Shown: positions 1-64,000 of the stretch, one piece after another
How positions within the stretch are numbered: position 1 is the first letter of the stretch
Layout: each line of letters opens with the position of its first letter
Virus record (IMG/VR): IMGVR_UViG_3300004448_000116
Span: 2,188 to 66,187 of that record
Origin: a virus
Taxonomy: Duplodnaviria; Caudoviricetes
Length of the DNA stretch: 64,000 bases
Strand: one strand, 5' to 3'
Notes under the pieces: model-generated
Database searches by the model: none
What the model was told of the DNA's origin: nothing
The model's input: the letters and a program-made list of their open reading frames with translations, nothing else
Translations under genes and position numbers: made by a program

Positions 1-181
1 TGAAGCCGATGAAGAGGGCGATGTTTCGTTTTACAGACCTTGCTTGTATCGTTGGAGTGATGAAGAACAAAAAGCATACACGGATGAAAACGATAAGGCT
101 GACTTTGGTTGGTGCGTGACAGGTGCTAATCCTGTTTATGGCGTGTATGCTTGGATATTGGCGAGAGGTGAAGAAGAATGA
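1..181 (+). CDS. Hypothetical protein, 3' end only (..EADEEGDVSFYRPCLYRW..LARGEEE*)
   Basis: Frame 2 is open from the window edge to TGA 179-181, which overlaps the next ATG (ATGA). Translated by hand. Confidence 0.6.
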   Translation, partial: EADEEGDVSFYRPCLYRWSDEEQKAYTDENDKADFGWCVTGANPVYGVYAWILARGEEE

Positions 182-288
182 AGTGTAAGGAATGTGAAAA
201 ATTAAGGAAACAGAATCTCGGTCCTTACAAATACCCATTTTGCCCTTCCTTCCCCAGTTGTAAAAGAGGAGTGAAGAAGAATGAGTGA
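178..288 (+). CDS. Cys-rich microprotein, 36 aa (MKCKECEKLRKQNLGPYKYPFCPSFPSCKRGVKKNE)
   Basis: Not in the ORF track. ATGA coupling, SD-like GAGGTGA upstream, CxxC...CxxxxxC pattern, fills the gap exactly. Confidence 0.6.
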   Translation: MKCKECEKLRKQNLGPYKYPFCPSFPSCKRGVKKNE

Positions 289-466
289 GATTGAAGAATT
301 AGAGAAAAAGATTGAGAGCATGGAAGAGTACCTCGACGAACTGATGGTGCGGATTGAAAGGGCCGAACGACTTGTCGGTGCAGTGGAAGAACTCCAAAGC
401 GAAGTCGCCAAGATTAGAGGAGCCCCGGTGGGGATGCTCTTTGATTTCTGGGGGTCTAAGAAATGA
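281..466 (+). CDS. Small coiled-coil protein ending in LFDFW
   Basis: SD GGAGTGA, heptad-rich sequence, ATGA overlap with the RFC gene. Confidence 0.7.
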   Translation: MSEIEELEKKIESMEEYLDELMVRIERAERLVGAVEELQSEVAKIRGAPVGMLFDFWGSKK

Positions 467-1404
467 CTGCGTGGAGAGAGAAGTACCGTCCTCGGACTGT
501 GGCAGACTTGGTAGGTTGTGAGGTGTTCAAGCAACAAGCACAGAACTGGTCGTTAGAAACGGCCCCGCCCTGCCTTCTGTTCATCGGAGGCCCCGGTGTC
601 GGCAAGACCACAGCGGCCCGTGCTCTGGCTCGGGATTGGCTTGGTGAGTGGTTCGGTCAAGAGAACTTCATCACCACCAATGCCAGCGATGACCGTGGGA
701 TTGGATATGTCCGTGACCACCTCAAGCACATCTCAAGGCTCAAGGGTCTGATGGTAGCCAAGCGTGTCATATTCTTAGACGAGGCGGACTCACTGACCAA
801 GGATGCACAGAAAGCACTGCGTCAAATCATGGAGGACAGTCACGACACTATCGTTTGGATTCTTGCAGGGAACGACATCTCTGCTTTCCACAAAGCAATC
901 AAGGACAGGTGTACGACTTACGAGTTCAAGTCACACGGTCCCAACGAGATAGAGGAAGCCTGTCTTAAAATCCATGAGGCCGAAGGACTCCCCGAAGAAT
1001 GGAAGCAGTACTACCGCAACCTTGCTCCCCTCTGCGAAGGCAGTCTGAGGCAGACGGTTGATACGCTACAATCATTATCAAAGACACCGGAGGCACTGGA
1101 GAAAAGAGTTCGGTCCTCTGGTCAAGACATGTCAAGAGCCGCTCTCCACTTAGCGGCAGGTGACTTTACTACGCTTAACGCATTCCTTAATCAACAGTTA
1201 GAGAAAGGCGACAGTCGATTCTATTTGTTGAAGACCCTTCGGTACAAGGCTAAGGGCCTCATCGAAGAAGGGGATGATTGGTTTGCTTTTATGAAGACCT
1301 ATGGGGATTTCATGATGATGGCAACACAATGGCCGGATGACGATATGGCTTTCTTTGAATACTTCGTCGCTACTCTCCAACAGAATAGGAGGTTGCATAA
1401 GTGA
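463..1404 (+). CDS. rfcS: Replication factor C small subunit (clamp loader, AAA+)
   Basis: WREKYRP N-terminus, Walker A GGPGVGKT, NASDDRGI, Walker B FLDEAD, sensor DRC (SRC variant). Confidence 0.93.
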   Translation: MTAWREKYRPRTVADLVGCEVFKQQAQNWSLETAPPCLLFIGGPGVGKTTAARALARDWLGEWFGQENFITTNASDDRGIGYVRDHLKHISRLKGLMVAKRVIFLDEADSLTKDAQKALRQIMEDSHDTIVWILAGNDISAFHKAIKDRCTTYEFKSHGPNEIEEACLKIHEAEGLPEEWKQYYRNLAPLCEGSLRQTVDTLQSLSKTPEALEKRVRSSGQDMSRAALHLAAGDFTTLNAFLNQQLEKGDSRFYLLKTLRYKAKGLIEEGDDWFAFMKTYGDFMMMATQWPDDDMAFFEYFVATLQQNRRLHK

Positions 1405-1417
1405 GAATCATTGTCGT

Positions 1418-1469
1418 AAAGAAAGATATTATATATGGCTACTTTATCGGCAAAGATGCATCCGATGCA
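1418..1469 (+). promoter_or_regulatory. Archaeal-type promoter (BRE + TATA) with a downstream palindrome
   Basis: Purine-rich AAAGAAAG followed by TTATATAT (1429-1436); TGCATC-C-GATGCA at 1457-1469; SD AGGTGA before ATG 1498. Confidence 0.55.
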
Positions 1470-1497
1470 AAACACAGAAACAAAACAGGTGAAAAAC

Positions 1498-2754
1498 ATG
1501 AACAGTGAAATACAGGAAAAACTCGCCGCCTATGCGGTACGGACAGGAACAACAGAAGATGAAGCGAAGCAAGCGTTTTCAGAGTGGCTCAAAAAAGAGT
1601 TCAGTATTGAAAGCATGGAGAACGAGGAAGACTACTTGTTAAACGAGTGGGCCGAAATGTTCGTCATTGAAACACGCAACCTTGGTAAGAGCGGTGGCGG
1701 TGGAAGAGAAACAACAAAGTTCCTCGGCCATGTCTGCGGCCTCAACGATTCAATCCGTGACCAGCGACAAAACCAGCGTGAAGCGGCAATCCTTGCCTTC
1801 CGTCAAGACAAGAACAAAGCGATGGACAGTGGTACAGTAGGTATCGTTGCCGCCAATCCATCGGAAGGTGTATGGAACATCAACGGTAAGCCTACCAAGG
1901 ACCGTGTCGATGGTGAACTACCATGGTATGCCTTCCTCTGTGACGGTACAGCCATTACCATGCTCAACACTAACCGAGAATCTAAGGCTTATGGCAAGCC
2001 TATGGCGAGCGAAAGCAAAGTGCGATACATGTACTTCCTTGGAAACACATCGGAAACATTTGCCATGGACCCGAAGATGTGGCGTGTTGCCCTCAACGGG
2101 GATGACATGACTCACAAGTACGAACTTGGGAAGTTGTGCGAGATTGAAGTAGTGCCCTCTGCGAACGCAGAGTCTGACATTCTGTACACCAATCGTGGCT
2201 TTGCCAAGTCAGTTAAGTACAACACCGATGAGTCTGTACCCACGCAGTTCACTGATGCGGCTCGTTTCTGGACGAGTGCTGAGCACAACAGTTGTGTCGA
2301 CCTCTCCAACCTTATCGAGGAGTACGATGACCGGAAGGTTGCGTACAATAACAACTTCATCCCACCGACACTCATCACTAAGGGGTACATCAGTAGGATG
2401 TCCGTTGAACCGACAGACAACCAATACGATGATACCGGTCGGAACTTCCGCATCAGCGTCACAAGCCTCGCTTTGCAATCGACCTATGGTCGTGAGTCGA
2501 GCCTCGCAGAGGTGACGGTGTGGGTACCGGGTCGAACCTTTGATGACACACACCCCTTTGAATTCCACAACGGTGAAGAATGGGTACCTTACGCAGAGCG
2601 TACACAGGTGCTTATCTGTGGCAAGGTCAAGACTCGTATGTATCGTGATGACATGGTCCCAAGCATCACAGCACTGGGCATCTATGTCCCACCTCGTACA
2701 GCCCGACCCGGTGCTCGTGGTGGCAACACTGACACATCACAATTGGAGGAATAA
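1498..2754 (+). CDS. Putative ssDNA-binding protein (RPA-like OB folds)
   Basis: Position between RFC and the recombinase/PCNA genes, beta-rich C-terminal half with an OB-like pattern, acidic tail. ATG 1498 has SD AGGTGA; the ORF track starts at 1435. Confidence 0.55.
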   Translation: MNSEIQEKLAAYAVRTGTTEDEAKQAFSEWLKKEFSIESMENEEDYLLNEWAEMFVIETRNLGKSGGGGRETTKFLGHVCGLNDSIRDQRQNQREAAILAFRQDKNKAMDSGTVGIVAANPSEGVWNINGKPTKDRVDGELPWYAFLCDGTAITMLNTNRESKAYGKPMASESKVRYMYFLGNTSETFAMDPKMWRVALNGDDMTHKYELGKLCEIEVVPSANAESDILYTNRGFAKSVKYNTDESVPTQFTDAARFWTSAEHNSCVDLSNLIEEYDDRKVAYNNNFIPPTLITKGYISRMSVEPTDNQYDDTGRNFRISVTSLALQSTYGRESSLAEVTVWVPGRTFDDTHPFEFHNGEEWVPYAERTQVLICGKVKTRMYRDDMVPSITALGIYVPPRTARPGARGGNTDTSQLEE

Positions 2755-2756
2755 AC

Positions 2757-3869
2757 ATGGGAGCATTTGACGCATTGAAGAAGCATGTCGACCTCACAAA
2801 CAAAGGAGTCGACGAAGACAAAGTTGGCGCTTTGGTCGCAGAGGCACTCAACCTTGAGAATCACCCTGCACCACCGATGCCTCCTACGGAAGAAGCATCT
2901 GTGACAAACCAAGCACGAGGTCGACAGGGAGAAAGCCTTGTGGAACACATTGAGCGGACAACATCTGAGCCAGCCGCCCCAGCGAGCAACTTCCCCGACC
3001 TTGCTAAGGAACTCGTCGACCAAACATCATCCAATCGAGTCAAGCCTTCAACAACATTCTGTGGTATCGTTGGTCACAGTGGTCGTGGTAAGACTGGTAT
3101 CTCCATGGACTCGTTCATGAAGAACTCTGGTCCAAAGGACATGATGTGGTGCATTGACTTCGACGGTGGTGCTCTTGATTGTAAGCATGCTCACTACCCC
3201 GACAGTGACGACAAGATTCGTATCTGGAACCCATGGGAAACACAGGTCCACGACCGTGTTGCTTTCAACTACCCCAAGACTCATCAACGGACTATGAACC
3301 TGTGCAAGTTCGCACTTGAACATGCACGGAAGCAACAAGCCGCTGACTACGACGGGCCTCGTCTGACTACCCTGCTGGTCACGGCGGTCGACCAATACGA
3401 CCAAGTCTGTATCAACAACATGAAGATTTACGACCTTGAGATGGATGCTAAAGACGCCATTGAAGCGGCCGCCTCCAAGTTGAATCAAGACATAGGTTGG
3501 AACTGGAACATCCGTACCACCCGATTCAAGCAGTTGACGGCTCTCTGTCGCCAATTGAACTTCGCAGGTGTCGATGTGTTCTGGGAAACGCACATCAAGT
3601 CCGATGACAAAGAGTACAGCCATGATGGCTGGAAGTTCGTGTGGGAGAAGAACGCCAACAACGACCTGACTCAAATCATCTGGTGTAAGGACCAAAAGAT
3701 TCGCAACGAAGATGGCAAGGAAACAGGGGAAACCCGGTATGTGGCAGACTTCGTCAAGTGCAAGACCAATCCTGACCTACAAGGTCAAGAGCGTGTCTTC
3801 TTCGTCACAAAGAAGGGCCTCCCTGCCGAATGGATTGGGCTGGCCGAACTTCGTGACAAAACCATGTGA
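2757..3869 (+). CDS. RecA/RadA-superfamily ATPase (Sak4/AAA_24-like recombinase)
   Basis: Walker A GHSGRGKT, IDFDGG, Walker B-like LLVTAVD; low-complexity N-terminal arm. Confidence 0.7.
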   Translation: MGAFDALKKHVDLTNKGVDEDKVGALVAEALNLENHPAPPMPPTEEASVTNQARGRQGESLVEHIERTTSEPAAPASNFPDLAKELVDQTSSNRVKPSTTFCGIVGHSGRGKTGISMDSFMKNSGPKDMMWCIDFDGGALDCKHAHYPDSDDKIRIWNPWETQVHDRVAFNYPKTHQRTMNLCKFALEHARKQQAADYDGPRLTTLLVTAVDQYDQVCINNMKIYDLEMDAKDAIEAAASKLNQDIGWNWNIRTTRFKQLTALCRQLNFAGVDVFWETHIKSDDKEYSHDGWKFVWEKNANNDLTQIIWCKDQKIRNEDGKETGETRYVADFVKCKTNPDLQGQERVFFVTKKGLPAEWIGLAELRDKTM

Positions 3870-3878
3870 GGCGATTGG

Positions 3879-4637
3879 ATGACTTCCTTCACAATCAGCC
3901 GCAAGGCGCTGTCATCCTTCTTGGGTTCATTTACCAAGGGGGTCGACAACCTTGCGATAAGAGTGGGTGACGGCACCATTACCGTTGCAGTGGGTGCTCT
4001 CACCCATTACTTGAAGCGGTCTGTCGAAGTACAGGAAAGTGATGCTGGAAAGATATTCATCACTGACCTGACTCGACTGATGACCTACCTCGGAACAGCG
4101 TCTGCTTCTGATGTCACAGTCAGCCAGTCGGGACGGGGTAGGGCCTTGCAGGTCCGTGCTGGTAAGTCTTCTTTGGAACTGCCAACTTCGTCATTCGTTG
4201 CATCCGAAGAACAGGTACCTCTGATTGAGAAGGTCATCGCTAAGGCAGAGAGTTCGATGTGGACTACCTTTGGCCCTTCTTCTCTTGAAGCATCAGGCAA
4301 CATCAGTGGTGTTGACCTGTATGGACTCAGCAAGGCCGACAAGATTGTCGGTAGTGGTCTGAGTTGCAAAGTGGTGTACCGTCCTCGTGACAACGAGTTG
4401 GCCCTCATGGCTAAGAACACAAACAAGGGCAAGATGTTTGCAACGGCAGAAGTCGAAGCAGTGAGCGGGACTAAGGAATCTTACGAATCTAATTTTGCAC
4501 ACTGGCTACCTGAACTCCTCACCACTGTTCCTGATACAGTTGTACAGTTCCACATGGGAGAATCAGCCCCGTTAGTCATCCGTGACCAAGACGGCTCATA
4601 TCTCCTACTTGTGTTGGACCAAGAGGTGGAAGCATGA
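3879..4637 (+). CDS. pcn: DNA sliding clamp (PCNA-like)
   Basis: 252 aa, clamp-like alpha/beta pattern, C-terminal 'GESAPLVI...YLLLVL', adjacent to RFC and PolB. Confidence 0.7.
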   Translation: MTSFTISRKALSSFLGSFTKGVDNLAIRVGDGTITVAVGALTHYLKRSVEVQESDAGKIFITDLTRLMTYLGTASASDVTVSQSGRGRALQVRAGKSSLELPTSSFVASEEQVPLIEKVIAKAESSMWTTFGPSSLEASGNISGVDLYGLSKADKIVGSGLSCKVVYRPRDNELALMAKNTNKGKMFATAEVEAVSGTKESYESNFAHWLPELLTTVPDTVVQFHMGESAPLVIRDQDGSYLLLVLDQEVEA

Positions 4638-4804
4638 GGCGAGATGTTTGTTGGCTCTGTGGTGGCAAATTGATTTGGCAATGTGACTACGACTTAGAAG
4701 ACTACGGCTACATGGGCGTCGAAGGTATGATTGCTACGCTTGTCTGTTCCGACTGTGGAGCAGATGTAGTGTACACTCTCCAAAACGAATTGGAGGAAGA
4801 GTGA
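4634..4804 (+). CDS. Zn-ribbon microprotein, 56 aa (MRRDVCWLCGGKLIWQCDYDLEDYGYMGVEGMIATLVCSDCGADVVYTLQNELEEE)
   Basis: Not in the ORF track. ATGA overlap with PCNA, two CxxC pairs, stop overlaps the next start. Confidence 0.75.
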   Translation: MRRDVCWLCGGKLIWQCDYDLEDYGYMGVEGMIATLVCSDCGADVVYTLQNELEEE

Positions 4805-4995
4805 TGCTCATCTGTGTGGGCTGTGACGAAGAGCACCAGCACTCACAGATGGTTGACGGTGATTGGTGTGAAGCCTGTTGGGACGCAAGTGAGCGTGTCA
4901 AATGTAAGCAACCACTCAAGCACCGTCCAAAGATGGAAGGTGTGATACACTGTAAAACATGTGCAAGGGAGGAGCGTGAAGTCGATGATTGTTGA
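4801..4995 (+). CDS. Cys-rich Zn-finger microprotein
   Basis: Three CxxC pairs, coupled to both neighbours. Confidence 0.65.
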   Translation: MMLICVGCDEEHQHSQMVDGDWCEACWDASERVKCKQPLKHRPKMEGVIHCKTCAREEREVDDC

Positions 4996-7372
4996 TGCTT
5001 ACATTCCCCATTACGAATCTCGTGATGTGCTTTACTGCCGCTGGCGTGACAAGGATGGCTCCCTCATAGAGAAACATGTGACAGACTTTGAGCCATACTT
5101 CTGGGCCAATGCGTCGGACAGAAACAAGTTAGTCAGCATGGTGTCAGCGTACCCCGGTGCCCGCATTGATTGGAATCAAATGGCCGTTGGGCGGAATAAG
5201 GAAGAACTCGTGAAGGTCTTACCGTACCGTCACAAGGACATTTGGGGCATGAGAAAACAAGTTGATACTTGGGAAGCAGACATGAAATTGTCTGACCGCT
5301 ACCTCATAGACAGTTGGGCACAGATGCCTGATTGGAAGCCGAGAGTATGGCACATCGACCTTGAGTGGGACCCGAAGGATAAGTTCACCACAGTGATAGG
5401 CATAGCCGACAGTCAAAGCGGAGAGCGTGTGGCCTTCTGCTGGTCAGAAGAATCAGCCGAACAACTCAGAGATTGGGAGTCGGTTGAAACGACCCGCTCT
5501 ATGAATTGGGAAAACAGCAAGGGTCAGGTATCTGATGTCACATACCGCAGGGTACTGTGCAACTCAGAGAAAGCCATTTACACTAAGTTCCTTGATTATC
5601 TTGAAGAGTGCAACCCTGATGTCATTGTTGCACACGCTCTTATGTGGGCCGACCTTCCTCATATCATCGCTCGTTTAAGCGACCGAAAGGTGCTTGGGAA
5701 AGATGCTTATCGTCGCCTTAGTCCTATCGGGCGGGTGATGAAGCCTGATGAAAATGGCTACAAGAAACCTACAATGCAACCAATCGCTGGTCGTCTGTGC
5801 TTTGATACAGCCGCCTCACTTGAAAGCGGTACAGGCTTTGAGCGAGTGTGGAAGGACAGTGGTAAGCCTCAGTTGGCCAGCCGTAAGTTGGATTTTATCA
5901 CAGGGCCAGACCTGTTGGACTACGGTGGTAAGTTGGAGATGTCCGTGTTCACTGGATGGTACGAACGATTCGACGAGTTCGTCGACTATTGTATGCGGGA
6001 TGTGACACTGCTCAAGCGTATGGACGAGGACAACCACATACTTGCCTTTTTCTTCGCTCTCCAACGAGTATGCGGCGTAGCCTTCGATTCAACTCACAAT
6101 GTCACCAGATTTGCAAGGGGACTCATTGGTCGTCGTACAGACACCAAAGCACCTACCAACATTGACATCGAGCCGGAAGACTACCCCGGCGGTCACATTC
6201 CTGCTCCTACCCCCGGTCGATACCAAAATGTCGCCGTGGTGGATTACAAGCAACTCTATCCCTCCATCATTCAATCTCACAATCTCAGTTGGGAGTCCCG
6301 TGTTGACAGAGAACTACGCTTTGAAGACGATGTACGGGAACTACCTGACGGTACCTGTTGGCGACAAGGTAAGCCTGCCCTGTTGCCAAGGATTGTCACC
6401 GAGTTGGTCAAACTTCGTGACGAATATAAAGGCAACATGAAGACGGCCAGCGACCCCATTGAAAGGTCTGGCTGGAACACCATGCAACTCGCAGTAAAAC
6501 GGTGCATGGCGTCACTATACGGTATGTGCGCAAGTACTTACTGGGGATGGGCGGCCCCTGACATCGCCTCTGCTATCACAGCCTGTGGTCGTGAAGCAGT
6601 CAAATTTCTCATGGAGGAATCTGAGAAGCAGGGCTACAATGCACTGTACGGTCACACCGACTCAGCCTTCGTACAAATCCCATTCGACGAGGTGCCAGCA
6701 CTCGCTGAGCATCTGACGCAGACGGTTCAAAGAGAACACCAAGCCAGCCACTTCGTCGTGGAATTTGAAGCATTCATGCCCTACTGGGTCACTGGTGGCA
6801 AGAACTTGTACTACGGTATTTGCTCATGGCCCCCAGAAGACGAAGGTAAGCCCAAGTCAGCACGCTGGGGCAAAATCAGTACACTGTCCCCTGTGTCAAG
6901 GACACTTGAAAAAGATGTGCTGAACATGCTTTGTAAGGGTGCTGATGAGAACGAAGTGGTCACTCATGTGAGGGAAATATCCCTCCGAATCAAATCAGGT
7001 GACATTGACATACCAGATGTTTCTGGCGTCACCCGCATTCAAAAGGACCTGTGGGAGTACGCTGAGAGCATAGGTGTCCCCGGTGTAAAGGGTGCACGAT
7101 ATTACAATCTGCACCTCTCTGACCAATTCACTCATCCCATCTTCAAGAAAGGCGACAGTGTCAAATGGGTCTATGCAAAATCTGACCCAAGCGGCAGGCA
7201 TATCGACGACATCGTAGCCTACCACGAAGCAGAGGACCTCGACGGCTTTACTCTCGACCACGATAAGATGGTTCAAAAGTTGGTTGTTGAGAAAATCAAA
7301 CCCATGTTCAAGGCCATGAAGTGGTCAACAGACTATGCGAGCGGTATGCCTCGCCCCAAAACCTACTGGTAG
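4985..7372 (+). CDS. polB: Family B DNA polymerase with 3'-5' exonuclease domain
   Basis: ExoI HIDLEW, ExoIII YCMRD, motif A DYKQLYPS, motif B KRCMASLYG, motif C YGHTDS. ATG 4985 preferred over 4961. Confidence 0.96.
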   Translation: MIVDAYIPHYESRDVLYCRWRDKDGSLIEKHVTDFEPYFWANASDRNKLVSMVSAYPGARIDWNQMAVGRNKEELVKVLPYRHKDIWGMRKQVDTWEADMKLSDRYLIDSWAQMPDWKPRVWHIDLEWDPKDKFTTVIGIADSQSGERVAFCWSEESAEQLRDWESVETTRSMNWENSKGQVSDVTYRRVLCNSEKAIYTKFLDYLEECNPDVIVAHALMWADLPHIIARLSDRKVLGKDAYRRLSPIGRVMKPDENGYKKPTMQPIAGRLCFDTAASLESGTGFERVWKDSGKPQLASRKLDFITGPDLLDYGGKLEMSVFTGWYERFDEFVDYCMRDVTLLKRMDEDNHILAFFFALQRVCGVAFDSTHNVTRFARGLIGRRTDTKAPTNIDIEPEDYPGGHIPAPTPGRYQNVAVVDYKQLYPSIIQSHNLSWESRVDRELRFEDDVRELPDGTCWRQGKPALLPRIVTELVKLRDEYKGNMKTASDPIERSGWNTMQLAVKRCMASLYGMCASTYWGWAAPDIASAITACGREAVKFLMEESEKQGYNALYGHTDSAFVQIPFDEVPALAEHLTQTVQREHQASHFVVEFEAFMPYWVTGGKNLYYGICSWPPEDEGKPKSARWGKISTLSPVSRTLEKDVLNMLCKGADENEVVTHVREISLRIKSGDIDIPDVSGVTRIQKDLWEYAESIGVPGVKGARYYNLHLSDQFTHPIFKKGDSVKWVYAKSDPSGRHIDDIVAYHEAEDLDGFTLDHDKMVQKLVVEKIKPMFKAMKWSTDYASGMPRPKTYW

Positions 7373-7404
7373 GGTTAAATACCAGAATAAGTTAGGTGCC
7401 TAAT
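7373..7404 (+). promoter_or_regulatory. Putative TATA box for a leaderless transcript
   Basis: TTAAATA at 7375-7381, 24-30 nt before ATG 7405, in one of the few intergenic gaps of the operon. Confidence 0.45.
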
Positions 7405-7953
7405 ATGCGAAACATTGATGATGAAATTGTGAAAGCCGTTGAGAAAAACCCCGGACTAAGTCGTGGCGGTTTGATTAAACAGAACAAACCACTGCAAGAT
7501 AGAAACAAGCAGTACATAGGTCTGCGATTACAGCACCTCTGTGAAAATGGTTTGATAAGTAAGAAGGGTGAGCGTAAGGGCACAAGGTACTATCCGTGCA
7601 CAAATCAGGATAATTACGACCCAATAGGCTTCATGAAAAACAAGCAGACCTCGCAAAAAATCATCGATGTATTCGATGAGGTTAAGCGTATGGTCGTCAA
7701 GAAAAACCAAGCATACGGTGACAGTATCTTCAAGCCGTCCCGAGTCTTTTACAAGGGCTCTGCTGAGCCCGGCGATTTGATTCGCATACGCATGGATGAT
7801 AAGATTAGCCGTCTGATTCAGGGTGACAAGGACATTGGCTCTGACGAAGATGTCATCAAAGACCTCATGGGCTACTGTGCTATTCTCTTGGTGACCATGC
7901 GTGAAGACAAGGAACCACCACAGAGTTCGATGAGGGATTACTTTGAGTCGTGA
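7405..7953 (+). CDS. Winged-HTH fused to a DUF1599/Nmad1-like all-alpha NTP-pyrophosphatase-fold domain, with C-terminal PIP box
   Basis: N-terminal 'LQHLCENGLISKKGERKGTRYY' wing; 'KKNQAYGDS..IRMDDKISRL..DLMGYCAIL' family pattern; ends QSSMRDYF. Confidence 0.7.
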   Translation: MRNIDDEIVKAVEKNPGLSRGGLIKQNKPLQDRNKQYIGLRLQHLCENGLISKKGERKGTRYYPCTNQDNYDPIGFMKNKQTSQKIIDVFDEVKRMVVKKNQAYGDSIFKPSRVFYKGSAEPGDLIRIRMDDKISRLIQGDKDIGSDEDVIKDLMGYCAILLVTMREDKEPPQSSMRDYFES

Positions 7954-8899
7954 TTGGGCCGCCTACGCCAAGTCCACCTATCAGTGGCATCAAGGGCACG
8001 AGAAGATGCTTCGTGTGACGAAGTCGAGCCTTACCTCTGATTTCTCTTTCTGTCCTAAGCAGTACGAGTACAAGCGCATTGATGGGCGGAAGTCCCCTCA
8101 GACAGATGCGATGGCTCGTGGTACGAATGTTCACGACGCAATGGAACACTTCTATTTGCATGTCAAGCCAGTGTACAGAAAGGCATACGAGCAAATTAAG
8201 AAGAAGGACCGTGAAGGTGCAATGGAAGCACTCATGGCCTGTCTACCACAGCCAGACGAACCATACACGCTGGGCGAAGAGCCCATCCTGCGTCAACGCA
8301 TAGAGTGGGAACTCGTGCGCCTTGAAGCAGACCCTGACAGGTTCCTGCCCATCATCAACGAATTGGAAGTACATGCGTACCAAGATGTGGTTTTTGAATT
8401 CAATGGTGAAAACATTACAATACCCATTCACTTTGCAGGTAGCATCGACAGAGGCTATGAAACAGAGGAAGGAAAAGTTGCCTTGATGGAATTGAAGACC
8501 GGTAAGTGGAAGCCTACCAACTTCAAGATACGAGGTATGCGGACTGAGATGGCGTTTTACATGGACCTCTTGCAGAAGGCAGAGCACCCATTGAAAGATG
8601 TGACCCATTGGGGTTGGTTTTATCCAGCAGGGGAACGACCCGGTGAGCATGGTACACAGAACGATGTGACCTACGAGAAGGTGAATCGTCGCTACCTGAC
8701 CTCACTACGGAAACAACTCAACAATCTTTTGGAGGCGTACTTCACAAACAATTTCAAACCCGACCCAAGCCCCGGCAAGTGTGCTTGGTGTGAGTTCATA
8801 GCAGAGTGTCCTGCTTGGCAGGACGACGGTGACAAGTATTGGAAGATGCCGCCGACTCGCCTTGAGAAACAAAGAAAACGAGAGGAGGCCCAAGAATGA
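7943..8899 (+). CDS. Cas4-like PD-(D/E)XK exonuclease with Fe-S cysteines
   Basis: CPKQY, GTNVH, GSIDR, ELKTG, C-terminal CAWCEFIAEC; TTG start with SD GAGGGA. Confidence 0.85.
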   Translation: MSRDWAAYAKSTYQWHQGHEKMLRVTKSSLTSDFSFCPKQYEYKRIDGRKSPQTDAMARGTNVHDAMEHFYLHVKPVYRKAYEQIKKKDREGAMEALMACLPQPDEPYTLGEEPILRQRIEWELVRLEADPDRFLPIINELEVHAYQDVVFEFNGENITIPIHFAGSIDRGYETEEGKVALMELKTGKWKPTNFKIRGMRTEMAFYMDLLQKAEHPLKDVTHWGWFYPAGERPGEHGTQNDVTYEKVNRRYLTSLRKQLNNLLEAYFTNNFKPDPSPGKCAWCEFIAECPAWQDDGDKYWKMPPTRLEKQRKREEAQE

Positions 8900-9138
8900 T
8901 TTTGCTACCCTATGTGACAGAGGCAATTTGCTTCTGGATTGAATCGAAGTACCGTCGCTTGCCGGTCGTGGGGTGGGGCCACCTCAACTCAGGAGTCGTG
9001 AACATCAAGACCTTTGATGAAGAGGTTGAGATAACTCTGGACTACTCGCTACTCACCCCCAAGGGTACTGCTCTTCGGACCATACTTACGAACATTGATG
9101 CTTTTTTGGAGGACTGGGTAAATGAGGCTGAAACTTGA
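8896..9138 (+). CDS. Hypothetical protein, 80 aa
   Basis: ATGA overlap, SD GGAGG, fills the operon gap. Confidence 0.65.
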   Translation: MILLPYVTEAICFWIESKYRRLPVVGWGHLNSGVVNIKTFDEEVEITLDYSLLTPKGTALRTILTNIDAFLEDWVNEAET

Positions 9139-10225
9139 CTACCCTCGTGAAGTCCTTGAACTCAGCACTGAGAAAGGAAGAGGGTTCAGGAAACTTGTGA
9201 ACAGCAAGGGTGACTTTGAGCGGTACTGGCGTGGTAAGAATGGCGTGTCGAACGCCTACACGACCGTTTATGGCTATCGTGCAACAGAGCCCCCTCATCA
9301 CAAACGGGTCAATCTATACACGCCTATCATCCGCCACTTCGTGCTTGATTTTGACGCCATGGATTTCAAGGATAGGGACAGAGCAATCGTCGAGCCAGAG
9401 GAACCTCTTCGGCAGACAATGAGGCTTCATGAACATCTGAAAGAAAGGGCCATTCGTCACGGTGTTTGGTTCAGTGGCGGCGGCTACCATGTGTGGATAG
9501 CCTTGGCAGAAACACTCACACCATCAACTGGTTCGCAGTTGTCTGCCATCAAAGAAGCAGGTATGCGACGAGTCAATGACTGGGTCAAGGAATTCGACCT
9601 GTACTGTTGCGACCCTGCTGTGCCATTTGATACGAGTGGTTTAATCAGAATCCCAAATTCATTCAATGCCAAGCGAGGCTTCTGGAGCATACCGCTCAGC
9701 ACAGAGGACTTAGAAGCAGGCTATCAGCACATCATAAAAATGGCAAAGACGCACAAGAGTGGGTACAAGGAATACGGCACCGAGGGTGTTCAATTAGAGA
9801 TACGCAAAGTGGAAGACAAGGTTGAGATATTCAACCCTGCCACAGAAGCACTTGACCTTCCTACGGTTAAGATGAATGATGTCATCATACTGCCCTGCCT
9901 CAATCAAGCGGCCTGTCATGTAGGAGGAAACCCCAGTCATGATGCTCGCGTACAGTTGGTGAAGTATTTGGCTAAGCGTAAGAGAAACTTCTTACCCATC
10001 AGTGGCTTTTCAAATAGGGACTTGCAAGCCCACGGGGAAGAAATTGTCAATTACATTATGAAACTTCAATGGGCAGACCAAGACGAAGGTGTCACCCGCT
10101 ACCAAGTATCGACTATCGTCACTAAGGATTATCCTCAAACTTGTAAGATGCTGTGGGGCAAAGGTTTGTGCCTTGGTAAGTGTCGCTACTGGGACAAAAC
10201 AGGGAGTGTTGAAAATGGCAGTTGA
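9122..10225 (+). CDS. Archaeo-eukaryotic primase, PriS fused to a PriL C-terminal Fe-S domain
   Basis: LDFD, SGGGYH and RIPNS catalytic motifs; C-terminal PCL...H..R...C..L...GLC...C. Confidence 0.85.
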   Translation: MRLKLDYPREVLELSTEKGRGFRKLVNSKGDFERYWRGKNGVSNAYTTVYGYRATEPPHHKRVNLYTPIIRHFVLDFDAMDFKDRDRAIVEPEEPLRQTMRLHEHLKERAIRHGVWFSGGGYHVWIALAETLTPSTGSQLSAIKEAGMRRVNDWVKEFDLYCCDPAVPFDTSGLIRIPNSFNAKRGFWSIPLSTEDLEAGYQHIIKMAKTHKSGYKEYGTEGVQLEIRKVEDKVEIFNPATEALDLPTVKMNDVIILPCLNQAACHVGGNPSHDARVQLVKYLAKRKRNFLPISGFSNRDLQAHGEEIVNYIMKLQWADQDEGVTRYQVSTIVTKDYPQTCKMLWGKGLCLGKCRYWDKTGSVENGS

Positions 10226-10433
10226 ATGGTGCTTATTCTGTAATAGAAAAATCAACACCAGTACCCAAGGAAAGAGGAGGAAGAAACCTATGTGCTATTC
10301 CTGTCGAGAAGCCGGGGCTCCAGACGAATACAGATGTAATGGCATCAATTCCAGTAAAAAAAGATGCAAACAATGGGCCCTTGAAGACAAAAGTTATTGC
10401 GTTTCTCACAAACATTTGGAGGGTAAGGAATGA
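10215..10433 (+). CDS. Cys/His-rich Zn-finger protein, 72 aa (MAVEWCLFC...)
   Basis: Internal ATG of ORF 10089-10433 with SD GGGAGTG; CxxC, CxxC, C..C..CxxH; ATGA overlap with the next gene. Confidence 0.7.
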   Translation: MAVEWCLFCNRKINTSTQGKRRKKPMCYSCREAGAPDEYRCNGINSSKKRCKQWALEDKSYCVSHKHLEGKE

Positions 10434-11140
10434 GCACACCCCCTCTAATCGCCGATAGCAACGAACGAGGTCCCCTGTACGAAGCGGTAGAGCGCATGGC
10501 TCGCAAAGAGGGCATCTTAGTCAAATCTCAATTCCTACAAGGGATGGGCGATTACAAAGCAGGTGACGGGCATGTCGAATGCAAAAGTCTAAGTGACTTC
10601 TTTCAATCCAGCCACAGCGGCCACTTGTGGCGTCAACTCGACAACCTCGATGCTAACTGTGGGCGTGTGTTTTTGGTTGTACATGGTGATATTGCCAAGT
10701 ACATCAAGATGGCACAAGCACGAGGTAAGAAAGCCTCCTACTCACGGGTCACCAACGAACTGATGGGTACCTTTGCCCGCATCATGGCCGACTTCGATTG
10801 TCATATTTACAAAGCCAAGGACCATGTGGAAGCCGCGATGTTCCTTGTCAAATTGCATCAAAAGTTGCATAAGCCAGCCAGCCGACACGGCGCAAGAGCC
10901 GTCACACGGGTGTCCACTAATGATGTACGACAGGACATGTTGCTTGCAATTCCGGGTTTCGGACCCGATTTAGTAAGTAAGTTAATTGACAAATGTGGCA
11001 GTATTGAGGAGATGGTTTATATCGAATCACTGAAACGGGTCAAAGGTATGGGACCTGTATTGCGACAAAGGCTCATCGATGTTCTTACATCGGAAGAAGC
11101 AGTACGAGTCGAGAAAACATATCAGAAACGGAGAGAATGA
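10430..11140 (+). CDS. ERCC4/XPF-family structure-specific nuclease with (HhH)2 domain
   Basis: IADSNE, GDY, VECKSLSDF, QLDNL; HhH motifs IPGFGP and VKGMGP. Confidence 0.88.
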   Translation: MSTPPLIADSNERGPLYEAVERMARKEGILVKSQFLQGMGDYKAGDGHVECKSLSDFFQSSHSGHLWRQLDNLDANCGRVFLVVHGDIAKYIKMAQARGKKASYSRVTNELMGTFARIMADFDCHIYKAKDHVEAAMFLVKLHQKLHKPASRHGARAVTRVSTNDVRQDMLLAIPGFGPDLVSKLIDKCGSIEEMVYIESLKRVKGMGPVLRQRLIDVLTSEEAVRVEKTYQKRRE

Positions 11141-11141
11141 A

Positions 11142-12557
11142 ATGATGGACCACAACGCAGACAAGTACGAAGCCGTGCAAAGATACCCGATTTTGAAGGG
11201 CTACCTCAGTCACTTTAGAGAGGTAAGTAAAAACAACGAAATACCCGGCATGTTGTCATTCTTTTACCTGCTCGGACAGGTTGCTTTACCATTCGTAAGA
11301 ATACCCATTGGGGGAAGCAACATCGACCCCCGTGTTAGCGTATTCTGGATTCAAGACACACGGACAGGTAAGTCCGTAGCATTTGAAATTGTACAGCGAG
11401 TGGCCCGTGACATCGGTATAGACGCTGTGGATTACAGCACAGGTACAGATGCGGCACTTGTAGGGTCATTTGTACAAGAAGACCCCAGCGAACCACCTGT
11501 ACAGCGCCCCGGCGTTTTGGCAGGACGAAAGTGCTTGAACTTTGATGAAGGTAGCATCCTTCTCAAGCCCAATCAACATTCAGAGGGGACTGTCTTGTTT
11601 TTACAGACGGCTCTAAATTCGGCAGGTACTGGGCGAAATGTGCTAACCAAGCATCTTCGTGACGGGACAATCAAAATCAAATCAGAGGTATCACTATGGA
11701 TTACTACATTCCCTCCGAAGGGAATCAGAGAGCATGTACTGGACAAGGGTATCTTTCAAAGAGTACTGCTCTATTGGCGCGACTGGACTATCGAAATGAA
11801 GAGGGAAGTTGCTCACGAACTGGCGGCGAGCGTACATAGAAGAACCAAGCACTCCGTGTCATACAGTGAAATCATCAAGTTCTTTGATGAATTGCAGACT
11901 AACTTGAGGAGGAGAGTCTGTGATTTAGCAGGTATCACTATCCTGCAATGGGAAGAGGCAGATGACGACACTCAGGAAGAATGGTCTATGGACATTATTG
12001 ATGAAATGTTCACCATCGATGAATCGTATGTGCCTGCTCTTGTGAGTGCCATTGATGAGTACTACCATCTGGTGGAGCAGATGGACCCTCACAAACAAGG
12101 GGTCTGCGCATCGTTCATCATGGGCCTTCAAAACTACACCAATGTCATCGCTCATCACTTTGCTATGATTGAGGGTACATGGGTTGTGCGAGGCGACCAT
12201 ATTGACATGGCTAAGGAGATTCTCTATGACCTGTATCACAACTTAATTCACTGGCTGGAGGCAGAAGTCAAAGTGGGTATGGGTGTCAAAGAAGCCAAGA
12301 GCATGGAAGTCGGCTGGAAGAAAGGTTATTTCGCTTGCGAAAGGGTGGACTTCGACGACAACCGTGGAGAAGGCTGGGTCAGGAAGACAGAACTGTACGC
12401 CTCTTATGGTAAGAACCAGAACCTCAGTAGCAACAATTCAATCAACAAACGGTACAATGACTTCGGCGCTAAGATGTTTGAGGAAACCAGCCACAAGGTC
12501 AAGAAGTATGTGCGTCTGCGCAAGGAGCATCTCAAAGGGGGACTCCCGAATGAGTGA
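11142..12557 (+). CDS. mcm: MCM-like AAA+ replicative helicase lacking the N-terminal domain
   Basis: Degenerate Walker A QDTRTGKS, 'TDAALVGS', 'PGVLAG', Walker B FDEG, arginine finger IFQR, C-terminal wHTH-like segment. Confidence 0.7.
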   Translation: MMDHNADKYEAVQRYPILKGYLSHFREVSKNNEIPGMLSFFYLLGQVALPFVRIPIGGSNIDPRVSVFWIQDTRTGKSVAFEIVQRVARDIGIDAVDYSTGTDAALVGSFVQEDPSEPPVQRPGVLAGRKCLNFDEGSILLKPNQHSEGTVLFLQTALNSAGTGRNVLTKHLRDGTIKIKSEVSLWITTFPPKGIREHVLDKGIFQRVLLYWRDWTIEMKREVAHELAASVHRRTKHSVSYSEIIKFFDELQTNLRRRVCDLAGITILQWEEADDDTQEEWSMDIIDEMFTIDESYVPALVSAIDEYYHLVEQMDPHKQGVCASFIMGLQNYTNVIAHHFAMIEGTWVVRGDHIDMAKEILYDLYHNLIHWLEAEVKVGMGVKEAKSMEVGWKKGYFACERVDFDDNRGEGWVRKTELYASYGKNQNLSSNNSINKRYNDFGAKMFEETSHKVKKYVRLRKEHLKGGLPNE

Positions 12558-12702
12558 GTGCATGGTATGCGGTGACCCCGGTCATGGTGAGAATTTCTCA
12601 CAATGTGGTACCGATTACAAGGGTCGACCCAAGCATATTTGTCCGCCATGTTCAAAAGTCGTGAACGAAGTCTTTGCAATTGTCGGGAGGCCACTGGTAT
12701 GA
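12550..12702 (+). CDS. Zn-finger microprotein, 50 aa (MSECMVCGD...ICPPC...)
   Basis: Internal ATG of ORF 12283-12702, two CxxC pairs, ATGA overlap with the next gene. Confidence 0.65.
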   Translation: MSECMVCGDPGHGENFSQCGTDYKGRPKHICPPCSKVVNEVFAIVGRPLV

Positions 12703-13310
12703 CGGGAATCTTATCCATTGACATTGAAACAAAGAACTTCTCACACGAGATAGGCGGCTGGGGCAACACCCATCTTTTTGAGCCTACCGTGGTTGCTACA
12801 TGGGACGGTACAGATGGTACCGTGTACTGCAACAAGTCACAAGCAAAGGAATTCCTCGACAAGGGTGTCAAGGTAAAACCCCTACACTCAGAAATACTTG
12901 GCAAGGACATAGAAGCACACATAGCCAAGGGTGGCAAAGTGATTGGTCACAACATCGTGGGCTTCGATTTACCTATTCTCAGAGATAGCCTTGACTGCTG
13001 GTCAGCAGGCGATATTCTCGGCAAGGCAGGAGATTGTATCATAGATACTTCTGCAAAATTACGGTCGGCCACAGGGTCGACAATTCCGTTGGCAGACGCA
13101 TGTCTGCACACCCTTGGTAAAGGGAAGACAATGAAAAGCCACGACGCTCCATTGGAGTGGCGCAAAGGCAACTATGGCAAGGTGGCAGACTACTGCCTCA
13201 AGGACGCTCAACTCGCATACGAATTATGGGAGCATGGGAACAAAGAAGGATTTGTCAAGGCCCGTTGCAGAAAGACGGGCGTTGTCAAAGAGTTCGACAT
13301 AAACTGGTAA
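12699..13310 (+). CDS. DEDD/RNase H-fold 3'-5' exonuclease
   Basis: IDIET, GHNIVGFDLP, IIDT, YCLKD motifs. Confidence 0.85.
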   Translation: MTGILSIDIETKNFSHEIGGWGNTHLFEPTVVATWDGTDGTVYCNKSQAKEFLDKGVKVKPLHSEILGKDIEAHIAKGGKVIGHNIVGFDLPILRDSLDCWSAGDILGKAGDCIIDTSAKLRSATGSTIPLADACLHTLGKGKTMKSHDAPLEWRKGNYGKVADYCLKDAQLAYELWEHGNKEGFVKARCRKTGVVKEFDINW

Positions 13311-13323
13311 GAGAGGAAAATAT

Positions 13324-14829
13324 ATGACCGAAAAAAAACAAACCGCACAGAGCCTAAACATCAGAGCCGCTAAAGCAATTGCCGACACAGTTCGGTCAAC
13401 GCTTGGACCAGCGGGGATGGACAAAATGATGGTTGATGGAGGTGGAAATGTCATCGTGACAAACGATGGTGCCACAATCCTACAACAACTTGACATCACC
13501 CACCCCGGTGCGAAGATGATTGTTGAAGCCGCAAACACGCAAGAAACCATGTGTTATGATGGTACAACGACTACGACAATTCTGGCCGGTGAACTACTGG
13601 CCAATACACAAGAACTGTTCAACAAAGGACTGCACCCAAATGTAGTCTGCAAAGGGTATCGTCAAGCCGCCAAGTGGGCAGTGGAACACATCAACGGCAT
13701 CACCGTCAAAGACATTGAGCCATACCTACGACAAGTGGCTAAGACTGCTATCACCGGTAAAGCACTGGAAAGCAACGAATTGCAAGTCAGTGCCCTGTGC
13801 GTCAAAGCAGTCAACCGTGCCAAGGGTGACATCAAGCGCATCAGCGTCGTGTGTCAGCCGGGTGGCTCACTGGAAGATTCGTACTGCTTCTCTGGCAAAA
13901 TCTTGAATCAGACCTTTATGATGTCAAGCATGGAGAACGAGCCTACACCACAGGTAGTCCTCATCAATTCTGGACTTTCCAAGCAAGAGGACAGCGTACA
14001 AGTCAATGTGTCGAATGTTGGTGATTACAAGTCCTATCAGGAATACGCCAACAAGGACATCTGGCAAGACAAGGTGGAAAAAATCGTCGACATGCTACCG
14101 AAAGGTGGAGTTGTCTTCTGTCGTGATTCGGTCAACGAACTGGTTGCGGCCTTGCTTTCCAAGAACAAAATCAGTGTTGCTCAGAGAGTCCCTCCGAGTG
14201 ACATGGAGGCTATGGCTATCCTGCTCGGCACAACAGTGGCTCACTCAGTCGAAGACTTGAATGGCTCTGACCCAGCAGGCAAGGTGCTTCAATTCACCAT
14301 GGGCGACATGCAATACATCAGCGTCGAGGATGTCCATGGTAATGAAAACAGCGTCACTACCTTGGTCCTACGAGGAGCCACTCGTCAAACACTCGACGAA
14401 ACAGAACGAGGCTTTGACGATGCGTTGGGCGTAGTCTGCCTTGCTTTCAACAGCGAGTGTATCGTCAGAGGAGGAGGTTCGTCTTACATGAACGCCGCCC
14501 TCAACCTGCGCTCTCGTGCCGCCGAAATCGGAGGTCGAGCACAGATGGCCATCGAAGCCTTCGCCAACGCCTTGGAGAGCATTCCTGCTACCATTGCGCA
14601 GAATGCAGGTCATGACCCGTTGGACATTATTCTTGAGTTGAGGAACGAACACCTTCAAGGCAACTTTGATTACGGCCCTGATATTTACAACGGCGGTACA
14701 ATCTCAATGGGAGCGGCGAATGTATGGGAACCGTACGAACTTGTGAAGCAGGCTATTCAGTCAGCAAGCGAGGTCAGCATTAGCATCCTACGCATCGATG
14801 ACATCATTGGACGGAAGTCTGAGGATTGA
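13324..14829 (+). CDS. ths: Group II chaperonin (thermosome subunit)
   Basis: STLGPAGMDKM, TNDGATIL, DGTTT, LRGAT..LDETER..DDAL, ILRIDD. Confidence 0.96.
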   Translation: MTEKKQTAQSLNIRAAKAIADTVRSTLGPAGMDKMMVDGGGNVIVTNDGATILQQLDITHPGAKMIVEAANTQETMCYDGTTTTTILAGELLANTQELFNKGLHPNVVCKGYRQAAKWAVEHINGITVKDIEPYLRQVAKTAITGKALESNELQVSALCVKAVNRAKGDIKRISVVCQPGGSLEDSYCFSGKILNQTFMMSSMENEPTPQVVLINSGLSKQEDSVQVNVSNVGDYKSYQEYANKDIWQDKVEKIVDMLPKGGVVFCRDSVNELVAALLSKNKISVAQRVPPSDMEAMAILLGTTVAHSVEDLNGSDPAGKVLQFTMGDMQYISVEDVHGNENSVTTLVLRGATRQTLDETERGFDDALGVVCLAFNSECIVRGGGSSYMNAALNLRSRAAEIGGRAQMAIEAFANALESIPATIAQNAGHDPLDIILELRNEHLQGNFDYGPDIYNGGTISMGAANVWEPYELVKQAIQSASEVSISILRIDDIIGRKSED

Positions 14830-15877
14830 CATCCCCCGCCGCTTGTTGCTCTTGGAGCATTTGTTCGTAGCGCACTTGGTCTTCCGATGGTCCGCCCACA
14901 TGTAATTCTGGTAAATCGCTTCTGAGTTCAGGGTCTGGGTGGTAAAATTCAGCCCCTTGATAAATACGGTCGCCCATTATTCTAAACCTTTCTTCGGCAG
15001 TCATGAAACCAGTTGGACTACTGCTGTCAGGTGTTAGGCTGTAAGCGCCGAATTCGTGACCTATTGACCGCAAGGGGCGATAAGACCCTTCTGCTTGTTC
15101 AACATCCAAATCTGTGAAGGTTTCAGGGTATTCTTCATCGCCATAAGGGTCTACATCTACACCTCCTCTTACCAAGACATCATATGCGGTCTTTGGTTTT
15201 AAGTAGCGTGGGTGGGTAGGGTTCAAAAGTTTTAGTGGGGGGTATTGTTCGGCCAATCGTTCGATGTTCTCTTGCTGTTCTCGCTTCAACGCTTCGATGT
15301 TAGTTTGCTGTTTCGCCCATTCTTCAATTTCATCATTGATGAGCCTATGTGTATGTTCATGAGCACCGATGCTGTATATTGCCTCAGCACCCTTGTCAAA
15401 GTCCTCCTCAGATGCCTGTTCGCCCATGAGGTTGCCTATATCGTCGTTCAATTTCACACCAACATAAGAACCATCTTCGTGCAATCGTGGTACTGAGCCT
15501 CCTCGATGGTACCTTCCGAATTTATCATTTTGGGGCCGAGGGAAATTAGGAGTGTCTGCCGGTCCTTTCTCGTGAGGTAAATCTGAATTGAACGGTAGCG
15601 TTTCCATTGAATGCATAACTTGTTCGTTGGTCACTGGCTCACCTGAAAATGCTTCTAAAAGGCGTCTTGTGGTTTCTTCATCCCCCACATTATGATTCAA
15701 TTCTGGGAAATCAGCGACTCTTCTTCTGGCATGCATTAGATGTCGTGCGTACATTTCAGTGGCGTATTCGTCGTTGTCAATAGCATCTTTGGGTAAATGG
15801 TGCCCACCAGCGTCCGTATCCCCCATGTGAAAATCCAATTTGAGGATTGACCAAGCAACATCAAGTGGCCTGACCAT
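14804..15877 (-). CDS. Acidic protein with HExxH zincin-like motif and N-terminal AWxxLK leader
   Basis: AHEHTH plus downstream GHEFGAY; N-terminus MVRPLDVAWSILK; 3' end overlaps the thermosome gene convergently. Confidence 0.6.
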   Translation of the reverse strand: MVRPLDVAWSILKLDFHMGDTDAGGHHLPKDAIDNDEYATEMYARHLMHARRRVADFPELNHNVGDEETTRRLLEAFSGEPVTNEQVMHSMETLPFNSDLPHEKGPADTPNFPRPQNDKFGRYHRGGSVPRLHEDGSYVGVKLNDDIGNLMGEQASEEDFDKGAEAIYSIGAHEHTHRLINDEIEEWAKQQTNIEALKREQQENIERLAEQYPPLKLLNPTHPRYLKPKTAYDVLVRGGVDVDPYGDEEYPETFTDLDVEQAEGSYRPLRSIGHEFGAYSLTPDSSSPTGFMTAEERFRIMGDRIYQGAEFYHPDPELRSDLPELHVGGPSEDQVRYEQMLQEQQAAGDVNPQTSVQ

Positions 15878-15892
15878 GTACAGGCGTAGCCC

Positions 15893-16732
15893 TCAATGAG
15901 TAATCAAATTATCCTCTTGGCTTTTGAGAATGTCCTTCACGACATCCAGAGCAGGGCGTAGGTCGGCTTCCTTGATGCCGCAGTTGAATCCCCACACATT
16001 GAGATGCCGCACCAAGGATTCGGTCGATAGATTAGCCCCACTGCCGTCAGCAAAGGGACAGCCACCAAGACCACCTATGCTTGAGTCGAACTGTTTGATA
16101 CCGTTCATCAGGCCGCTTCTAACAAGACTGAGGGCCCTCGATTCGTCGCCCTTGTGGTGCAAGTGAAGAGCAGGAGCCAAGCCCTCATCTTGAGCCATTT
16201 CAGCCCACAGTGCCACTTCTGGACGGGTGCCACAGCCTATTGTGTCAGAAAAAACAACAGTCGTTCCAAACATCTTAGCGTCCCGTAAGCACAGCCGCAT
16301 CATTTGCGGCGAAATCTCGCCACTATGAGGCGAGCCAAATGCCATAGAAAGGTACACTCGTACTTTCTCCTTGGGTACCTTGTCCATGAATGTCTTGTAC
16401 ATCAGAACAATCTCTGAGCGAGTCTTGCCCATGTTCTGGATATTGAAGGTTTCACATGGGCTGAACACTATGTTGATTTTGTCTATGCCTGTCTGTTGTG
16501 CACGGAGGAAGCCCCGCTTGTTCATGACAAGCCCAGCCCCTTTGGTGTACACGGCCTCTGCGTCAGCCATCTGTGGCAGAACCTTTGGATTAGCGAATGA
16601 AACTTCTTCGATGTCTTTGATGCCAGAAGCGTACAGTTGCTTTATCAGAAGCCTTTTTTTTTCGGTGCTGACCACAGTGCCCAGAGCCTGCAATCCGTCC
16701 CTTGGTCCGACTTCATAGACACTGATGTTCAT
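15893..16732 (-). CDS. hmgL: Hydroxymethylglutaryl-CoA lyase (DRE-TIM family), auxiliary metabolic gene
   Basis: EVGPRDGLQ, SF..PK.LPQMADA, SDTIG, HLH, GLGGCPFA..GN. ATG 16732 is coupled to the upstream micro-ORF. Confidence 0.92.
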   Translation of the reverse strand: MNISVYEVGPRDGLQALGTVVSTEKKRLLIKQLYASGIKDIEEVSFANPKVLPQMADAEAVYTKGAGLVMNKRGFLRAQQTGIDKINIVFSPCETFNIQNMGKTRSEIVLMYKTFMDKVPKEKVRVYLSMAFGSPHSGEISPQMMRLCLRDAKMFGTTVVFSDTIGCGTRPEVALWAEMAQDEGLAPALHLHHKGDESRALSLVRSGLMNGIKQFDSSIGGLGGCPFADGSGANLSTESLVRHLNVWGFNCGIKEADLRPALDVVKDILKSQEDNLITH

Positions 16733-16884
16733 TGCTGACCCTTCCGCAAACCGTCCATGCACATTTCCTGCAATTCAGCAGGGTCAGTGAAGAATACGAC
16801 ATCAGAGCCTAAGTCTTTGGTGACATACCAAGTGAACAAAAATCCGCAGATAAAACTCAAGATAAAAAACAGCCAAAGACCCAT
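16729..16884 (-). CDS. Single-pass membrane microprotein, 51 aa (MGLWLFFILSFICGFLFTWYVTKDLGSDVVFFTDPAELQEMCMDGLRKGQQ)
   Basis: Not in the ORF track. N-terminal hydrophobic helix, TGA overlaps the HMG-CoA lyase ATG (ATGA), TATA-like element upstream. Confidence 0.7.
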   Translation of the reverse strand: MGLWLFFILSFICGFLFTWYVTKDLGSDVVFFTDPAELQEMCMDGLRKGQQ

Positions 16885-16899
16885 GTGCAAGGACAGCGC

Positions 16900-16937
16900 G
16901 GTGCAAAAATTAAACCTTCCGGTAGTATCGCTCTACT
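16900..16937. promoter_or_regulatory. Putative bidirectional TATA element
   Basis: AAAAATTAAA (about 16905-16914) lies 21-33 nt from both ATG 16884(-) and ATG 16938(+). Confidence 0.45.
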
Positions 16938-17036
16938 ATGCCCCGTTCCGACAAGGTCTTACTCCCACTCGCACTGTTGCTTATCGTAGGCTGGGCCATC
17001 GGTCTGGTTATGCATCACGCATGGCTTGGGAAATAA
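16938..17036 (+). CDS. Hydrophobic micropeptide, 32 aa (MPRSDKVLLPLALLLIVGWAIGLVMHHAWLGK)
   Basis: Clean transmembrane segment, TATA at leaderless spacing; overlaps the 3' end of 17008-17274 in antisense. Confidence 0.45.
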   Translation: MPRSDKVLLPLALLLIVGWAIGLVMHHAWLGK

Positions 17037-17274
17037 GCATACGAGATAGTGCTCCGTAGCGTTTGGCCTTCAACCGCTTCTTTGATTTCTTAGCCGACTC
17101 CTTCTGCCCTAAAGGACCGAAGCCTCCGTGCTTGCGGGCGTAGCCACACTGAGGACATTCGTGATACACCACATGCTTACCATTAGCGTACCGTCCGCTA
17201 ACGGACAAAGGCAAGGCTGTTGTGCCACAGCACTCACAGGTCTGCATCAAAGATTTGACAAGAGCACCCATCAA
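17008..17274 (-). CDS. Basic Zn-ribbon protein
   Basis: CECC...CPQCG, Lys-rich tail, ATGA coupling. Confidence 0.7.
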   Translation of the reverse strand: MMGALVKSLMQTCECCGTTALPLSVSGRYANGKHVVYHECPQCGYARKHGGFGPLGQKESAKKSKKRLKAKRYGALSRMLISQAMRDA

Positions 17275-18401
17275 CTCACCGTGTGCAGGTCTAACTTAGC
17301 CCACGCTGAACCAGTGTACACGAACTTAGCATACTGGTTGATGGTCACATTTTGATTGAGTGTTCCTGAATCAAAGTGTAAGTTGTGTGAGCCAGCCGCA
17401 TGATACACCTCAACGGTATGGCCGTGTGGGAATGTACCTGTTGGATTGAGTGTGATTGCGGCCCCTGTTGTAATAATCCAAATGTTTGGTCCTGTGACGG
17501 TGACTGACTGGTTAGAACTGGTTGTTAGAACCTTGACTTCATTTGGAGCCAACCGCCATGTGGCACGGGCAGAACTACCACCAATGCTACGCACGGCGCT
17601 GTACATGAGCACAGAATGTCCATCAGGACTATGCGTCTGCCACATACCTCCGAAGGGCGAAGCGCCAAACCCACCTGCTGATGGTGATGAATAGATGCCA
17701 TCGATGTCGGCACTGTCATCAAACGCATTGGAAGCCGTGACATTGCCAGCGGCTCCCTTTGTCATGTGGTGCAGGTACAAAGGACTTGGGCGAATGAAAG
17801 TACGCTTATCGTACACTGTTGGCGTGTTAAGCGAGGCAGTCAATGCACCTCCAGCAGATACCTCGTAAAGGAGGATTGCCAATACGGTTGTCTTCCTATT
17901 GTTTGGACCGGGAAGATTGAGGAAAGTAGTGGGCACTTGAGGTGTTTCGCTGGCCGTGTCGGCAAGCGTACCAAACTCATACTTAATGTTCGCCTTACCG
18001 CTGTCTGCCGCCACATAGATAACGCAGTAGGCTTTTTTTGCCACCGAGGCATGAGGGGAAGGAAGGCTACCAGAGTGGTTGCTGGTTGTACCGATAGTGG
18101 TGGCCGTAGTGGTTGCACCCGGTCCACCTGCAAATTGGTACACAATGCCGTCAAGAACAGCGTAGCCTCCTGATACTGTAAGTCCACCACTTGAGCCAAC
18201 AGCCACATGGCCCTCTGTTCCACTGCCCGTAGCGTTCCTCGTGCCACCATAGCCACCGTCAGCCACTCTGAGAATACCGTTGCCATGTAGGGCCTCGTAT
18301 GGGTTGGTAAGGGAAGGACTTGTCAACCCGTCACCGTCACGAAGACCTGTGGCACCGCTAAATCCTGTTGCGCTCGTATGTCCTGCTAATGGATTACTCA
18401 T
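17271..18401 (-). CDS. Putative tail/baseplate fibre-like structural protein
   Basis: Gly/Ser/Thr-rich beta composition, 'VSGGYAVLDG..Y' and 'YDKRTF' patterns, end of the tail module. Confidence 0.5.
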   Translation of the reverse strand: MSNPLAGHTSATGFSGATGLRDGDGLTSPSLTNPYEALHGNGILRVADGGYGGTRNATGSGTEGHVAVGSSGGLTVSGGYAVLDGIVYQFAGGPGATTTATTIGTTSNHSGSLPSPHASVAKKAYCVIYVAADSGKANIKYEFGTLADTASETPQVPTTFLNLPGPNNRKTTVLAILLYEVSAGGALTASLNTPTVYDKRTFIRPSPLYLHHMTKGAAGNVTASNAFDDSADIDGIYSSPSAGGFGASPFGGMWQTHSPDGHSVLMYSAVRSIGGSSARATWRLAPNEVKVLTTSSNQSVTVTGPNIWIITTGAAITLNPTGTFPHGHTVEVYHAAGSHNLHFDSGTLNQNVTINQYAKFVYTGSAWAKLDLHTVS

Positions 18402-18402
18402 T

Positions 18403-18756
18403 TTAGTTCACCTCGATTATGGTTGCGAACCGGAGTTCGTTGTTGCTGGTCTTGCTGACCGATTGGAATGTGTACCTGAACAGCACTGTTGTGTCAGTAG
18501 CGTCAGATGGGTTCTGATATTGAATGCATACCTCACGCAGAGGCAAAGTGAAGGCCGAAGACAATGGTAATACGGCTTCGACATAGATGGTGTGGTCGTC
18601 CACGATACGAGTCGTAGGTACGGCTGTGTAAGCAGGTCGACCTGCCCCACCATCCTCAGAAGTGGCAACTGTTCCGTCGAAACCAAACACGACCTGATTG
18701 ATTCGGCTATTCAGTTGGTCAACCAAGAATCTGTTTCCGTCTGTTAGTAATGGTAT
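18403..18756 (-). CDS. Putative baseplate/tail-collar-like protein (start uncertain: ATA 18756 or TTG 18726)
   Basis: 'LREVCI...LFRYTF..VSKTSNNELRF' tail-collar-like pattern; the SD-like sequence sits upstream of the ATA. Confidence 0.55.
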   Translation of the reverse strand: MPLLTDGNRFLVDQLNSRINQVVFGFDGTVATSEDGGAGRPAYTAVPTTRIVDDHTIYVEAVLPLSSAFTLPLREVCIQYQNPSDATDTTVLFRYTFQSVSKTSNNELRFATIIEVN

Positions 18757-18757
18757 G

Positions 18758-20167
18758 TCATCCTCTCCTCGTGATTGTTTCTTGTCGCTTCGGGTTTTGA
18801 ATTTTCAATAAGGCTACCTGCTTGGCCTGCGCCTCGCTCGACTTGCCGCCAATAATACTGCGGGTACCGTGCCCAATCAAAAAGCCAGCGGAGTCAACAA
18901 TCGTATTCCCAAGGTCCCATTTGGTTGAAATCTTGAACCGTGCGCTGGCTGAGAACTCCTTTGTTTCAATTTGGCGACTGTGCTCGTCCCCTATTTCACC
19001 AAGTGAAGTAATGTCCCCTTCCTGAAACCTCTGAAGTAGGTCTTCGATACCACTGTCAAGCGAACCTATTTTGAAGTCGGCCATTTTCTCAACCAAGTGG
19101 TGCCGGGCTTGCAACACATGGTAAATACTGTCATCACCATGCGCTTGATAGCGCACTTTTTCAGCAGGCTGTAAGGAGGAAGACCTGATAACTTTGTTCA
19201 GTGTGATTGAGCCAGTTGCATTAGCGGCACTGGATAAGAAACGCTGTCCAATGGCTTTGGCGCTTGCTCGTGAAACAGCAGTGGGAGCGAATATGCCACC
19301 GGGTACTTCTATGATACCATTCTTTTGAGCGTTAAGGTCCCCTACAACTACGGTGTTATCATCATTGTTCGCACGAACCTTACCCCTTACGGTCACGCTG
19401 TTAGGCAAACTCTTACTCTTCGTACTGCTTTTCCCATCCGTGACCATCTGCCCTGTCAAATAATGCATTTTGTTGTTTTGAAGTTGATGTTGGTAGGACA
19501 AATTGCCAAACCTGTCACTCACAAGGCGGTGACCGTCGTGCCTGCTCACGAAACGCATGGCTGTGACACCATCAACGCCGTTGAAGTCCTTTGCAACGAA
19601 GGTCCCACTGCCGCGAGAGCGGCTAATCTCAACTGAGTTGAGTGAACTGGTCTGATTATCGCCTATTCGGGCCGCAAGGTCGCTTGTACGAAGCCCTACA
19701 CTTGCTTTTTGAGTGATTTGTACTTCTGTACCGTCAAACCCAAGGTCGGAGAGTGATTTACCCTTCAAATTGGGCAGAATGAACCGTGTTCCCTTGGTAG
19801 CAGACTCGATTTGACTCATAGTAAGGGCCTGAGAGGCGTTATCTGCATTTACAAGCAGTGCAGGAGTCGAATCCCCTTCGCTAAGTGAGCCGTCCGAGTG
19901 AAATAGCGAACCGGTGTAGCGATGACTGTCCGTTTGCTTGTGAACCAGTTCGATTGTGTCCTCTTGCTCCACCAAGGTGTACCTACGGTCATGTGCAGGC
20001 ACAAAGTCGGACTGAACGGGCTTTGCTACCTGTCTTTTTGATGATGTTTGAGTGTACACGGCGTGTTTGACACCATTATCGACGAATCTCGGCTTACGGA
20101 CCCGCTTCATCACTGCACCTTGAGCCGCATCTGAGCGGCCGGTTGAAAGATTCTTACCCAGTGCCAT
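18758..20167 (-). CDS. Putative baseplate hub / tail protein
   Basis: Synteny; hub-like segments 'DRFGNLSY', 'PNSVTVRG', 'AKAIGQRFL'; TGATG coupling at 20167. Confidence 0.5.
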   Translation of the reverse strand: MALGKNLSTGRSDAAQGAVMKRVRKPRFVDNGVKHAVYTQTSSKRQVAKPVQSDFVPAHDRRYTLVEQEDTIELVHKQTDSHRYTGSLFHSDGSLSEGDSTPALLVNADNASQALTMSQIESATKGTRFILPNLKGKSLSDLGFDGTEVQITQKASVGLRTSDLAARIGDNQTSSLNSVEISRSRGSGTFVAKDFNGVDGVTAMRFVSRHDGHRLVSDRFGNLSYQHQLQNNKMHYLTGQMVTDGKSSTKSKSLPNSVTVRGKVRANNDDNTVVVGDLNAQKNGIIEVPGGIFAPTAVSRASAKAIGQRFLSSAANATGSITLNKVIRSSSLQPAEKVRYQAHGDDSIYHVLQARHHLVEKMADFKIGSLDSGIEDLLQRFQEGDITSLGEIGDEHSRQIETKEFSASARFKISTKWDLGNTIVDSAGFLIGHGTRSIIGGKSSEAQAKQVALLKIQNPKRQETITRRG

Positions 20168-20496
20168 CAGCAATTCCACCGTTTAAGGGAAGCCCCTTTT
20201 GGTGTCAACTTGCCTTTCTTACTGGTTGGTCCTTTGACACCAGTCATGCGAGCGCAGAAGGATTTTCTTCGCTTGGCAGACTTGCTACCCGCCTTCAATT
20301 TGCTGGGCTTCTTGGTGACAGGTGGTTTAAGATTAGCGCCTGTTTTGCGCTTAGCGGCGGCTCGACCTTTGGCGTTCAGCCCGCCCTTTTTGTTGTGCTT
20401 GTTAGGGTTGTACCCGTGAAACGGTTTGCTCTTCTTTTTCTTGGCGGCTTTCAATACCGCCCAAGCATGGTCCATAGCATCATCCATGTCCATCAC
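20167..20496 (-). CDS. Small highly basic protein (DUF6321-like) with AWxxLK leader
   Basis: 'GGLNAKGR..NLKPPV..RRKSFCARM..SLKRWNC' pattern; N-terminus MDDAMDHAWAVLK. Confidence 0.7.
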   Translation of the reverse strand: MMDMDDAMDHAWAVLKAAKKKKSKPFHGYNPNKHNKKGGLNAKGRAAAKRKTGANLKPPVTKKPSKLKAGSKSAKRRKSFCARMTGVKGPTSKKGKLTPKGASLKRWNC

Positions 20497-23400
20497 TCTG
20501 TGCTGTGGTCACCGCTGTTAAAAGATGTATCGCCCTTACTACCCTTTGGGTGCAATGTCTGGCTGTGACGAGGCTCAACAGAATAGTCTTCTTTTCTTGC
20601 GGCATCGCTTCTGAAATGCTCCAGTGTGTTCTCACTCATTGTGATACGGGCCACCGGTTGCGTGATGTCAGTCTTGTTATAACCAGATACATCAACTCCG
20701 AGAATCTTAGGTCCTTGGCTCACTGCGGCACTGTTAGCAGGGTTGACACTGTACACAGGTGCGTACGGTGGACTGCTTGGTGTACCTGTACGAGCCGAGG
20801 CCGCATCGCTGGTATAGATACCATACTTTCCACCTGCTGTGGCGGCGTAAAATGTACCGCCTGCTTGAGGTGCTCCTGACTTAACTGCCATGTTAGAACG
20901 GAACAACTGTACATGTGAATTATCCAAGACAAAGGCTGGTCGAACCAAGAACTCAATTTCAGAGTCAGCGTGGTTTATGTTCTCAGTCACCGAAGTGTGA
21001 TTACTATCTTGGTATGGGTTAGAGGAAGAAGTTGCTCCGGCCTCGCCCCAGCCAGTCACATCGAGTGCTCCTACCCTGCGCTTCCAGTTCATAACATAGG
21101 TACCACCAAGAGCCCAGAAAGAATGAGCGTCAGATACTTTGATGACTCCTTTGACAGGTTGCCCAGTCCAGTCTAACGCAGTCAGGTCGAGGTGACCAAG
21201 TGTACGGTTGCCTACATTCATTGCTCCTCGGAGCGTTGTGCGCTGACCCACATCACGGTTGCTGTGTAGGCTGTGCGCTTCTGTTGACATAACAACATAC
21301 TCACGGCTCACGCCGTCGTTGAGTTCTCCAAGCGTATCAACATCTAATCCAATTCGTACACCGTCACCGCCGACAGGCTCTGCAAGCATGGTGTCTGTGG
21401 TAATTGATTCGGTCGTTTCATTCACCATGGCTGTTGGTTTGAGAAGACCATCATCGTCGGCAAGGTCGAGCCGTGCACTGATACCACGGTCTGTTTCACC
21501 GGCTTGCAGTACATCGTTTCTTGGGCGAACTAACCCCTTACCAACGGTAGGCTCAGCAGTCGGTTGAGATAGTACCAACCCCGTCGGCTCAACGGTTTCA
21601 GAAATATCCATGAGTAGGCTTTCGTTGAAATGTGTAGGCCATCGTACGCCGCGCCCATCTCCTCGGTCACCTACTCGCATGGCGTTTGTTGGGTTGAACC
21701 AATCTACAATAGCCATGGCCGCCACATCGTTATTGGCCGTGTTAGAGTTGCCACTCTGTCGGTCAGTACTGGTAGCAAAGAGGCCATTCGCTTCTGGTCG
21801 ATTACCACTGCCGCCATCTTCGTATGCGTCTTCTGGGTCCCACGCAGGAGAAATACCAAATCCACGCACTGGGAATCGACGGACATCTTCTCCACGAGTG
21901 TTGCCCCACCAATCGACCATGTAGTAGCGATGTGCTTGAGCAATCTCTGCAATGTCCAAGCCTGCCCTGTCGCCTGCGTACATCCGTCGCACGCTGGTCG
22001 AGTTGCGAATTGTGCGAACGGGACAGCCAAACGGGCGGGTCATTCTTCGACCATCGCTATATCGGACTTGACGGCCTAATTGGTCTTGGTTGAGGAGTGC
22101 GCTGATTTGAGTAAGTCGTTCCAACACACCTGTGTAGGTCGCAGGGTAATCTGAGTCAGTCACCCAGCCATCATCCTTGTTATCTTGTTGGATGAATGGT
22201 CCGTGGTAATAACCAAGCAAAGCATTGGCGTTAGCCACTTCTAAGTAGCCTCGGACATAAGGCGACCAGCGTGGGCGGTTGTACGGTTGACGCAAACCAA
22301 AGCGATAGCCGAAGCAAGTGTTGCGGGCATTATCCGACGCTGTTGTCATTTGTGCGTATGTTCGCTCTTCAAGACCGGTGTTGTCGTGGAAACTCACGCA
22401 ATCAACTCCGAACAACTTTCCACCCCATCCAATAAGTGTTTCAAGGAATCCGTCCAAGCGACTGGAGCCTGCTCCTCCTCTGGAGCCACCGGGCCAGTAG
22501 CCTGCGAAATTGTATTTCTCTGAGCCAATAGTACCCCCTTGGTGCGAAAGATTTTCGTTGGAATCTATTTCTGCGGCAGTACTGGATGCACCGGTACCAC
22601 CAACAATGGAAGTGGTTGAAATGCTTATTTCCATGATGGGGAAACGGTTGGTAGTTGAGCCTCCGTCAACACCATTGACGGTCGACGGGCTTGGATTGTT
22701 AGCCATCTTACTATCGTCAATTACACCCCAAAGCGTTGAAACATACAACTTCGTACCATCATCGCTCCAATCAATACCGGAAATCCAAGGTGTAGCATCG
22801 CTATTGGTTTGAGAAACTGACGCTGACTTGTTAAGGAAATAAGTACGCAAGTCAACGGTGACATCCAGACTCGCAGTGTTCGTAGCAAAGGGTGTCGACA
22901 GTGTGTACTCTCGGACATACCCTTCTGCGAAACTAAGCCACATCTTTGAACCGTCCGCATTGAATAGAATATCACTGATTGTGCTCGCTATTGAGGACGA
23001 AGTCCCTTCTGAGTCGCCACTTGCTACCACATAAGCACTGGCCGCAGTAAATTGTCGCAAAGTGGAGGCATAAGCCATGTAATACTTGCTCCCATCATTG
23101 TTCCATGATACTGCTCTCACTCCATTGCCACCCGATGCTTTTAGGGAACCAGTGAGCGAAATAGTTGTCAAATCAAATGCACTTGAAAGCGTTGCACTTC
23201 GTACGCCGTCAGTATCATGGAAACCAGCGATGAGCATTTTTGTACCGGTTGGGTCTAAGTCAAAGCCATCACAACTGCTCATGACTGAGTCGCCTATACC
23301 TGAACTCTGTTGGTCGTATGTACCGTTGGTATTTGCTATGTCAATCTTAGAAAATAAGATGTTATCAGTATCGTAATCGTTGTTGTGTCCACGATTAGAA

Positions 23401-26400
23401 ACAATGATGTCATCTCCGGCTACACGAATACCCGTCATCCATGTGGTTGTATTTGCAATCATTTGGAAATTTATACCTCTTCGGTTGGCGGTCGTACCCA
23501 CAGAATCAGATATTTTTTGAAGTGAATATGAGTCGGTGACCGGGGCGGGTGGCCTAATCCAATTCATTCCAAATACGAACGGACCCTTAGATGCCGCATA
23601 GAAGAAATCATTGTAGTGAATTGTTTCAAAGTGTTCAGGGACATTGTTCAATCCTTTCTTGAGAACAGGTGTATCTGTTGCTCCGTTCTTGTCATAGAAG
23701 CCTCTGCTATTGTCATCTGAATAGTAGGTGAAAGGGCGGCCTAAGTTGGGGTGCCACATGCACAAATAGGCATCAGCGAGATGTAGGCTATTGGTATCAC
23801 GAGTGCCGTTCATGGTCTGTGGCATGACCCGAGTTGTCATGCTGACAAGCGAATTAGTGAAAATCTCATCCGCCTTTCGATTGTCATAAGGCCCGCTCAA
23901 ACGAATAATTGTACCGTTAGTCAAGTTATCAAAGAAGAGAGGAGTCACTTCCGTGACGCCTTGGAACTGTGTAGGGGTCCCAAGAGTAGCGTGGGCCAAT
24001 GTTCCTGTTCGATTTGCGTAGGTAGCCGTCTGCCTTTCTCCGTTGGCATCTGTGTATTCCAAAACCTCTCCGTAGTATGCTTTGACTGGGAACAGTTCAG
24101 CATTGTCCACATTGACTGTACTACCTCCAGCGGACGAGGCTGTGACCTTGGCATTGGGGTTCAGAGAGCGAACACGATAGTGCTCGGCGTAAATGTCAGG
24201 ATAGCATGTAGGGTAGCCAGCAAGCGTAATCTGAGCACCTACTGCGCCAAAGGTAGCCCTGTTCATTTGATAGTAGTGGTCAGGTGTATGCCACTCCAAA
24301 TGTCTGAAATATGTAGCGGCTGATGCGGTTGCTCCGTCCTTGTGCAACTGTGCCCACCACGGCACTGTGAGCGTAAATCCGGGTGTAGTCTGAATAAACA
24401 TGTTGGGGTGGTAAGGCAAGGTGCGTCTGCTAAATGCAGGGGATGTGGTTTCTTCCACACCAAGAGCGTTGTAGTTAGCCAGTGGAGGCAAGTTCGTAAA
24501 TTGACTGGAAGCATCAGGCTCAATGTCAAGCATGATTTCGTTGAGCATGATTTCACAACCTCTGACATCCGCCATGATTGCCTCTGCCAAAATCAAGGTG
24601 TAGGCTCCGTTTGTGTTGCTCCCATCATCATGAGCAATAGCAACTACGGTGTTGACCTGCTGACCTGTGAGTTCAGTGACCTTACTTCCAGATTCTGAGG
24701 GTGCCTTCACTGCATCTGAATGGTTGCTATGATAGCCAGAGAGTTGTTGCTTAAACACATTTGGTTGAATAATAATCTGGTATGCCCCAACTTCCATAGG
24801 GTCAGGGAAATGATTATTCAGAGTGTAGGAACCGGCGGCTTCCAGTACAATTGAATGGCCTCCCTGTGAATTGGTTGTGCCTGCACTACCTTTTGATGCG
24901 GCTATGCCATAACCATCGAACTTGACTTTGGTTTCAGTCAAGAGAGTGAATGCACCGCCGTGAATGTCGGACGGGCCGTGAGGGGCGGATGCTCCTGAAA
25001 ACCAAACCAGCGGGTCACGACGGTTAAGTCGTTCAAGTAAATCGGCACCGCTGTACTGACTTGACATATCATCCTCAAAGGTTGAAGAGGTTGTAATTTG
25101 ATTTGCTTGACCAAGATTGTAAAGTCGTTGATACGCAGGATGAGCATAGTGCCCCGGCATCAAAGCCATTGTTGGTGTGACATAATGATGACCCATGCGA
25201 GGAATAGGCATAGGCGTCATCTTAGGTGCGGCAAGAGCAGTAGAGGGAGTTCCATTAACTGCCGACCAATCAATGGTTTTCATATCTGGACTTGCTCCAC
25301 TGTATTCACTGTGGTCACGCAATCGTCGGGAGGCAAAGAAACGGGTGCTACCAGCAGGCATGAAGTATGATGGTACAACCTTGAGTCCGGTCTTACCAGT
25401 CACGAAAGAAACAAAGTCTGGACTGTACACAACACCTGTAAATTTATTAGTTCCTTTACCAGTATAAGAGGCTAACACGCCCTTGTTTGTTGCAGGGTCG
25501 TACACTCGTAAGAACCAGCGACCGCCGCTTGGTTCTGAGTTGTCTAACCATGTATCACTTTCGGGTGTACTACCAACTGTGATTTCAGCACCCGAATAAC
25601 CACTGTAAGTCAGTTCATCAACATCATAGCGGTGTGTCATTGTCACACCCACACGAGTCACATGGAATTGCAAAGAGCGGTCATGTGGTTCGTATGCTGT
25701 GTTCAAAGGAGCGTTGTCGGTGTGTGACTCCCAGCCCTTTGAAGAACTGGCAGGGAACGCTAAGCGGTCATCAGAAAGGTCCGTACCGTCTTGCGACAGG
25801 TGTTCCCAGCCATTATTCTCCCAAGTAGGCCAAAGCCTTGGTCCATCGTAGGTTTCTTTGAATGTATCAGTTATGGACGGCTGGGCTTGAGCAGGGTGCA
25901 TCAAACCACCAGAGCCCATGGTTTCGTTTTGGTAAGCCTGTATTCGGTCGAAGCCCGGTCGAACAATGATGTTGCCGGGGATTTCGTCAGCGTTGGGCAA
26001 TCGAATTTTCATGTTAGGTGATACGCCAGAGCCAGCAATAGCAGGGGCCAAGCCCTCTATGTCACGGTCACTTACATGTCTGAAATCCATGATGACTGTG
26101 CCCAAAGGACTGCCACCCTCAAGACGATGTTCTTGGCCTGTGTCATCAACAACTTGCATGCTTTCAAATTGCAAGTGCTCGTTGGGTATAATCAGAGCGT
26201 TTTCCTTTTCGTTGATGTGCTTCTGTGCCAGTTGAGGGTGGCTCAGTTCCTGTGCTTGGATGATTGGGAACATAGCACTGTTCGTCGACTCAAAGGAGAA
26301 TCGACAATTGCCCAGAATCTTTTCCCCAACTGTCTTGTAAGACCCACCGTCTTTGCGAACAGTCCAAGGTATCATACCAAGACCACGAGCATTTGATGCA

Positions 26401-29400
26401 GGCATGGTTAAGTTGCCACCATCCATTCTTTTCCAAACAATGTGTTCTTCTGTAAAGTTGCGAGCCGCACTCTTTGTATCGTAGTACTTGTACAGCCCTG
26501 CTGATGTACCATGATACTCTGTACGAGAAGCAATTCCCACACATTCTTGTACCAAAGTTTCTGCCAGAGTGTGTAATTGGTTGGTCGGCATGATTGACTT
26601 ATCCCAGAACAAATCTCCTGTTGGGCTTTGACAAGGGTCTGCCCGACTAACATGGCTGGCTGAGGTGACCCGTGCATTTGGATAGGCAACTGTGTCGACA
26701 TCCGGGTAGGCTGTGAAATCTGTGCTTGCTCGGATGTTTGCTTCAACATGAGGTCCTGCTGTGGCAGGAGCGTTGTACCGACTCTTGTTGTGAACCCTGC
26801 TTGTATTCCAAGCCTGCGTACCTGCTCTCAAGATGTTGCCGTCTGCCTTGACAGAAAGCCAATCACCAGATGCAATTATGCCATCTCTGTCTGTTTTGGC
26901 TATGAGAGGCAATTCACTTTCATGACTGACTGCTACCAAGTGACGGCTGGAAAGACCATGTACGCAAAAATCACTGACTAACGATGAAGGTGTATCTGTT
27001 ATTCCAACAGGTGGGGATGATGCTAAGCAAGTTTCAGCAGAGCCATACGGAGCGAAGCCTAAGAATGGATGCCAAGCACCAAGTCCAGCAGGAAATTTAG
27101 TTCCCCCAATCGAGGTACCGTTGTAGGAATTCAGATAGGAATACGCCTCTCCTGCCCAACCAACTGCCCCTATGGGCTTGGTACGGTCGACTGCATCCAT
27201 GAAGCCGTTGAAGTGCACCTGTGTCATGTGTTCACGAGATTGAGTCGTGTTGTTGTATTGGTGCGTACCTGCTTTGGTCCAGACATAGATTTTGACTGGT
27301 CCATTATCTCCGTTGACCTGAGCGGCGGCTATGGCCGCCTTTGTTGTGGGGTCAACCAAATTAGTGCTGTTCGTTATACCGTTCTTGCCAAGCGTGAAAG
27401 TTGAGCCGCTGTAAGACACATAGGGAGCAAAGGCAGACTTAGTACCGTTGCTTACACGCAACCAACCGTATGTAGGTAATGTGGTTGGCAAAGTAGCAGT
27501 TGCCTGCAAGGTCGCAACTGCACCATCTTCTGCGGTATAGCCATCTGCTACTGCATCAAGGGCCACCCAACCATAGCGGTCTTGCTTGCCTGCGTGTTGC
27601 ATAGTTGGCAGGAAGGTACCACCTATTGCTTTCAATGGGTCTGCACCAGCGAATGTATTGATACCTGCGGCAAGCACTGTGGCCAGTTCTTCTGCATTCT
27701 GACAGCGTGTGGCGTCTATGATAAAGAAATTACCCGAAGCGTCTGCATGAGAATAGGCTTTGGCAATTGCACTGCTCACACGGAAAACGGATGGATTACG
27801 AGTGTCCCCACTGCCTGTGGCCAGCCTGTTAGTTGATGAAGGGTTTTTCACATTGCGGATTATATGGTTGTCTAAGAAATGACCACCGGGGTGGTAGCCT
27901 CCGTCCATGTGCCAAAGGCTGTTGGACGCTTTGGTGTTGGCTATGGCTCCTATGAAAGTACCTGCGTAATTCTTAAACACATCATCGAAAGGATGCGCGT
28001 AGGCAACAGGACTGCTCGGACCGAAGTGACTATCGTAGTACCGTCCCTTGCCTGCCGCTTGCCCATAGAAACGAGAATTAGGCATACCCTTGGTCGGCTC
28101 CCAATTGAGAATCCAGTTGTACCCTGATATGTTGCTGGCTTGGTATTCTTTGGTTGGTGGTAGGTTGGCAGAGAACCCGTAAAGAGTACTACCTCCGTGA
28201 GAAATCAAATTAGGCAGGAACGATTCTCCAGCAGGGTGAGCACTTGGTACTGCACTGTACCCGTTTCCTGTTGTAATAATGTCAGATAACTGTGGCTCAT
28301 ACGACTGGAAGTTGTGAGGAACAGCCTGCCCCGGTCCAAAGACCAAGTAGGTGGTAGCGTCACCTGCGGCCGATGTGGCCGAATATCGTGCGTGAGGATG
28401 AGAAAAGCGCAGTACGATTGGACTCGGGCGGTTGCAATTGACTGTCTTCCCACCGCCTGCGTATGTGACTCCTGTCGAAGAAGCGTTGGTGTTATTTCCA
28501 CCATCTAAGTCAGGGCTCAGCATGGCATCTTTGTTGAAGAACGGTGGGTAGTGCTGTCCATTATGCTGATTGAGATAAGGTGTACCGGGGAACATAGCCA
28601 GCATAGCGTTAGTATCAATCAGTGCATAGGAGCCAGCGGCTTCACCTACATTCTGCATACCAGCAGAGCCAGTCGGTCCAGATGAATATGGGTGAGTGTA
28701 AAATTCCTCATAATCGTTTTGTGTTCCGTCGTTAATGTCGAGCGTGACTCCAGAGAAACCGCCGCCAAAGTACAGAGGTACCCATCTGTCAACACTGGAA
28801 CGGCCACCACGGAAGTATAGGAATGGCTCTCCATGATGGCTACCTGTTGTACGAATACCGTCACAGTCATGGAATTTCAAAAGATTGCCGTGGTTGACAA
28901 TGACATCCCCAGCGGCAACATTGCTAACAAAGTCAGCCGAATGATTGAGCAAATCTAATTTGTTCTCAGCGGCTCCTGCCTTGCTGACCGCTCTGGCCCA
29001 GTCTGTGTCACCTCTCCAGAAGACAACCTCTTCACTCCAAGCATTAGCATCGTTAGACGCTGGAGTCATGGCGAGGTAAAGATACTCATTAGATGGAAGC
29101 ACCAAGTGGTCAGGTGTGGTACTCGTGTCCTTTGAGCCTATGTTGACCATCACAGTGTTGACGCACGGCGTGATTCGGTCACCGGGCAAGCGGATGTAAG
29201 TGTCCCCTCTGAGATTGTCACGCCACTGCTTGACATTGACGGAATCGTTAAGGCTGTCAACAAGTACAGGGGTTGCGGTGTTAGCATTGGGTCCACGATA
29301 CTTTGTGGTGATATGAAGAACAGTGGCCGGGATGTAGCCGACATCGAGCCTAACACCGGCCGCAATTTCTGCCCCAGTCAGTCCGCCCAAATGATTTGTC

Positions 29401-32400
29401 CCTGTTCCAAGATTGCTTGCCGCCGCTTGAATGCCCCAATCCTTGCCAACAGACGATTGGAATAAGTGCCGCAGGGGTGTGACCTTGTGTTTGGAACTGT
29501 GTGCCTTGATGCGTATAGCGTCAGGTGCGACACCCCATTCTCCAAGCGTTTTGCCGTCTGGAGCCAAGTAAGATGTACAGTCAAATGAGGTGGCACTCAC
29601 ATCTTCAGTGTTCGGGTCTTCCATGTTGATGGCATGATTGACCGCCGCCGCAATGACTTCATCGGTGAGGAGCGAAGTGAAATTGATACGAGGACTAAAA
29701 ATTCGTGTGACTGCACTGGAGTAGCCTGAGCCTATGTTTTTAACGCCGTACAGATAATGAATACCAGAGGCACCAGCCTTGGCGTAATGAGAGCGGCTTG
29801 TGTAGTAGTATGTTTCTCCATTGTTTGCTGTGCCAGCAACATCGTTTAATTGGATAAGCCCGCTGTCAGGCAGACCAAGATAGCCCAGAATATCTGTGTG
29901 CGCCAAGTTGCTACCAGTGCCGTAAGGAGCGGCTAAAACAATTTTGAAATTGTCATTTGAGCCGTCCTTTTGGAAGGTAGCAGATATGCCCACAGCAGGT
30001 GAATTGTAAGTGTTCCAAAGATTGCCACGGAAGGATTGCTTTGTACCACCAGTGTACTGTCCGCAGACATCACCTTTGCCACTGATGTGCTTTCCTATGG
30101 TGAAGCCACCCTGCCCGACATCACGGTCATCAAAGTGAATAATGACTTCGTTGTCCAATGTAGGCGGCAAACGAGTCAAAGAATTGCCCAGTGCCTCGCC
30201 GTATTGCTTGTACGCCATTCTGATGGTGTGGCTATCTCCACGGTGGTCAACCATGCGGATGCCGTACAGTTGTCCTGTACCCATCTTGTCAGGCCGAATG
30301 TCATCGTCAGGTATGTAGCCACCACCACTCTGGTTGACAAGGCCGTGTTGCTTGGTACCAGCGGCTAAATCTTTGTCGCCGTAAATGTAATCGTAGCGAG
30401 TGGAAACGCCATCTCTTCCCATTCCCCACTTACCAGCATCGGGTGCCCAGCCCGGAATGCCTGCTTGTGTTAATCCACCAAAGTTGATTCGGGCCTTTGC
30501 TTGTGTTCCCACCCGCAGACCCTCAACGAGAACCTTTCCGTCTGATTTAGGCTCAAAACTGGCATTGAGAATAGTGTTGCTACTGCGACCAGTAGCGTGC
30601 TCATCTGTCGAGTGAGCGTTAATCGCACCCGAGCCGTGTACTTCTGGACCAAAGTCGAGTGTGTTTTGGTAGTCTGCATCGACTTCCTCCATTGGAATGT
30701 ACTCTCGGAGCGTAGTGATTGGGGCAAACGGACGACCAAACTTGGTGATTGGCATTGGTGCAGGATGCATGTTTTCACCATCCATCTCATCTGGCTGGCA
30801 CCAGTAGTTGCGAAAACGCCCTCCGTGACCGATGAGGTACTCTGGTCTGTACGGAGCCTGTCCATTTGAGTTATCCATCCAAGCACAGAAGTTGCGACCA
30901 GATGCACCGGGCACAGTCGAGTGAACTATAATCGAGTAGCCCTTCTTGCCTTCTGCGTTATTGACGACTCTGCCAAGGTGAGCACGCATGTACCCCATGT
31001 GTGTACCTCGGTCATGACTGCCGAAAGCCGTATCAGAATTCCAGAAAGGAGCAGGGTCGTGTGTTGAACCAGTAGCGGCAAAGTCTGCTTTCTGATGAGG
31101 GGCAGTAGGGTCTTTGCGAGGATTGGTACTGGTCGCTGAATGACCTTTCCCTAAATCAAACCTATCGGCCTCGCCCAAAAATTGGTCAGCCGGTCGACGA
31201 GCATGAGTTCGTCCTGTTTTTGCCCCAGCCTGATTGATGCGGCGGACAACCTCTCTTGCGGCCGCCTCGATGTCAGTGATACCTTGGCGGACTCCTATTT
31301 CTCCAAAGTCAAGAGTGAGCCTACGGACGAAATCCATTTGGTTCCAATGTGGCAAATGTTGCAGGCGGCTTTCTTCGTGCCCAGACAAATCAAGTGTTGA
31401 AGACCTAATGCCTTTCATGGATAGGAATGCAGGGACTGCTCTCGTACCGTCAGGTGTATCGAATAATGTGGCTGTTTCAGATGTCGAAGAGTCTATTTGG
31501 TTATGTATGTTCTCTGGGTTTCCATACTCTGTGACATCGTCATTTGTTCTTCGCATAGTTGCAGTGACATCGGGTATATGATTATGATAACCTGTTGCAT
31601 GTGTGGCAATCGTCACATTGAGTTGCCCTGAATTGTTGTGCGCCATAGCCGCTTCCATGAATTCAGACTTAGCAGTTGAGGCCGTTCCTTTGTGTTGACT
31701 TGGAAAACCGTTAGCCACATCGACAGGTGTTTTGACCTTGGCTGTCGCAGGGCTACTTTGAACTTGCATCCAAAGGTCTTGGAAAGCAATGAACTCTCGG
31801 TCATGAGCGACATCGTAAAGCAACACACGAGCATAGTCTTCTGTGCACTGATACGGGTCCAAATAGGCCACAGTAGGAGCCAGTGTAGCACTAAGCCCCA
31901 GTGCTTCGTAGTTTAACTCAATCGTCTTGTTGATGTGTTGTACAAAGTTGCGGCTCGTTTCCAAGCAGGAATTACCAATCAAGAAATTCTCCATCGGTAT
32001 GCTTTCACGAGGTGTGGTTGCAAAATCACTTGCTCCTCCGAGGAAACCTGTCCATACTTGCCCTTCGTTGAGCGTGCCTCTGCTCTTACAGAACAGCCCC
32101 TCCACTGAATGTGGATTGGTGTATTGCATGTTCATCCAGACGGTATCTCCGTCCCTGAGCCCACCGGGGCAGAATGGATTAGCCCATTTGGTGTTGAGTA
32201 GTTGTGTGTTCAAAGTAGCAGGAAGCGTTGAGCCAGTTGCATGGAAATCAACAAGAGTGATTTCTGTACCTGCACTTGGGTTAAAGCCACTATCAATAGT
32301 AATCAAAGAAAGCACATTGCCCGTGCGTGTTTTGTAGTGTGCATGCTTGTAGGCACTTGCAGTGCTATCATAGTACCGAACTCGATACGCATGTGTACTG

Positions 32401-35400
32401 TGAGAAGTGGTCGCTGGCCATGTTTCAGATGATTCAAGCGTAAGATTCGGACTGCTGAAAGCCTCAACGATGGCACGGGCTCTTTTGTTTTGTACATGAG
32501 GTAGGTGCGGATTCGTGCTGGGACCAGAGCGGAATTCAACGGCAGAAACATATTGTTTCAATCCGTAGTCTATGTTGCCACCCTGTGTCATTACATTTGC
32601 TCGGTCGTAATAGAACTCGGAACGCTGTTCAAATCCTGCACTTGACAGCAACGGATTGTCAGCAATCGATGTGTAATTCATGTTTTGAATTCCCTGAGCA
32701 GGGGAAATTCGACTACCGACTTGGTAATCCCGAAGGAAGTTGGAAGAGAACGCCCATGCATCATCCGCCGCCGCATTTCCTGCAACGGTCAGATAGTTGT
32801 TGGTTGTATCGATGGCACTGTAAATCACCCACTCGCCATTCTTTGTAAATGCTGAACGGAATCTGAGTGCGCCTCCTATGCCTCCTATGACAACAGGAGC
32901 GGCCGAGGGTATTGGGAAAAGGCTCGCATCTTTCACATAGATGCGTCTGTTAGAACTGTCATACTCAGCACTGATGGTTGTACCACGCTTGTGTGTCTTT
33001 TGAGATACAGGATGTGAGAATGCACTGTGAACTTGTGGGTCTTCTGGTGCCACGCTCTTTGGTCTTCGACCAACAGGGTTGGGTGCCCATGTAGGTGCAG
33101 TGTAGGTCGCATCAAGATGCAACTTCATACTGTTGTCAGGACCGGGGAACACACCTGCGACAGGGTCATCAAAGAAAAATTCTTCAAAGAGCGGGAACTC
33201 AATCATAGCCCGTGTGCTGGCATATTGAGTACCCAACTGATAATCGTGCTGTACTGTGTCCAATGTTTGGAAAAGTCTGTCGTTGATGGTTGTGCCGTCA
33301 GGAGCAATGGACTCTGCGTTGAACTTGTCATCCACTTGCAAATAACCGCCGATTGCGATTGCTGTCCCTGTCTTCCAATCTGCAAACGAGGCGGCTTCTG
33401 TACCATCGAAGAGGACGAATTTGCCTGAGCCCAAATGTGTAGTACCAGAAGCAAATGTGAATACACTCCCTGTCTTTGAAGTGTATTCTGCGGAGGCAAA
33501 CAACTGATTGTCTGCCCCTTCAATTCCGGGCTTTTGCAGGAAGATTTTTCCTACCTTTGGAAAGCAATAAGTTCCCCATGATGCGAGGTCAGTGGCATTA
33601 TTATTGAGCGGTACGACTGTAATGGTGGTGCTACCAAGTGCACTCACCTTCGTAGTACAGTCCCTACGAGTCGACCAGCCAAGTCGTGCCGTTGGACTTG
33701 GGTCCCAAGTCGGCTTGGTGTTGACCGCTCCTTGTCCTACTCCACCCATAGTCATCGTGACTACTGGGCTACCGGGCATAATTTCCTTGACAATATGTGA
33801 ATCGGGAGCACCGTCGCCCTTGACATTGACAGAATTGGACAATGCATCTGCGACCAGACCGTGTGCTCGCATAACCGTGTCATTCTGAGCGTTGCTATCA
33901 AAATCAACGACTTTACCACGACCAACAACATACTGAACGATGACGGTGTTGGGCTCTGAGTCGTCTTTGTTTGTCAGCATCTTTGTCAGTTGACTAAACC
34001 TACGGCGGTCAGAGGGCTGTACAACAACACGAGTCCGGCCGCTCTTTGTGCGATGGCCTATGATGTCAAACACTTCATTGACAGCGGTGCTTTGATTTGT
34101 TGAACTGACGGTCTGCATCAGCGGTTGATGGAACAACTCTTCATTATCGGCTACTGTTCCAGCAATACCTGCGCTTATACCAATGGCTGTGGAAGATAGG
34201 CTCGTAATTGCACCAAGCAACAGGCCCTTTTGAGTGTACACATTGAGTCCTACTCCGAATTTGGTAGTGGCGTCAACACCATCGACTGTGATTGAAGTAG
34301 CAGTTGCCGAATAGCCTCCGCCATTGTTGACAAGTACACCCGTACGAGGACGGACTTCTTTCTTGAACTCCGCTTGAAAGTTCCCAGATGCTTCTAAATT
34401 GGGTGTGATTTGTTCGTTAATCGATGCTGAGATTACCAATTTATGGAAAAATGATTTGTGGACAGTGTTATCGTAAAGCGCAGATGCAATCACCTGCGGT
34501 GCTTTCTGTACAGAGTCAGTTGAATGTAGCGGAAGATAGTTGTCAGGGGTCAGAGAAACATCCAGTTGTGTTTCTGCAATAGTACCTTCCGAATCATCGC
34601 CTACAAGCCCGCCGTCCTCAATGTAAAAGGACGAGTCAGAATCAAATTCCAGCACACCACCCGGTGCATAGAGAACTGCTGTTCCAGCAGATATGTCTGA
34701 ATGGATGAGGTCAACCATCTTAACGCCAGATGCCAATTGCGTGTTGCCACTTGGAATTGTTTTTTCAATCAAAAGAGCACTGCCACGCAACGACACATTA
34801 ACAATTGCACCCGTGACTGCGGCAGTTTGGAATGCTGATGTAGGTGCAGAGGAGAATGTCAGCGTTTTTGCACTGTGGTCGAGCGTAGCCGTAATGGAAG
34901 AAGCACCTGCTACCTCTCCTGCTATGCTGATGTAGTCGGCACGGATAGTAGTGCCTGTTTTACCAAATGCCTCTGTGCTTTGGAATTTAATTACGCTGGA
35001 AGAATAATTGTGGGTCAGCCGTCCTGTGGCGGCATGTTTCATACCCGTACCTGCAAAGTCGATTGCGTTGTAATGCACCTGTACGAATGGAGCGTAATCG
35101 TATGTTGAAAGACTGGGTACCTTGAGAATCGCTACTCTTGACTCAGTGGATGGAGTCATGTGACGAGTGTGTGCATCACCCGTAGGAGAAGTATCGCCCA
35201 TGTTTCTCAAAGCAAATGACTCTGCGTCAAAGCCATCGCCACCTATGGCAAGAAGGGCTCGTTGAGTATCATCGACACCAGCCATTCCGTTTTCAACAGC
35301 CTGAGTTGGAACAGACGAAAAGGCCAATCCTGAAACATCGTATGGTCCAAACAAGTCATTGAAGACAACAGGACTACCGGGTGGGACACAATCTGACAAA

Positions 35401-36929
35401 TCAGAATACTGTGCGGCAAAAGACGCCTCCATTATCTGTGCAACAGCGTCGATGCTCTGCTCGACATAAGCCGCTTTAGGCGTTGGCATTGTGCCCATGA
35501 ACGGATGGCCGGGGATGTGATTGAGTGTGTGTCGACCTGTGTGGCCTATGAGGAAATTGTCAGCCATACGAGTGGTTGCAGAGAACTTTGAATAGCCGTT
35601 ATCTGTTGTTGCCATAGTCAAAGCAAACAGCAACCCGTGATTTTCAAAGTCACTTTCGTCGATGAGAACTTGTCCTTGGCGATGAGAGAACTGGGTACCT
35701 GTACCAGCAATCTGATACGGCTCTCCTGTACCCCCGTCGACCAAGCAATCGCCCGTGACAATGACTCCGATGCCTGCACCGTGTGCCATAAGCAAACCTC
35801 TTCGACCTGTACTGGCGTTGCTTGCATAATCCAAGTGAATACTTTCGACGGTCATTGTACCAGCAGACGCATCCACTGCTGTGATTCTCACACGCTCAGG
35901 TGCTTCTCGGTTGGGAATGCCTGTGCTTTGGCTGTACCCAAGTGGATTGATAAGCAGATTGAATGGTACATGTGGTACACTGACAGTTGTCGATGACCCG
36001 CTGGTAAAGCGTTTAACGCTATAAGAGCCGTTTGATTGAGGGGAGGTGGTTAGGTCCACCGAAGTCAGACCGCTTTGTCCGGTGAACTCGTCGACCAAGG
36101 TCTGTGCCAATGTGGTACCGATTGAAATGGATGATGATGCTCCTGTCGAAGCCGATAGAGAAGGTAGCGTAATACTGGTAGCAATGGGTTCAACAGGTTC
36201 TTCAAATCGCCAAAGACCGAGTGTTGAGTCGCTCTTGGCAGGCAAAGACAAATCGTGCCCAGCGTCGGATGCTCCTCTGCTCCAGTGCACTGCCTCAATA
36301 GTGCCACGATATTCCCCTCCTGTACCACCAATGCTGAGTTGTGTAGGATGGAGGGACAGTTCGTGTTCTTCGTCAAGCGTTTTCGATGCGATGACATCTC
36401 CGTTGATGTGGAGCGAAAGTATTGTGCGGTCAAAAGTCAATGTCACTTGAAGCAGTTCTCGGTGTCCGAGATTAAGCCCAGTCAGGTCATTCTTGCTGTC
36501 GTCCTGTGCGTTGAATGTATCGTGTACATCAAGGCCAGCGCGAGGGAAGGTGACGCCGTCCCAGTATGCTACATTTCCATCCAAACCAGAAACGGCTTGT
36601 GCACTGCTCAATGTGAATGTGTTTTCAGCATCGTTGGCTATGTTGCGCAACTTGATTTGGGCGTGTGCAGGTCCGGGGCTCGATGGGCTTCCTACGATGA
36701 TGCGGCAGACATTTTCCTGTTCCCAGACTATGCCCCCGGAATCTGGAATAATCCAAGCCTCGATAGTGAAGGCAGACAACGCAGTTGGTGTTTTCTGATG
36801 CGTCAGGTCACTACCTGTGTGTAGTTCTCCAAAGTTGTTCTTAAATGTCATTTGGGGAACAATGACACCATCGGTGATACCATTGAAGAAAAGGGCGTGA
36901 CTTGGTTCGATTGATACGGTCATACTCAC
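20493..36929 (-). CDS. Giant 5478-aa virion adhesin/tail-tip protein (N-terminal LamG/ConA-like domain, internal beta-propeller)
   Basis: Uninterrupted 16.4-kb ORF; 'ALFFNG..FTIEAWI..HING..IGG..YRGTI' LamG pattern; propeller repeats near 22.6-23.5 kb. Confidence 0.8.
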   Translation of the reverse strand: MSMTVSIEPSHALFFNGITDGVIVPQMTFKNNFGELHTGSDLTHQKTPTALSAFTIEAWIIPDSGGIVWEQENVCRIIVGSPSSPGPAHAQIKLRNIANDAENTFTLSSAQAVSGLDGNVAYWDGVTFPRAGLDVHDTFNAQDDSKNDLTGLNLGHRELLQVTLTFDRTILSLHINGDVIASKTLDEEHELSLHPTQLSIGGTGGEYRGTIEAVHWSRGASDAGHDLSLPAKSDSTLGLWRFEEPVEPIATSITLPSLSASTGASSSISIGTTLAQTLVDEFTGQSGLTSVDLTTSPQSNGSYSVKRFTSGSSTTVSVPHVPFNLLINPLGYSQSTGIPNREAPERVRITAVDASAGTMTVESIHLDYASNASTGRRGLLMAHGAGIGVIVTGDCLVDGGTGEPYQIAGTGTQFSHRQGQVLIDESDFENHGLLFALTMATTDNGYSKFSATTRMADNFLIGHTGRHTLNHIPGHPFMGTMPTPKAAYVEQSIDAVAQIMEASFAAQYSDLSDCVPPGSPVVFNDLFGPYDVSGLAFSSVPTQAVENGMAGVDDTQRALLAIGGDGFDAESFALRNMGDTSPTGDAHTRHMTPSTESRVAILKVPSLSTYDYAPFVQVHYNAIDFAGTGMKHAATGRLTHNYSSSVIKFQSTEAFGKTGTTIRADYISIAGEVAGASSITATLDHSAKTLTFSSAPTSAFQTAAVTGAIVNVSLRGSALLIEKTIPSGNTQLASGVKMVDLIHSDISAGTAVLYAPGGVLEFDSDSSFYIEDGGLVGDDSEGTIAETQLDVSLTPDNYLPLHSTDSVQKAPQVIASALYDNTVHKSFFHKLVISASINEQITPNLEASGNFQAEFKKEVRPRTGVLVNNGGGYSATATSITVDGVDATTKFGVGLNVYTQKGLLLGAITSLSSTAIGISAGIAGTVADNEELFHQPLMQTVSSTNQSTAVNEVFDIIGHRTKSGRTRVVVQPSDRRRFSQLTKMLTNKDDSEPNTVIVQYVVGRGKVVDFDSNAQNDTVMRAHGLVADALSNSVNVKGDGAPDSHIVKEIMPGSPVVTMTMGGVGQGAVNTKPTWDPSPTARLGWSTRRDCTTKVSALGSTTITVVPLNNNATDLASWGTYCFPKVGKIFLQKPGIEGADNQLFASAEYTSKTGSVFTFASGTTHLGSGKFVLFDGTEAASFADWKTGTAIAIGGYLQVDDKFNAESIAPDGTTINDRLFQTLDTVQHDYQLGTQYASTRAMIEFPLFEEFFFDDPVAGVFPGPDNSMKLHLDATYTAPTWAPNPVGRRPKSVAPEDPQVHSAFSHPVSQKTHKRGTTISAEYDSSNRRIYVKDASLFPIPSAAPVVIGGIGGALRFRSAFTKNGEWVIYSAIDTTNNYLTVAGNAAADDAWAFSSNFLRDYQVGSRISPAQGIQNMNYTSIADNPLLSSAGFEQRSEFYYDRANVMTQGGNIDYGLKQYVSAVEFRSGPSTNPHLPHVQNKRARAIVEAFSSPNLTLESSETWPATTSHSTHAYRVRYYDSTASAYKHAHYKTRTGNVLSLITIDSGFNPSAGTEITLVDFHATGSTLPATLNTQLLNTKWANPFCPGGLRDGDTVWMNMQYTNPHSVEGLFCKSRGTLNEGQVWTGFLGGASDFATTPRESIPMENFLIGNSCLETSRNFVQHINKTIELNYEALGLSATLAPTVAYLDPYQCTEDYARVLLYDVAHDREFIAFQDLWMQVQSSPATAKVKTPVDVANGFPSQHKGTASTAKSEFMEAAMAHNNSGQLNVTIATHATGYHNHIPDVTATMRRTNDDVTEYGNPENIHNQIDSSTSETATLFDTPDGTRAVPAFLSMKGIRSSTLDLSGHEESRLQHLPHWNQMDFVRRLTLDFGEIGVRQGITDIEAAAREVVRRINQAGAKTGRTHARRPADQFLGEADRFDLGKGHSATSTNPRKDPTAPHQKADFAATGSTHDPAPFWNSDTAFGSHDRGTHMGYMRAHLGRVVNNAEGKKGYSIIVHSTVPGASGRNFCAWMDNSNGQAPYRPEYLIGHGGRFRNYWCQPDEMDGENMHPAPMPITKFGRPFAPITTLREYIPMEEVDADYQNTLDFGPEVHGSGAINAHSTDEHATGRSSNTILNASFEPKSDGKVLVEGLRVGTQAKARINFGGLTQAGIPGWAPDAGKWGMGRDGVSTRYDYIYGDKDLAAGTKQHGLVNQSGGGYIPDDDIRPDKMGTGQLYGIRMVDHRGDSHTIRMAYKQYGEALGNSLTRLPPTLDNEVIIHFDDRDVGQGGFTIGKHISGKGDVCGQYTGGTKQSFRGNLWNTYNSPAVGISATFQKDGSNDNFKIVLAAPYGTGSNLAHTDILGYLGLPDSGLIQLNDVAGTANNGETYYYTSRSHYAKAGASGIHYLYGVKNIGSGYSSAVTRIFSPRINFTSLLTDEVIAAAVNHAINMEDPNTEDVSATSFDCTSYLAPDGKTLGEWGVAPDAIRIKAHSSKHKVTPLRHLFQSSVGKDWGIQAAASNLGTGTNHLGGLTGAEIAAGVRLDVGYIPATVLHITTKYRGPNANTATPVLVDSLNDSVNVKQWRDNLRGDTYIRLPGDRITPCVNTVMVNIGSKDTSTTPDHLVLPSNEYLYLAMTPASNDANAWSEEVVFWRGDTDWARAVSKAGAAENKLDLLNHSADFVSNVAAGDVIVNHGNLLKFHDCDGIRTTGSHHGEPFLYFRGGRSSVDRWVPLYFGGGFSGVTLDINDGTQNDYEEFYTHPYSSGPTGSAGMQNVGEAAGSYALIDTNAMLAMFPGTPYLNQHNGQHYPPFFNKDAMLSPDLDGGNNTNASSTGVTYAGGGKTVNCNRPSPIVLRFSHPHARYSATSAAGDATTYLVFGPGQAVPHNFQSYEPQLSDIITTGNGYSAVPSAHPAGESFLPNLISHGGSTLYGFSANLPPTKEYQASNISGYNWILNWEPTKGMPNSRFYGQAAGKGRYYDSHFGPSSPVAYAHPFDDVFKNYAGTFIGAIANTKASNSLWHMDGGYHPGGHFLDNHIIRNVKNPSSTNRLATGSGDTRNPSVFRVSSAIAKAYSHADASGNFFIIDATRCQNAEELATVLAAGINTFAGADPLKAIGGTFLPTMQHAGKQDRYGWVALDAVADGYTAEDGAVATLQATATLPTTLPTYGWLRVSNGTKSAFAPYVSYSGSTFTLGKNGITNSTNLVDPTTKAAIAAAQVNGDNGPVKIYVWTKAGTHQYNNTTQSREHMTQVHFNGFMDAVDRTKPIGAVGWAGEAYSYLNSYNGTSIGGTKFPAGLGAWHPFLGFAPYGSAETCLASSPPVGITDTPSSLVSDFCVHGLSSRHLVAVSHESELPLIAKTDRDGIIASGDWLSVKADGNILRAGTQAWNTSRVHNKSRYNAPATAGPHVEANIRASTDFTAYPDVDTVAYPNARVTSASHVSRADPCQSPTGDLFWDKSIMPTNQLHTLAETLVQECVGIASRTEYHGTSAGLYKYYDTKSAARNFTEEHIVWKRMDGGNLTMPASNARGLGMIPWTVRKDGGSYKTVGEKILGNCRFSFESTNSAMFPIIQAQELSHPQLAQKHINEKENALIIPNEHLQFESMQVVDDTGQEHRLEGGSPLGTVIMDFRHVSDRDIEGLAPAIAGSGVSPNMKIRLPNADEIPGNIIVRPGFDRIQAYQNETMGSGGLMHPAQAQPSITDTFKETYDGPRLWPTWENNGWEHLSQDGTDLSDDRLAFPASSSKGWESHTDNAPLNTAYEPHDRSLQFHVTRVGVTMTHRYDVDELTYSGYSGAEITVGSTPESDTWLDNSEPSGGRWFLRVYDPATNKGVLASYTGKGTNKFTGVVYSPDFVSFVTGKTGLKVVPSYFMPAGSTRFFASRRLRDHSEYSGASPDMKTIDWSAVNGTPSTALAAPKMTPMPIPRMGHHYVTPTMALMPGHYAHPAYQRLYNLGQANQITTSSTFEDDMSSQYSGADLLERLNRRDPLVWFSGASAPHGPSDIHGGAFTLLTETKVKFDGYGIAASKGSAGTTNSQGGHSIVLEAAGSYTLNNHFPDPMEVGAYQIIIQPNVFKQQLSGYHSNHSDAVKAPSESGSKVTELTGQQVNTVVAIAHDDGSNTNGAYTLILAEAIMADVRGCEIMLNEIMLDIEPDASSQFTNLPPLANYNALGVEETTSPAFSRRTLPYHPNMFIQTTPGFTLTVPWWAQLHKDGATASAATYFRHLEWHTPDHYYQMNRATFGAVGAQITLAGYPTCYPDIYAEHYRVRSLNPNAKVTASSAGGSTVNVDNAELFPVKAYYGEVLEYTDANGERQTATYANRTGTLAHATLGTPTQFQGVTEVTPLFFDNLTNGTIIRLSGPYDNRKADEIFTNSLVSMTTRVMPQTMNGTRDTNSLHLADAYLCMWHPNLGRPFTYYSDDNSRGFYDKNGATDTPVLKKGLNNVPEHFETIHYNDFFYAASKGPFVFGMNWIRPPAPVTDSYSLQKISDSVGTTANRRGINFQMIANTTTWMTGIRVAGDDIIVSNRGHNNDYDTDNILFSKIDIANTNGTYDQQSSGIGDSVMSSCDGFDLDPTGTKMLIAGFHDTDGVRSATLSSAFDLTTISLTGSLKASGGNGVRAVSWNNDGSKYYMAYASTLRQFTAASAYVVASGDSEGTSSSIASTISDILFNADGSKMWLSFAEGYVREYTLSTPFATNTASLDVTVDLRTYFLNKSASVSQTNSDATPWISGIDWSDDGTKLYVSTLWGVIDDSKMANNPSPSTVNGVDGGSTTNRFPIMEISISTTSIVGGTGASSTAAEIDSNENLSHQGGTIGSEKYNFAGYWPGGSRGGAGSSRLDGFLETLIGWGGKLFGVDCVSFHDNTGLEERTYAQMTTASDNARNTCFGYRFGLRQPYNRPRWSPYVRGYLEVANANALLGYYHGPFIQQDNKDDGWVTDSDYPATYTGVLERLTQISALLNQDQLGRQVRYSDGRRMTRPFGCPVRTIRNSTSVRRMYAGDRAGLDIAEIAQAHRYYMVDWWGNTRGEDVRRFPVRGFGISPAWDPEDAYEDGGSGNRPEANGLFATSTDRQSGNSNTANNDVAAMAIVDWFNPTNAMRVGDRGDGRGVRWPTHFNESLLMDISETVEPTGLVLSQPTAEPTVGKGLVRPRNDVLQAGETDRGISARLDLADDDGLLKPTAMVNETTESITTDTMLAEPVGGDGVRIGLDVDTLGELNDGVSREYVVMSTEAHSLHSNRDVGQRTTLRGAMNVGNRTLGHLDLTALDWTGQPVKGVIKVSDAHSFWALGGTYVMNWKRRVGALDVTGWGEAGATSSSNPYQDSNHTSVTENINHADSEIEFLVRPAFVLDNSHVQLFRSNMAVKSGAPQAGGTFYAATAGGKYGIYTSDAASARTGTPSSPPYAPVYSVNPANSAAVSQGPKILGVDVSGYNKTDITQPVARITMSENTLEHFRSDAARKEDYSVEPRHSQTLHPKGSKGDTSFNSGDHSTE

Positions 36930-38176
36930 ACCCCTATGACATGGTCAGCACTCATCAGTTGTAAATCATATCGGTAGGTACCATCGGCTCCTTCCTTCTT
37001 GATGTGTAATTTGGTAGGTACAACCGACAGACCGCCTTGATTGCCGACTGCGCTTTTACCTGCAAGTGTAGCCCATGCCTCTCCAAAATAGTCCCTCAGC
37101 CCGTCGACAAGATTTTCAAGCAGACCTGTTGAACGGCCATCTTCATTCTCACCGACTGTGTTTGAAACCCGCATAGGCAAGGTAGCAGGTCGAGAGTTAT
37201 TACGAGAATCCTTTTCAGCAGGCGTCAATTTACCATAGGTCAAGAACAGATTTCGCACAACAGGAGTGATGTCGTTCGACTGTACGAGTGAGTGGTAGGG
37301 GATTTGTATTCCTCGTAGCAGGTCAGACTCTTTACGAGAATTGGAAATTAGGCCCAATAGGTCTTGTGCCTTGTCGCCTGCGCTCTTACCAAAAGAGTAG
37401 CGAGAAGGCAAACCAGTTGACAAAATTGATGGAGAAAAATCATTGTTAAAATCAGGGTCACGAGGAGTCCATTGTCTATCTTCATATTGGAACTTGTCTT
37501 CTATGCGTACGATTTGTTGGCCGTTGGCATGCTGTGATGTCGTCACAGTGAACGCATCTGCGACACGCCTTGCGCCCGGAACACCAAAGTGTCCAGTCGC
37601 TGTGATATTGGTTGTCAGTGCAAGTGCGTCTTTGATGATGAGGGCCAGTGTTGAGGCAGGGTTGCCATTTGTAGCACCTGCCTCCACATTCCCAATGGGT
37701 ACATCAATATGCACATCACCCGTTTCAGCCCACTGCTTTGTTCCAACAACAGTAGGTACACCCGAGCCTCCGGCCCTGTTTGAAATAGTGGTGTTGAAAT
37801 CAAGAACAATGTACGCAGGTCGACCAGAAGGACTACCGTCCCTGTCCCACCAATACGCAGGATGAAAGCGAATTGATTTGCCTGCTAACACTGCTGTCAC
37901 CGCAATAGTCGATGTTTGTGAAACCCAATTGCTGGTTATGATTTCTGTGGATGCAAGACGAGGCGACTGTACAACTCCAGCATCATCGTCGTCTTCCAAA
38001 AGCCCAGAGATGTTCATTGTGACCTGTGGTAGGTTTGTGTCGACACCTACTCGCTGTGATGAAATCGGTAGTGGGAAAACAGTGACCCCACGAGAAACTG
38101 CGACCGCTATGTCTGTCGCACTCGTATTGATTGTGAAGTTATTCCCCTCACCAAAAACAAATCGAACAGGAATCAT
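36926..38176 (-). CDS. Putative distal tail protein (paralog 2)
   Basis: Synteny; shares KSAGDKxQD and QIPY with 38186-39847. Confidence 0.6.
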   Translation of the reverse strand: MIPVRFVFGEGNNFTINTSATDIAVAVSRGVTVFPLPISSQRVGVDTNLPQVTMNISGLLEDDDDAGVVQSPRLASTEIITSNWVSQTSTIAVTAVLAGKSIRFHPAYWWDRDGSPSGRPAYIVLDFNTTISNRAGGSGVPTVVGTKQWAETGDVHIDVPIGNVEAGATNGNPASTLALIIKDALALTTNITATGHFGVPGARRVADAFTVTTSQHANGQQIVRIEDKFQYEDRQWTPRDPDFNNDFSPSILSTGLPSRYSFGKSAGDKAQDLLGLISNSRKESDLLRGIQIPYHSLVQSNDITPVVRNLFLTYGKLTPAEKDSRNNSRPATLPMRVSNTVGENEDGRSTGLLENLVDGLRDYFGEAWATLAGKSAVGNQGGLSVVPTKLHIKKEGADGTYRYDLQLMSADHVIGV

Positions 38177-38185
38177 AGCATCACC

Positions 38186-39847
38186 TCATAGAATAGCGTC
38201 GACCGCCAACATTTTCATGGTAAAATCGTACACATTGGATTGGCCGCTGTGCTCAAATTCAAAATCGGTGATAATGGCTTTGATACCGCCTTTTTTGAAA
38301 CCAAACTGAGTTGCCAAGAATTTATCACTGGCTGGCTTGGTATTGATGACTGACATCTTTTGACTTGTTGAAAACTTGCCATGAGTCAAAAAGAAATTGC
38401 GTTGAGCGAATGTTTCGGAAGAACTCTTACTGACAGTCGAATCATACGGTATCTGAACGCCGTAAATGTAGTCGCCTGCATTGTCCTGTGTGTAGCCCCT
38501 TAATCCACTCAAATTCTCTATGAGTGTGGCAACGGCCCCTTGCAGTGCGTTTGGGTTGGCGTAGTTGGAAGCAAAGTTCTGGCTATTGCCTACGATGCCA
38601 AATATGTCTTGCACCTTGTCGCCAGCAGATTTGACCTTGTTTCCAGCCCTGCCCCCGGTGAAACCTGTAAATTCATACTGAACTTGAGAGGGCAAAGTTG
38701 TATTTACAGCACCGCTGATTGCGCCAAGTTCTATGTCGGTCAACTGTGTGACAGTGACTAATGTTGGTTGATTTGTCTTTCCTGTGGAAATAACGGTGGA
38801 AAAAGCACTCGCCAACTCCCCAGAACCACCACTATTAAACCCACGAGAAGATACACCACCGACAGGGTCGGGCGTGACGCTGGTCAAAGCCTTACTTACA
38901 ATGTAAGCCAAAATTTCAGATGGGCTCGTTGCCGTGCCAACATCCCGTGAAGCACCATTGGTATGAGTAGGCTGTGTTGGGTCGAGTATGTGGCGAATAG
39001 GAATCCCAATCACAGGGCCAGTCGAATAACCATCTCTAAATGAAAGAGGCGTGTTGTACAGTTCAATCACATCGTTCTGTACAGGGGTCGCAAAAACAGA
39101 ATACAGAGTGATTGAATCTGATGTGACTGCTTTGACCTGACCGTAGGTGCCTTCGTTGAACTTACCTACGACTGATGCATAGTTTTGTTCAGCAGTCAGT
39201 TCAATCCACTCTCTTGGGTCTGCTCCGCTTACAGTGATTGTTTTGGTCGAAGCATTGAACGATGCCACGACCATATTGGTTTCTCGCTTACGGTTAGCAT
39301 AGGCATGCGGCTCTTTGACAGAGCCTCCTCGCTTAGCATCAAATATGAATTTGACATCCCTGCGTCCGTACGGCTCATCGGTCTTGTGCCAGTAAGCCAC
39401 CGGCATTGTGAAATGTTTGTCATGAAGCGAGGCCAAAAAACGAGCGTTAGCGCCGTTTTCTGTTGTTGGAGGTAGGGTAGGAAGTATTGAACCTCCTGCG
39501 TTCTGAAATTGGGAGAAGGCAAAGTTAGAATTGCCCCCCGTATCTCCTTGAAAAATAGGGCCTCCGGGTGTACCGCCGGGGGGATTATTGAAAGGGGTTT
39601 CTGCACCAAAATCAAACTTAGCCGTAGAAAATTCAGCCTTTTCTTGGCCTCTGTCGTCGATGAAGGTGCCGCTCATCTCGATAAGAACATGTGACATGTT
39701 GAGGTCAATGCTCGCTTTGAAACTGTCTGTAAAAGGAGTAGTCCATGCAGAAGACTGCTTGTCGACAACCATCTCAACTGTGTGCGCCGTCAAGTCGATG
39801 GTTTCACCATCTTCTCGGACCAGTCGGATTGGGAGTCGGTCTGCCAT
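38186..39847 (-). CDS. Putative distal tail protein (paralog 1)
   Basis: Follows the tape-measure position; KSAGDKVQD, QIPY, terminal 'YDFTMKMLAVD'. Confidence 0.6.
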   Translation of the reverse strand: MADRLPIRLVREDGETIDLTAHTVEMVVDKQSSAWTTPFTDSFKASIDLNMSHVLIEMSGTFIDDRGQEKAEFSTAKFDFGAETPFNNPPGGTPGGPIFQGDTGGNSNFAFSQFQNAGGSILPTLPPTTENGANARFLASLHDKHFTMPVAYWHKTDEPYGRRDVKFIFDAKRGGSVKEPHAYANRKRETNMVVASFNASTKTITVSGADPREWIELTAEQNYASVVGKFNEGTYGQVKAVTSDSITLYSVFATPVQNDVIELYNTPLSFRDGYSTGPVIGIPIRHILDPTQPTHTNGASRDVGTATSPSEILAYIVSKALTSVTPDPVGGVSSRGFNSGGSGELASAFSTVISTGKTNQPTLVTVTQLTDIELGAISGAVNTTLPSQVQYEFTGFTGGRAGNKVKSAGDKVQDIFGIVGNSQNFASNYANPNALQGAVATLIENLSGLRGYTQDNAGDYIYGVQIPYDSTVSKSSSETFAQRNFFLTHGKFSTSQKMSVINTKPASDKFLATQFGFKKGGIKAIITDFEFEHSGQSNVYDFTMKMLAVDAIL

Positions 39848-39848
39848 T

Positions 39849-40313
39849 TCAAATTCCTCTGTTCACGCCAGTGTTTTGCCTTGAGCCGCCCATTTTGGTG
39901 CGCAACTCTTTGGACACCATAGCACTGAGTTCCTTGGCTAATTTCTGCTTATCAGAGCGGTCAGTGACTCCGCTCACATCAATCTTGAGTGTGCTGATGT
40001 TGACATTGTGGTTTGTGTCAGTAGGCGTGGCCGGTCGTGTTGGAGCGACAGGGTCTGGTCGCTGACTTGGTTGCATAGCCTCCATACGGCTCTCTTCCAA
40101 TACACTCTGGACATTACGCATTGGCTCGATACTCTGCATCTGACGCAGGGATTCACGAAGGTCACGGGTGCGTGTATGTGACACATTCATGACCTTGTTG
40201 AATTCTCGGATTTGCTTCCTAAGCCCTTCCATGTTTTTGTGAGCCGCCTCGGAATACTCTGAGAACTTCTTGACCGAGTCAACAGTCCGAGGGTCAATGT
40301 TTTCGTCCACCAT
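39849..40313 (-). CDS. Miniature tape-measure-like protein, 154 aa
   Basis: Occupies the TMP slot; helical N-terminus and TMP-like C-terminus 'NVNI..IDVSG..LAKELSAMVSKEL'. Confidence 0.45.
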   Translation of the reverse strand: MVDENIDPRTVDSVKKFSEYSEAAHKNMEGLRKQIREFNKVMNVSHTRTRDLRESLRQMQSIEPMRNVQSVLEESRMEAMQPSQRPDPVAPTRPATPTDTNHNVNISTLKIDVSGVTDRSDKQKLAKELSAMVSKELRTKMGGSRQNTGVNRGI

Positions 40314-40319
40314 GCTTCA

Positions 40320-40586
40320 TCACTCCAAGGGTGGGATATAATCGTACCCCAAGTACACGGAGTCGGTTTGAGTTGCCTTCTCCTTTTTGCGCATAGCCAC
40401 AGCCCAAGCAATCAGTTGCCGAGCATCATCCGGTGTCAATTCCCTCACTTCATCCAGCCCCATTTTGTAGTGTGTCATCATCAGATATTCGTTCCCTTCT
40501 CTTTGTAAGCGAAGCCACTCATCCGTCTGCTTTCCAGCGACGAACTCATTTATGCTGGCGACTTCGCCTCCCGAAAACTCAGCCAT
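40320..40586 (-). CDS. Tail assembly chaperone, downstream (T-like) ORF
   Basis: 'YLMMTHYKMGLDEVRELT' pattern; overlaps the upstream ORF in the -1 frame. Confidence 0.55.
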   Translation of the reverse strand: MAEFSGGEVASINEFVAGKQTDEWLRLQREGNEYLMMTHYKMGLDEVRELTPDDARQLIAWAVAMRKKEKATQTDSVYLGYDYIPPLE

Positions 40587-40846
40587 TCTATGACCTGAAC
40601 TGGGTCAGGTACAAGTGATTGTAATTCGATGCCTTCCTCGACACTGAGTTGGCTCAGGGCTATGGGTTCACTAAATTGAAGCCACTTGCCAAAGGCAACC
40701 ATCCAGTATTCTGCTAAGTCGATGTCATCCCGTGCAAACAATGGGGCTAATCCTTGAACATCAAAAAAGGTCGGCGTAGCGACCGTGACTTCAACTGACT
40801 TGCCCTGTATTTCCATATTATGTTTCTTCACCGGTTTGGGTGTCAT
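40550..40846 (-). CDS. Tail assembly chaperone (G-like)
   Basis: Downstream of the tail tube gene, about 100 aa; alternative starts at 40855 and 40816. Confidence 0.55.
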   Translation of the reverse strand: MTPKPVKKHNMEIQGKSVEVTVATPTFFDVQGLAPLFARDDIDLAEYWMVAFGKWLQFSEPIALSQLSVEEGIELQSLVPDPVQVIEWLSFREAKSPA

Positions 40847-41072
40847 CGTACTCACTCACTGTGTCATTTGAGGTAGCCTCTTCCGAGGGGACCTCCGAAG
40901 CATCACCCTCTGGCTCCGAAGAGGCAGAGATGTGTTCTCCAAATGGTTTGTCTGAGGCTTTGCCAGCCTCTGGGTCGAATGTGTCTTTGAGAGGGGCCTT
41001 TTTCTTAGATGTTTTTGCCTTAACCACAACATCGCCTCGGGGGTGAAGTTGGGAAGGGGTCTTCATTGGCAT
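40818..41072 (-). CDS. Small disordered basic/acidic protein
   Basis: SD GAGGCGA after the tube gene stop; fills the gap. Confidence 0.55.
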   Translation of the reverse strand: MPMKTPSQLHPRGDVVVKAKTSKKKAPLKDTFDPEAGKASDKPFGEHISASSEPEGDASEVPSEEATSNDTVSEYDDTQTGEET

Positions 41073-41081
41073 AGGCTCGCC

Positions 41082-43121
41082 TCAACAATGGAACAGGGTA
41101 TCTGTGCTAATAACTTTGATGTGCTTTGGGTGCACCTTAATCTTGCTGTGAAGAAGCCCTTTATCGTCAGGTACAGGGATGGGAGCCTGTGTGATGACAT
41201 AGTCATCAATCAACAACCGCATCTGCTGGGCTCCGTTGCTGGCAGATGTGCTGGGCTTAGTGAAAAGCATCTCGATGATTGAACTGTCTGAGTTCACGGT
41301 GCCACTGACTTCACGATGTGTGCGGAGTTCGTGCCATAGGAGAGGGTCACGGATGATGACATCCATTTCCAACTCAAATTCTTCACGGCCTTCACGAATG
41401 ATGGAAGCGTTTCTGGTACCGCCGTATGGGACTTGCTTGATGGACCGGTTAGTGGAGTCAACGGTTTCTGGCACAGGCGTACCACCTACAACATGGAACG
41501 GCTCAACACCTGTCTTACCTCTCAATTCAAACGAAGAGATGTAGCCGATGTCTTGGTCGTATGCTTTGATGCTACTGTTGTAAAACATGAATGGCTTTTC
41601 AGAGCCCTTGGCTATGCCTGCTTCTTTGCGTCCCTTCGCATCTGTTGCTGTGTTTTGGAACAATCTGTGAGCAGTGTACCTGTCACCTGCATTGCTACTT
41701 TCCAGACGGCCAGTGTCAGTATAACAAGAGAGCGCATCAAAGATGCACCGGTACTTAACCTCAGCATCAGTAGTGGCCGTCAATTCCCACTCAACAACTT
41801 TGCATCCACGGAAGATACGAGTCAGTTGTTTTGAGTCAGTCGAGGAGCCGGGTGCGTTGCTGTTCTCCAAGGGGTACGAGCCTACATCACGATTGCGAAT
41901 GCTGTGCTCTATGCAGAAAGAAGGAACCGTTTCAGCAGAAAACAAGAGCCTACTGACCGGGTTTTGGATGCGCCCTGCATCATTTACATGAGGACTGCCT
42001 GTGGCGTTGTTGGAAGCAAATCTGAATGCATAGATACCGTCAGATGTAGTGTGTTCGTAATGAAGTGCATCATCAAGATAGCACCTGAATTTACTGCTTC
42101 CAAGGTCTTCGATGGCAAGCACTCTGCGTATTTCGCTGGTGACTGTTTGGTCGAAATGATGGCTCTCGCTCGTGATGCCTGAACTGCCATGAGCAGGTGG
42201 CCAAAATTGCGAAGATGTTCCTTCAACACCCTTGTAATAAACGGTTGGTGCGAGAGTAGCATCTTGGAAAAGAATGTAGTCACCCACTGCCAGAGTGTGG
42301 TCACCAAAACCCAAACCATTGACATCAGCGTAGGTCTGTCCGGGGACGACTGTGGCTACCAATGTGTTGCCCTTGCTATACCCGTTGGCAAGCAATGAGG
42401 TATCGTTGATGGTTTCCCTGCCGAGGCTGTAATACAGCCAACGAGGATTATGAAGAGGCATCTCTATTTGACCGCCTCTGTGGTGGACCCGTCCTGTTTG
42501 TTGCAAAGCCGCTTGTCGCCCAAGACCTATGATGTGGTGCCGGAGGAGTTCAACCTCAGTGTCGGGCAATTTCATGTGCGAAGCCAAGCCAATGAACTGG
42601 TCAATGGTCGATACCTCTTTGCTCGTGGTAGCGGCGCTGTTCATTGCAAAAGCAGTGTCCCCGCTGTAAATCGAAGGCAGTCCCAACGAATGGATAAAGA
42701 GCGAATCTCCAGCAGTGCTGGACCGATTATTTGTTGTGTGCTCCAGTGCAGGAACAATTTTGATTTGTGTTTCTGTACCAGAAAGCGTGTGGTCAACAAT
42801 TGAATACACCCTGCTGTCAAATCCGTCAGAATAAAAATCAACAAACAGACCCGTCGTTCCCGCTACCCCGGAGGGATGAAAAGTCAACTTTTGTCCAATA
42901 AGCATACCAAGAGGTACCTTGAGGATGGTTTTTCCAGATTCAAAGATAGTGACATTGTCAGAGCCCGCATTGGTCTTGAACGCCAATGTTGTAAAATCAG
43001 GGGTGCTGGCCGACCAAGTCGTCTGCCATGTGCACGGCTGACCTGATTGAATGTACAGTCCTGTTTCGTGTCCCATAAGGACTTCCGATACATCACCCTT
43101 GTACGCTTGGCCGCCAGACAT
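41082..43121 (-). CDS. Major tail tube protein with inserted domains
   Basis: Synteny after the terminator; 'PSFCIEHS..RIFRGCKV..WEL', 'EGREEFELEMD' tube-like strands. ATG 43121 preferred. Confidence 0.6.
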   Translation of the reverse strand: MSGGQAYKGDVSEVLMGHETGLYIQSGQPCTWQTTWSASTPDFTTLAFKTNAGSDNVTIFESGKTILKVPLGMLIGQKLTFHPSGVAGTTGLFVDFYSDGFDSRVYSIVDHTLSGTETQIKIVPALEHTTNNRSSTAGDSLFIHSLGLPSIYSGDTAFAMNSAATTSKEVSTIDQFIGLASHMKLPDTEVELLRHHIIGLGRQAALQQTGRVHHRGGQIEMPLHNPRWLYYSLGRETINDTSLLANGYSKGNTLVATVVPGQTYADVNGLGFGDHTLAVGDYILFQDATLAPTVYYKGVEGTSSQFWPPAHGSSGITSESHHFDQTVTSEIRRVLAIEDLGSSKFRCYLDDALHYEHTTSDGIYAFRFASNNATGSPHVNDAGRIQNPVSRLLFSAETVPSFCIEHSIRNRDVGSYPLENSNAPGSSTDSKQLTRIFRGCKVVEWELTATTDAEVKYRCIFDALSCYTDTGRLESSNAGDRYTAHRLFQNTATDAKGRKEAGIAKGSEKPFMFYNSSIKAYDQDIGYISSFELRGKTGVEPFHVVGGTPVPETVDSTNRSIKQVPYGGTRNASIIREGREEFELEMDVIIRDPLLWHELRTHREVSGTVNSDSSIIEMLFTKPSTSASNGAQQMRLLIDDYVITQAPIPVPDDKGLLHSKIKVHPKHIKVISTDTLFHC

Positions 43122-43125
43122 GTTA

Positions 43126-43566
43126 TCACGCACCCACTGGGTCAGCCAGTACTACGACCTCAACTTGAAAAGTGTGCCGGAAGAGTTTCTTCGTCCGGTC
43201 GCTCAAATCAGTTCTGGTCTTGAAGAGCATACGGTCAAAGTTGACGCCGTCGCCTTTCCTATCAGCGTGTATCAAACGACGCAGTTCATCTTCCATAAGG
43301 CGCAGGTGAGCACGGGACTTTGCTGTACGGATGTCAACAGTGATGTTGATGCGGGTCATGACAAAATTGTACAGGAGGTCGGGTACATCTTCGTTGTGCG
43401 CCGTTTCGTACAAAAGAACGAAGTCCGAGCGTTGTAGGTCCTGTCGCTTACCTCGTTCAGGCGTAGCGTCAGCAATGTCGAGGATGACTGGCTTGATGTT
43501 TTTTGTGTTGGCCCTGTTCCACTTCTCAAGCGTTTCAATAACGAGGTCGAGTGCTTCCTTTGCCAT
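43126..43566 (-). CDS. Putative tail terminator / head-tail joining protein
   Basis: 146 aa, between the adaptor and tube genes, 'ITVDIRT...FRHTFQVEV'. Confidence 0.6.
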   Translation of the reverse strand: MAKEALDLVIETLEKWNRANTKNIKPVILDIADATPERGKRQDLQRSDFVLLYETAHNEDVPDLLYNFVMTRINITVDIRTAKSRAHLRLMEDELRRLIHADRKGDGVNFDRMLFKTRTDLSDRTKKLFRHTFQVEVVVLADPVGA

Positions 43567-43575
43567 ACATAACCC

Positions 43576-45849
43576 TCACTCAAACACAACGACTTCTTTG
43601 TAGCGAGTCAAAATTGAATTGGCTTCCTTCTTCCACATCTCTGCCTTTTGTGCAAGCGTAATGTTCTGACTGCCTTCTGGGATGAGTACGCTTCTGTCGT
43701 CAGCCATGATGAGGTCGACGGCGACGAGTTTGGTTGCCGCTTCTTCGATTGCTTTTTCCAAGTACCGCTCGCCATAGATGTAGGATGCCTTGATTGCGTT
43801 GAACTCAAAGAACGGGTACGAGTTGTTGAAGTAAATGATACCCATTTCGTGGTCGAGCCACCAATCCTTAAGTCGTCCTTGGTCACCGCCTGCGTCTGAG
43901 AATGCACCGATGTCTGACTGGAAGAAGTATTGAGAAACCTCAACACCCTCTGTGTCTAACTGAGTCAGGGCGGCTGAGCCGCCTAAAGCGGCTACGCCTG
44001 TCAGTGATTTTTTGTCAACACCTACACCTGTGTAAGAGAACACTCTTGTCGCTGTACCATTTAGAATCATGAAAATTCCTTTCTTAGGCCAGTCATCAGT
44101 TGATGCAAAGGAGAATACTGTCGATGAACTGTCAGACCTTACACCCGCATAGGCCAGAACCCCCGTGTATGTTGTCGGAGTTGATACCCGAATGTGGTCA
44201 CCTACGAAAGAAGAAAAGGTTGCTATTTCTGTACCTGAAAGGGTGAAAATTTTAGCACCAGAAGAAAAGGTGTGTGACTTTGAGCCGGATGTTCTCAAGT
44301 AAAATTGATTGAATAGTGTAGCCCCGGCGCTCAATTTAGCAACAGGTGAAGAAAATGTCAAGGCAGGAGTTGAGTCGTTTGCCGTCACGACTGTTCCATA
44401 AGCGTCACCATTTGAATCGTGTATGGAAGAAGAATCTCCAGAAGAAAGGTAGCCAGAGTTTGTAATTGGTCTGTCGGTTGATGCAAGCAAAACCTTTAGA
44501 AAATCGTGTATTACTTCTCCAGTACCCGGTCTGTTGCCGGATGGGATTGCTTCTGCAAATGTAATTTGATAACCGCCCGAACTGCCCCCAAAGGAAGATA
44601 TGACGCCCATTAAGGCTCCACCTGCTGTAAAAACAGATTGACCCGTGGTAAATGAACTGGCGGGGTTATTGGCTCCACTTTGCAGGACCACCGTGGTAAA
44701 ACTACCTATGTACCCATTTACGGTTAGACTGGTGTCTGGTGCCGGGTAAGAAGCCACTGTTAATGCGTTGCTAACGGCTGTTAGTCCAGTAAGGTGATAG
44801 CCAATTGCTGTCGTGGTGGTGCGATTAGCCGTTTGGGAGATTTGCAAATTTTCTAAATCCGTTGCGGCGATTTGCAAACCTTCGCCGCCTTTGGTCTGAC
44901 GCATGCTTGTGACTTTCAACTTACCATTACCATAATCTGAATTGGCACTTGCCAACGCCTCATTATGCACAGCGATGTTATCGGTTGAGCCTTCCAATAT
45001 GAATGTAGGAGTGAATTCAACAGCAGTCTTAGACACACGGTCCTCTCTGTTGATAAGGTCGGCAAGATTCTGTGCTGTACTGACTTTGTCAAAGTCGGCT
45101 CGCCATTTGTTAGTGGCATCTGAACCTTCCTCCAAAGTAGCAATGCTACCGTTTGATAAGGCCAGATATATTTTTTCACCGGCTAATGCGTCTTCATTTA
45201 CGATTTCTATGCGAGCCTCTGCCGAGCCAATCTCACGATAGTTCTCGCCCTGCCACATCTCAATGCGCAAGATTTGCTGAACATTGCGGAAGAGCAGTGG
45301 GGCTGTACCAACATAGTCCGTAAAGTACCGTCGGCGGTATGGCTTGTAAGTGTCGAAGTTGATGTACTCGGCAACTACGAGGTAGGGTCGCCAAGCATTG
45401 TGAGTGTAATTGTCGATACGGTCCTGTATCTCTTTGATACGCTGTTCGACATGTGCTTTGGTCACGCCACGGCGCTTGGATGTGAATGACGCTGTGTTCT
45501 GTACATAGGTGTTCTTTGCCAAGGTGTATGTAGCGGCAGTGACTGTACCACTTTCAAAAGGCAACTTGACACCTGTGGTGTGCGTAGTAGGCGCAGATAT
45601 TTTCTTTTCAATACCCAAAGGGTCATCATCAGAATAGATGAAGATAGTGTCACCAGCACTGAACCCGTGTTCACGAAAGTCATTACCTGTGACAAACACG
45701 CCGTTTGTTGCAGAGTCTGCGCTTACGAGAACAGCCTCTCCCGGTCCAATACCAAGAAGGTCTGCTACCTTCTGTGCGCTCGTGTACACAATCGCTTCTG
45801 GATGCAGAGGGCGGGTTTCTGCTTCACCGGGACTGAATACTGCTGGCAT
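43576..45849 (-). CDS. Head-tail adaptor (neck) protein with a large insertion
   Basis: 'YTSAQKVADLL', 'IDNYT..AWR', 'IKASYIYG..IEEAATKLVA' adaptor patterns. Confidence 0.65.
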   Translation of the reverse strand: MPAVFSPGEAETRPLHPEAIVYTSAQKVADLLGIGPGEAVLVSADSATNGVFVTGNDFREHGFSAGDTIFIYSDDDPLGIEKKISAPTTHTTGVKLPFESGTVTAATYTLAKNTYVQNTASFTSKRRGVTKAHVEQRIKEIQDRIDNYTHNAWRPYLVVAEYINFDTYKPYRRRYFTDYVGTAPLLFRNVQQILRIEMWQGENYREIGSAEARIEIVNEDALAGEKIYLALSNGSIATLEEGSDATNKWRADFDKVSTAQNLADLINREDRVSKTAVEFTPTFILEGSTDNIAVHNEALASANSDYGNGKLKVTSMRQTKGGEGLQIAATDLENLQISQTANRTTTTAIGYHLTGLTAVSNALTVASYPAPDTSLTVNGYIGSFTTVVLQSGANNPASSFTTGQSVFTAGGALMGVISSFGGSSGGYQITFAEAIPSGNRPGTGEVIHDFLKVLLASTDRPITNSGYLSSGDSSSIHDSNGDAYGTVVTANDSTPALTFSSPVAKLSAGATLFNQFYLRTSGSKSHTFSSGAKIFTLSGTEIATFSSFVGDHIRVSTPTTYTGVLAYAGVRSDSSSTVFSFASTDDWPKKGIFMILNGTATRVFSYTGVGVDKKSLTGVAALGGSAALTQLDTEGVEVSQYFFQSDIGAFSDAGGDQGRLKDWWLDHEMGIIYFNNSYPFFEFNAIKASYIYGERYLEKAIEEAATKLVAVDLIMADDRSVLIPEGSQNITLAQKAEMWKKEANSILTRYKEVVVFE

Positions 45850-45855
45850 TGAACA

Positions 45856-48384
45856 TCACACGCCCTTGTAATACAAGTCGTGCTGGATTCCTTTTAGAAG
45901 TTGCGTTCCAAGTGACATTGGGAAACCTGTTTCGACATTATCGTCGCCACCAGTAGGATTCATTGCTTCGTTGATGTATCTTGCAATCCTTTCCTCAGGA
46001 GTTTCTGGTTCTGGTGGAGGTGGTGCATTTTGACCTTGCGTGAAGTCGATTTTAGGAGTATTTGCTTCAAACTTTTCATCACGCTTTTTACCTCTTTGGT
46101 TGAGGCGTTCTATCTGTGCATCAGGCTGAACTGCTCCGACTCTGTCGAGTGTGCTGTCAAAGGCTTGTGCTTCTGCGCTCTGCTCTTCCGTGACTGGCAT
46201 AACTGCTCCACGAGCCTGACTTGGAAGACCTTGGATTGGTGCGTTAGGGTCAAAGCCTCCACGCTTTGCTCCGACTTTAAGTTCGGATGGTGCGTTTTCC
46301 ATGTCCACGACATTACCTTGCTGGAAGTCCCGAGCAAGACCAGCAAGACCAGCAGTAGGTGCAGGAGTACCAGCCGCTCTGCGAGCACCCGACCTTCCTT
46401 CTGTGAGGGATTGGTATGCCAACTCAGCAGTGTTTTTCTCCTGAATCAATCGTTGTAAATCTGCTTCCATTCGTTCTTGCATGGGGTTCTTACGACCTCT
46501 TTGTCGCAGTTGTGCTGTTTTTTCGCCTTCTTCTGCAATCCGTTCACGCTGAGCATTTATCGCTTCTCTTTTTTGTTGAACCGTGTTCCTTGCATCATCA
46601 ATGTTCATTCCGCCTTCAAGTCCAGCACGGCCTTGCATAGCCTCTTCGATTTGTCGTTGCATGTCGCTTTGCACAATGCCTAACTCATCAGGTCTTTCTG
46701 CCTCGGTTCTTTGGTGAATCATCATAGCAGATTGAAGAGCGTCTTCAATAGAGTCGTCTGTTCGTTCCGTACCAAAACCAAATTGGCTGGCAGGGGTACC
46801 AAACATTTCATCAGCCTTATCTTGAGTCATCAAAGGTCGTTGCGCTCCTGCTCCATATCCTCCTTGCTCCTCAAATCTCTTCTCTTCTCTTTCGGCAAAT
46901 TCACGACGGGCCCTGTCATCAGTCAAGTCAATTGCATCAAGCCGGTCCATAGCGAAATTTTTGAATCGTTCAAATTCTTTTGGATTTGCCTGTGCCTTGT
47001 CTGCACCGAATGTGTTTAGGATTCGTTGGTCCAACCGTGAGGACTCTGTTTCAGAATCAGGCTTGCGTTGAACTACACCTTGTACATCGACCTTTTCTCC
47101 TTGTCCTACGGTGAGTTCTTGGAGGTCTTCTGCACTCATGGTTTCTTCATCATTTCGGTCTATTTGTGCAAACGCCGCCGCTAAGGTAGGATTTCCTTCG
47201 GGAATAGCATCGGGGAAATGCTCTCGCATCATTTCCACAGCAAGTTGTTCTTGCTGACTTGGGACAGTGACTTGAGGGAAATTGCGCTTTACTTGTGCAA
47301 GTACCTCTTCCGGTGTGGATGGTATGCTCTTATCTGTGACGGCCAGCCCTTGTGCGTTGACAAGGTTAGCCAATACATTGGGGTCTTCCCGCATAGCATG
47401 CAAGGCCATACCAATCTGCATTTGCATTCTTTCATCCCTGTCATCTTGAGTCGTAGTCTTTCGGTCAGCCATGTGAGGATAGCCAAACAATTGAGCCGCT
47501 CTTTGTGGCTCTCTGCTGATAAATCTGTGAAGGAATTTACTCATAGGTATTTGGTCCCGTGGCCCCTTCCGTGAACGGAAGTAAGGGCTGGCACCCGACG
47601 GGTCCTGTACAAGCATGTTGTGGCTAAGACCTGCGTCTTGTACTCCACCTTCTTCATTTTCGACGATGACTCTTTTCAACCGACCATCTTCGGTCAGCAC
47701 CTTACGAGCCCTTGCTCCGAGGCCGTGCTTGAAGCCCGGTGGAATAGCAACAGACTCGGCGTCTGGTTGCATTGGTGCAGACGGCTGTGCTTCGGCTTCG
47801 GTAGGAGCAGGGCGAGTAATATCGTCAAATGAAACATTAGCCTGTTCCATAATTTCCTTCCTGTCGGCTTCGCTAAGCCCTGCTTGCTGTATCAATTTCT
47901 CCAAAGGTATCTCTTTCTTTGTTTTAGGGTCAAATGTTTTGCCTCCCGTAAGGGCTTGGTTCATCAATTGGTTCTTTACCTCTTGCTTTGAACTTTCGTC
48001 GGTTCTTTCAGCCAATTCTTCGCCTAAGAACCTCATTCTTTCTTCTTCGCCCATGCCTGCAACTTTTGCATTCCGAGCGACTTGTCGCTCTTCTTCTTCC
48101 TGTTCTCTGGCTTGTGCAATCAAATCTTCGGCACTTAGTTCACCCGGTTCAAATGTGGGCTCATCACGAGGTACAGCCGTTGATTTAGGTTTTGCCTGAG
48201 CCTCTCTTAGGTCCTTGTCGTAAGCAAGTCTGGCATCAAAATTATTACGATAAAATTGCATGTATCTTTTAAGACTGTCGCCTGCTTTCGGGCCGACCTT
48301 TTTCTCGCTACTGGTAAAATTTCGCATGCCCTCTTCATCATCGATTTTCAAGATGTTTCCTTTGCGTACAAGTATTCTGCTCAT
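45856..48384 (-). CDS. Large charged helical/disordered protein, possible internal head protein
   Basis: 842 aa, E/Q/R-rich, in the head module; begins MSRILVRKGNILK and ends with QLLKG. Confidence 0.6.
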   Translation of the reverse strand: MSRILVRKGNILKIDDEEGMRNFTSSEKKVGPKAGDSLKRYMQFYRNNFDARLAYDKDLREAQAKPKSTAVPRDEPTFEPGELSAEDLIAQAREQEEEERQVARNAKVAGMGEEERMRFLGEELAERTDESSKQEVKNQLMNQALTGGKTFDPKTKKEIPLEKLIQQAGLSEADRKEIMEQANVSFDDITRPAPTEAEAQPSAPMQPDAESVAIPPGFKHGLGARARKVLTEDGRLKRVIVENEEGGVQDAGLSHNMLVQDPSGASPYFRSRKGPRDQIPMSKFLHRFISREPQRAAQLFGYPHMADRKTTTQDDRDERMQMQIGMALHAMREDPNVLANLVNAQGLAVTDKSIPSTPEEVLAQVKRNFPQVTVPSQQEQLAVEMMREHFPDAIPEGNPTLAAAFAQIDRNDEETMSAEDLQELTVGQGEKVDVQGVVQRKPDSETESSRLDQRILNTFGADKAQANPKEFERFKNFAMDRLDAIDLTDDRARREFAEREEKRFEEQGGYGAGAQRPLMTQDKADEMFGTPASQFGFGTERTDDSIEDALQSAMMIHQRTEAERPDELGIVQSDMQRQIEEAMQGRAGLEGGMNIDDARNTVQQKREAINAQRERIAEEGEKTAQLRQRGRKNPMQERMEADLQRLIQEKNTAELAYQSLTEGRSGARRAAGTPAPTAGLAGLARDFQQGNVVDMENAPSELKVGAKRGGFDPNAPIQGLPSQARGAVMPVTEEQSAEAQAFDSTLDRVGAVQPDAQIERLNQRGKKRDEKFEANTPKIDFTQGQNAPPPPEPETPEERIARYINEAMNPTGGDDNVETGFPMSLGTQLLKGIQHDLYYKGV

Positions 48385-48389
48385 TCATG

Positions 48390-48683
48390 TCACGCTCCAG
48401 ATTCATCGTGTGTTCCAAGATTGAAGTCCATTTTTTGATTACAGGTTCGACATTTGTCGACCCAGCAGAAGTACAGCATGCCGCACGCCTTACACCGTGT
48501 ACCTGAGCCGATGTTCATAACATCTGCGGCTTTACTGGTACGAACCCGTTGCTTTTGAGTGATGCCCTCTAACGGACGCTCTGTGTTAAACACTGAGCCA
48601 CTGCCGTAAGATTCTGCAAGCCGGATGCCACGCTTCTGCAAGCGTTCGATTTCTTCCAAGCCAAGGTTGTTCTGTGACTCCAT
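48390..48683 (-). CDS. Zn-ribbon protein
   Basis: CKACG...CRTC; SD GAGGCGA. Confidence 0.7.
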   Translation of the reverse strand: MESQNNLGLEEIERLQKRGIRLAESYGSGSVFNTERPLEGITQKQRVRTSKAADVMNIGSGTRCKACGMLYFCWVDKCRTCNQKMDFNLGTHDESGA

Positions 48684-48692
48684 TCAATCGCC

Positions 48693-48911
48693 TCAGACCA
48701 AGTAAGTGACGAGAAAATAATGGTTGCCAAGTGACATGAAAGGCTCGATAGAGAAAAGAGCGGTAGTGTTGGCGGCCGCTATTTCTGTACCGCCATTACC
48801 ACCTATTGCACGGAGGTCAGATTGTATAAGGTCAGACGCTGTACCATCGGCCATAGCCTTGGGACTGTAAGGACCAATGACCCGAGAGCCATACCCTTGT
48901 AAAAGTGCCAT
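48693..48911 (-). CDS. Small putative structural protein
   Basis: SD GAGGTGA; in the head operon. Confidence 0.6.
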   Translation of the reverse strand: MALLQGYGSRVIGPYSPKAMADGTASDLIQSDLRAIGGNGGTEIAAANTTALFSIEPFMSLGNHYFLVTYLV

Positions 48912-48922
48912 CGTTAGTCACC

Positions 48923-49255
48923 TCAAGAGCGGCGACCGATTACGAGGAAAGTTCCAGCCTTTGCAGTACCACCGGCTTGACCGGGAGTAATTGTGATTGT
49001 CGTACCTGCAAAGACTGCCAAATCAGTCATCTTTGTGACAACTGCATCGGATTCGTCCGCCGCCGAACCTTCTTCGACTGGTTGGTCGTGAAGGGATGAT
49101 GGATTGACGATGATTGCGTCGATGCTGGAAAGCCTGTCTGCCAATGCAATAGTCACTGCACCTGCACCATCTCCAGCAGTATAACTGCCTGTGACAATCA
49201 TTCGGTCACCGAAAACGGTTGGTCGAGGGTCGATTGTTGCTGTTGTGTTTGCCAT
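48923..49255 (-). CDS. Putative capsid decoration/minor structural protein
   Basis: Beta-rich, Thr/Gly/Ala-rich, TAATG coupling, SD GGAGATGA. Confidence 0.55.
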   Translation of the reverse strand: MANTTATIDPRPTVFGDRMIVTGSYTAGDGAGAVTIALADRLSSIDAIIVNPSSLHDQPVEEGSAADESDAVVTKMTDLAVFAGTTITITPGQAGGTAKAGTFLVIGRRS

Positions 49256-49674
49256 TATTGTTCATCTCCTGTTGTTGGTTCTGGTTGTGCCTCTGCGGGT
49301 TCTTCTGCGACTGGCGCAGGTTCTTCCGGCTCTGGTACAGGCTCTGGTGCGGGTTCTGGGTTAAGAACATTTTCGACCATGCCAAGGAGGGTGCCTTTGG
49401 TTGCGTACTTACCAACCGTTGCACCGTTGTCCTTTAGCCAAGCCGTGATGTCCTTTCGTGTCCAGCCCTCATCAGGTAAGCCATCTTCACCGAGGTCTGT
49501 GGTCACAGGTTCTGGATTGTCGCCTTCGATTATCCACCATTTGGCAGAGAACCGGTGACGGTATTCGTTCAAGAACTCCTGTGTCACTTCCAATGGTTGC
49601 TGGCGAATCGCCACCAATCGTGTACAAGGAACCCTTCGTTCATAGAAGGGACCCAGTGAAGTCACCGTAGGCAC
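49255..49674 (-). CDS. Protein with HeH/LEM-like domain and Pro/Glu tail
   Basis: 'WTRKDITAWLKDNG....ATKGTLLGMV'; GTG start with SD GAGGTG. Confidence 0.6.
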   Translation of the reverse strand: MPTVTSLGPFYERRVPCTRLVAIRQQPLEVTQEFLNEYRHRFSAKWWIIEGDNPEPVTTDLGEDGLPDEGWTRKDITAWLKDNGATVGKYATKGTLLGMVENVLNPEPAPEPVPEPEEPAPVAEEPAEAQPEPTTGDEQ

Positions 49675-49683
49675 TTAACCACC

Positions 49684-50097
49684 TCAAGATACGATGGCCA
49701 TAAAGCCAGTACTGCCGGTTAAATTGCCTTCACAAGCAAATGTGATTGCCGATGTTCCGAGCCCTGCGTCCACTGAGCAAGAAGTCGATGCGACTCCTGA
49801 GCCGCCGATTACGATTGCGTGAACCGTGTCTGAATCTCCGCCGATAGTCATTACATTGTTGTTCTGCACCAAAGTGCAAGTCCCAACAATCAATTTGAGG
49901 CCACGGCCTGCTGTGTTGGTTGTGTCGTCATTGGTTGCTTGGAAACCAGTGATGCTACCGGGGTATGCACCGGTTGCACCAGCGGCACCATCAAGCCAGC
50001 GTATGCCGTCGTTGAGGGCACCTGCATAAAGGTCCAATTCAAAATCGACGGTCATTACGCCGCCTGCGCCTGTTGTTCGTGTAAAAGTTGTTGCCAT
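49684..50097 (-). CDS. Putative capsid decoration protein
   Basis: Directly after the MCP gene, Gly/Thr-rich, SD GGAGATGA. Confidence 0.55.
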   Translation of the reverse strand: MATTFTRTTGAGGVMTVDFELDLYAGALNDGIRWLDGAAGATGAYPGSITGFQATNDDTTNTAGRGLKLIVGTCTLVQNNNVMTIGGDSDTVHAIVIGGSGVASTSCSVDAGLGTSAITFACEGNLTGSTGFMAIVS

Positions 50098-50136
50098 ATT
50101 TGTTCATCTCCATATTTTTTTTGTTCACCATCAATC

Positions 50137-51321
50137 TCAAGACAAATCTCGGATTGAACCATGACCTCCAAAGAAAGTTGTCCAGACTTCACCCATTGTT
50201 CGGTAAAGTCCCTCTTGTCCGAGGCGGTTAATGGCGAATGGGTCACCGGTTTCAATACCAGACTCGTAGTACTGAGTTGGTTTTGCAACACTAAAGTGAA
50301 GGTAGTCAGTGTCCAAGAAGTACATTCGGCTGATACCGTCTGCTGTGACATCCTTGGATGGAATGATTGGGACACCGTTGTAGGTAGCGACGATGAATCC
50401 GGCTTCGATACCGGGGACACCCTTGACGCCGCCCATGGTTGGGGTCACACGCTTTTCTTCCATGAACCGCTGTTGGCTCTGGAGGAGTTGTTGCAGGCGC
50501 ATCAAAGTGTCATATCCTGTGAGGATGACCTTTGGATTGCCACCACGGACCCAAATCTTCTGGAAGATGTCGTCGATGTGGTCGAGGCTGAGAACACGCT
50601 CAGTCAGCGAAGCGTCAGTTGCGACATTGACTTCTGCGTTGGACCAAGAGTTTCCACTTCGGTCGATGCTGTAAATGTCAAGGTCAGATGCGGCGCTCAC
50701 ATGCGCAGTGTGAGTAGTGGAAGAGCCACCGCTCACGGTTGCGGCATATCCAGTACCGGTTGCGTCCATGGTGCTTGAAGCAGTGATTCGGTCCAAGGAC
50801 TCGTAATCGTTGCCAGCAGGAGTGTCAACATCTTGCAAAAGCATCTTGTTGATTTCCTCTGCGTGGTGCTTGCCCATTTCCTCTTTGAGGACGGAGCGGA
50901 TGTCACCAAGACCGTCATCCTTGTCGTTAAGGAAGATTGCAACTTCGCTCATGTCGAAGGTGTGTGCAATGGTCTTTGGCTTTGCGGCCACATGTTGGAA
51001 GACAGGCTTGGTGGTTTCTGGAAGTGTTCCATTCTCAGCAATGCCGCCACCCTTGGATGAATCAGGGCGAGCGGTCACGACACGCCATCCAGAGCGGTCC
51101 CAAGGTTTCTTGGGCAAAATGCTGAATGCGTTGAATTCTTGGTTGAGTTGGGACCACACTTTGCGTCCGTAGATTGCTTGGTAGGTACCAGCAGTCGTCG
51201 AGAGCATTGGTGCGTCAGCCTTCAGAAGTTCACTACCGGAGTATGCGTAGCCCATGTTTGAGCCTGCACCGTAGTAGTAGCGTTCCATATCGTTAATTGT
51301 TCGTAGGTAGTTTCGTGCCAT
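50137..51321 (-). CDS. Major capsid protein (HK97 fold)
   Basis: 394 aa after the protease gene; 'GGIAENGTLPET', 'AKPKTIAH', 'TYNGVPIIPS', 'HGSIRDL'; strong SD GAGGAGG. Confidence 0.9.
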   Translation of the reverse strand: MARNYLRTINDMERYYYGAGSNMGYAYSGSELLKADAPMLSTTAGTYQAIYGRKVWSQLNQEFNAFSILPKKPWDRSGWRVVTARPDSSKGGGIAENGTLPETTKPVFQHVAAKPKTIAHTFDMSEVAIFLNDKDDGLGDIRSVLKEEMGKHHAEEINKMLLQDVDTPAGNDYESLDRITASSTMDATGTGYAATVSGGSSTTHTAHVSAASDLDIYSIDRSGNSWSNAEVNVATDASLTERVLSLDHIDDIFQKIWVRGGNPKVILTGYDTLMRLQQLLQSQQRFMEEKRVTPTMGGVKGVPGIEAGFIVATYNGVPIIPSKDVTADGISRMYFLDTDYLHFSVAKPTQYYESGIETGDPFAINRLGQEGLYRTMGEVWTTFFGGHGSIRDLS

Positions 51322-51334
51322 ATATTATTCCTCC

Positions 51335-52747
51335 TCATTCAAATGCTTTTCCCGCAAGACTGTGGACTTCGTCCCAAGACATGTTTGCGAGGTCTTCAGT
51401 TGAAGGGACATTGATGGATGGTGCGGCGGCCGACTTGCGGATGCTTGCACCTTCGGCGGAGCCGAGGTTGTCGATGCGACTGCTCAAGGAGGCAATTGCC
51501 TTCTCGATAGAAGCAAGTGGTTGGCGTGCATCAAAATCTTGAGCACGGCGGGATTCGACTTCGTGAGTCTGTTCCTTGGCGAGTCGGTCAGCGAACACAT
51601 TTCCAAGAGAGGACTTGAGTTGCTTTTCGATGGATGCGGCCTTGTAGGCTTCGTATGCCATCTCGACTTGAGAGGAGGTGAGGTCGGCTGGGTGAAGGTA
51701 GCCCTTTGCAACATCTGCTTTGGAGCCACTGTTCAGGGCGCTGATTGCACCGGTTGATGGGTTGCCACCTTCTTGGGCTCGTCCACGGACTTGTCCAGCG
51801 AAGTATTCAGCACCGTCAACGGACGATGGGTTGTCGAAGCCACCAAGTTGTGCCTTCTCCAAGTTGTCGAAGTGGGAACGAGCGTTAGCAGTGTCAACAC
51901 CGCCAGCCTTGAGTGTGTTCTCCATCCAGTTGAGGTAGTCAGATGAGATGACATCGCTGTATTCGGATTTTGCGGCCATGTCTTGGTCGCCACCGTACAT
52001 TTTGTCTTCCTTGTCCTTGTCTTCGGACATTTCTTTGCCCTTGTCTTTGTCCTTGTCTTCGGAAGATTTGTCTTCATCTTTTTCTTCTTTCTTATCGTTC
52101 ATGGCCGCAAATGGGTTGACGCCTTTTTCACCCTTTTCCATTCCATCAAGTCGCATGTTAATTCTGTCCAGTACGGACGAAAGTTCATTCATTGTTGTAT
52201 CTTCTGTCATATTCGTGTCCTCCTTCAAAATTCTGAAGGTTGCTTCTGGGTTGATACCCTTTTCGCAAATCGTCACTTCGTGGAGTTCTAACTTGGAGAT
52301 TTCAGTGTAATCTCCATGCTTTGAATCGGATTTGTTGACACGCTTGAAAGCCTGTCCTCCGATACTGAACCCCCGTAGGGCACCCTTGCGAATTTCATTG
52401 GCCACTTCTCGGGCCTTTTCGATGTCATCACGAAGTTTGATGACAACAAAGAGCCCGGCATCATCAACGCCGGATTTCCAAAGTCGTCCACTGCTATCAG
52501 TGTAAGAGTCGATAACCGACCCGACTTGGATGTTGGAATGTGCGAGTTGCACATTGCGGAAGTCTTCTGCTTTCATGAATCCACCAAATGCATCCTTTAG
52601 TGCATTGCGGGTGATGAGGTCGCCTTGCTTGTCGACCATTTCGACGGAAGCATATCCTGCGACGACAAGGTCCTGACCACTCTTCAGAATAGAAATACTA
52701 CCTTCTTGGGAGAAGGGAGTGGTTCTGAGGGAAGTCGCCATGACCAT
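51335..52747 (-). CDS. Prohead protease fused to a scaffold-like C-terminus
   Basis: 'VAGYASVEMVDKQGD', 'LAH', 'GFSIGG', 'LHEVTICEKGINPEA'; acidic and coiled-coil tail. Confidence 0.88.
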   Translation of the reverse strand: MVMATSLRTTPFSQEGSISILKSGQDLVVAGYASVEMVDKQGDLITRNALKDAFGGFMKAEDFRNVQLAHSNIQVGSVIDSYTDSSGRLWKSGVDDAGLFVVIKLRDDIEKAREVANEIRKGALRGFSIGGQAFKRVNKSDSKHGDYTEISKLELHEVTICEKGINPEATFRILKEDTNMTEDTTMNELSSVLDRINMRLDGMEKGEKGVNPFAAMNDKKEEKDEDKSSEDKDKDKGKEMSEDKDKEDKMYGGDQDMAAKSEYSDVISSDYLNWMENTLKAGGVDTANARSHFDNLEKAQLGGFDNPSSVDGAEYFAGQVRGRAQEGGNPSTGAISALNSGSKADVAKGYLHPADLTSSQVEMAYEAYKAASIEKQLKSSLGNVFADRLAKEQTHEVESRRAQDFDARQPLASIEKAIASLSSRIDNLGSAEGASIRKSAAAPSINVPSTEDLANMSWDEVHSLAGKAFE

Positions 52748-52780
52748 TACCCCACGATACGACGGTCATATTATATTAAG
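52748..52780 (-). promoter_or_regulatory. Putative promoter of the capsid operon
   Basis: Minus strand reads CTTAATATAATATGACCGTCGTATCGTGGGGTA-ATG; AT block at -30 to -22. Confidence 0.55.
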
Positions 52781-55700
52781 AGGTATGATACACGGCTTTG
52801 TCCTCTGTGAGTTCTAAATCAGAACTCAGTGCGCTGTTTTTATCAACTTCTTTTTTGTCTTCGGCCTCGTCTTTCTTGTCCCTTTCAATATCACGCACAT
52901 CGTAGTCAGGCATGGTGTTGCTATCGTCAAGGTTTGTGGGGCCGCCGGGTGATTGCAGGCCAGAGCCATAATCAAAAGCGAGTCCCTTTGCTCCAGAGTT
53001 ATCCCCGCTTACGGCACCTGCACTGCTCTTGGCAAGCAAACGCATAGCAACTTCAAGTCCCTTAGCCATGACTGCTTTCTTTTTCCAGTCCGTGTCCTTG
53101 ACCTTCTTAGGTTCAATGAGTGGTTCGGCATCATCTTCGGATTCGTGCACCTGTGCCTTTTCTTCGATTTCCATGTTGGCCTTCAACAAGATGCCAACAA
53201 TTGGTGACCAGAATGGGCGTTGGCTTTCTGAAAGCCGAATCAGATAACCGTTATCACTGCGTGGCGTGTGGACTGCCCAGCCTACTTGTGTTTGCGTAGC
53301 CTTGTACAAAACAGAACCCTCATTCATTTCAATACGAACAAGGTGGCCCTTTCTAAAAATTTCAACTCCGTGTTGGTATGGTTCAGCCTTAGCAAGAATT
53401 CCAAGGGAGTCACTGCTGACGAGGGGGTCGCCTTCCGCTTCACCTTCGATTTTAGATGCATGTACCGTGTACAACTTCTGCTGTTCAGACGCCTGAGTTT
53501 CGGTCACATTGGTGACATCGACCTTCACCAAGTCACCGACATTGTACTTGTCTTCACTTTCAAAAGCCGCTCCAACATCCATGTAATCTTCATCTTCGTA
53601 CTTGACTCTGCGGTCACCCAAGTCTTCACCGTGTGCAACAGGTCCGGTTCCAAGTCGGTATGTGTAAGGCCCGTCACCTCGGCGGTCAAGGACCATGAGC
53701 ACAACTTCTGTGCCGCTTTGCAACATAACCCACTTTGGGTGACGAGGCTCTCCTTTCATGTAAGCCGACTGAGCGTCACGCATGAGAATGCGGTCAGTAT
53801 CGAGAGCCTTGACCGCAGAAGCAAGACCGTCGTCGTCAGTGAGTTTTGTGTCAGATGCACTGGGCACATGCACCATCTCATAACTTTCCATGGCACCACG
53901 AAGAATCTTGATGCGCTCTTGAACCACCATTTCGTAGGCTTTTTCATCGTCGTATTCAACAACATCGAAGATATGCAATACATCCTTGCCACGGATGACA
54001 TCAACGATGTACTGCTTATCACTGACTTTTTTGAAAGCATCTTTCTCTTCATCAGAAAGAGTAGCCTTAGAGAAAATTTTGCCCTCTTTGTGACCAACGA
54101 AAAACCGCTCGCCTTCTGGGAATGCACTTACAATCCAGTCGCCAGTGAACCCACGAAGATGTTCCAAATCACTCAGTTCAAAAATACGATGCATAGGTTG
54201 CAAAGATGGAACGCCCTCTGGCATGTCCTTCCTGATGACATCAGGATTTGTGAGCGAGGCAAGAAGCGAAGGGCCGTCCATCTTATTGTGCTCTGTACCC
54301 TGACCGCTATATATTGTTCGGTTTGCAGAATTAGGTAGCATAGAATGAGGCATGCTGTCCAGAGTGTGAGCACCCTTGTGCGCTGGACCGAATGCAGAAT
54401 GATGTTCTGGTGGAGCAAGGGCCAGCACTGAGGGCAGTGTCGGAGTAATCAATTGCATCTTTTCTGGCTTATCCTTCTTGTACGCTGTCATTTCTCCTGT
54501 GGTATGGTCGATGTGAAGACCAAGTGGTACGGTGTGGTTGCGGCTACCCTCATGGTATCTGAGCGAAGGAGAACTGTAAATGGCCATGGCGGCATTTGTG
54601 TCATGGCTACCAAGGGCACCTATCTGTTGTAATTCTAACGCATGGTCTTCTCGCATACTGTGAGTCTTTCGCTCGTGTTGTTCATCAACTGGTCGAGAAA
54701 CAAAACCAGAAAGTGTCGAAAGCAAACCGAGGATGTGCTGGTCGTGTTTTGTGACTTGGTCCGGTTTTTTGTACCGTTTAGGTACCTGCAACTCTGGCTC
54801 GCCTGCTTTTCTGCGGCGTTTGTTCTCTGTTTCAAAATATGTTGGAGAAAGTTGATGTGCGGAGGAATGGAGGGGGTGATGTGACAAAAAATTGTCTTTC
54901 ATTGCGGGTCTGTTTTTTGTCAGGTTCTCAAATTGTGTCAAAGTCTGCATAATCTTGCGTCGACGGTTGAACCTATCCGTCCAACCTTTGTCCTGTGCGT
55001 GCAGAGGATGGATGTTCGTGCCCTTAATATGCGAAGGCTTCGCTTCCTTTCCACGGGACTTGCGCCTTTTTGCCCCTGTAAGCAACAGGTTTTCCAAAGG
55101 TACATTGTCAGCAGACTTGGTATTTCCCATCGGATGTCTATCGACGATTTTGTCACCGATTTTCCTAAAACTCATTTCATCTTTCAGATAAGTCGGCAGA
55201 CTGTCACCGAACTTTTGACCGTACACTTCATCCGACATTCCGCCCATCCTGCGAATAATTTCTTCCGAAGGGACGACCATGAATTCCCTACCTATTTTGT
55301 CTTCGGCCTTGTTTTTCGCCATGAGTTGCCGTTTGACTTCTATGGCGTGCTCGATGACCCCTTTGTCAACATTGTTCTCCACGACCTCGTTCCCGTCCTC
55401 ATCCTCAACCAGTTCTGTCAAATCCAATTTTCTAAGCCACTCGGCATCTGTCAGACCACTGGGGTTAAGTTTGTACGGGTTCGTTTCCAACATATTGACA
55501 AGCATATTTTCGTGCGATACGCCCTCACCCGGATTTTCTTCTTCTACTTGCCCAACAACGGGCATCATAGCCCCGATTTTATGACTTCCATGTGGAGCAA
55601 CATTGAGGAAGGTATTCCCTTGCATCATCAGCCAAGCGACCGCTGTGTCAGGCCGTGGGTTTCCAAATTCATCCTTGAACATTTCAAAGGGGTCAAAGCC

Positions 55701-58667
55701 TTGCTCAAGACATTTCTGCAAGACTAACATAGCCGCTTGTTCAATAGCCTCAATGTGACTATTGACTGTTTCTTGAAATTTACCTTCACTGTCCAGATGC
55801 CGATAACGAGGGTTTGGGATTTCTTTACCTTCCCTGTCCAGATGAGGAGCAATTTCATCATCAGTCACAACATTGAGTTCGTTCTCAATATCGAGCAAAT
55901 CTTGCTCATGATGGTGTTTTTCCATTTTCAATCTGTCTATTTCTTCAACCTGTACAGCATCTGGACTGTCCAAGCGCAGGAGTTTTTGCAAATCGTCGTT
56001 GACTTGATGGAGTTCCATAGAGATGTAATCATGGTTGTGATGGAGTTGTTCAAGTCTTCCATCTTCATCTTCATCTTCATCGGGCAATTGAACCGTTTCA
56101 TCTGAACTCTCAGGCAGTTCCCCTGATTGTCGTGCCTCAAGATAACGCTTGAGGCCAGCGAGGTCCCCTTCAACAAGTGACCCGCCTCCGTGAATCTCAT
56201 CATGGCGTTGTCTTGCCAATTGTTTTTGCGTTTGAAGGGTCTGCAAACCTTGTTCGACATTGCGAACCGTTGCCTCGGGAATAAGAGGGTTTGCCTTTAC
56301 TTGTGCCAGAGAACTGAGGTACTGTTGAAGCAACTCTTCTTTCTCAAAAACGAACTCAGGGGCACTAAAAGAAGGCGGAATCGCTCCTTGTTTTCTGCGC
56401 TCTCTGTGCAACGCCCGCTCAAATTCTATTCTTGGCCCAGCCCCGAATTGAGCGTCGGGTACATCAAGCGGTATCTTTCGAGCATCGTGGGCTCTGACTC
56501 CTTGGGGATGCGTGGAAGGTAATCTTGCTCCTATCATTGCGGCTATCTTGTTGTGAGGCAGTGCCCTTTGTCCTTCCTTGAACGCAGAAGTTGATGTTTC
56601 AATGGCATTATTACCGGTACCCAAGAAGGCATTGTACGGAGCATGTACGGGTGCCTTTGTTGTATCGAATTGTTTGTCTTTGATTCTTTTTGCTGTACCG
56701 GTGTCACCCGCCGACATGGCCGAATGGTATTGAGTGTATGCTTCATTTACTTGTCTTCCTGCAAAGGTGTTGAGGTCACGAGTAATGTGCCTATTGCCAA
56801 ACCCTTTCCAATACACGGGTCCTCGCCCAATACCCATGTGCATTGACTCATCAGGTGGAAAGACAAAATTGACAGGGCCGTGTTCTGAATCTCTGGTAAA
56901 TTCACCACGGAGGTCAGGTACACTATATCCGGGGCGCATGCTGTTCAATTTAACATGAGAGTACCCCGGCAAAGTATCACCTACTGTATCTTCATACATA
57001 GGCCCCATCAAGGGGCGAATATCCATTTCGTGCGCCCCTTGTTGATGTGAAGAAAAATGAGTTGACCTTTCGCCCTCAACCAAATTAGTTGTGTGCTCGA
57101 TGTGTTTTCTGGTTTCGTGAGCCTTGCCCATACCACCTGTCCGCATGTGCGCTTTTGACCAATGATGGCTTAGTGATTCAGGCTCATTCATTGTGTACTC
57201 TTCTGGGTGCGCACCTTCACCTTCGTGCGCAACATAAGGCTGAGAGTGGAAAGCAACAGCATTTCTTGCACCGTGGTCCTTTCTATTTTTACTCATTTCT
57301 TCTTCAAACCTAAGCAGGTATTGTTTGATTTCATCTGGAGCCCAGTCCACTGAATTAGGATTCCACAGTTCCCCGTACAAGGGGTGCTCTCCCTGCTCAT
57401 AGAACCTGTAAGAATCGCCTCTCCTCTGAGTTGAGTCAGGGTCAATACCTGCCGCCAAGAGCAAATCGTTCTTTGAAAAACGGTCCTCGGGCGTACTATT
57501 TGCTGTATTTCTTCGGCGTAATCGACCGCCGCTCGGAAGGAAATATCCATGTTCATGTGGTTGTTTCATGTTGCCCCTTTCAGAATTGTAATCAAGAATG
57601 CGTTGAAACAAATCAGGTGCGTTCTGTTTGAATGTATTCTTAAATTGTACATTATCGTACTTGTAAGGCGGGTCTTTGAGCAATCTGGCAAGGACTGGGT
57701 TGGCGGCATAATTTGGGTGCCCTGTCCAGTGCTGGGCAATAGAAGAATAACGCTGTAAAAAATTACGCTTGGCTCGGGGTATGGAGTAATTCTCCAAACC
57801 CGGTATGGTTTGGTGCTCAGGGCTGTCCATATCATTCTCGGCCATGTGCTGATACACTTGTACACGCTGTGCAGGCGTAAGCCATTCCATTCCGTACAAG
57901 TAGTCCTCTTCACCCATACCTATGCGTCTTCCGCTCTCTTCGTCAATCTCGTCGCTTTGCCAACTTTTGACAGCCTCGTCCATGTGTATTCGGCGTAGGA
58001 ATTTTTCAAATTCTGCACCGTTAGGGCCATTCAGTCTATCGAGGATTTTTGGATTTCTTTCTATTTGTGGTTTGAGAAAATTGTAGTAATGACGCTCATA
58101 CAAATCGTGATTGCTTTGATTTTGCGGCAACGCACCTAAGCCATCAGGTTTTGTAATGTGGTCACTTAACAGATGCTCCTTTTCCCAAGCGTACTCTTTC
58201 TCTTTGTGCTTTTTGGAAACACCATCTGTGAAAAAGGATTCAAGCAAACGAACCCACATAGGTGCCATACTGAATTTTTCGCCGTCTGATTTAATTCCGC
58301 TATGGGTTTCATGCAAGGGGTCGAAATCAAGCGGCGACACATCTGGAAAGTGCTCTGCGCCCGTACCACGAAGTTCTTCCTGACGCTCAGGTGTAAGTTC
58401 GTTGAATTTTTGAATACGGTTTTTAGGCCAATGACTGCCTCTATGGACAGAGTCTTCCAATTTCTGTACTCGTTGTTCTTGTGGATATTGGGTCGGCAGT
58501 GATGACTGATACAGGCCGGGAGCGTCGGCAGAAGTTAAGGGCGGTACCGGTGCATTTCGATTTTCCTCATCTTGATACAGGGACATTGCCCTGTTAGGGT
58601 CAACTCCCAACGCAGAGGCTTGGTTAGCCTCATCTTCTGCGTCTTTCAGCAGAATATCTTCGGACAA
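52776..58667 (-). CDS. 1963-aa protein with C-terminal degenerate ATP-dependent DNA ligase fold (NTase + OB)
   Basis: LQPM, WIVSAFPEGER, YIVDVI, HIFDVV, ERIKIL, DRILMRD..S.Y..G..R..KW, OB-like domain; TTG start with SD GGCGGTGA. Confidence 0.75.
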   Translation of the reverse strand: MSEDILLKDAEDEANQASALGVDPNRAMSLYQDEENRNAPVPPLTSADAPGLYQSSLPTQYPQEQRVQKLEDSVHRGSHWPKNRIQKFNELTPERQEELRGTGAEHFPDVSPLDFDPLHETHSGIKSDGEKFSMAPMWVRLLESFFTDGVSKKHKEKEYAWEKEHLLSDHITKPDGLGALPQNQSNHDLYERHYYNFLKPQIERNPKILDRLNGPNGAEFEKFLRRIHMDEAVKSWQSDEIDEESGRRIGMGEEDYLYGMEWLTPAQRVQVYQHMAENDMDSPEHQTIPGLENYSIPRAKRNFLQRYSSIAQHWTGHPNYAANPVLARLLKDPPYKYDNVQFKNTFKQNAPDLFQRILDYNSERGNMKQPHEHGYFLPSGGRLRRRNTANSTPEDRFSKNDLLLAAGIDPDSTQRRGDSYRFYEQGEHPLYGELWNPNSVDWAPDEIKQYLLRFEEEMSKNRKDHGARNAVAFHSQPYVAHEGEGAHPEEYTMNEPESLSHHWSKAHMRTGGMGKAHETRKHIEHTTNLVEGERSTHFSSHQQGAHEMDIRPLMGPMYEDTVGDTLPGYSHVKLNSMRPGYSVPDLRGEFTRDSEHGPVNFVFPPDESMHMGIGRGPVYWKGFGNRHITRDLNTFAGRQVNEAYTQYHSAMSAGDTGTAKRIKDKQFDTTKAPVHAPYNAFLGTGNNAIETSTSAFKEGQRALPHNKIAAMIGARLPSTHPQGVRAHDARKIPLDVPDAQFGAGPRIEFERALHRERRKQGAIPPSFSAPEFVFEKEELLQQYLSSLAQVKANPLIPEATVRNVEQGLQTLQTQKQLARQRHDEIHGGGSLVEGDLAGLKRYLEARQSGELPESSDETVQLPDEDEDEDGRLEQLHHNHDYISMELHQVNDDLQKLLRLDSPDAVQVEEIDRLKMEKHHHEQDLLDIENELNVVTDDEIAPHLDREGKEIPNPRYRHLDSEGKFQETVNSHIEAIEQAAMLVLQKCLEQGFDPFEMFKDEFGNPRPDTAVAWLMMQGNTFLNVAPHGSHKIGAMMPVVGQVEEENPGEGVSHENMLVNMLETNPYKLNPSGLTDAEWLRKLDLTELVEDEDGNEVVENNVDKGVIEHAIEVKRQLMAKNKAEDKIGREFMVVPSEEIIRRMGGMSDEVYGQKFGDSLPTYLKDEMSFRKIGDKIVDRHPMGNTKSADNVPLENLLLTGAKRRKSRGKEAKPSHIKGTNIHPLHAQDKGWTDRFNRRRKIMQTLTQFENLTKNRPAMKDNFLSHHPLHSSAHQLSPTYFETENKRRRKAGEPELQVPKRYKKPDQVTKHDQHILGLLSTLSGFVSRPVDEQHERKTHSMREDHALELQQIGALGSHDTNAAMAIYSSPSLRYHEGSRNHTVPLGLHIDHTTGEMTAYKKDKPEKMQLITPTLPSVLALAPPEHHSAFGPAHKGAHTLDSMPHSMLPNSANRTIYSGQGTEHNKMDGPSLLASLTNPDVIRKDMPEGVPSLQPMHRIFELSDLEHLRGFTGDWIVSAFPEGERFFVGHKEGKIFSKATLSDEEKDAFKKVSDKQYIVDVIRGKDVLHIFDVVEYDDEKAYEMVVQERIKILRGAMESYEMVHVPSASDTKLTDDDGLASAVKALDTDRILMRDAQSAYMKGEPRHPKWVMLQSGTEVVLMVLDRRGDGPYTYRLGTGPVAHGEDLGDRRVKYEDEDYMDVGAAFESEDKYNVGDLVKVDVTNVTETQASEQQKLYTVHASKIEGEAEGDPLVSSDSLGILAKAEPYQHGVEIFRKGHLVRIEMNEGSVLYKATQTQVGWAVHTPRSDNGYLIRLSESQRPFWSPIVGILLKANMEIEEKAQVHESEDDAEPLIEPKKVKDTDWKKKAVMAKGLEVAMRLLAKSSAGAVSGDNSGAKGLAFDYGSGLQSPGGPTNLDDSNTMPDYDVRDIERDKKDEAEDKKEVDKNSALSSDLELTEDKAVYHTS

Positions 58668-58679
58668 ACGCTCACCGCC

Positions 58680-59030
58680 TCAATAGCGGTCGTTTGCTTT
58701 CTTGTCGCCGCCGTCGGTCAAGTGCCCTGCGAGCGTTGAGATAGCAGTAGGGTAGTAAGGATTCTTGTCGAGAACATTTGATTTCTCAGAGATAGCGCCC
58801 TTGTTGGCAATGTCTTCGACGGAAATAGTGCGTTGGTTGGTGCTGAAATACTGATTTTGTACACCTGTGTCGCCACCAACTTGAGTATGGAACTGCACAT
58901 CGTTAAGGTCAGTTCCTTCTTTCTGTGAGAAAGGAACGCCTTGTTCTTTCAACAAACGCTCTTCAACAACCTTAGCGGCTTTGAGAAGTTGGTCAACTTT
59001 GGGGTCACGAGGTTCGTATCTTGGTCGCAT
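58680..59030 (-). CDS. Hypothetical head-module protein, 116 aa (MRPRYEPRDPKVDQLLKA...)
   Basis: ATG 59030 with SD GGAGTGA; the longer ORF-track start overlaps the upstream gene. Confidence 0.65.
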   Translation of the reverse strand: MRPRYEPRDPKVDQLLKAAKVVEERLLKEQGVPFSQKEGTDLNDVQFHTQVGGDTGVQNQYFSTNQRTISVEDIANKGAISEKSNVLDKNPYYPTAISTLAGHLTDGGDKKANDRY

Positions 59031-59034
59031 GTTA

Positions 59035-59412
59035 TCACTCCATTCCTGTTCTGTTGCCGATTGCGCCTTTGCTTTTGGCATCGGACGCAAGTTGGTGAAT
59101 ATCTCCCCAGTCCATTTCATGGAACTCTCGGTTTGATTCTGGCATGTTAATGCCGTCGATGACTGGGTCAGACTTGAGCAAATCGCTGTGTGAATCTCCT
59201 CGGAACAAGTCAGGCATGACATCGGCAGGCATTGCGCTTCGTCGTGACACAAATCCTGCTTTCTTCAATAGAGCCGCAGGGTCTTGCATTAGACCCTTAA
59301 GCACTTGATTTTCTGCTTTCAAAACCTGCAAGTTGCTGTCCATAGTTTCCATTTTAGAAATTAGTGCAGACATCAACTTCTCGGCGACATTTTCCTCTCC
59401 TTGGTCGCTCAT
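59035..59412 (-). CDS. Coiled-coil head-module protein (scaffold-like)
   Basis: C-terminal 'MDWGDIHQLA' resembles the protease/scaffold terminus 'MSWDEVHSLA'. Confidence 0.7.
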   Translation of the reverse strand: MSDQGEENVAEKLMSALISKMETMDSNLQVLKAENQVLKGLMQDPAALLKKAGFVSRRSAMPADVMPDLFRGDSHSDLLKSDPVIDGINMPESNREFHEMDWGDIHQLASDAKSKGAIGNRTGME

Positions 59413-59421
59413 TCAAATCCC

Positions 59422-59772
59422 TCACAGTGTACGGTTGTTGCGTCGTTGCATGATTGGGCCACGACGAGTTGTTCGGACAGTTCCGGGCAACACACGAGTT
59501 GTTGCTTCGTGAACGGTTTGAGTGCTGTTGAACTTCTGCACCGGGACTCCGCCCACATAGATGTCGTTGATGCCTTGAGGAATGGTGCTGTTGTCTGACT
59601 TGGTAATAGCGGAGTGCACATCGTTTGAAAGGTATTCTGCATACTTCATCACTTCGGTGATGTGAGTTCCTGCATTGTACGAATCTTGTTCTTCAAGTGC
59701 TTTGTAAAAAGCGTCAACATGACCTCGCAATTTGCGAGCCATTGGGTCCAATTTCTTTAGGTCCATGTCCAT
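59422..59772 (-). CDS. Hypothetical head-module protein
   Basis: ATG 59772 with SD AGGGAG; follows the portal gene. Confidence 0.65.
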   Translation of the reverse strand: MDMDLKKLDPMARKLRGHVDAFYKALEEQDSYNAGTHITEVMKYAEYLSNDVHSAITKSDNSTIPQGINDIYVGGVPVQKFNSTQTVHEATTRVLPGTVRTTRRGPIMQRRNNRTL

Positions 59773-59801
59773 GCGATTACTCCCTTTGCCTTTAAGTTTG
59801 C

Positions 59802-61532
59802 TCAAAAACCACCGGTGCTGTCACGGGCTTGCTGTAATGGCGATGCTGGTTGACCTCGTTGCTGAACGCTTCCTATTGGTGAGCCTGAGCCCATCGTTTG
59901 GAAGTTTTGAGGGCTGGCTGGTCCACGATTGCGAAGACCTGCGCCTTGTCCTCCGGGGTTCATAGCGGCCATGCCTGCATTCGCTTGTCCTGCCAACGCT
60001 CCTGCGAGTTGTGGAGGAATGTTGCGTGTAGGTAAGCCACCGGGTTGCCCCATGCCCATACCGCCGCCGCCCGGAGGCATGCCGGGTTGGCCGGGTTGGC
60101 CGGGTGGCATTTCCTGCTTCTTGTAAATGAAGCGTAGGTCACGACCGCCCTCTTCAATGAGTTCGGCCTGATAGCCGAGTTGAGCCATGCGTTGTGCGAT
60201 GTTGACTTCCATTTCATCACGGCGAAGGCGAGTGACTTCGTCTTCCTCTTCGTTTGGATAAAGCGTAAGTTTCCAATCATGGACATCCATTTCTTCCATC
60301 AAACGGGGGAACAGGTTCTCAGTGTACACTTTGTGTCCGAACTCAACGGCACGATTTGTGACAAGGACTTGAAGTCCTTCGTTGTTCAATCCTCCAGATT
60401 TACCAGTGTCCATCATGAATACATTGGACACACCATAGAAAGCGGCCAAACGGGTTCTCATTTCATCACGCACAGAGATGTATTGCATTTCTTCAAGCGT
60501 GTCCATGAACTTAACCCAGTTGACGCCGCCACGGCCGTTTTGGCTCTCTACCGCAATCTTAGGAATGTAGTGCGGGTCACGCTCAAGTTTCTCATCAACC
60601 CCTTTCCAGAAAGATTTCATTGATTCGACATTGTCCGTCGTAATCGAAATAAGACCTCTTGGCACACGACGCTTAGAATATGCAGTGTACATGTAATTGT
60701 CCATGGCTGTGAGAGTCATAGCCTGTCGCCACAGTGTGGCCACCGGACTTCGACCGTACAACTTTGATGGTTGGTACTTACTTACATGCAAGATTTCACC
60801 TTCAAGGTAATACTGCGTTTTACCTGCACCTGCTGTGTTGACATGGTGAACATCTTCCAGTTCATGCCCACATGTTTCGCAGTTCTTGTCGCTTTCAGAA
60901 AAGCCACGCACTTGGTCACGGTGAAGAGGGCAGACTTTGTATCGTCCACCACGCACACCTCGCTTATCAGCGACAATGCGCATAAAAATAGGGTCACCTC
61001 GCAACAACTCTTTGATGCGATAAAATTCAACTTCGTTAGTTTCTGGGTTGACATAGTATTCCTTAATCATCACCAGAAACGCATCATCGACAATGTTCAA
61101 GTCGTATTCAATCTCACGCAAAACATCCATGAACCGCTGTTCCATTGAGTTGCGCTGGTCGATAAGCCACTTTGGATAAACCAAATTGTTAGGGTCAGGC
61201 TTAGAAAGTTCTGTTGCGCCACAGTCGACGCATTCTTCGACATCATGTTGGTGTTCTTTGTCACAAATATCGCACTTCATGTGATAGGCTTTTTCCCAAT
61301 AATAACCCCGGCGAAAAATTTCCTGCTGAAGAGTGGTGATAACCGTACGCAAGATGACATTCTCTGTCGCTACCGAATAAAGTGCGGGAATGGTGATACC
61401 CTGAGCAATCACAGGTTCTTGAATACCGGTGGTCCACAGTGGCATCTGCGGCTCTGGTGTGCGTCGACGGCGGAACCGGTCTGTCAAATTGTTCAATGCT
61501 GTTCGTACTCTTCCCTTTTCTTCTGCCATCAT
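59802..61532 (-). CDS. Portal protein with Zn-ribbon insertions
   Basis: 'GEILHV...LYGRSPV', 'PRGLI', 'MQY...R..LAAFYGV'; position after terminase. Confidence 0.88.
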   Translation of the reverse strand: MMAEEKGRVRTALNNLTDRFRRRRTPEPQMPLWTTGIQEPVIAQGITIPALYSVATENVILRTVITTLQQEIFRRGYYWEKAYHMKCDICDKEHQHDVEECVDCGATELSKPDPNNLVYPKWLIDQRNSMEQRFMDVLREIEYDLNIVDDAFLVMIKEYYVNPETNEVEFYRIKELLRGDPIFMRIVADKRGVRGGRYKVCPLHRDQVRGFSESDKNCETCGHELEDVHHVNTAGAGKTQYYLEGEILHVSKYQPSKLYGRSPVATLWRQAMTLTAMDNYMYTAYSKRRVPRGLISITTDNVESMKSFWKGVDEKLERDPHYIPKIAVESQNGRGGVNWVKFMDTLEEMQYISVRDEMRTRLAAFYGVSNVFMMDTGKSGGLNNEGLQVLVTNRAVEFGHKVYTENLFPRLMEEMDVHDWKLTLYPNEEEDEVTRLRRDEMEVNIAQRMAQLGYQAELIEEGGRDLRFIYKKQEMPPGQPGQPGMPPGGGGMGMGQPGGLPTRNIPPQLAGALAGQANAGMAAMNPGGQGAGLRNRGPASPQNFQTMGSGSPIGSVQQRGQPASPLQQARDSTGGF

Positions 61533-62842
61533 AGCACCTCTTTCCAACTCATGACTGTTTCTTTGTCAATGGTCCAGTCGCCCATTTTTTTATCGAGTCT
61601 TTCGGGGTCATCCTTCCAATTCTCATACTGAACAAACAAGCGCAATTGCTCCTTGTGAATAGAACTATCCTCTTCTAAGCACCTCAATGCGGCCTTTGCT
61701 TGAAGTTCCTTCAATTGTAAATGAGGAAGAACCCCGTCGAGTACTTTCTTCACATCGGACTTAGATTGGAAGTTGAGTCTGTGTACCTTGCGCTTACTGT
61801 TTTTTCCGACAGACTCGTCAAGACTCAGGGTACCGCATCCCAAGGTTTTCTGCAAACGCTCGCAGTGATAACGACCTCTGTCACCAGTAGCCACGGCTGA
61901 TGCTCGTACCTCACCACGCTTGGTGATGAAAATTGAGCCGTCAGCATCAAAGAACCCAGCGGCGTATGCCCACGGGTCTTTGACAATGATACCATCTGTG
62001 GATAAGAGAACATATTCGCCTCTGCGTGGAGCCTTGATGATGTCGACTTCTTCGCCGTACATGCTGAGAAGTTTTGACATGCGGTTAGAATCAACTCGAT
62101 TTGCTCCCTTCTCAATCATGTTTGATGTGATGTCACGGGCACGCATGTGCCCTTTTTCTGAAAGTTCTTGCTTGGCCATGTCGAGCCAGCCTTTCTGTTC
62201 CTTTGTAAGCGTGTCAATTTGGTGCAGTCCACTGCGCCACATTTTCTTAGCATCTTGACGCTGTCCCATAGCAGAGAGCCAAGCGTTTTGTTCTTCTTCG
62301 CCCCAAACATCTTCAAATTCGTCCAACATCTTGAGAGCGTCATCGGCTGATTCCCAAAGCATGCAAGCACGGCGAAGTGTACTTTCTCTTGATTTACCAA
62401 AGAGGCGGAGGGACTTGAGATTTCTGTCACTAAGTCCGAGGTTTCGTATGGTGTCGTGATGGCTCTTTGCCCAAGATACAGAGTCAAGTGTCTTCTGCAC
62501 TTCTTGTGATTTCATTTCCCTAACGCTATTGATTGCTTTGTCAATATCGTCCTTCATGTCTTTCATGTGTCGCCGGGCACGCTTAAAATTCTTGACAACT
62601 TCTTCTGCGCCCTTTCCAAAATGACTGATGAACCATGAATCTCCGTTGATTGGGAAATCTCCGTTCTCAACAAATAATTCTGGCTTTGGTTGAGGAAGGG
62701 TCTGCTTTGCGATGGTAATTGCATTGATTGGCTGGTGCTTTAGCAGAGGGTGCGCTGTCAATGCTGACGCAACAAGGCTGGTCAAATCATCACCGACATC
62801 CAATTGATAGTAGGATGAACCAACCGACAGCGAAGACCACAT
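61529..62842 (-). CDS. Helical N-domain + HTH + single LAGLIDADG domain protein
   Basis: 'AYAAGFFDADGSIFI', 'LQKTLGCG', 'VLPHLQLKELQA'; ATGA-coupled to the portal gene. Confidence 0.8.
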   Translation of the reverse strand: MWSSLSVGSSYYQLDVGDDLTSLVASALTAHPLLKHQPINAITIAKQTLPQPKPELFVENGDFPINGDSWFISHFGKGAEEVVKNFKRARRHMKDMKDDIDKAINSVREMKSQEVQKTLDSVSWAKSHHDTIRNLGLSDRNLKSLRLFGKSRESTLRRACMLWESADDALKMLDEFEDVWGEEEQNAWLSAMGQRQDAKKMWRSGLHQIDTLTKEQKGWLDMAKQELSEKGHMRARDITSNMIEKGANRVDSNRMSKLLSMYGEEVDIIKAPRRGEYVLLSTDGIIVKDPWAYAAGFFDADGSIFITKRGEVRASAVATGDRGRYHCERLQKTLGCGTLSLDESVGKNSKRKVHRLNFQSKSDVKKVLDGVLPHLQLKELQAKAALRCLEEDSSIHKEQLRLFVQYENWKDDPERLDKKMGDWTIDKETVMSWKEVL

Positions 62843-62893
62843 AATGTTCACTCCGTCGTTGGTGCTTTATCAGCATTTGGGTCCCTAATTGGA

Positions 62894-64000
62894 TTAAGCA
62901 ACAAATATGTCATCTCCACCAAAGGTCGGGTTCGGCATGCTCGGGGCTCCAAGGAACCAATTATCAAATCCGGGTATGTCTTCTTCCTCTAACAACACAA
63001 TGCTACCTCGGAATTCTTTCGTACCCCAGTTAGCAAGAGCAAGACCCATAGCCAAGTCGTCATGTGAGCCGACCGATTCTAATCGACCAGCATTGGTCAT
63101 ACCAAATCGACTGAGTTGGGTTTCCAGCATACGAGTATGCTCTCTGCTTTTTTCATCGCCCCAAGGAGTTTTGAGTTGCCCTTGTTCAAGAGCAAGGAGC
63201 AACGACATGAACATGCTTTCCTTACGCTGGCGGGTGGTCATGAAGGTCTTGATTGGAATATCATCACGCATGTCCTTGAGTTCAGCCTCAAACATACGCT
63301 GGAAGTTGTTGCCTTCAAGTTCGATGAGGTCTGGTTGGAACCTGTTGTTGAGAAGGAGCATGCGCTTTTTCTGTGCCATGCCCCCGAGTCCCTTTTCGTT
63401 GACCACATGCACGATTTGCTTGGTGTTGTCACCGGGGACGACACGCAGAACAACCATAGCAGTGTAGTCAGCGTTCTTGTCGGAAGCAATTGCAGGGTCC
63501 CAGCCAATGAAATGCTGACCAAAGATACCAGTGGACTCGCCGTTCTCATCGTACTCGTGCTCGGCATAGTCGAGCAGGGACAGGTTTTCGTCACGGGCGG
63601 ACTCAAGCAATGACATTGGGAACATACTGGATGTATCGTGAATAGGTTCGCAGAGATACTCACGAGCAAACCTGATAGCAGGCATTGAGTTCTCACGCAT
63701 CTTGAGCATATCCAAGTCCCAACGCTCAGGCCAAAGGGCTTCGCCTTTGTCGTTGATAGCAGGGTATGTTTCTACTTGGAAGGTTTCTTTCTGTTCCAGT
63801 TCAGAGTACAGGTCATCGTACGAAAACGGTGTACCAACCATCATCATGCGACCAGTGTGGTGCAGAACAGGGAGCAGGACCGTATAGAACCAGTCAGCGG
63901 CACGCTGAAGTTCGCCTGCGGTCGTACCCCAGAGAATATCGTCACAGACAACCACATCAGGGTGGAAACCACGGGTAGCACCACCAACGGACTTTGCCAT
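62894..64000 (-). CDS. terL: Terminase large subunit (5'-truncated by the window edge)
   Basis: Walker B VVCDD, VGTP, WPERW, FAREYLC, nuclease motifs IGWDPA..DYT and HDDLAM. Confidence 0.95.
   Translation of the reverse strand: MAKSVGGATRGFHPDVVVCDDILWGTTAGELQRAADWFYTVLLPVLHHTGRMMMVGTPFSYDDLYSELEQKETFQVETYPAINDKGEALWPERWDLDMLKMRENSMPAIRFAREYLCEPIHDTSSMFPMSLLESARDENLSLLDYAEHEYDENGESTGIFGQHFIGWDPAIASDKNADYTAMVVLRVVPGDNTKQIVHVVNEKGLGGMAQKKRMLLLNNRFQPDLIELEGNNFQRMFEAELKDMRDDIPIKTFMTTRQRKESMFMSLLLALEQGQLKTPWGDEKSREHTRMLETQLSRFGMTNAGRLESVGSHDDLAMGLALANWGTKEFRGSIVLLEEEDIPGFDNWFLGAPSMPNPTFGGDDIFVA

Follow-up and report, generated by a model that had tools for sequence, protein, structure and literature searches.

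A peptide of 12-13 residues, M-x-[AP]-[hydrophobic]-D-x-A-W-x-[hydrophobic]-L-K, opens unrelated proteins of magrovirus-like archaeal viruses; it is portable and confined to this virus group, and we favor, with a probability of about 0.55, a model in which it is a head-loading address that ends in a site for the S78 prohead protease, with cargo cut free in the head and leaving with the DNA. The tag would be a short amphipathic helix, with F/L, W, L and L on one face, that docks new cargo onto some part of the prohead during assembly; its end would be recognized by the S78 (HK97-type) protease through a hydrophobic P3 residue, a P1 Lys and a small or acidic residue next. The same site would be cut in the major capsid protein (MCP; after K34), the protease-scaffold fusion (K22, K175, and K438), a 125-aa protein (K80), a 116-aa protein and a 1963-aa protein; these cuts would remove propeptides and scaffold tails and free the cargo inside the head, from which it would then exit with the DNA. 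The window, i.e., the whole stretch of DNA analyzed, spans 64 kb of the 66-kb genome of a magrovirus-like archaeal tailed virus from the ocean. Its cargo would be two proteins, one a putative zinc peptidase and the other a very basic member of DUF6321, while relatives may load up to a dozen or more proteins, ADP-ribosyltransferase-fold enzymes among them. If this is true, a fast-changing protein set is loaded into the virus head through one shared peptide.

Among the 45 ORF translations of the window that were taken as genes, AW..[LIVM]K occurs twice, each time at an N-terminus: at residues 8-13 of a 357-aa HExxH protein (14804..15877; minus strand, as are all features located here) and in the 106-aa DUF6321 protein (20167..20487; PF19846, 64.2 bits, cut-off 28.5). 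Both start with (L/M)D-x-AW-x-(I/V)LK, and a relaxed six-frame scan of the whole genome (66,187 bp) revealed no tag copies beyond these two leaders, which differ at 7 of 13 residues and share the D-x-A-W-x-(I/V)-L-K core. The HExxH leader, MVRPLDVAWSILK (codons 1-13; 15839..15877), is identical in 14 of 15 close homologs, at an overall identity of 55-75% (the 15th lacks its N-terminus), and appears in three distant homologs as M-x-x-F-[DE]-x-A-[WF]-x-[LIVF]-[LIVF]-K; its residues 4-11 are predicted, with low confidence, to be helical. The protein, in which H173, E174, and H177 are invariant across 18 sequences, is a putative zincin metallopeptidase; it matched no Pfam or PHROG family. The DUF6321 protein most likely starts at the ATG at 20487, which gives the leader MDDAMDHAWAVLK (20449..20487), with the same tag spacing as in homologs starting MADAFEVAWDILK; W9, L12, and K13 are invariant among 13 aligned homologs. 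Its start region overlaps the stop of the upstream 5478-aa gene, and both tagged genes lie on the same strand as the long run of structural genes. Two marine T7-like phages encode leaderless DUF6321 homologs between their scaffold and capsid genes; among DUF6321 proteins, other Lys-ended helices can replace the tag, which thus could be a structural element.

How far does the tag travel? The first-pass annotation envisaged a portable tag on swappable effectors, with AWxxLK leaders on varied domains in related genomes, and searching bears this out. A DNA pattern encoding M-x-x-FD-x-AW-x-LLK picks up 119 stretches of viral contigs, yielding 148 distinct ORFs that start with the tag (112 complete; length 46-506 aa) and form 79 mutually unrelated single-linkage BLAST clusters, 51 of them singletons. 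In cellular genomes (596 Gb), the same pattern has 16 matches, about the chance level; only one of these, from a contig of viral size in a Poseidoniales single-cell assembly, is related to cargo. The unrelatedness of the clusters and the chance level in cells together establish portability. The in-frame open stretch 5' of the tag is no longer than 35 codons in 138 of the 148 ORFs; position 3, unconstrained by the pattern, is A or P in 140; every degenerate position shows synonymous codon variation; and cargo sequences diverge exactly at the tag end, often just 5' of a retained Met-Pro. The largest cluster (19 ORFs) has an ADP-ribosyltransferase fold: its structural model (pLDDT 80) is matched best by KptA/Tpt1 (Foldseek, E 3.1e-4), all of the top-ranked matches listed are proteins of this fold, and its profile matches only ADP-ribosyltransferases in the PDB. 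One cargo weakly resembles ART-PolyVal, with an E value (0.0023) that misses the cut-off.

Tagged genes stand back to back, up to 12-13 in an array, with stops overlapping starts. In five fetched regions, a relaxed motif has 50 matches on the array strand vs 1 on the opposite strand, at an equal number of residues, with a Met exactly three residues upstream in 34 of the 50; all 22 strict tag matches are on the MCP or protease strand, and a reversed control pattern has none. These viruses share the capsid and protease genes: the protease is present in 5/5 tagged records and an MCP homolog in 4/5, the missing case being a 30%-complete fragment. In four relatives the distance from the MCP stop to a tagged gene beyond it is 1.7-2.3 kb; in many, the arrays are 30-80 kb away from the capsid gene. 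The motif is also found inside proteins, once near a C-terminus, and in multidomain relatives it repeats at domain junctions as (T/S)GEP-M-[DE]-x-A-[FWM]-x-LLK, resembling a polyprotein site. HVTV-1 encodes its own prohead protease and a homologous MCP in which the Lys border is present, yet a scan of 100 of its 102 kb found no tag. We found no paper that describes the tag.

The first-pass annotation also listed similar sites in head proteins, and 15/15 of its leader and motif strings are found where it placed them. In the MCP (394 aa, 50137..51321; PF17236 SU10_MCP, phrog_24667; 32-34% identical to halovirus MCPs), L32-L33-K34 (51220..51228) is a candidate maturation site before A35-D-A-P. 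In an alignment of 121 distant MCPs, P1 is K in 105 and P3 is L/I/V/F/M in 104 of 119; this border separates a variable, indel-rich N-terminal linker from the conserved body, making the candidate propeptide 34 residues long here and 16-108 in relatives. The prohead protease (51335..52747; PF04586, 41.2 bits, cut-off 21), fused to a scaffold-like C-terminal part, has its S78 domain at about residues 25-180 and three candidate sites, in each of which the Lys is invariant among 25 sequences: I20-L21-K22 (52682..52690), after a variable N-terminus; I173-L174-K175 (52223..52231), ending the protease domain, where F171, I173, L174, K175, E176, and D177 are all invariant and a variable acidic linker follows; and I436-R437-K438 (51434..51442), about 10 residues before the C-terminal tail, with K438 kept in 25/25 sequences despite variable surroundings. 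In this tail, PSTEDLANMSWDEVHSLA (P448 to A465; 51353..51406), P448, T450, M456, W458, V461, H462, L464, and A465 are invariant. A related tail, PESNREFHEMDWGDIHQLA (59086..59142), is present at the C-terminus of the helical, scaffold-like 125-aa protein (59035..59412; conserved in 35 ORFs of related loci), and these two tails alone match W.[DE][IVL]H.[LM]A across all six reading frames of the genome. The candidate site of the 125-aa protein, L78-L79-K80 (59173..59181), also precedes the tail by about 10 residues, and most homologs keep hydrophobic-hydrophobic-K there amid varying surroundings.

QLLKAA, placed at 59030 by the first-pass annotation, lies inside a real gene (58680..59030) for the 116-aa protein. 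This protein starts at Met75 of a 190-aa ORF called mechanically, and relatives conserve it, with homologs beginning at the same Met; the N-terminus ends in ...VDQLLK/AA, and homologs retain this candidate site (58980-58988) in the form [LM]L[K or x-K]. The 1963-aa protein (52776..58667), which matched no Pfam or PHROG family, carries ILLK near its start (residues 5-8), and five of its Lys sites, all within residues 1480-1880, are invariant; across 14 aligned homologs, K conservation is 0.82 at motif sites vs 0.39 at the remaining Lys, and the N-terminal and mid-protein K8, K331, and K1118 are poorly conserved. The I11-L12-K13 site of the 842-aa protein (48346..48354) is weak, kept in two of the three homologous N-termini seen.

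With patterns and groupings defined post hoc, after the data had been seen, the five head-core proteins contain 20 copies of [ILVM][ILVMRA]K[ADEGSN] vs 6.7 in shuffles (z 5.3; 0/300 shuffles reach 20), tail and replication proteins are near background (z 0.34 and 0.43), and [LIVM][LIVM]K falls within the first 35 residues of 5/5 head-core and 2/2 tagged proteins vs 5/35 others (Fisher one-sided p 3e-5). By contrast, 137 cargo bodies contain fewer copies of [LIVM][LIVM]K than expected (10 observed, 26.2 expected; z -3.45; 0/200 shuffles as low), and five of the ten copies are junction tags, while R, E, and reversed controls are neutral. Depletion is weaker in a replicate of 131 metagenome bodies (14 vs 22.1; z -1.79; 7/200 shuffles as low), in which controls are noisy (hydrophobic-hydrophobic-R, 27 vs 34.3; K-hydrophobic-hydrophobic, 34 vs 21.3), and does not reach significance in another 19 array bodies (2 vs 4.5). 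Helical scaffold-like proteins may favor hydrophobic-hydrophobic-Lys tripeptides for structural reasons.

Could the head-protein sites reflect chance or helix composition, leaving only the two N-terminal leaders meaningful? The pattern is short and was derived from the same proteins, and the 842-aa site and three of the 1963-aa sites are poorly conserved; however, the confinement of the excess to head-core proteins, the retention of MCP K34 in 105/121 distant relatives, the invariance of protease K22, K175, and K438 and the twofold higher K conservation at motif sites of the 1963-aa protein make this very unlikely. Harder still to credit is that the shared start is a product of cassette shuffling or acts only as nucleic acid, with new genes reusing it as a recombination joint or for translation initiation and the peptide itself doing nothing: the arrays, in which stops overlap starts, could permit cassette exchange, but the residues are fixed while synonymous codons vary at all degenerate positions, motif copies inside proteins are in frame, and the two window leaders retain their core while differing elsewhere.

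Docking at a place other than the prohead deserves more weight, even if we consider it rather unlikely: the tag could bind the viral group II chaperonin, a hub protein of the host or another virion compartment such as the portal or tail lumen, with the Lys unrelated to the protease. A chaperonin gene is present in the window and in all three tagged records with a completeness of 90% or more, which would fit a chaperonin-client tag, and this view sits well with arrays far from the head genes and with internal tag copies. Yet a chaperonin match is missing from one tagged record that is 88% complete, the tag stops exactly where the cargo diverges, the cargo bodies avoid hydrophobic-hydrophobic-Lys and not its R, E, and reversed counterparts, and the conserved MCP border bears the same P3/P1 pattern. 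Alternatively, the peptide may be a processing site and nothing else, cut after Lys by a viral or host protease for activation or domain separation; the junction copies in multidomain proteins, the conserved Lys sites in head proteins and the depletion in cargo bodies would all fit, but twelve conserved residues, with an invariant-looking A-W far upstream of the cut, exceed the P3-P1 pattern of the MCP and protease. Moreover, a prohead protease is expected to work within the shell, as established for HK97 and T4, so its substrates must reach the shell interior, and a role without packaging is unlikely.

The closest analog of the proposed head-loading address comes from phage T4, whose internal proteins and Alt carry the capsid targeting sequence (CTS), likewise a short N-terminal peptide common to diverse proteins from variable cargo loci. 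Alt is reportedly an ADP-ribosyltransferase, the fold also assigned to the largest cargo cluster here. On this analogy, and on gene position and orientation, the tag would recruit cargo to the prohead for delivery with the DNA; of the first-pass reading the portable tag stands strongly, clipping indirectly, and recruitment by analogy. The two systems differ in several ways: the protease here matches only S78 and S78_2 in Pfam and hence is not of the T4 gp21 type; T4 cleaves after Glu, whereas the cut here would follow Lys; the host is archaeal; the arrays, at 12-13 genes, are far larger; tags also occupy internal junctions; and the function here is a proposed one. The CTS and tag peptides are not known to resemble each other.

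The HK97 prohead protease, the type member of S78, belongs to the same Pfam family, and its C-terminal tail reportedly carries it into the shell (Duda et al. 2013), reminiscent of the tail common to the protease and the 125-aa protein here. Unlike HK97, in which the MCP bears a 103-residue scaffold domain and a tagged cargo family is not known, here it is the protease that carries a scaffold-like part, and the candidate MCP propeptide spans just 34 residues. HK97 cuts its own MCP at K103/S104 (PMC10275583), between a Lys and a small residue, the arrangement proposed for K34/A35; this precedent, the conserved Lys sites and the depletion in cargo bodies, weaker in the replicate, argue that the head protease may clip after Lys, as first suggested.

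Head proteins trimmed by a prohead protease, proposed here, have been described elsewhere: among the Dar proteins of phage P1, DarA has its N-terminus cleaved by P1 Pro during morphogenesis (PMC12810830). Ejection proteins of giant phages (SPN3US, phiKZ-like) are similar, and SPN3US is reported to package many proteins cut by its own prohead protease. In P1 and the giant phages, however, the propeptides are longer and do not form a single short tag common to the cargo, the hosts are bacterial and the proteases belong to other families. Phage polyvalent proteins and MuF-fused polymorphic toxins (reportedly described by Iyer et al. 2017 and Jamet et al. 2017) also feature ADP-ribosyltransferase and zincin-type effector domains thought to be virion-borne, but these are joined to a MuF head domain or combined in a single giant protein, whereas here they are mostly separate small proteins with one tag each. 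Encapsulin cargo-loading peptides are short and portable and direct unrelated cargo into an HK97-fold shell, as the tag would; in contrast, they usually sit at the C-terminus, no protease removes them, and the shell they fill is a cellular nanocompartment, not a virion.

In the window, an untagged HMGL-like gene (15893..16762; PF00682, E 2.5e-18) adjoins the HExxH gene; ORFs with the HMGL-like N-terminal motif EVGPRDGLQ, recognized by eye and unscored, also lie inside the cargo arrays of four of the five fetched related records.

Two unrelated proteins of the window, a HExxH protein (14804-15877, - strand) and a DUF6321 protein (20167-20487, - strand), begin with a common peptide of 12-13 residues, approximately M-x-[AP]-F-D-x-A-W-x-L-L-K (the tag; a protein that begins with it is a cargo, and the remainder is the cargo body). 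The first-pass annotation had proposed such a leader, together with a list of similar Lys-ending strings in head proteins. All of these strings are found in the window; the gene set has only two copies of AW..[LIVM]K, each of them N-terminal; and the protein listed by its coordinate 59030 is a real 116-aa gene (58680-59030) whose relatives use the same Met start. Scanning the complete genome in all six frames with a relaxed pattern reveals no tag copies beyond the HExxH and DUF6321 leaders. Of 15 close homologs of the HExxH protein, 14 have the leader MVRPLDVAWSILK unchanged despite an overall identity of only 55-75% (the 15th lacks its N-terminus); three distant homologs carry M-x-x-F-[DE]-x-A-[WF]-x-[LIVF]-[LIVF]-K, and a tag-like beginning is also present in many DUF6321 proteins.

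How far does the tag travel? A degenerate DNA pattern for M-x-x-F-D-x-A-W-x-L-L-K, scanned over a viral contig collection, matches 119 stretches, bearing out the expectation that AWxxLK leaders would be fused to varied domains in related genomes. These stretches yield 148 distinct tagged ORFs, 112 of them complete (46-506 aa, median 157), which separate into 79 single-linkage BLAST clusters, 51 of them singletons, once the tag is removed. The ATG is the likely start because the upstream frame stays open for 35 codons or fewer in 138/148 ORFs. Synonymous codons of the tag vary at every degenerate position; thus, selection acts on the peptide. Positions that the pattern leaves free are biased as well (n = 148): 140 ORFs have A or P at position 3, 88 have A, M, or E at position 13, and 41 have P at position 14; the Met-Pro kept right after the tag Lys suggests that the tag was added ahead of complete proteins. 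In one locus (L158, near 13279, + strand), FDDAWSILK lies near a C-terminal end, with at least 128 open codons upstream and 21 codons counted from the motif start, and may represent a fusion or a frameshifted junction. Marine metagenomes add at least 142 further stretches that match the pattern. Prokaryote genomes (596 Gb) give 16 matches, about the chance level, only one of which is a cargo relative; it lies on a 106-kb contig from a single-cell assembly of Poseidoniales and is no more than a hint at the host. It is close to certain that the tag is real and portable and that it is confined to the magrovirus-like group.

The window spans bases 2188-66187 of one 66,187-bp viral record and is organized in two blocks. 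A replication module (1-14829, + strand) encodes an RFC-like AAA protein, a family B DNA polymerase (PolB), a PD-(D/E)XK nuclease, an ERCC4 nuclease, and a group II chaperonin (PF00118, E 1.9e-132). One long gene run on the - strand, from 64000 down to 14804, starts with the large terminase, an HNH-like protein, the portal, the 125-aa, 116-aa, and 1963-aa proteins, an S78 prohead protease that is extended far beyond its domain at the C-terminus, and the major capsid protein (MCP), and continues with small head and tail genes, a 5478-aa giant gene, DUF6321, three unknowns, an HMGL-like gene, and the terminal HExxH gene. The window MCP is 32-34% identical to the MCPs of haloviruses HVTV-1, HCTV-1, and HCTV-5. 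Magroviruses, tailed viruses of Poseidoniales, are described in passages of their report as encoding a chaperonin and combining a halovirus-like morphogenetic module with an archaeal-type replication module that is nearly complete (Philosof et al., 2017; PMC5434244); the window carries this combination, with a halovirus-like MCP, PolB, RFC-like AAA, PD-(D/E)XK, ERCC4, and group II chaperonin. Several details of the gene order are worth recording. The chaperonin gene (13324-14829, +) and the HExxH gene (14804-15877, -) are convergent, their 3' ends overlapping by 26 bases. A 440-aa ORF between the large terminase and the portal (61529-62851, -) matches an HNH-endonuclease PHROG (E 9e-10). The giant gene is a single ORF (20493-36929, -) between baseplate-like genes and the DUF6321 gene, and neither of its halves matches any Pfam or PHROG family. 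In HVTV-1, gene 115 (18622-22563 of the fetched locus L225) encodes a 1313-aa protein annotated as a "zeta toxin" shortly upstream of the prohead protease gene, a position similar to that of the window's 1963-aa protein.

Among five tagged contigs examined as whole records, the protease is present in all five and an MCP homolog (64-88% identity) in four, being missing from one 30%-complete fragment; all 22 strict tag matches in these records lie on the MCP or protease strand, and a reversed-pattern control gives 0. With a relaxed pattern, tagged genes stand back to back, 12 in each of two fetched regions and 5-9 in the other three, and the counts in these five regions rise once near-variants recognized by eye are included; 50 relaxed matches fall on the array strand vs 1 on the opposite strand, with a Met exactly 3 residues upstream in 34 of the 50. 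Four more contigs from the tag pattern search are also found in the best 80 MCP loci, and in MCP-centered loci four of five distinct strict matches are N-terminal, 1.7-2.3 kb beyond the MCP stop; the arrays are often tens of kilobases away from head genes. HVTV-1 has no tag in the 100 of its 102 kb scanned; this cultured relative with a known virion is unsuited as a ready test system because the scanned sequence is without the tag. The window's untagged HMGL-like gene (PF00682; 15893-16762, -) adjoins the HExxH gene and bears an N-terminal EVGPRDGLQ motif; by eye and unscored, ORFs with this motif lie inside the tagged-gene arrays of four of the five fetched related records (L203, 1548-2405; L204, 5203-6072; L205, 7955-8872; L206, 6948-7796).

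The P3/P1 pattern of the tag recurs at a conserved border of the MCP and at sites in the protease. The protease matches the S78 profile (PF04586) over residues 28-180 at 41.2 bits vs a cut-off of 21, and head maturation protease PHROGs match too. The window protease thus belongs to the S78 family, whose type member is the HK97 protease. A precedent for a cut after Lys is HK97 itself, which cleaves its MCP at K103/S104, according to a passage of PMC10275583. In an alignment of the window MCP with 120 full-length representatives (each standing for a 50%-identity cluster; source matches 31-57% identical to the query), Lys occupies query position 34 in 105/121 sequences, is preceded two residues earlier by L, I, V, F, or M in 104/119, and is followed by Ala in 63, with Asp at the next position in 75. 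Upstream of this candidate site lie an indel-rich linker and 16-108 N-terminal residues, and downstream the conserved body; HVTV-1 MCP reads ...GGMSK/ADNLL at the aligned border. Three protease Lys residues are invariant in 25 sequences (mean column identity 62%): K22 comes after an N-terminus that varies, K175 lies at the end of the protease domain, and K438 sits in a variable stretch, about 10 residues ahead of a C-terminal tail that is invariant, P-[ST]-x-x-[DE]-x-x-x-M-x-W-x-[DE]-[VI]-H-x-L-A. One other copy of this tail ends the 125-aa helical protein, where a hydrophobic-hydrophobic-Lys is likewise kept about 10 residues before it; the tails map to 51353-51406 in the protease-scaffold and 59086-59142 in the 125-aa protein (both - strand), and their core motif, M-x-W-x-[DE]-[VI]-H-x-L-A, has no third copy in six frames of the genome. 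These two scaffold-type proteins probably bind the shell through the common tail, which would be a second signal of this kind, at the C-terminus, and the Lys ahead of it would, we infer, mark a release cut. Near residue 17, the 116-aa protein retains ...[LM]L-K or ...LL-x-K. Among 14 homologs of the 1963-aa protein (14 of 41 sequences aligned), Lys is conserved at 0.82 at motif sites vs 0.39 at other Lys residues, a difference that adds little because the best-kept sites are in the conserved C-terminal part.

If the tag Lys is a cleavage site, are similar sites avoided elsewhere in the cargo? In 137 non-redundant cargo bodies (19,476 residues), [LIVM][LIVM]K is observed 10 times vs 26.2 in shuffles (z -3.45; 0/200 as low), and five of the ten are junction tags; controls are neutral, with R in place of K (49 vs 43.6), E in place of K (54 vs 50.6), or the tripeptide reversed (27 vs 26.1). 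A replicate on 131 new metagenome bodies is weaker (14 vs 22.1, z -1.79; 7/200 as low), its controls noisy and about six of its 14 tripeptides being junction tags; 19 further array bodies hold 2 vs 4.5 expected, which is not significant. The opposite trend is seen in the window's head-core proteins, where the enrichment suggested by the first-pass annotation has now been measured: hydrophobic-hydrophobic-Lys is commoner than in shuffles. Long ORFs around the MCP in relatives are enriched in the tripeptide too, with 212 vs 151; some of these ORFs are homologs, and they are not independent. Junction tags are internal copies, (T/S)GEP-M-[DE]-x-A-[FWM]-x-L-L-K, found at domain junctions of multidomain relatives, up to three per protein, where they resemble polyprotein cleavage sites; DUF6321 proteins follow the junction pattern too, with other modules. 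A C-terminal module, K-S-P-x-A-x-x-x-K-L-E-Y-D-K-Q-Y-x-K-x-P, repeatedly follows an internal tag in several ORFs of related loci (L019, L007, L058, L079).

What, then, could the tag be for? In phage T4, the capsid targeting sequence is removed by the prohead protease. It is a short N-terminal peptide conserved on highly diverse internal proteins, and it suffices to carry foreign proteins into the head, as set out in part of PMC3012670. The parallels are a short N-terminal peptide common to unrelated proteins of one virus group (148 ORFs, 79 clusters, two in the window) and variable multi-gene cargo loci. Membership in the T4 system itself is ruled out: against Pfam at E up to 0.01, the protease matches only PF04586 (S78) and PF14550 (S78_2), with no gp21-type match, the cut is predicted after Lys, and the hosts are archaeal. 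Nor do the cargos qualify as polyvalent or MuF-fused effectors; most are separate proteins of 46-506 aa, and the only ART-PolyVal match is sub-threshold. The tag may alternatively, and with lower probability, mark clients of the viral chaperonin, since a chaperonin is encoded in all three near-complete tagged records. A peptide that would load proteins into the capsid and end in a prohead-protease site is the best explanation, with a probability of roughly 55%. Co-folding of the MCP, protease-scaffold, and DUF6321 protein scored 0.00, a run without controls that carries no information either way.

A broader proposal, put forward tentatively and at slightly less than even odds, is a programmable protein-delivery system. 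In it, whatever protein bears the 12-residue tag would be brought into the head, the HK97-type protease would cut the tag off after its Lys, and the enzymes of tandem arrays, up to a dozen or more and rapidly exchanged, would enter Poseidoniales cells by injection together with the DNA; the delivered proteins would range from ADP-ribosyltransferases, zinc peptidases, and HD hydrolases to basic DNA-binding proteins. This would also be the earliest known case of capsid targeting by such a code in an archaeal virus, with an origin separate from that of the T4 code. If the tag acts as it seems to, a simple sequence rule would list, directly from metagenomes, the proteins injected by a virus group that is among the most abundant in the ocean, any ORF that starts with M-x-[AP]-F-D-x-A-W-x-L-L-K being a candidate virion cargo. 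The strategy of T4, in which hypervariable counter-defense proteins bear a short address peptide that is later removed, would have arisen independently in archaeal viruses with another protease family. The tag would, moreover, be a compact means of bringing foreign proteins into HK97-fold shells. The MCP Lys border, being conserved, yields a testable prediction of the mature N-terminus for a virus group without a cultured member. Searches by family name and motif spellings found no paper describing the tag or DUF6321, and the main-text passages searched in two magrovirus papers contain none of the words "N-terminal," "motif," or "leader."

What the tag would carry is diverse. Most of the 148 cargos match no Pfam family; DUF6321 and one HD_4 (28.3 vs a cut-off of 27.2) exceed the cut-off, and the remaining matches are weak (HD_4, PARP, sub-threshold ART-PolyVal, HTH). 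The largest cluster, 19 ORFs with a [YF]H[GA]T motif, matches only ADP-ribosyltransferases when its profile is compared with the PDB, all weakly (best E 7e-4); its model (pLDDT 80) matches KptA/Tpt1 and other ADP-ribosyltransferase folds in Foldseek (top E 3.1e-4). HExxH is present in eleven cargos. In the window HExxH protein, H173, E174, and H177 are invariant in 18/18 homologs, as expected of a zincin HExxH; the protein matches no Pfam or PHROG family, and its AlphaFold model (mean pLDDT 58.5) has no Foldseek match in the PDB at E up to 0.001, and ESM Atlas scores do not exceed 0.84 and point to no informative family. The window DUF6321 match (PF19846) scores 64.2 bits vs a gathering score of 28.5, and this very basic module has 7060 relatives at E up to 0.01; for the two tagged proteins, PHROGs offer only six unnamed DUF6321 families. 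Two marine T7-like phages, Prochlorococcus phage P-SCSP2 (small-gene run at 2187-3165 of locus L001) and Pelagibacter phage HTVC131P (2607-3096 of L002), have a leaderless DUF6321 copy between their scaffold and capsid genes, a position among small basic proteins that fits an internal head protein. In the same phages, three to five tiny, very basic proteins, DUF6321 among them, are encoded between these genes, and some metagenomic proteins fuse such small basic modules, with the tag at the joints.

Follow-up and report, generated by a model that had tools for sequence, protein, structure and literature searches.

A predicted DNA pseudo-ligase derived from a head-module ligase in a giant magrovirus protein

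In the surface ocean, magroviruses rank among the most abundant viruses of archaea. Their genomes have been described as encoding one DNA ligase or two, with one gene oddly located among the head genes; Philosof et al. (2017) reported it as a "ligase embedded in the structural module" (PMC5434244, excerpts). We found no account of an inactivated structural-module ligase in the literature searched, and the word "inactivated" is absent from the PMC5434244 text. Here, we analyzed a 64,000-nucleotide stretch of viral DNA, referred to below as the window, in which the corresponding position is occupied by a giant gene with a degenerate ligase domain.

A giant gene among the head genes of a magrovirus

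The window comes from a magrovirus (order Magrovirales), a virus of Poseidoniales archaea. It holds the combination by which magroviruses are recognized, namely, a halovirus-like head module, an archaeal-type replication block, and a chaperonin. The best cultured relatives of its major capsid protein (MCP; positions 50137 to 51321, minus strand; phrog_24667, E = 1.8e-56) are those of the Haloarcula tailed viruses HVTV-1, HCTV-1, and HCTV-5, at 32 to 34% identity. The replication block encodes an RFC-like AAA protein, PolB, a PD-(D/E)XK protein, and ERCC4, and the chaperonin is a thermosome subunit (E = 1.9e-132), a gene that marks magrovirus groups A and D (PMC5434244, excerpts).

The giant head-module open reading frame (P0001; 52776 to 58667, minus strand) has a TTG start and encodes 1963 amino acids (aa). 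As originally predicted, it sits between a portal gene and a protease gene, both of which were recognized by Pfam or PHROG matches. The upstream neighbor, separated from it by two small ORFs, encodes the portal protein (59802 to 61547, minus strand; phrog_18178, E = 6.9e-68; PF04860, E = 2.2e-8, below cut-off). The downstream neighbor encodes an S78 prohead serine protease with a long, scaffold-like C-terminal part (51335 to 52747, minus strand; PF04586, E = 2.4e-10), and the MCP gene lies beyond it. A tblastn search with the whole giant protein against the head region of HVTV-1 gave nothing below an E value of 0.66; thus, the large halovirus proteins of that slot are not detectably related. 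At an E value of ≤0.001 the protein has 165 relatives, with lengths of 1126 to 2016 aa among the 120 listed.

The N-terminal 1475 aa (54243 to 58667, minus strand) are fast evolving and poorly conserved, and they match no family in Pfam or PHROG, in agreement with the long unassigned N-terminal part of the original prediction. An atlas search with aa 130 to 560 produced no lead. No Phage_Mu_F (MuF) domain was detected anywhere in the giant protein (Pfam, E ≤ 0.01), with remote homology possible in the N-terminal part, and Pfam and PHROG searches revealed no other head-incorporation domain of a known type.

The ligase fold and its lost active site

The ligase module spans aa 1476 to 1760 of P0001 on the minus strand; the span originally proposed, 53390 to 54240, corresponds to residues 1477 to 1760. 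It consists of an adenylation (nucleotidyltransferase) domain (aa 1476 to 1650; 53718 to 54242, minus strand), modeled mostly at a pLDDT above 90, followed by an acidic OB-fold domain (aa 1651 to 1760; 53388 to 53717, minus strand; net charge of -12, pI 4.4). The AlphaFold2 (AF2) model, which used a 31-row alignment, has a mean pLDDT of 88.3 and a pTM of 0.81. When compared with the PDB using Foldseek, it gave 127 matches at an E value of ≤0.001, and among those listed, all 50 were ATP-dependent DNA ligases or ligase-holding complexes; the top match was the Thermococcus sibiricus ligase 4eq5 (E = 3.4e-11). Superposition on the Pyrococcus ligase 2cfm with VIA-align aligned 274 residues at an rmsd of 4.1 Å (Z = 20.1), which bears out the predicted ligase fold, and across 2cfm, 4eq5, and 3gde both domains aligned over 272 to 277 residues (rmsd of 4.1 to 4.8 Å, Z of 17 to 20). 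The adenylation domain alone superposed on human Lig1 over 166 to 168 residues at an rmsd of 2.6 to 2.7 Å (Z of about 17).

Sequence searches gave a fainter signal. A single-sequence Pfam scan matched PF01068 at an E value of 0.0013 and 18.9 bits (19.2 bits in the genome scan), under the cut-off of 26.2, and a precomputed PF01068 match was present for 13 among the 120 listed orthologs. A phmmer search of the PDB with the domain returned no ligase (best match, ribosomal protein L22, E = 0.23), and tblastn against 50,697 phage records returned no match. Among 1.84 billion proteins, phmmer with the domain alone recovered five canonical ligase proteins at E values of 4e-24 to 1.9e-14. The likeness to ligases is therefore beyond chance, despite the weak single-sequence Pfam score.

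Residues that carry out ligation are replaced in each recognizable motif, in most cases by hydrophobic ones. In the motif I remnant SAFPEGER (aa 1514 to 1521; 54105 to 54128, minus strand), G1519 and R1521 are retained, while F1516 occupies the column of the catalytic lysine. The motif III remnant YIVDVI (aa 1553 to 1558; 53994 to 54011, minus strand) keeps its aspartate, and the glycine and glutamate that should follow are valine and isoleucine. Within the motif IV-V remnant DRILMRDAQSAYMKGEPRHPKWVMLQ (aa 1625 to 1650; 53718 to 53795, minus strand), which includes DRILMR (aa 1625 to 1630) and KWVML (aa 1645 to 1649), the motif IV lysine has become arginine and the Lys-x-Lys of motif V reads M-x-Q. 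In a profile alignment against 4eq5, whose profile includes canonical-lineage rows too, F1516 aligns with the lysine of KYDGAR, R1630 falls on the motif IV lysine, and M1648 and Q1650 fall on both motif V lysines. All three departures named in the original prediction, a motif I without its adenylated lysine, a motif III without GE, and motifs IV and V without their lysines, are thus confirmed.

This loss is common to the whole lineage. We surveyed residue columns in 250 relatives and, separately, in 121 orthologs. The motif I lysine is missing in 215 of the 227 relatives that cover motif I, where the column reads M (88), W (69), Y (17), F (13), K (12), L (10), I (10), or H (5). Column 1558, that of the motif III glutamate, holds I in 133 and V in 59, and E is not among its eight commonest residues. 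Column 1630 holds R in 220, K in 9, and T in 1 of 230 relatives, and column 1648 holds L in 143, M in 49, and K in 9 of about 228. Judged by these residues, self-adenylation and nick sealing by the known mechanism would be impossible for this domain, although a lysine from elsewhere may reach the old active site. Since every joining residue is lost, the domain reported as a "ligase" in this gene block would here be a part put to a new, nonenzymatic use.

Could the cleft still serve a chemical purpose? The literature on covalent nucleotidyltransferases assigns roles to a ribose-contacting glutamate, a stacking phenylalanine, and phosphate-contacting lysines. A domain that bound ATP or another nucleotide noncovalently as a sensor, or that used another nucleophile for a new reaction, would fit a motif IV-V hairpin that is strictly conserved, with E1640, R1642, and H1643 as lineage-specific invariants, and R1630 is a conservative substitution for lysine. 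However, 207/227 relatives have a hydrophobic or aromatic residue (M, W, Y, F, L, or I) in the nucleophile column, the ribose-contacting glutamate column holds I or V, the stacking phenylalanine is present in only 91 of about 226, and both phosphate-contacting lysines are gone, which makes this reading very unlikely. The polar cleft residues that are invariant across orthologs (R1521, D1556, R1630, D1631, E1640, R1642, and K1645) could equally represent a retained small-ligand or nucleic acid site; K1645 is invariant, yet active relatives have it too. Two further positions, K1587 and R1590, are basic in the dead lineage only.

The domain is nevertheless the most constrained part of the giant protein. 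Column conservation ranges from 0.43 to 0.74 in the ligase domain, against 0.08 to 0.48 in the N-terminal 1475 aa, and the motif IV-V stretch is the best-conserved stretch of all (0.73). The dN/dS ratio is 0.036 to 0.038 for the ligase domain and 0.32 to 0.34 for the N-terminal part, in three comparisons with near-identical relatives that are not independent of one another. A decaying relic without function would explain why all catalytic residues were lost, but relics are not expected to form the best-conserved part of a protein at a dN/dS of about 0.04, nor to be kept in at least 165 relatives; conservation and dN/dS already contradict this explanation, to which we give almost no weight. Because the domain is under strong purifying selection, "exapted pseudo-ligase," the term originally proposed, is a fair description.

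Descent from the canonical head-block ligase

A canonical form of the same gene exists in a sister lineage, represented by P0213, P0218, P0221, P0228, and P0234 and by an 828-aa gene of locus L017. These proteins of 700 to 910 aa carry intact motifs (EKYDGxR, EGVVIKD, and PKWIKWK), and five of five match PF01068 at about 1e-28 to 1e-30; among seven intermediate sequences, none reaches an E value of ≤0.01 for any Pfam family. The gene order in L017 is portal, a 640-aa ORF, a 160-aa ORF, the 828-aa ligase, protease, and MCP. Both lineages keep the gene in the portal-protease slot. A hidden Markov model of the 121 dead orthologs alone found the canonical proteins at E values of 1e-42 to 1e-50 (within 250 proteins), and both lineages share family-specific stretches, e.g., PM[HY]RIF..L..LRGF[ST]G. 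The giant N-terminal part has no such counterpart: hhalign of the 1475 aa against the roughly 600-aa portal-side ORF of the canonical lineage gave a probability of 0.03 and no profile match. Fusion of ligase and protease was found at none of 80 canonical-lineage loci (ORFs of 600 to 1005 aa).

A tree was built by the quick method and rooted with replicative ligases, an outgroup on long branches. It places the canonical clade as the sister of the 105 degenerate rows taken together (SH-aLRT of 95), and the dead forms make up one derived group. A basal clade of eight rows already has the motif IV arginine, and five of the eight still have the motif I lysine; this clade represents an in-between state of the change from enzyme to module. 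Collectively, these data identify aa 1476 to 1760 as a catalytically dead descendant of the magrovirus head-block ATP-dependent DNA ligase, and we hold with high confidence that it is a selected pseudo-ligase derived from the head-module enzyme.

No other ligase was detected in two genomes of the dead lineage (93% and 98% complete) with four Pfam ligase models and the replicative ligase of the sister lineage. The dead lineage may be entirely without a functional DNA ligase of its own, in which case its "nearly complete replisome" would need the host for sealing.

Just outside the window, beside the clamp loader, the product of a 483-aa ORF (G000, 360 to 1811) may be another ligase descendant that lacks the lysine. 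Two genes in the window, g1435 and g2757, were considered as second pseudo-ligases and rejected.

Surface charge, candidate protease sites, and proposed role

The net charge of the ligase domain is -21. Median net charges of the adenylation and OB domains are -8 and -8 in the dead lineage versus -1 and +1 in the canonical lineage, in a comparison that includes only 5 canonical sequences and counts four canonical fragments in the dead group. The canonical lineage has 27 conserved basic columns; the dead lineage has lost 14 of them and kept 9, and in the OB part, 6 of 7 are lost. Acidification by itself speaks weakly against DNA binding; with both subdomains acidic and most of the conserved basic residues lost, the domain would therefore no longer work mainly as a DNA clamp.

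These features bear on the original proposal that the domain binds or protects genome ends or nicks. In that reading, the dead ligase would still recognize a nick or duplex end and would keep the end of the genome in place or cover it, inside the capsid or once the DNA has been ejected, but would not seal it. The whole DNA-recognizing fold (adenylation plus OB) is retained, the motif I arginine and other cleft residues are conserved, the gene sits in the head block, and engineered inactive Lig4 still structurally supports end joining (PMC9638927, PMC11754673, and PMC3694833, in the parts available). Weighed against this are the acidic charge, the lost basic columns, and the absence of the N-terminal DNA-binding domain PF04675 from the four dead-lineage records searched. 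In addition, the predicted arrangement of the two domains matches closed rather than DNA-encircling structures: it superposes on DNA-bound Lig1 at an rmsd of only 12 to 14 Å, and 3gde, on which it aligns well, is titled "closed conformation." End binding is thus disfavored, and we regard it as unlikely. Acidification together with the loss of basic columns favors a protein-binding or structural role instead, and "acts structurally," also part of the original prediction, is the favored reading.

The ligase fold is followed by a small beta/alpha domain (aa 1766 to 1832; 53172 to 53372, minus strand), which is modeled at a pLDDT of about 90 (model residues 6 to 72) and ends in LLK/A, and by a mostly low-confidence or disordered tail (aa 1833 to 1963; 52779 to 53171, minus strand). 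For the C-terminal 203 aa as a whole, the mean AF2 pLDDT is 61.5, and Foldseek found no PDB match at an E value of ≤0.001. The tail contains a near-invariant S-P-x-G-P-T motif (aa 1906 to 1911; 52935-52952, minus strand). Among full-length proteins of the dead lineage, 173 of 176 carry it, as do 6 of 7 intermediates and none of the 5 canonical proteins; judging by this co-occurrence, the motif probably arose together with the dead state.

Candidate sites for the head protease were sought as hydrophobic-x-K-[ASG]. This motif occurs 14 times in the protease-scaffold protein against 4.1 expected (0 of 300 shuffles reach 14), and 7 times in g12603, a replication-block protein, against 2.0 expected (1 of 300 shuffles reaches 7); it is therefore not specific to head proteins. 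In the giant protein, only two such sites are conserved, at 1758 (28/35) and 1827 (27/35 diverse full-length orthologs). The first, LAK/A (aa 1758 to 1761; 53385 to 53396, minus strand), lies at the end of the OB domain; K1760 is present in 121/121 orthologs, followed by S (90), A (21), or G (7). The second is the LLK/A at aa 1827 to 1830. The LLAK helix occurs in the canonical lineage as well. The ELLK/A at the MCP N terminus, found in 73/73 relatives, is uninformative as a test of the site, because that whole region is invariant. Of the two domain boundaries originally put forward, the C-terminal one thus coincides with a conserved candidate site, whereas the N-terminal one, VIRK/D (aa 1477 to 1480), does not fit: its lysine is kept in 101/121 orthologs, but the next residue is E (49), K (30), or D (23), and an acidic or basic residue after the lysine is off pattern. 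Release of the domain by the protease, as had been suggested, is not supported: the two conserved sites both lie C-terminal to the fold. The head protease may instead trim the tail after K1760 and/or K1829.

We also considered that the protein is not a virion component and works inside the cell at a late stage of infection, e.g., during assembly or host takeover, its head-block position reflecting co-regulation only. The lack of a MuF or other known head-incorporation domain would fit this view, but the portal-protease slot is conserved in both lineages and the two conserved sites match the motif enriched in the protease-scaffold protein; we consider it improbable. Because magroviruses are uncultured, we can only infer the giant protein's presence in the virion, its cleavage, and any binding partner, from gene position and motifs. 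A predicted complex between the protease-scaffold protein and the C-terminal 203 aa scored 0.00 and is uninformative either way.

The explanation that best fits the evidence overall, and probably the correct one, is that a dead ligase has been re-used as a protein-binding or structural module of the head. The dead domain would be a rigid module, joined by the small domain and by the tail with S-P-x-G-P-T in one conserved block at the C terminus of the giant protein. As a best guess, this block would link the protein, as the head assembles, to conserved head components, the fast-evolving 1475 aa would be variable cargo, and the head protease would trim the tail at one or both candidate lysines. 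Such a role as a protein-binding head anchor is plausible for the block, if tentative. A more elaborate combination, in which the old cleft is a docking site and the block is the handle by which the cargo is incorporated into the head, possibly in a virus with no working ligase of its own, seems doubtful to us; the docked partner would then be the S-P-x-G-P-T motif or a conserved head component, and the cargo would be delivered to the host by way of the pseudo-ligase handle.

Judged from its residues, the gene of the dead lineage should not be a ligase by the known mechanism; therefore, annotations and replisome inventories that count this head-block gene as one need correction. An intact enzyme in one lineage and, in the other, a dead copy that occupies the same position and is more strongly conserved make a clean natural case of an enzyme becoming a nonenzymatic module, and the pair of lineages offers a route to the original job of the head-block ligase.

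With regard to large proteins of viral heads, the T4 internal proteins and MuF-type minor head proteins such as SPP1 gp7 are head-packaged comparators. P1 DarB, of about 2000 aa, is likewise packed into the phage head (PMC12810830, in part). Pfam and PHROG searches revealed no sequence or domain relation of the giant protein to any of these. The likeness lies in very large size, in a gene placed among head genes next to the protease, in possible trimming by that protease, and in the pairing of a conserved incorporation part with a variable part, as read here from the genes alone.

The closest relative is the magrovirus structural-module ligase, which occupies the same portal-protease slot and is homologous over the adenylation and OB domains. 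In contrast to that enzyme, the protein described here has none of the four lysines, scores below the Pfam threshold, and has a 1475-aa N-terminal extension and a different tail with S-P-x-G-P-T. Lig1-type archaeal and eukaryotic ligases (2cfm, 4eq5, 3gde, and human Lig1) share the adenylation and OB folds, whereas the domain here is without the N-terminal DNA-binding domain, is without the catalytic residues, and has an acidic surface. Inactive DNA ligase IV, with its structural role in end joining, is likewise a case in which a ligase fold is of use in the absence of catalysis; those proteins are point mutants, engineered from a DNA-binding enzyme that is otherwise intact (PMC9638927, PMC11754673, and PMC3694833). 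In the magrovirus protein, by comparison, the loss is natural and ancient, affects several motifs, and goes together with the loss of basic residues.

Ligase fold and catalytic residues of the giant head-module protein

The giant ORF P0001 (52776-58667, minus strand; 1963 aa) sits between the portal gene (59802-61547, minus strand; phrog_18178, E 6.9e-68), from which two small ORFs separate it, and the S78 prohead protease gene (51335-52747, minus strand; PF04586, E 2.4e-10); the gene for the major capsid protein (MCP; 50137-51321, minus strand; phrog_24667, E 1.8e-56) comes next. Just upstream of the portal gene, a 440-aa ORF (61529-62851, minus strand) matches an HNH endonuclease (phrog_5046, E 9e-10); according to PMC5434244, the structural module of every magrovirus has an inserted nuclease gene. 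Window positions 53390-54240 are residues 1477-1760 of P0001. Within P0001 we confirmed the coordinates and every motif string of the original prediction: VIRK (aa 1477-1480), the motif I stretch SAFPEGER (aa 1514-1521, window 54105-54128), DRILMR (aa 1625-1630), KWVML (aa 1645-1649), and LAK/A (aa 1758-1761), all on the minus strand. The motif III remnant reads YIVDVI (aa 1553-1558).

As a single sequence, P0001 is matched weakly by the Pfam ligase profile PF01068 (E 0.0013), scoring 18.9 bits, below the 26.2-bit threshold, over positions 77-194 of the 204 in the profile, and a phmmer search of the domain (aa 1476-1760) against the PDB found no ligase. However, three other approaches agree, indicating that the likeness is real. 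First, the domain alone gave 158 matches at E<=0.001 among 1.84 billion representative proteins, including P0213, P0218, P0221, P0228, and P0234 (696-912 aa; E 4e-24 to 1.9e-14), each of which matches PF01068 at ~1e-28 to 1e-30. Second, aa 1465-1765 were modeled with AF2 from 31 aligned rows (mean pLDDT 88.3, pTM 0.81), and the model retrieved 127 PDB chains at E<=0.001 with Foldseek, led by 4eq5 (E 3.4e-11); the best 50 of these 127 are all ATP-dependent DNA ligases or complexes holding one. Third, a profile of the ligase-domain alignment A2 retrieved nothing but DNA ligases from the PDB at E<=0.01 (28 sequences; top match 4eq5 at 7.6e-12, a value not independent of the canonical-lineage rows that A2 contains). 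The ligase fold that had been proposed is borne out by superposition of the model on ATP-dependent ligases, with VIA-align giving Z 20.1 and an rmsd of 4.1 Å over 274 aligned residues for Pyrococcus furiosus ligase (2cfm). By itself, the adenylation domain aligns with human Lig1 at 2.6-2.7 Å over 166-168 residues (Z ~17).

In covalent nucleotidyltransferases, motif I supplies the nucleophile, and other motif residues contact the ribose, adenine, and phosphate. Alignment with 4eq5 places F1516 in the column of the K of KYDGAR (motif I). The motif IV Lys is matched by R1630, and both motif V lysines (WLKIK) are matched by M1648 and Q1650, respectively. Motif I reads S-x-[M/W/F]-P-E-G-x-R in 121 orthologs, with G1519 and R1521 invariant. 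We gathered 250 proteins for a residue census, of which 227 cover the motif I column. Lys occupies that column in 12; five of these are canonical at all four lysine columns, and the other seven belong to a group of ~1100-aa proteins with Arg in motif IV and a motif V without Lys-x-Lys. The remaining 215 carry M (88), W (69), Y (17), F (13), L (10), I (10), H (5), or, in a few, other residues. Across the 250 proteins, 220 have R at the motif IV position, nine have K, and one has T; at the first motif V position, 214 have L, M, V, or I and nine have K; and 192 have I or V in place of the motif III Glu. The predicted loss of the motif I lysine extends to 215 of the 227 relatives that cover its column, and "pseudo-ligase" was the right description. 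Formally, a lysine from elsewhere may reach the old active site.

A canonical sister lineage and intermediate proteins

P0221-type proteins carry EKYDGxR, EGVVIKD, and PKWIKWK and are common in viral contigs (502 confirmed stretches in a pattern-seeded scan, which is not a census). Locus L017 belongs to a record of 89,940 bases that is rated 100% complete. Its genes run portal, 640 aa, 160 aa, ligase (828 aa), protease, and MCP, so that an intact ligase occupies the slot held by P0001 in the window. In all four canonical-lineage loci tested, matches to P0001 are confined to the ligase part of P0001.

We built a 112-row tree with IQ-TREE in quick mode and used two replicative ligases of 505 aa as the root. 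It placed the five canonical rows as sister to all 105 degenerate rows with an SH-aLRT of 95, in a quick search with a long outgroup branch and eight rows with less than half of their columns filled. A basal clade of eight degenerate rows contains the five that still have the motif I Lys; none of the remaining 97 has it. Ten head-block proteins from other contigs form a basal group (P0210, P0220, P0222, P0224, P0225, P0227, P0229, P0230, P0237, and P0240; ~1100 aa where full-length). Seven of the ten keep the motif I Lys. Arg fills the motif IV position in all nine that extend over it, and the Lys pair of motif V occurs in none. The group is an in-between state of inactivation. The simplest reading of the tree is that motifs IV and V were lost once, after which a now useless nucleophile would have decayed.

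By PF01068, three dead-lineage records (85, 93, and 98% complete) contain the head-block domain only (23.6-26 bits), and neither PF04679, PF04675, and PF01653 nor the 505-aa replicative ligase as a protein query found anything in dead-lineage records. Two canonical-lineage genomes each encode a head-block ligase and the 505-aa replicative ligase. Adjoining the clamp-loader gene, ~380 bases before the first base of the window, is a 483-aa ORF (G000:C1:360-1811, equal to L171:360-1811, in record coordinates; plus strand) that is conserved among 40 relatives. Neither the single sequence nor its profile matches Pfam or any PDB sequence. With hhalign, its family gave a weak collinear match to the ligase alignment over motifs III-V (121 columns, E 0.0021, probability 13.6%), and Lys is absent at the expected motif I place. 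This ORF may be a second, replication-block pseudo-ligase.

Selection, charge, and the C-terminal tail

The domain is under selection, more so than anything else in P0001. In 35 full-length orthologs chosen to be diverse, conservation per column averages 0.43-0.74 over aa 1461-1760, 0.34-0.65 over aa 1761-1960, and 0.08-0.48 over the first 1460 residues. In comparisons with three close relatives (~90% identical; the three are not mutually independent), the domain has a dN/dS of 0.036-0.038, the C-terminal 203 aa has one of 0.11, and the N-terminal 1475 aa has one of 0.32-0.34.

The domain of P0001 has a net charge of -21 (pI 5.0), with -12 in the OB part. Median charges in the dead family, with four canonical fragments counted in, are -8 for both the adenylation (n=203) and OB (n=190) domains, against -1 and +1 in five canonical proteins. 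In the canonical lineage, 27 columns have a basic residue in at least 80% of rows; 14 of these are lost in the dead lineage (<30% basic) and nine are kept. Six of the OB domain's seven conserved basic columns were lost, and only two columns turned basic. The inter-domain arrangement of the model fits archaeal 2cfm, 4eq5, and 3gde at 4.1-4.8 Å over 272-277 residues, and DNA-bound Lig1 complexes at 12-14 Å only. Among these archaeal entries, 3gde alone is titled "closed conformation"; 2cfm and 4eq5 are closed structures as well. With its acidic domain, 14 lost basic columns, and poor fit to DNA-bound Lig1, the module is rather unlikely to be a conventional DNA clamp, and the earlier proposal that the domain binds or shields DNA ends is probably wrong. 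The most conserved stretch is the motif IV-V hairpin, with the lineage-specific invariant residues E1640, R1642, and H1643. Because this hairpin is conserved and the cleft is not neutral, we interpret the module as a rigid unit that serves in binding or in structure.

The OB domain is followed by a confidently modeled small β/α domain (aa 1766-1832), an acidic linker, and a low-confidence tail. Of the full-length dead-lineage proteins, 173 of 176 have the tail motif [S/A/N]-P-x-G-P-T, as do 6 of the 7 intermediates checked and 0 of 5 canonical proteins, indicating that it arose with inactivation. As a candidate protease motif, we tested hydrophobic-x-K/[A/S/G]. It occurs 14 times in the protease-scaffold protein (51335-52747) against 4.1 expected (0/300 shuffles reach 14), 15 times in P0001 against 8.6 (12/300 shuffles), and also 7 times in one replication-block protein against 2.0. 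P0001 has just two conserved candidate sites, 1758 (28/35) and 1827 (27/35), both C-terminal to the fold. Of the domain bounds originally predicted, VIRK/D and ILAK/A, only the latter coincides with a conserved site; VIRK/D is off-pattern, with E, K, or D after the Lys. Release of the domain by the protease was therefore too confident a claim. If the protease cuts at all, the positions of these motifs suggest that it would trim the tail and not excise the domain. The MCP has one candidate motif, ELLK/A (residues 31-35), invariant in 73 of 73 relatives, in a region that is invariant overall.

Virus identity and published magrovirus ligases

Among 50,697 phage records, the MCP matches 11 archaeal virus records only, best the Haloarcula tailed viruses HVTV-1, HCTV-1, and HCTV-5 (32-34% identity). 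The window encodes an RFC-like AAA ATPase, a family B polymerase, PD-(D/E)XK and ERCC4 nucleases, and a thermosome subunit (13324-14829, plus strand; PF00118, E 1.9e-132). This gene set is the magrovirus pattern presented by Philosof et al. 2017 (PMC5434244), in which groups A and D are distinguished by thermosome subunits. The window's parent record has 66,187 bases and is an estimated 62% complete. It also encodes a metabolic-looking HMGL-like (pyruvate carboxyltransferase-type) domain protein (15893-16762, minus strand; PF00682, E 2.5e-18); PMC5434244 reports that auxiliary metabolic genes were not seen in magroviruses. Downstream of the tail genes lies a single 5478-aa ORF (20493-36929, minus strand), possibly encoding a giant fibre or adhesin; neither of its halves matches Pfam at E<=0.001.

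Searches of the literature on magrovirus ligases and inactive virion DNA ligases found nothing on inactivation. The word "inactivated" is absent from the text of PMC5434244; its Figure S1 and Table S1 may show which genes were called ligases. In excerpts of the later papers PMC10160649, PMC12999244, and PMC10768690, a ligase is named only within replication-gene lists, and PMC8651126 does not discuss it. Philosof et al. 2017 (PMC5434244) credit magroviruses with one or two DNA ligases and treat the structural-module ligase as a distinct family. The family is already reported as a ligase, and what is new here is its naturally inactivated, fused, and re-used form.
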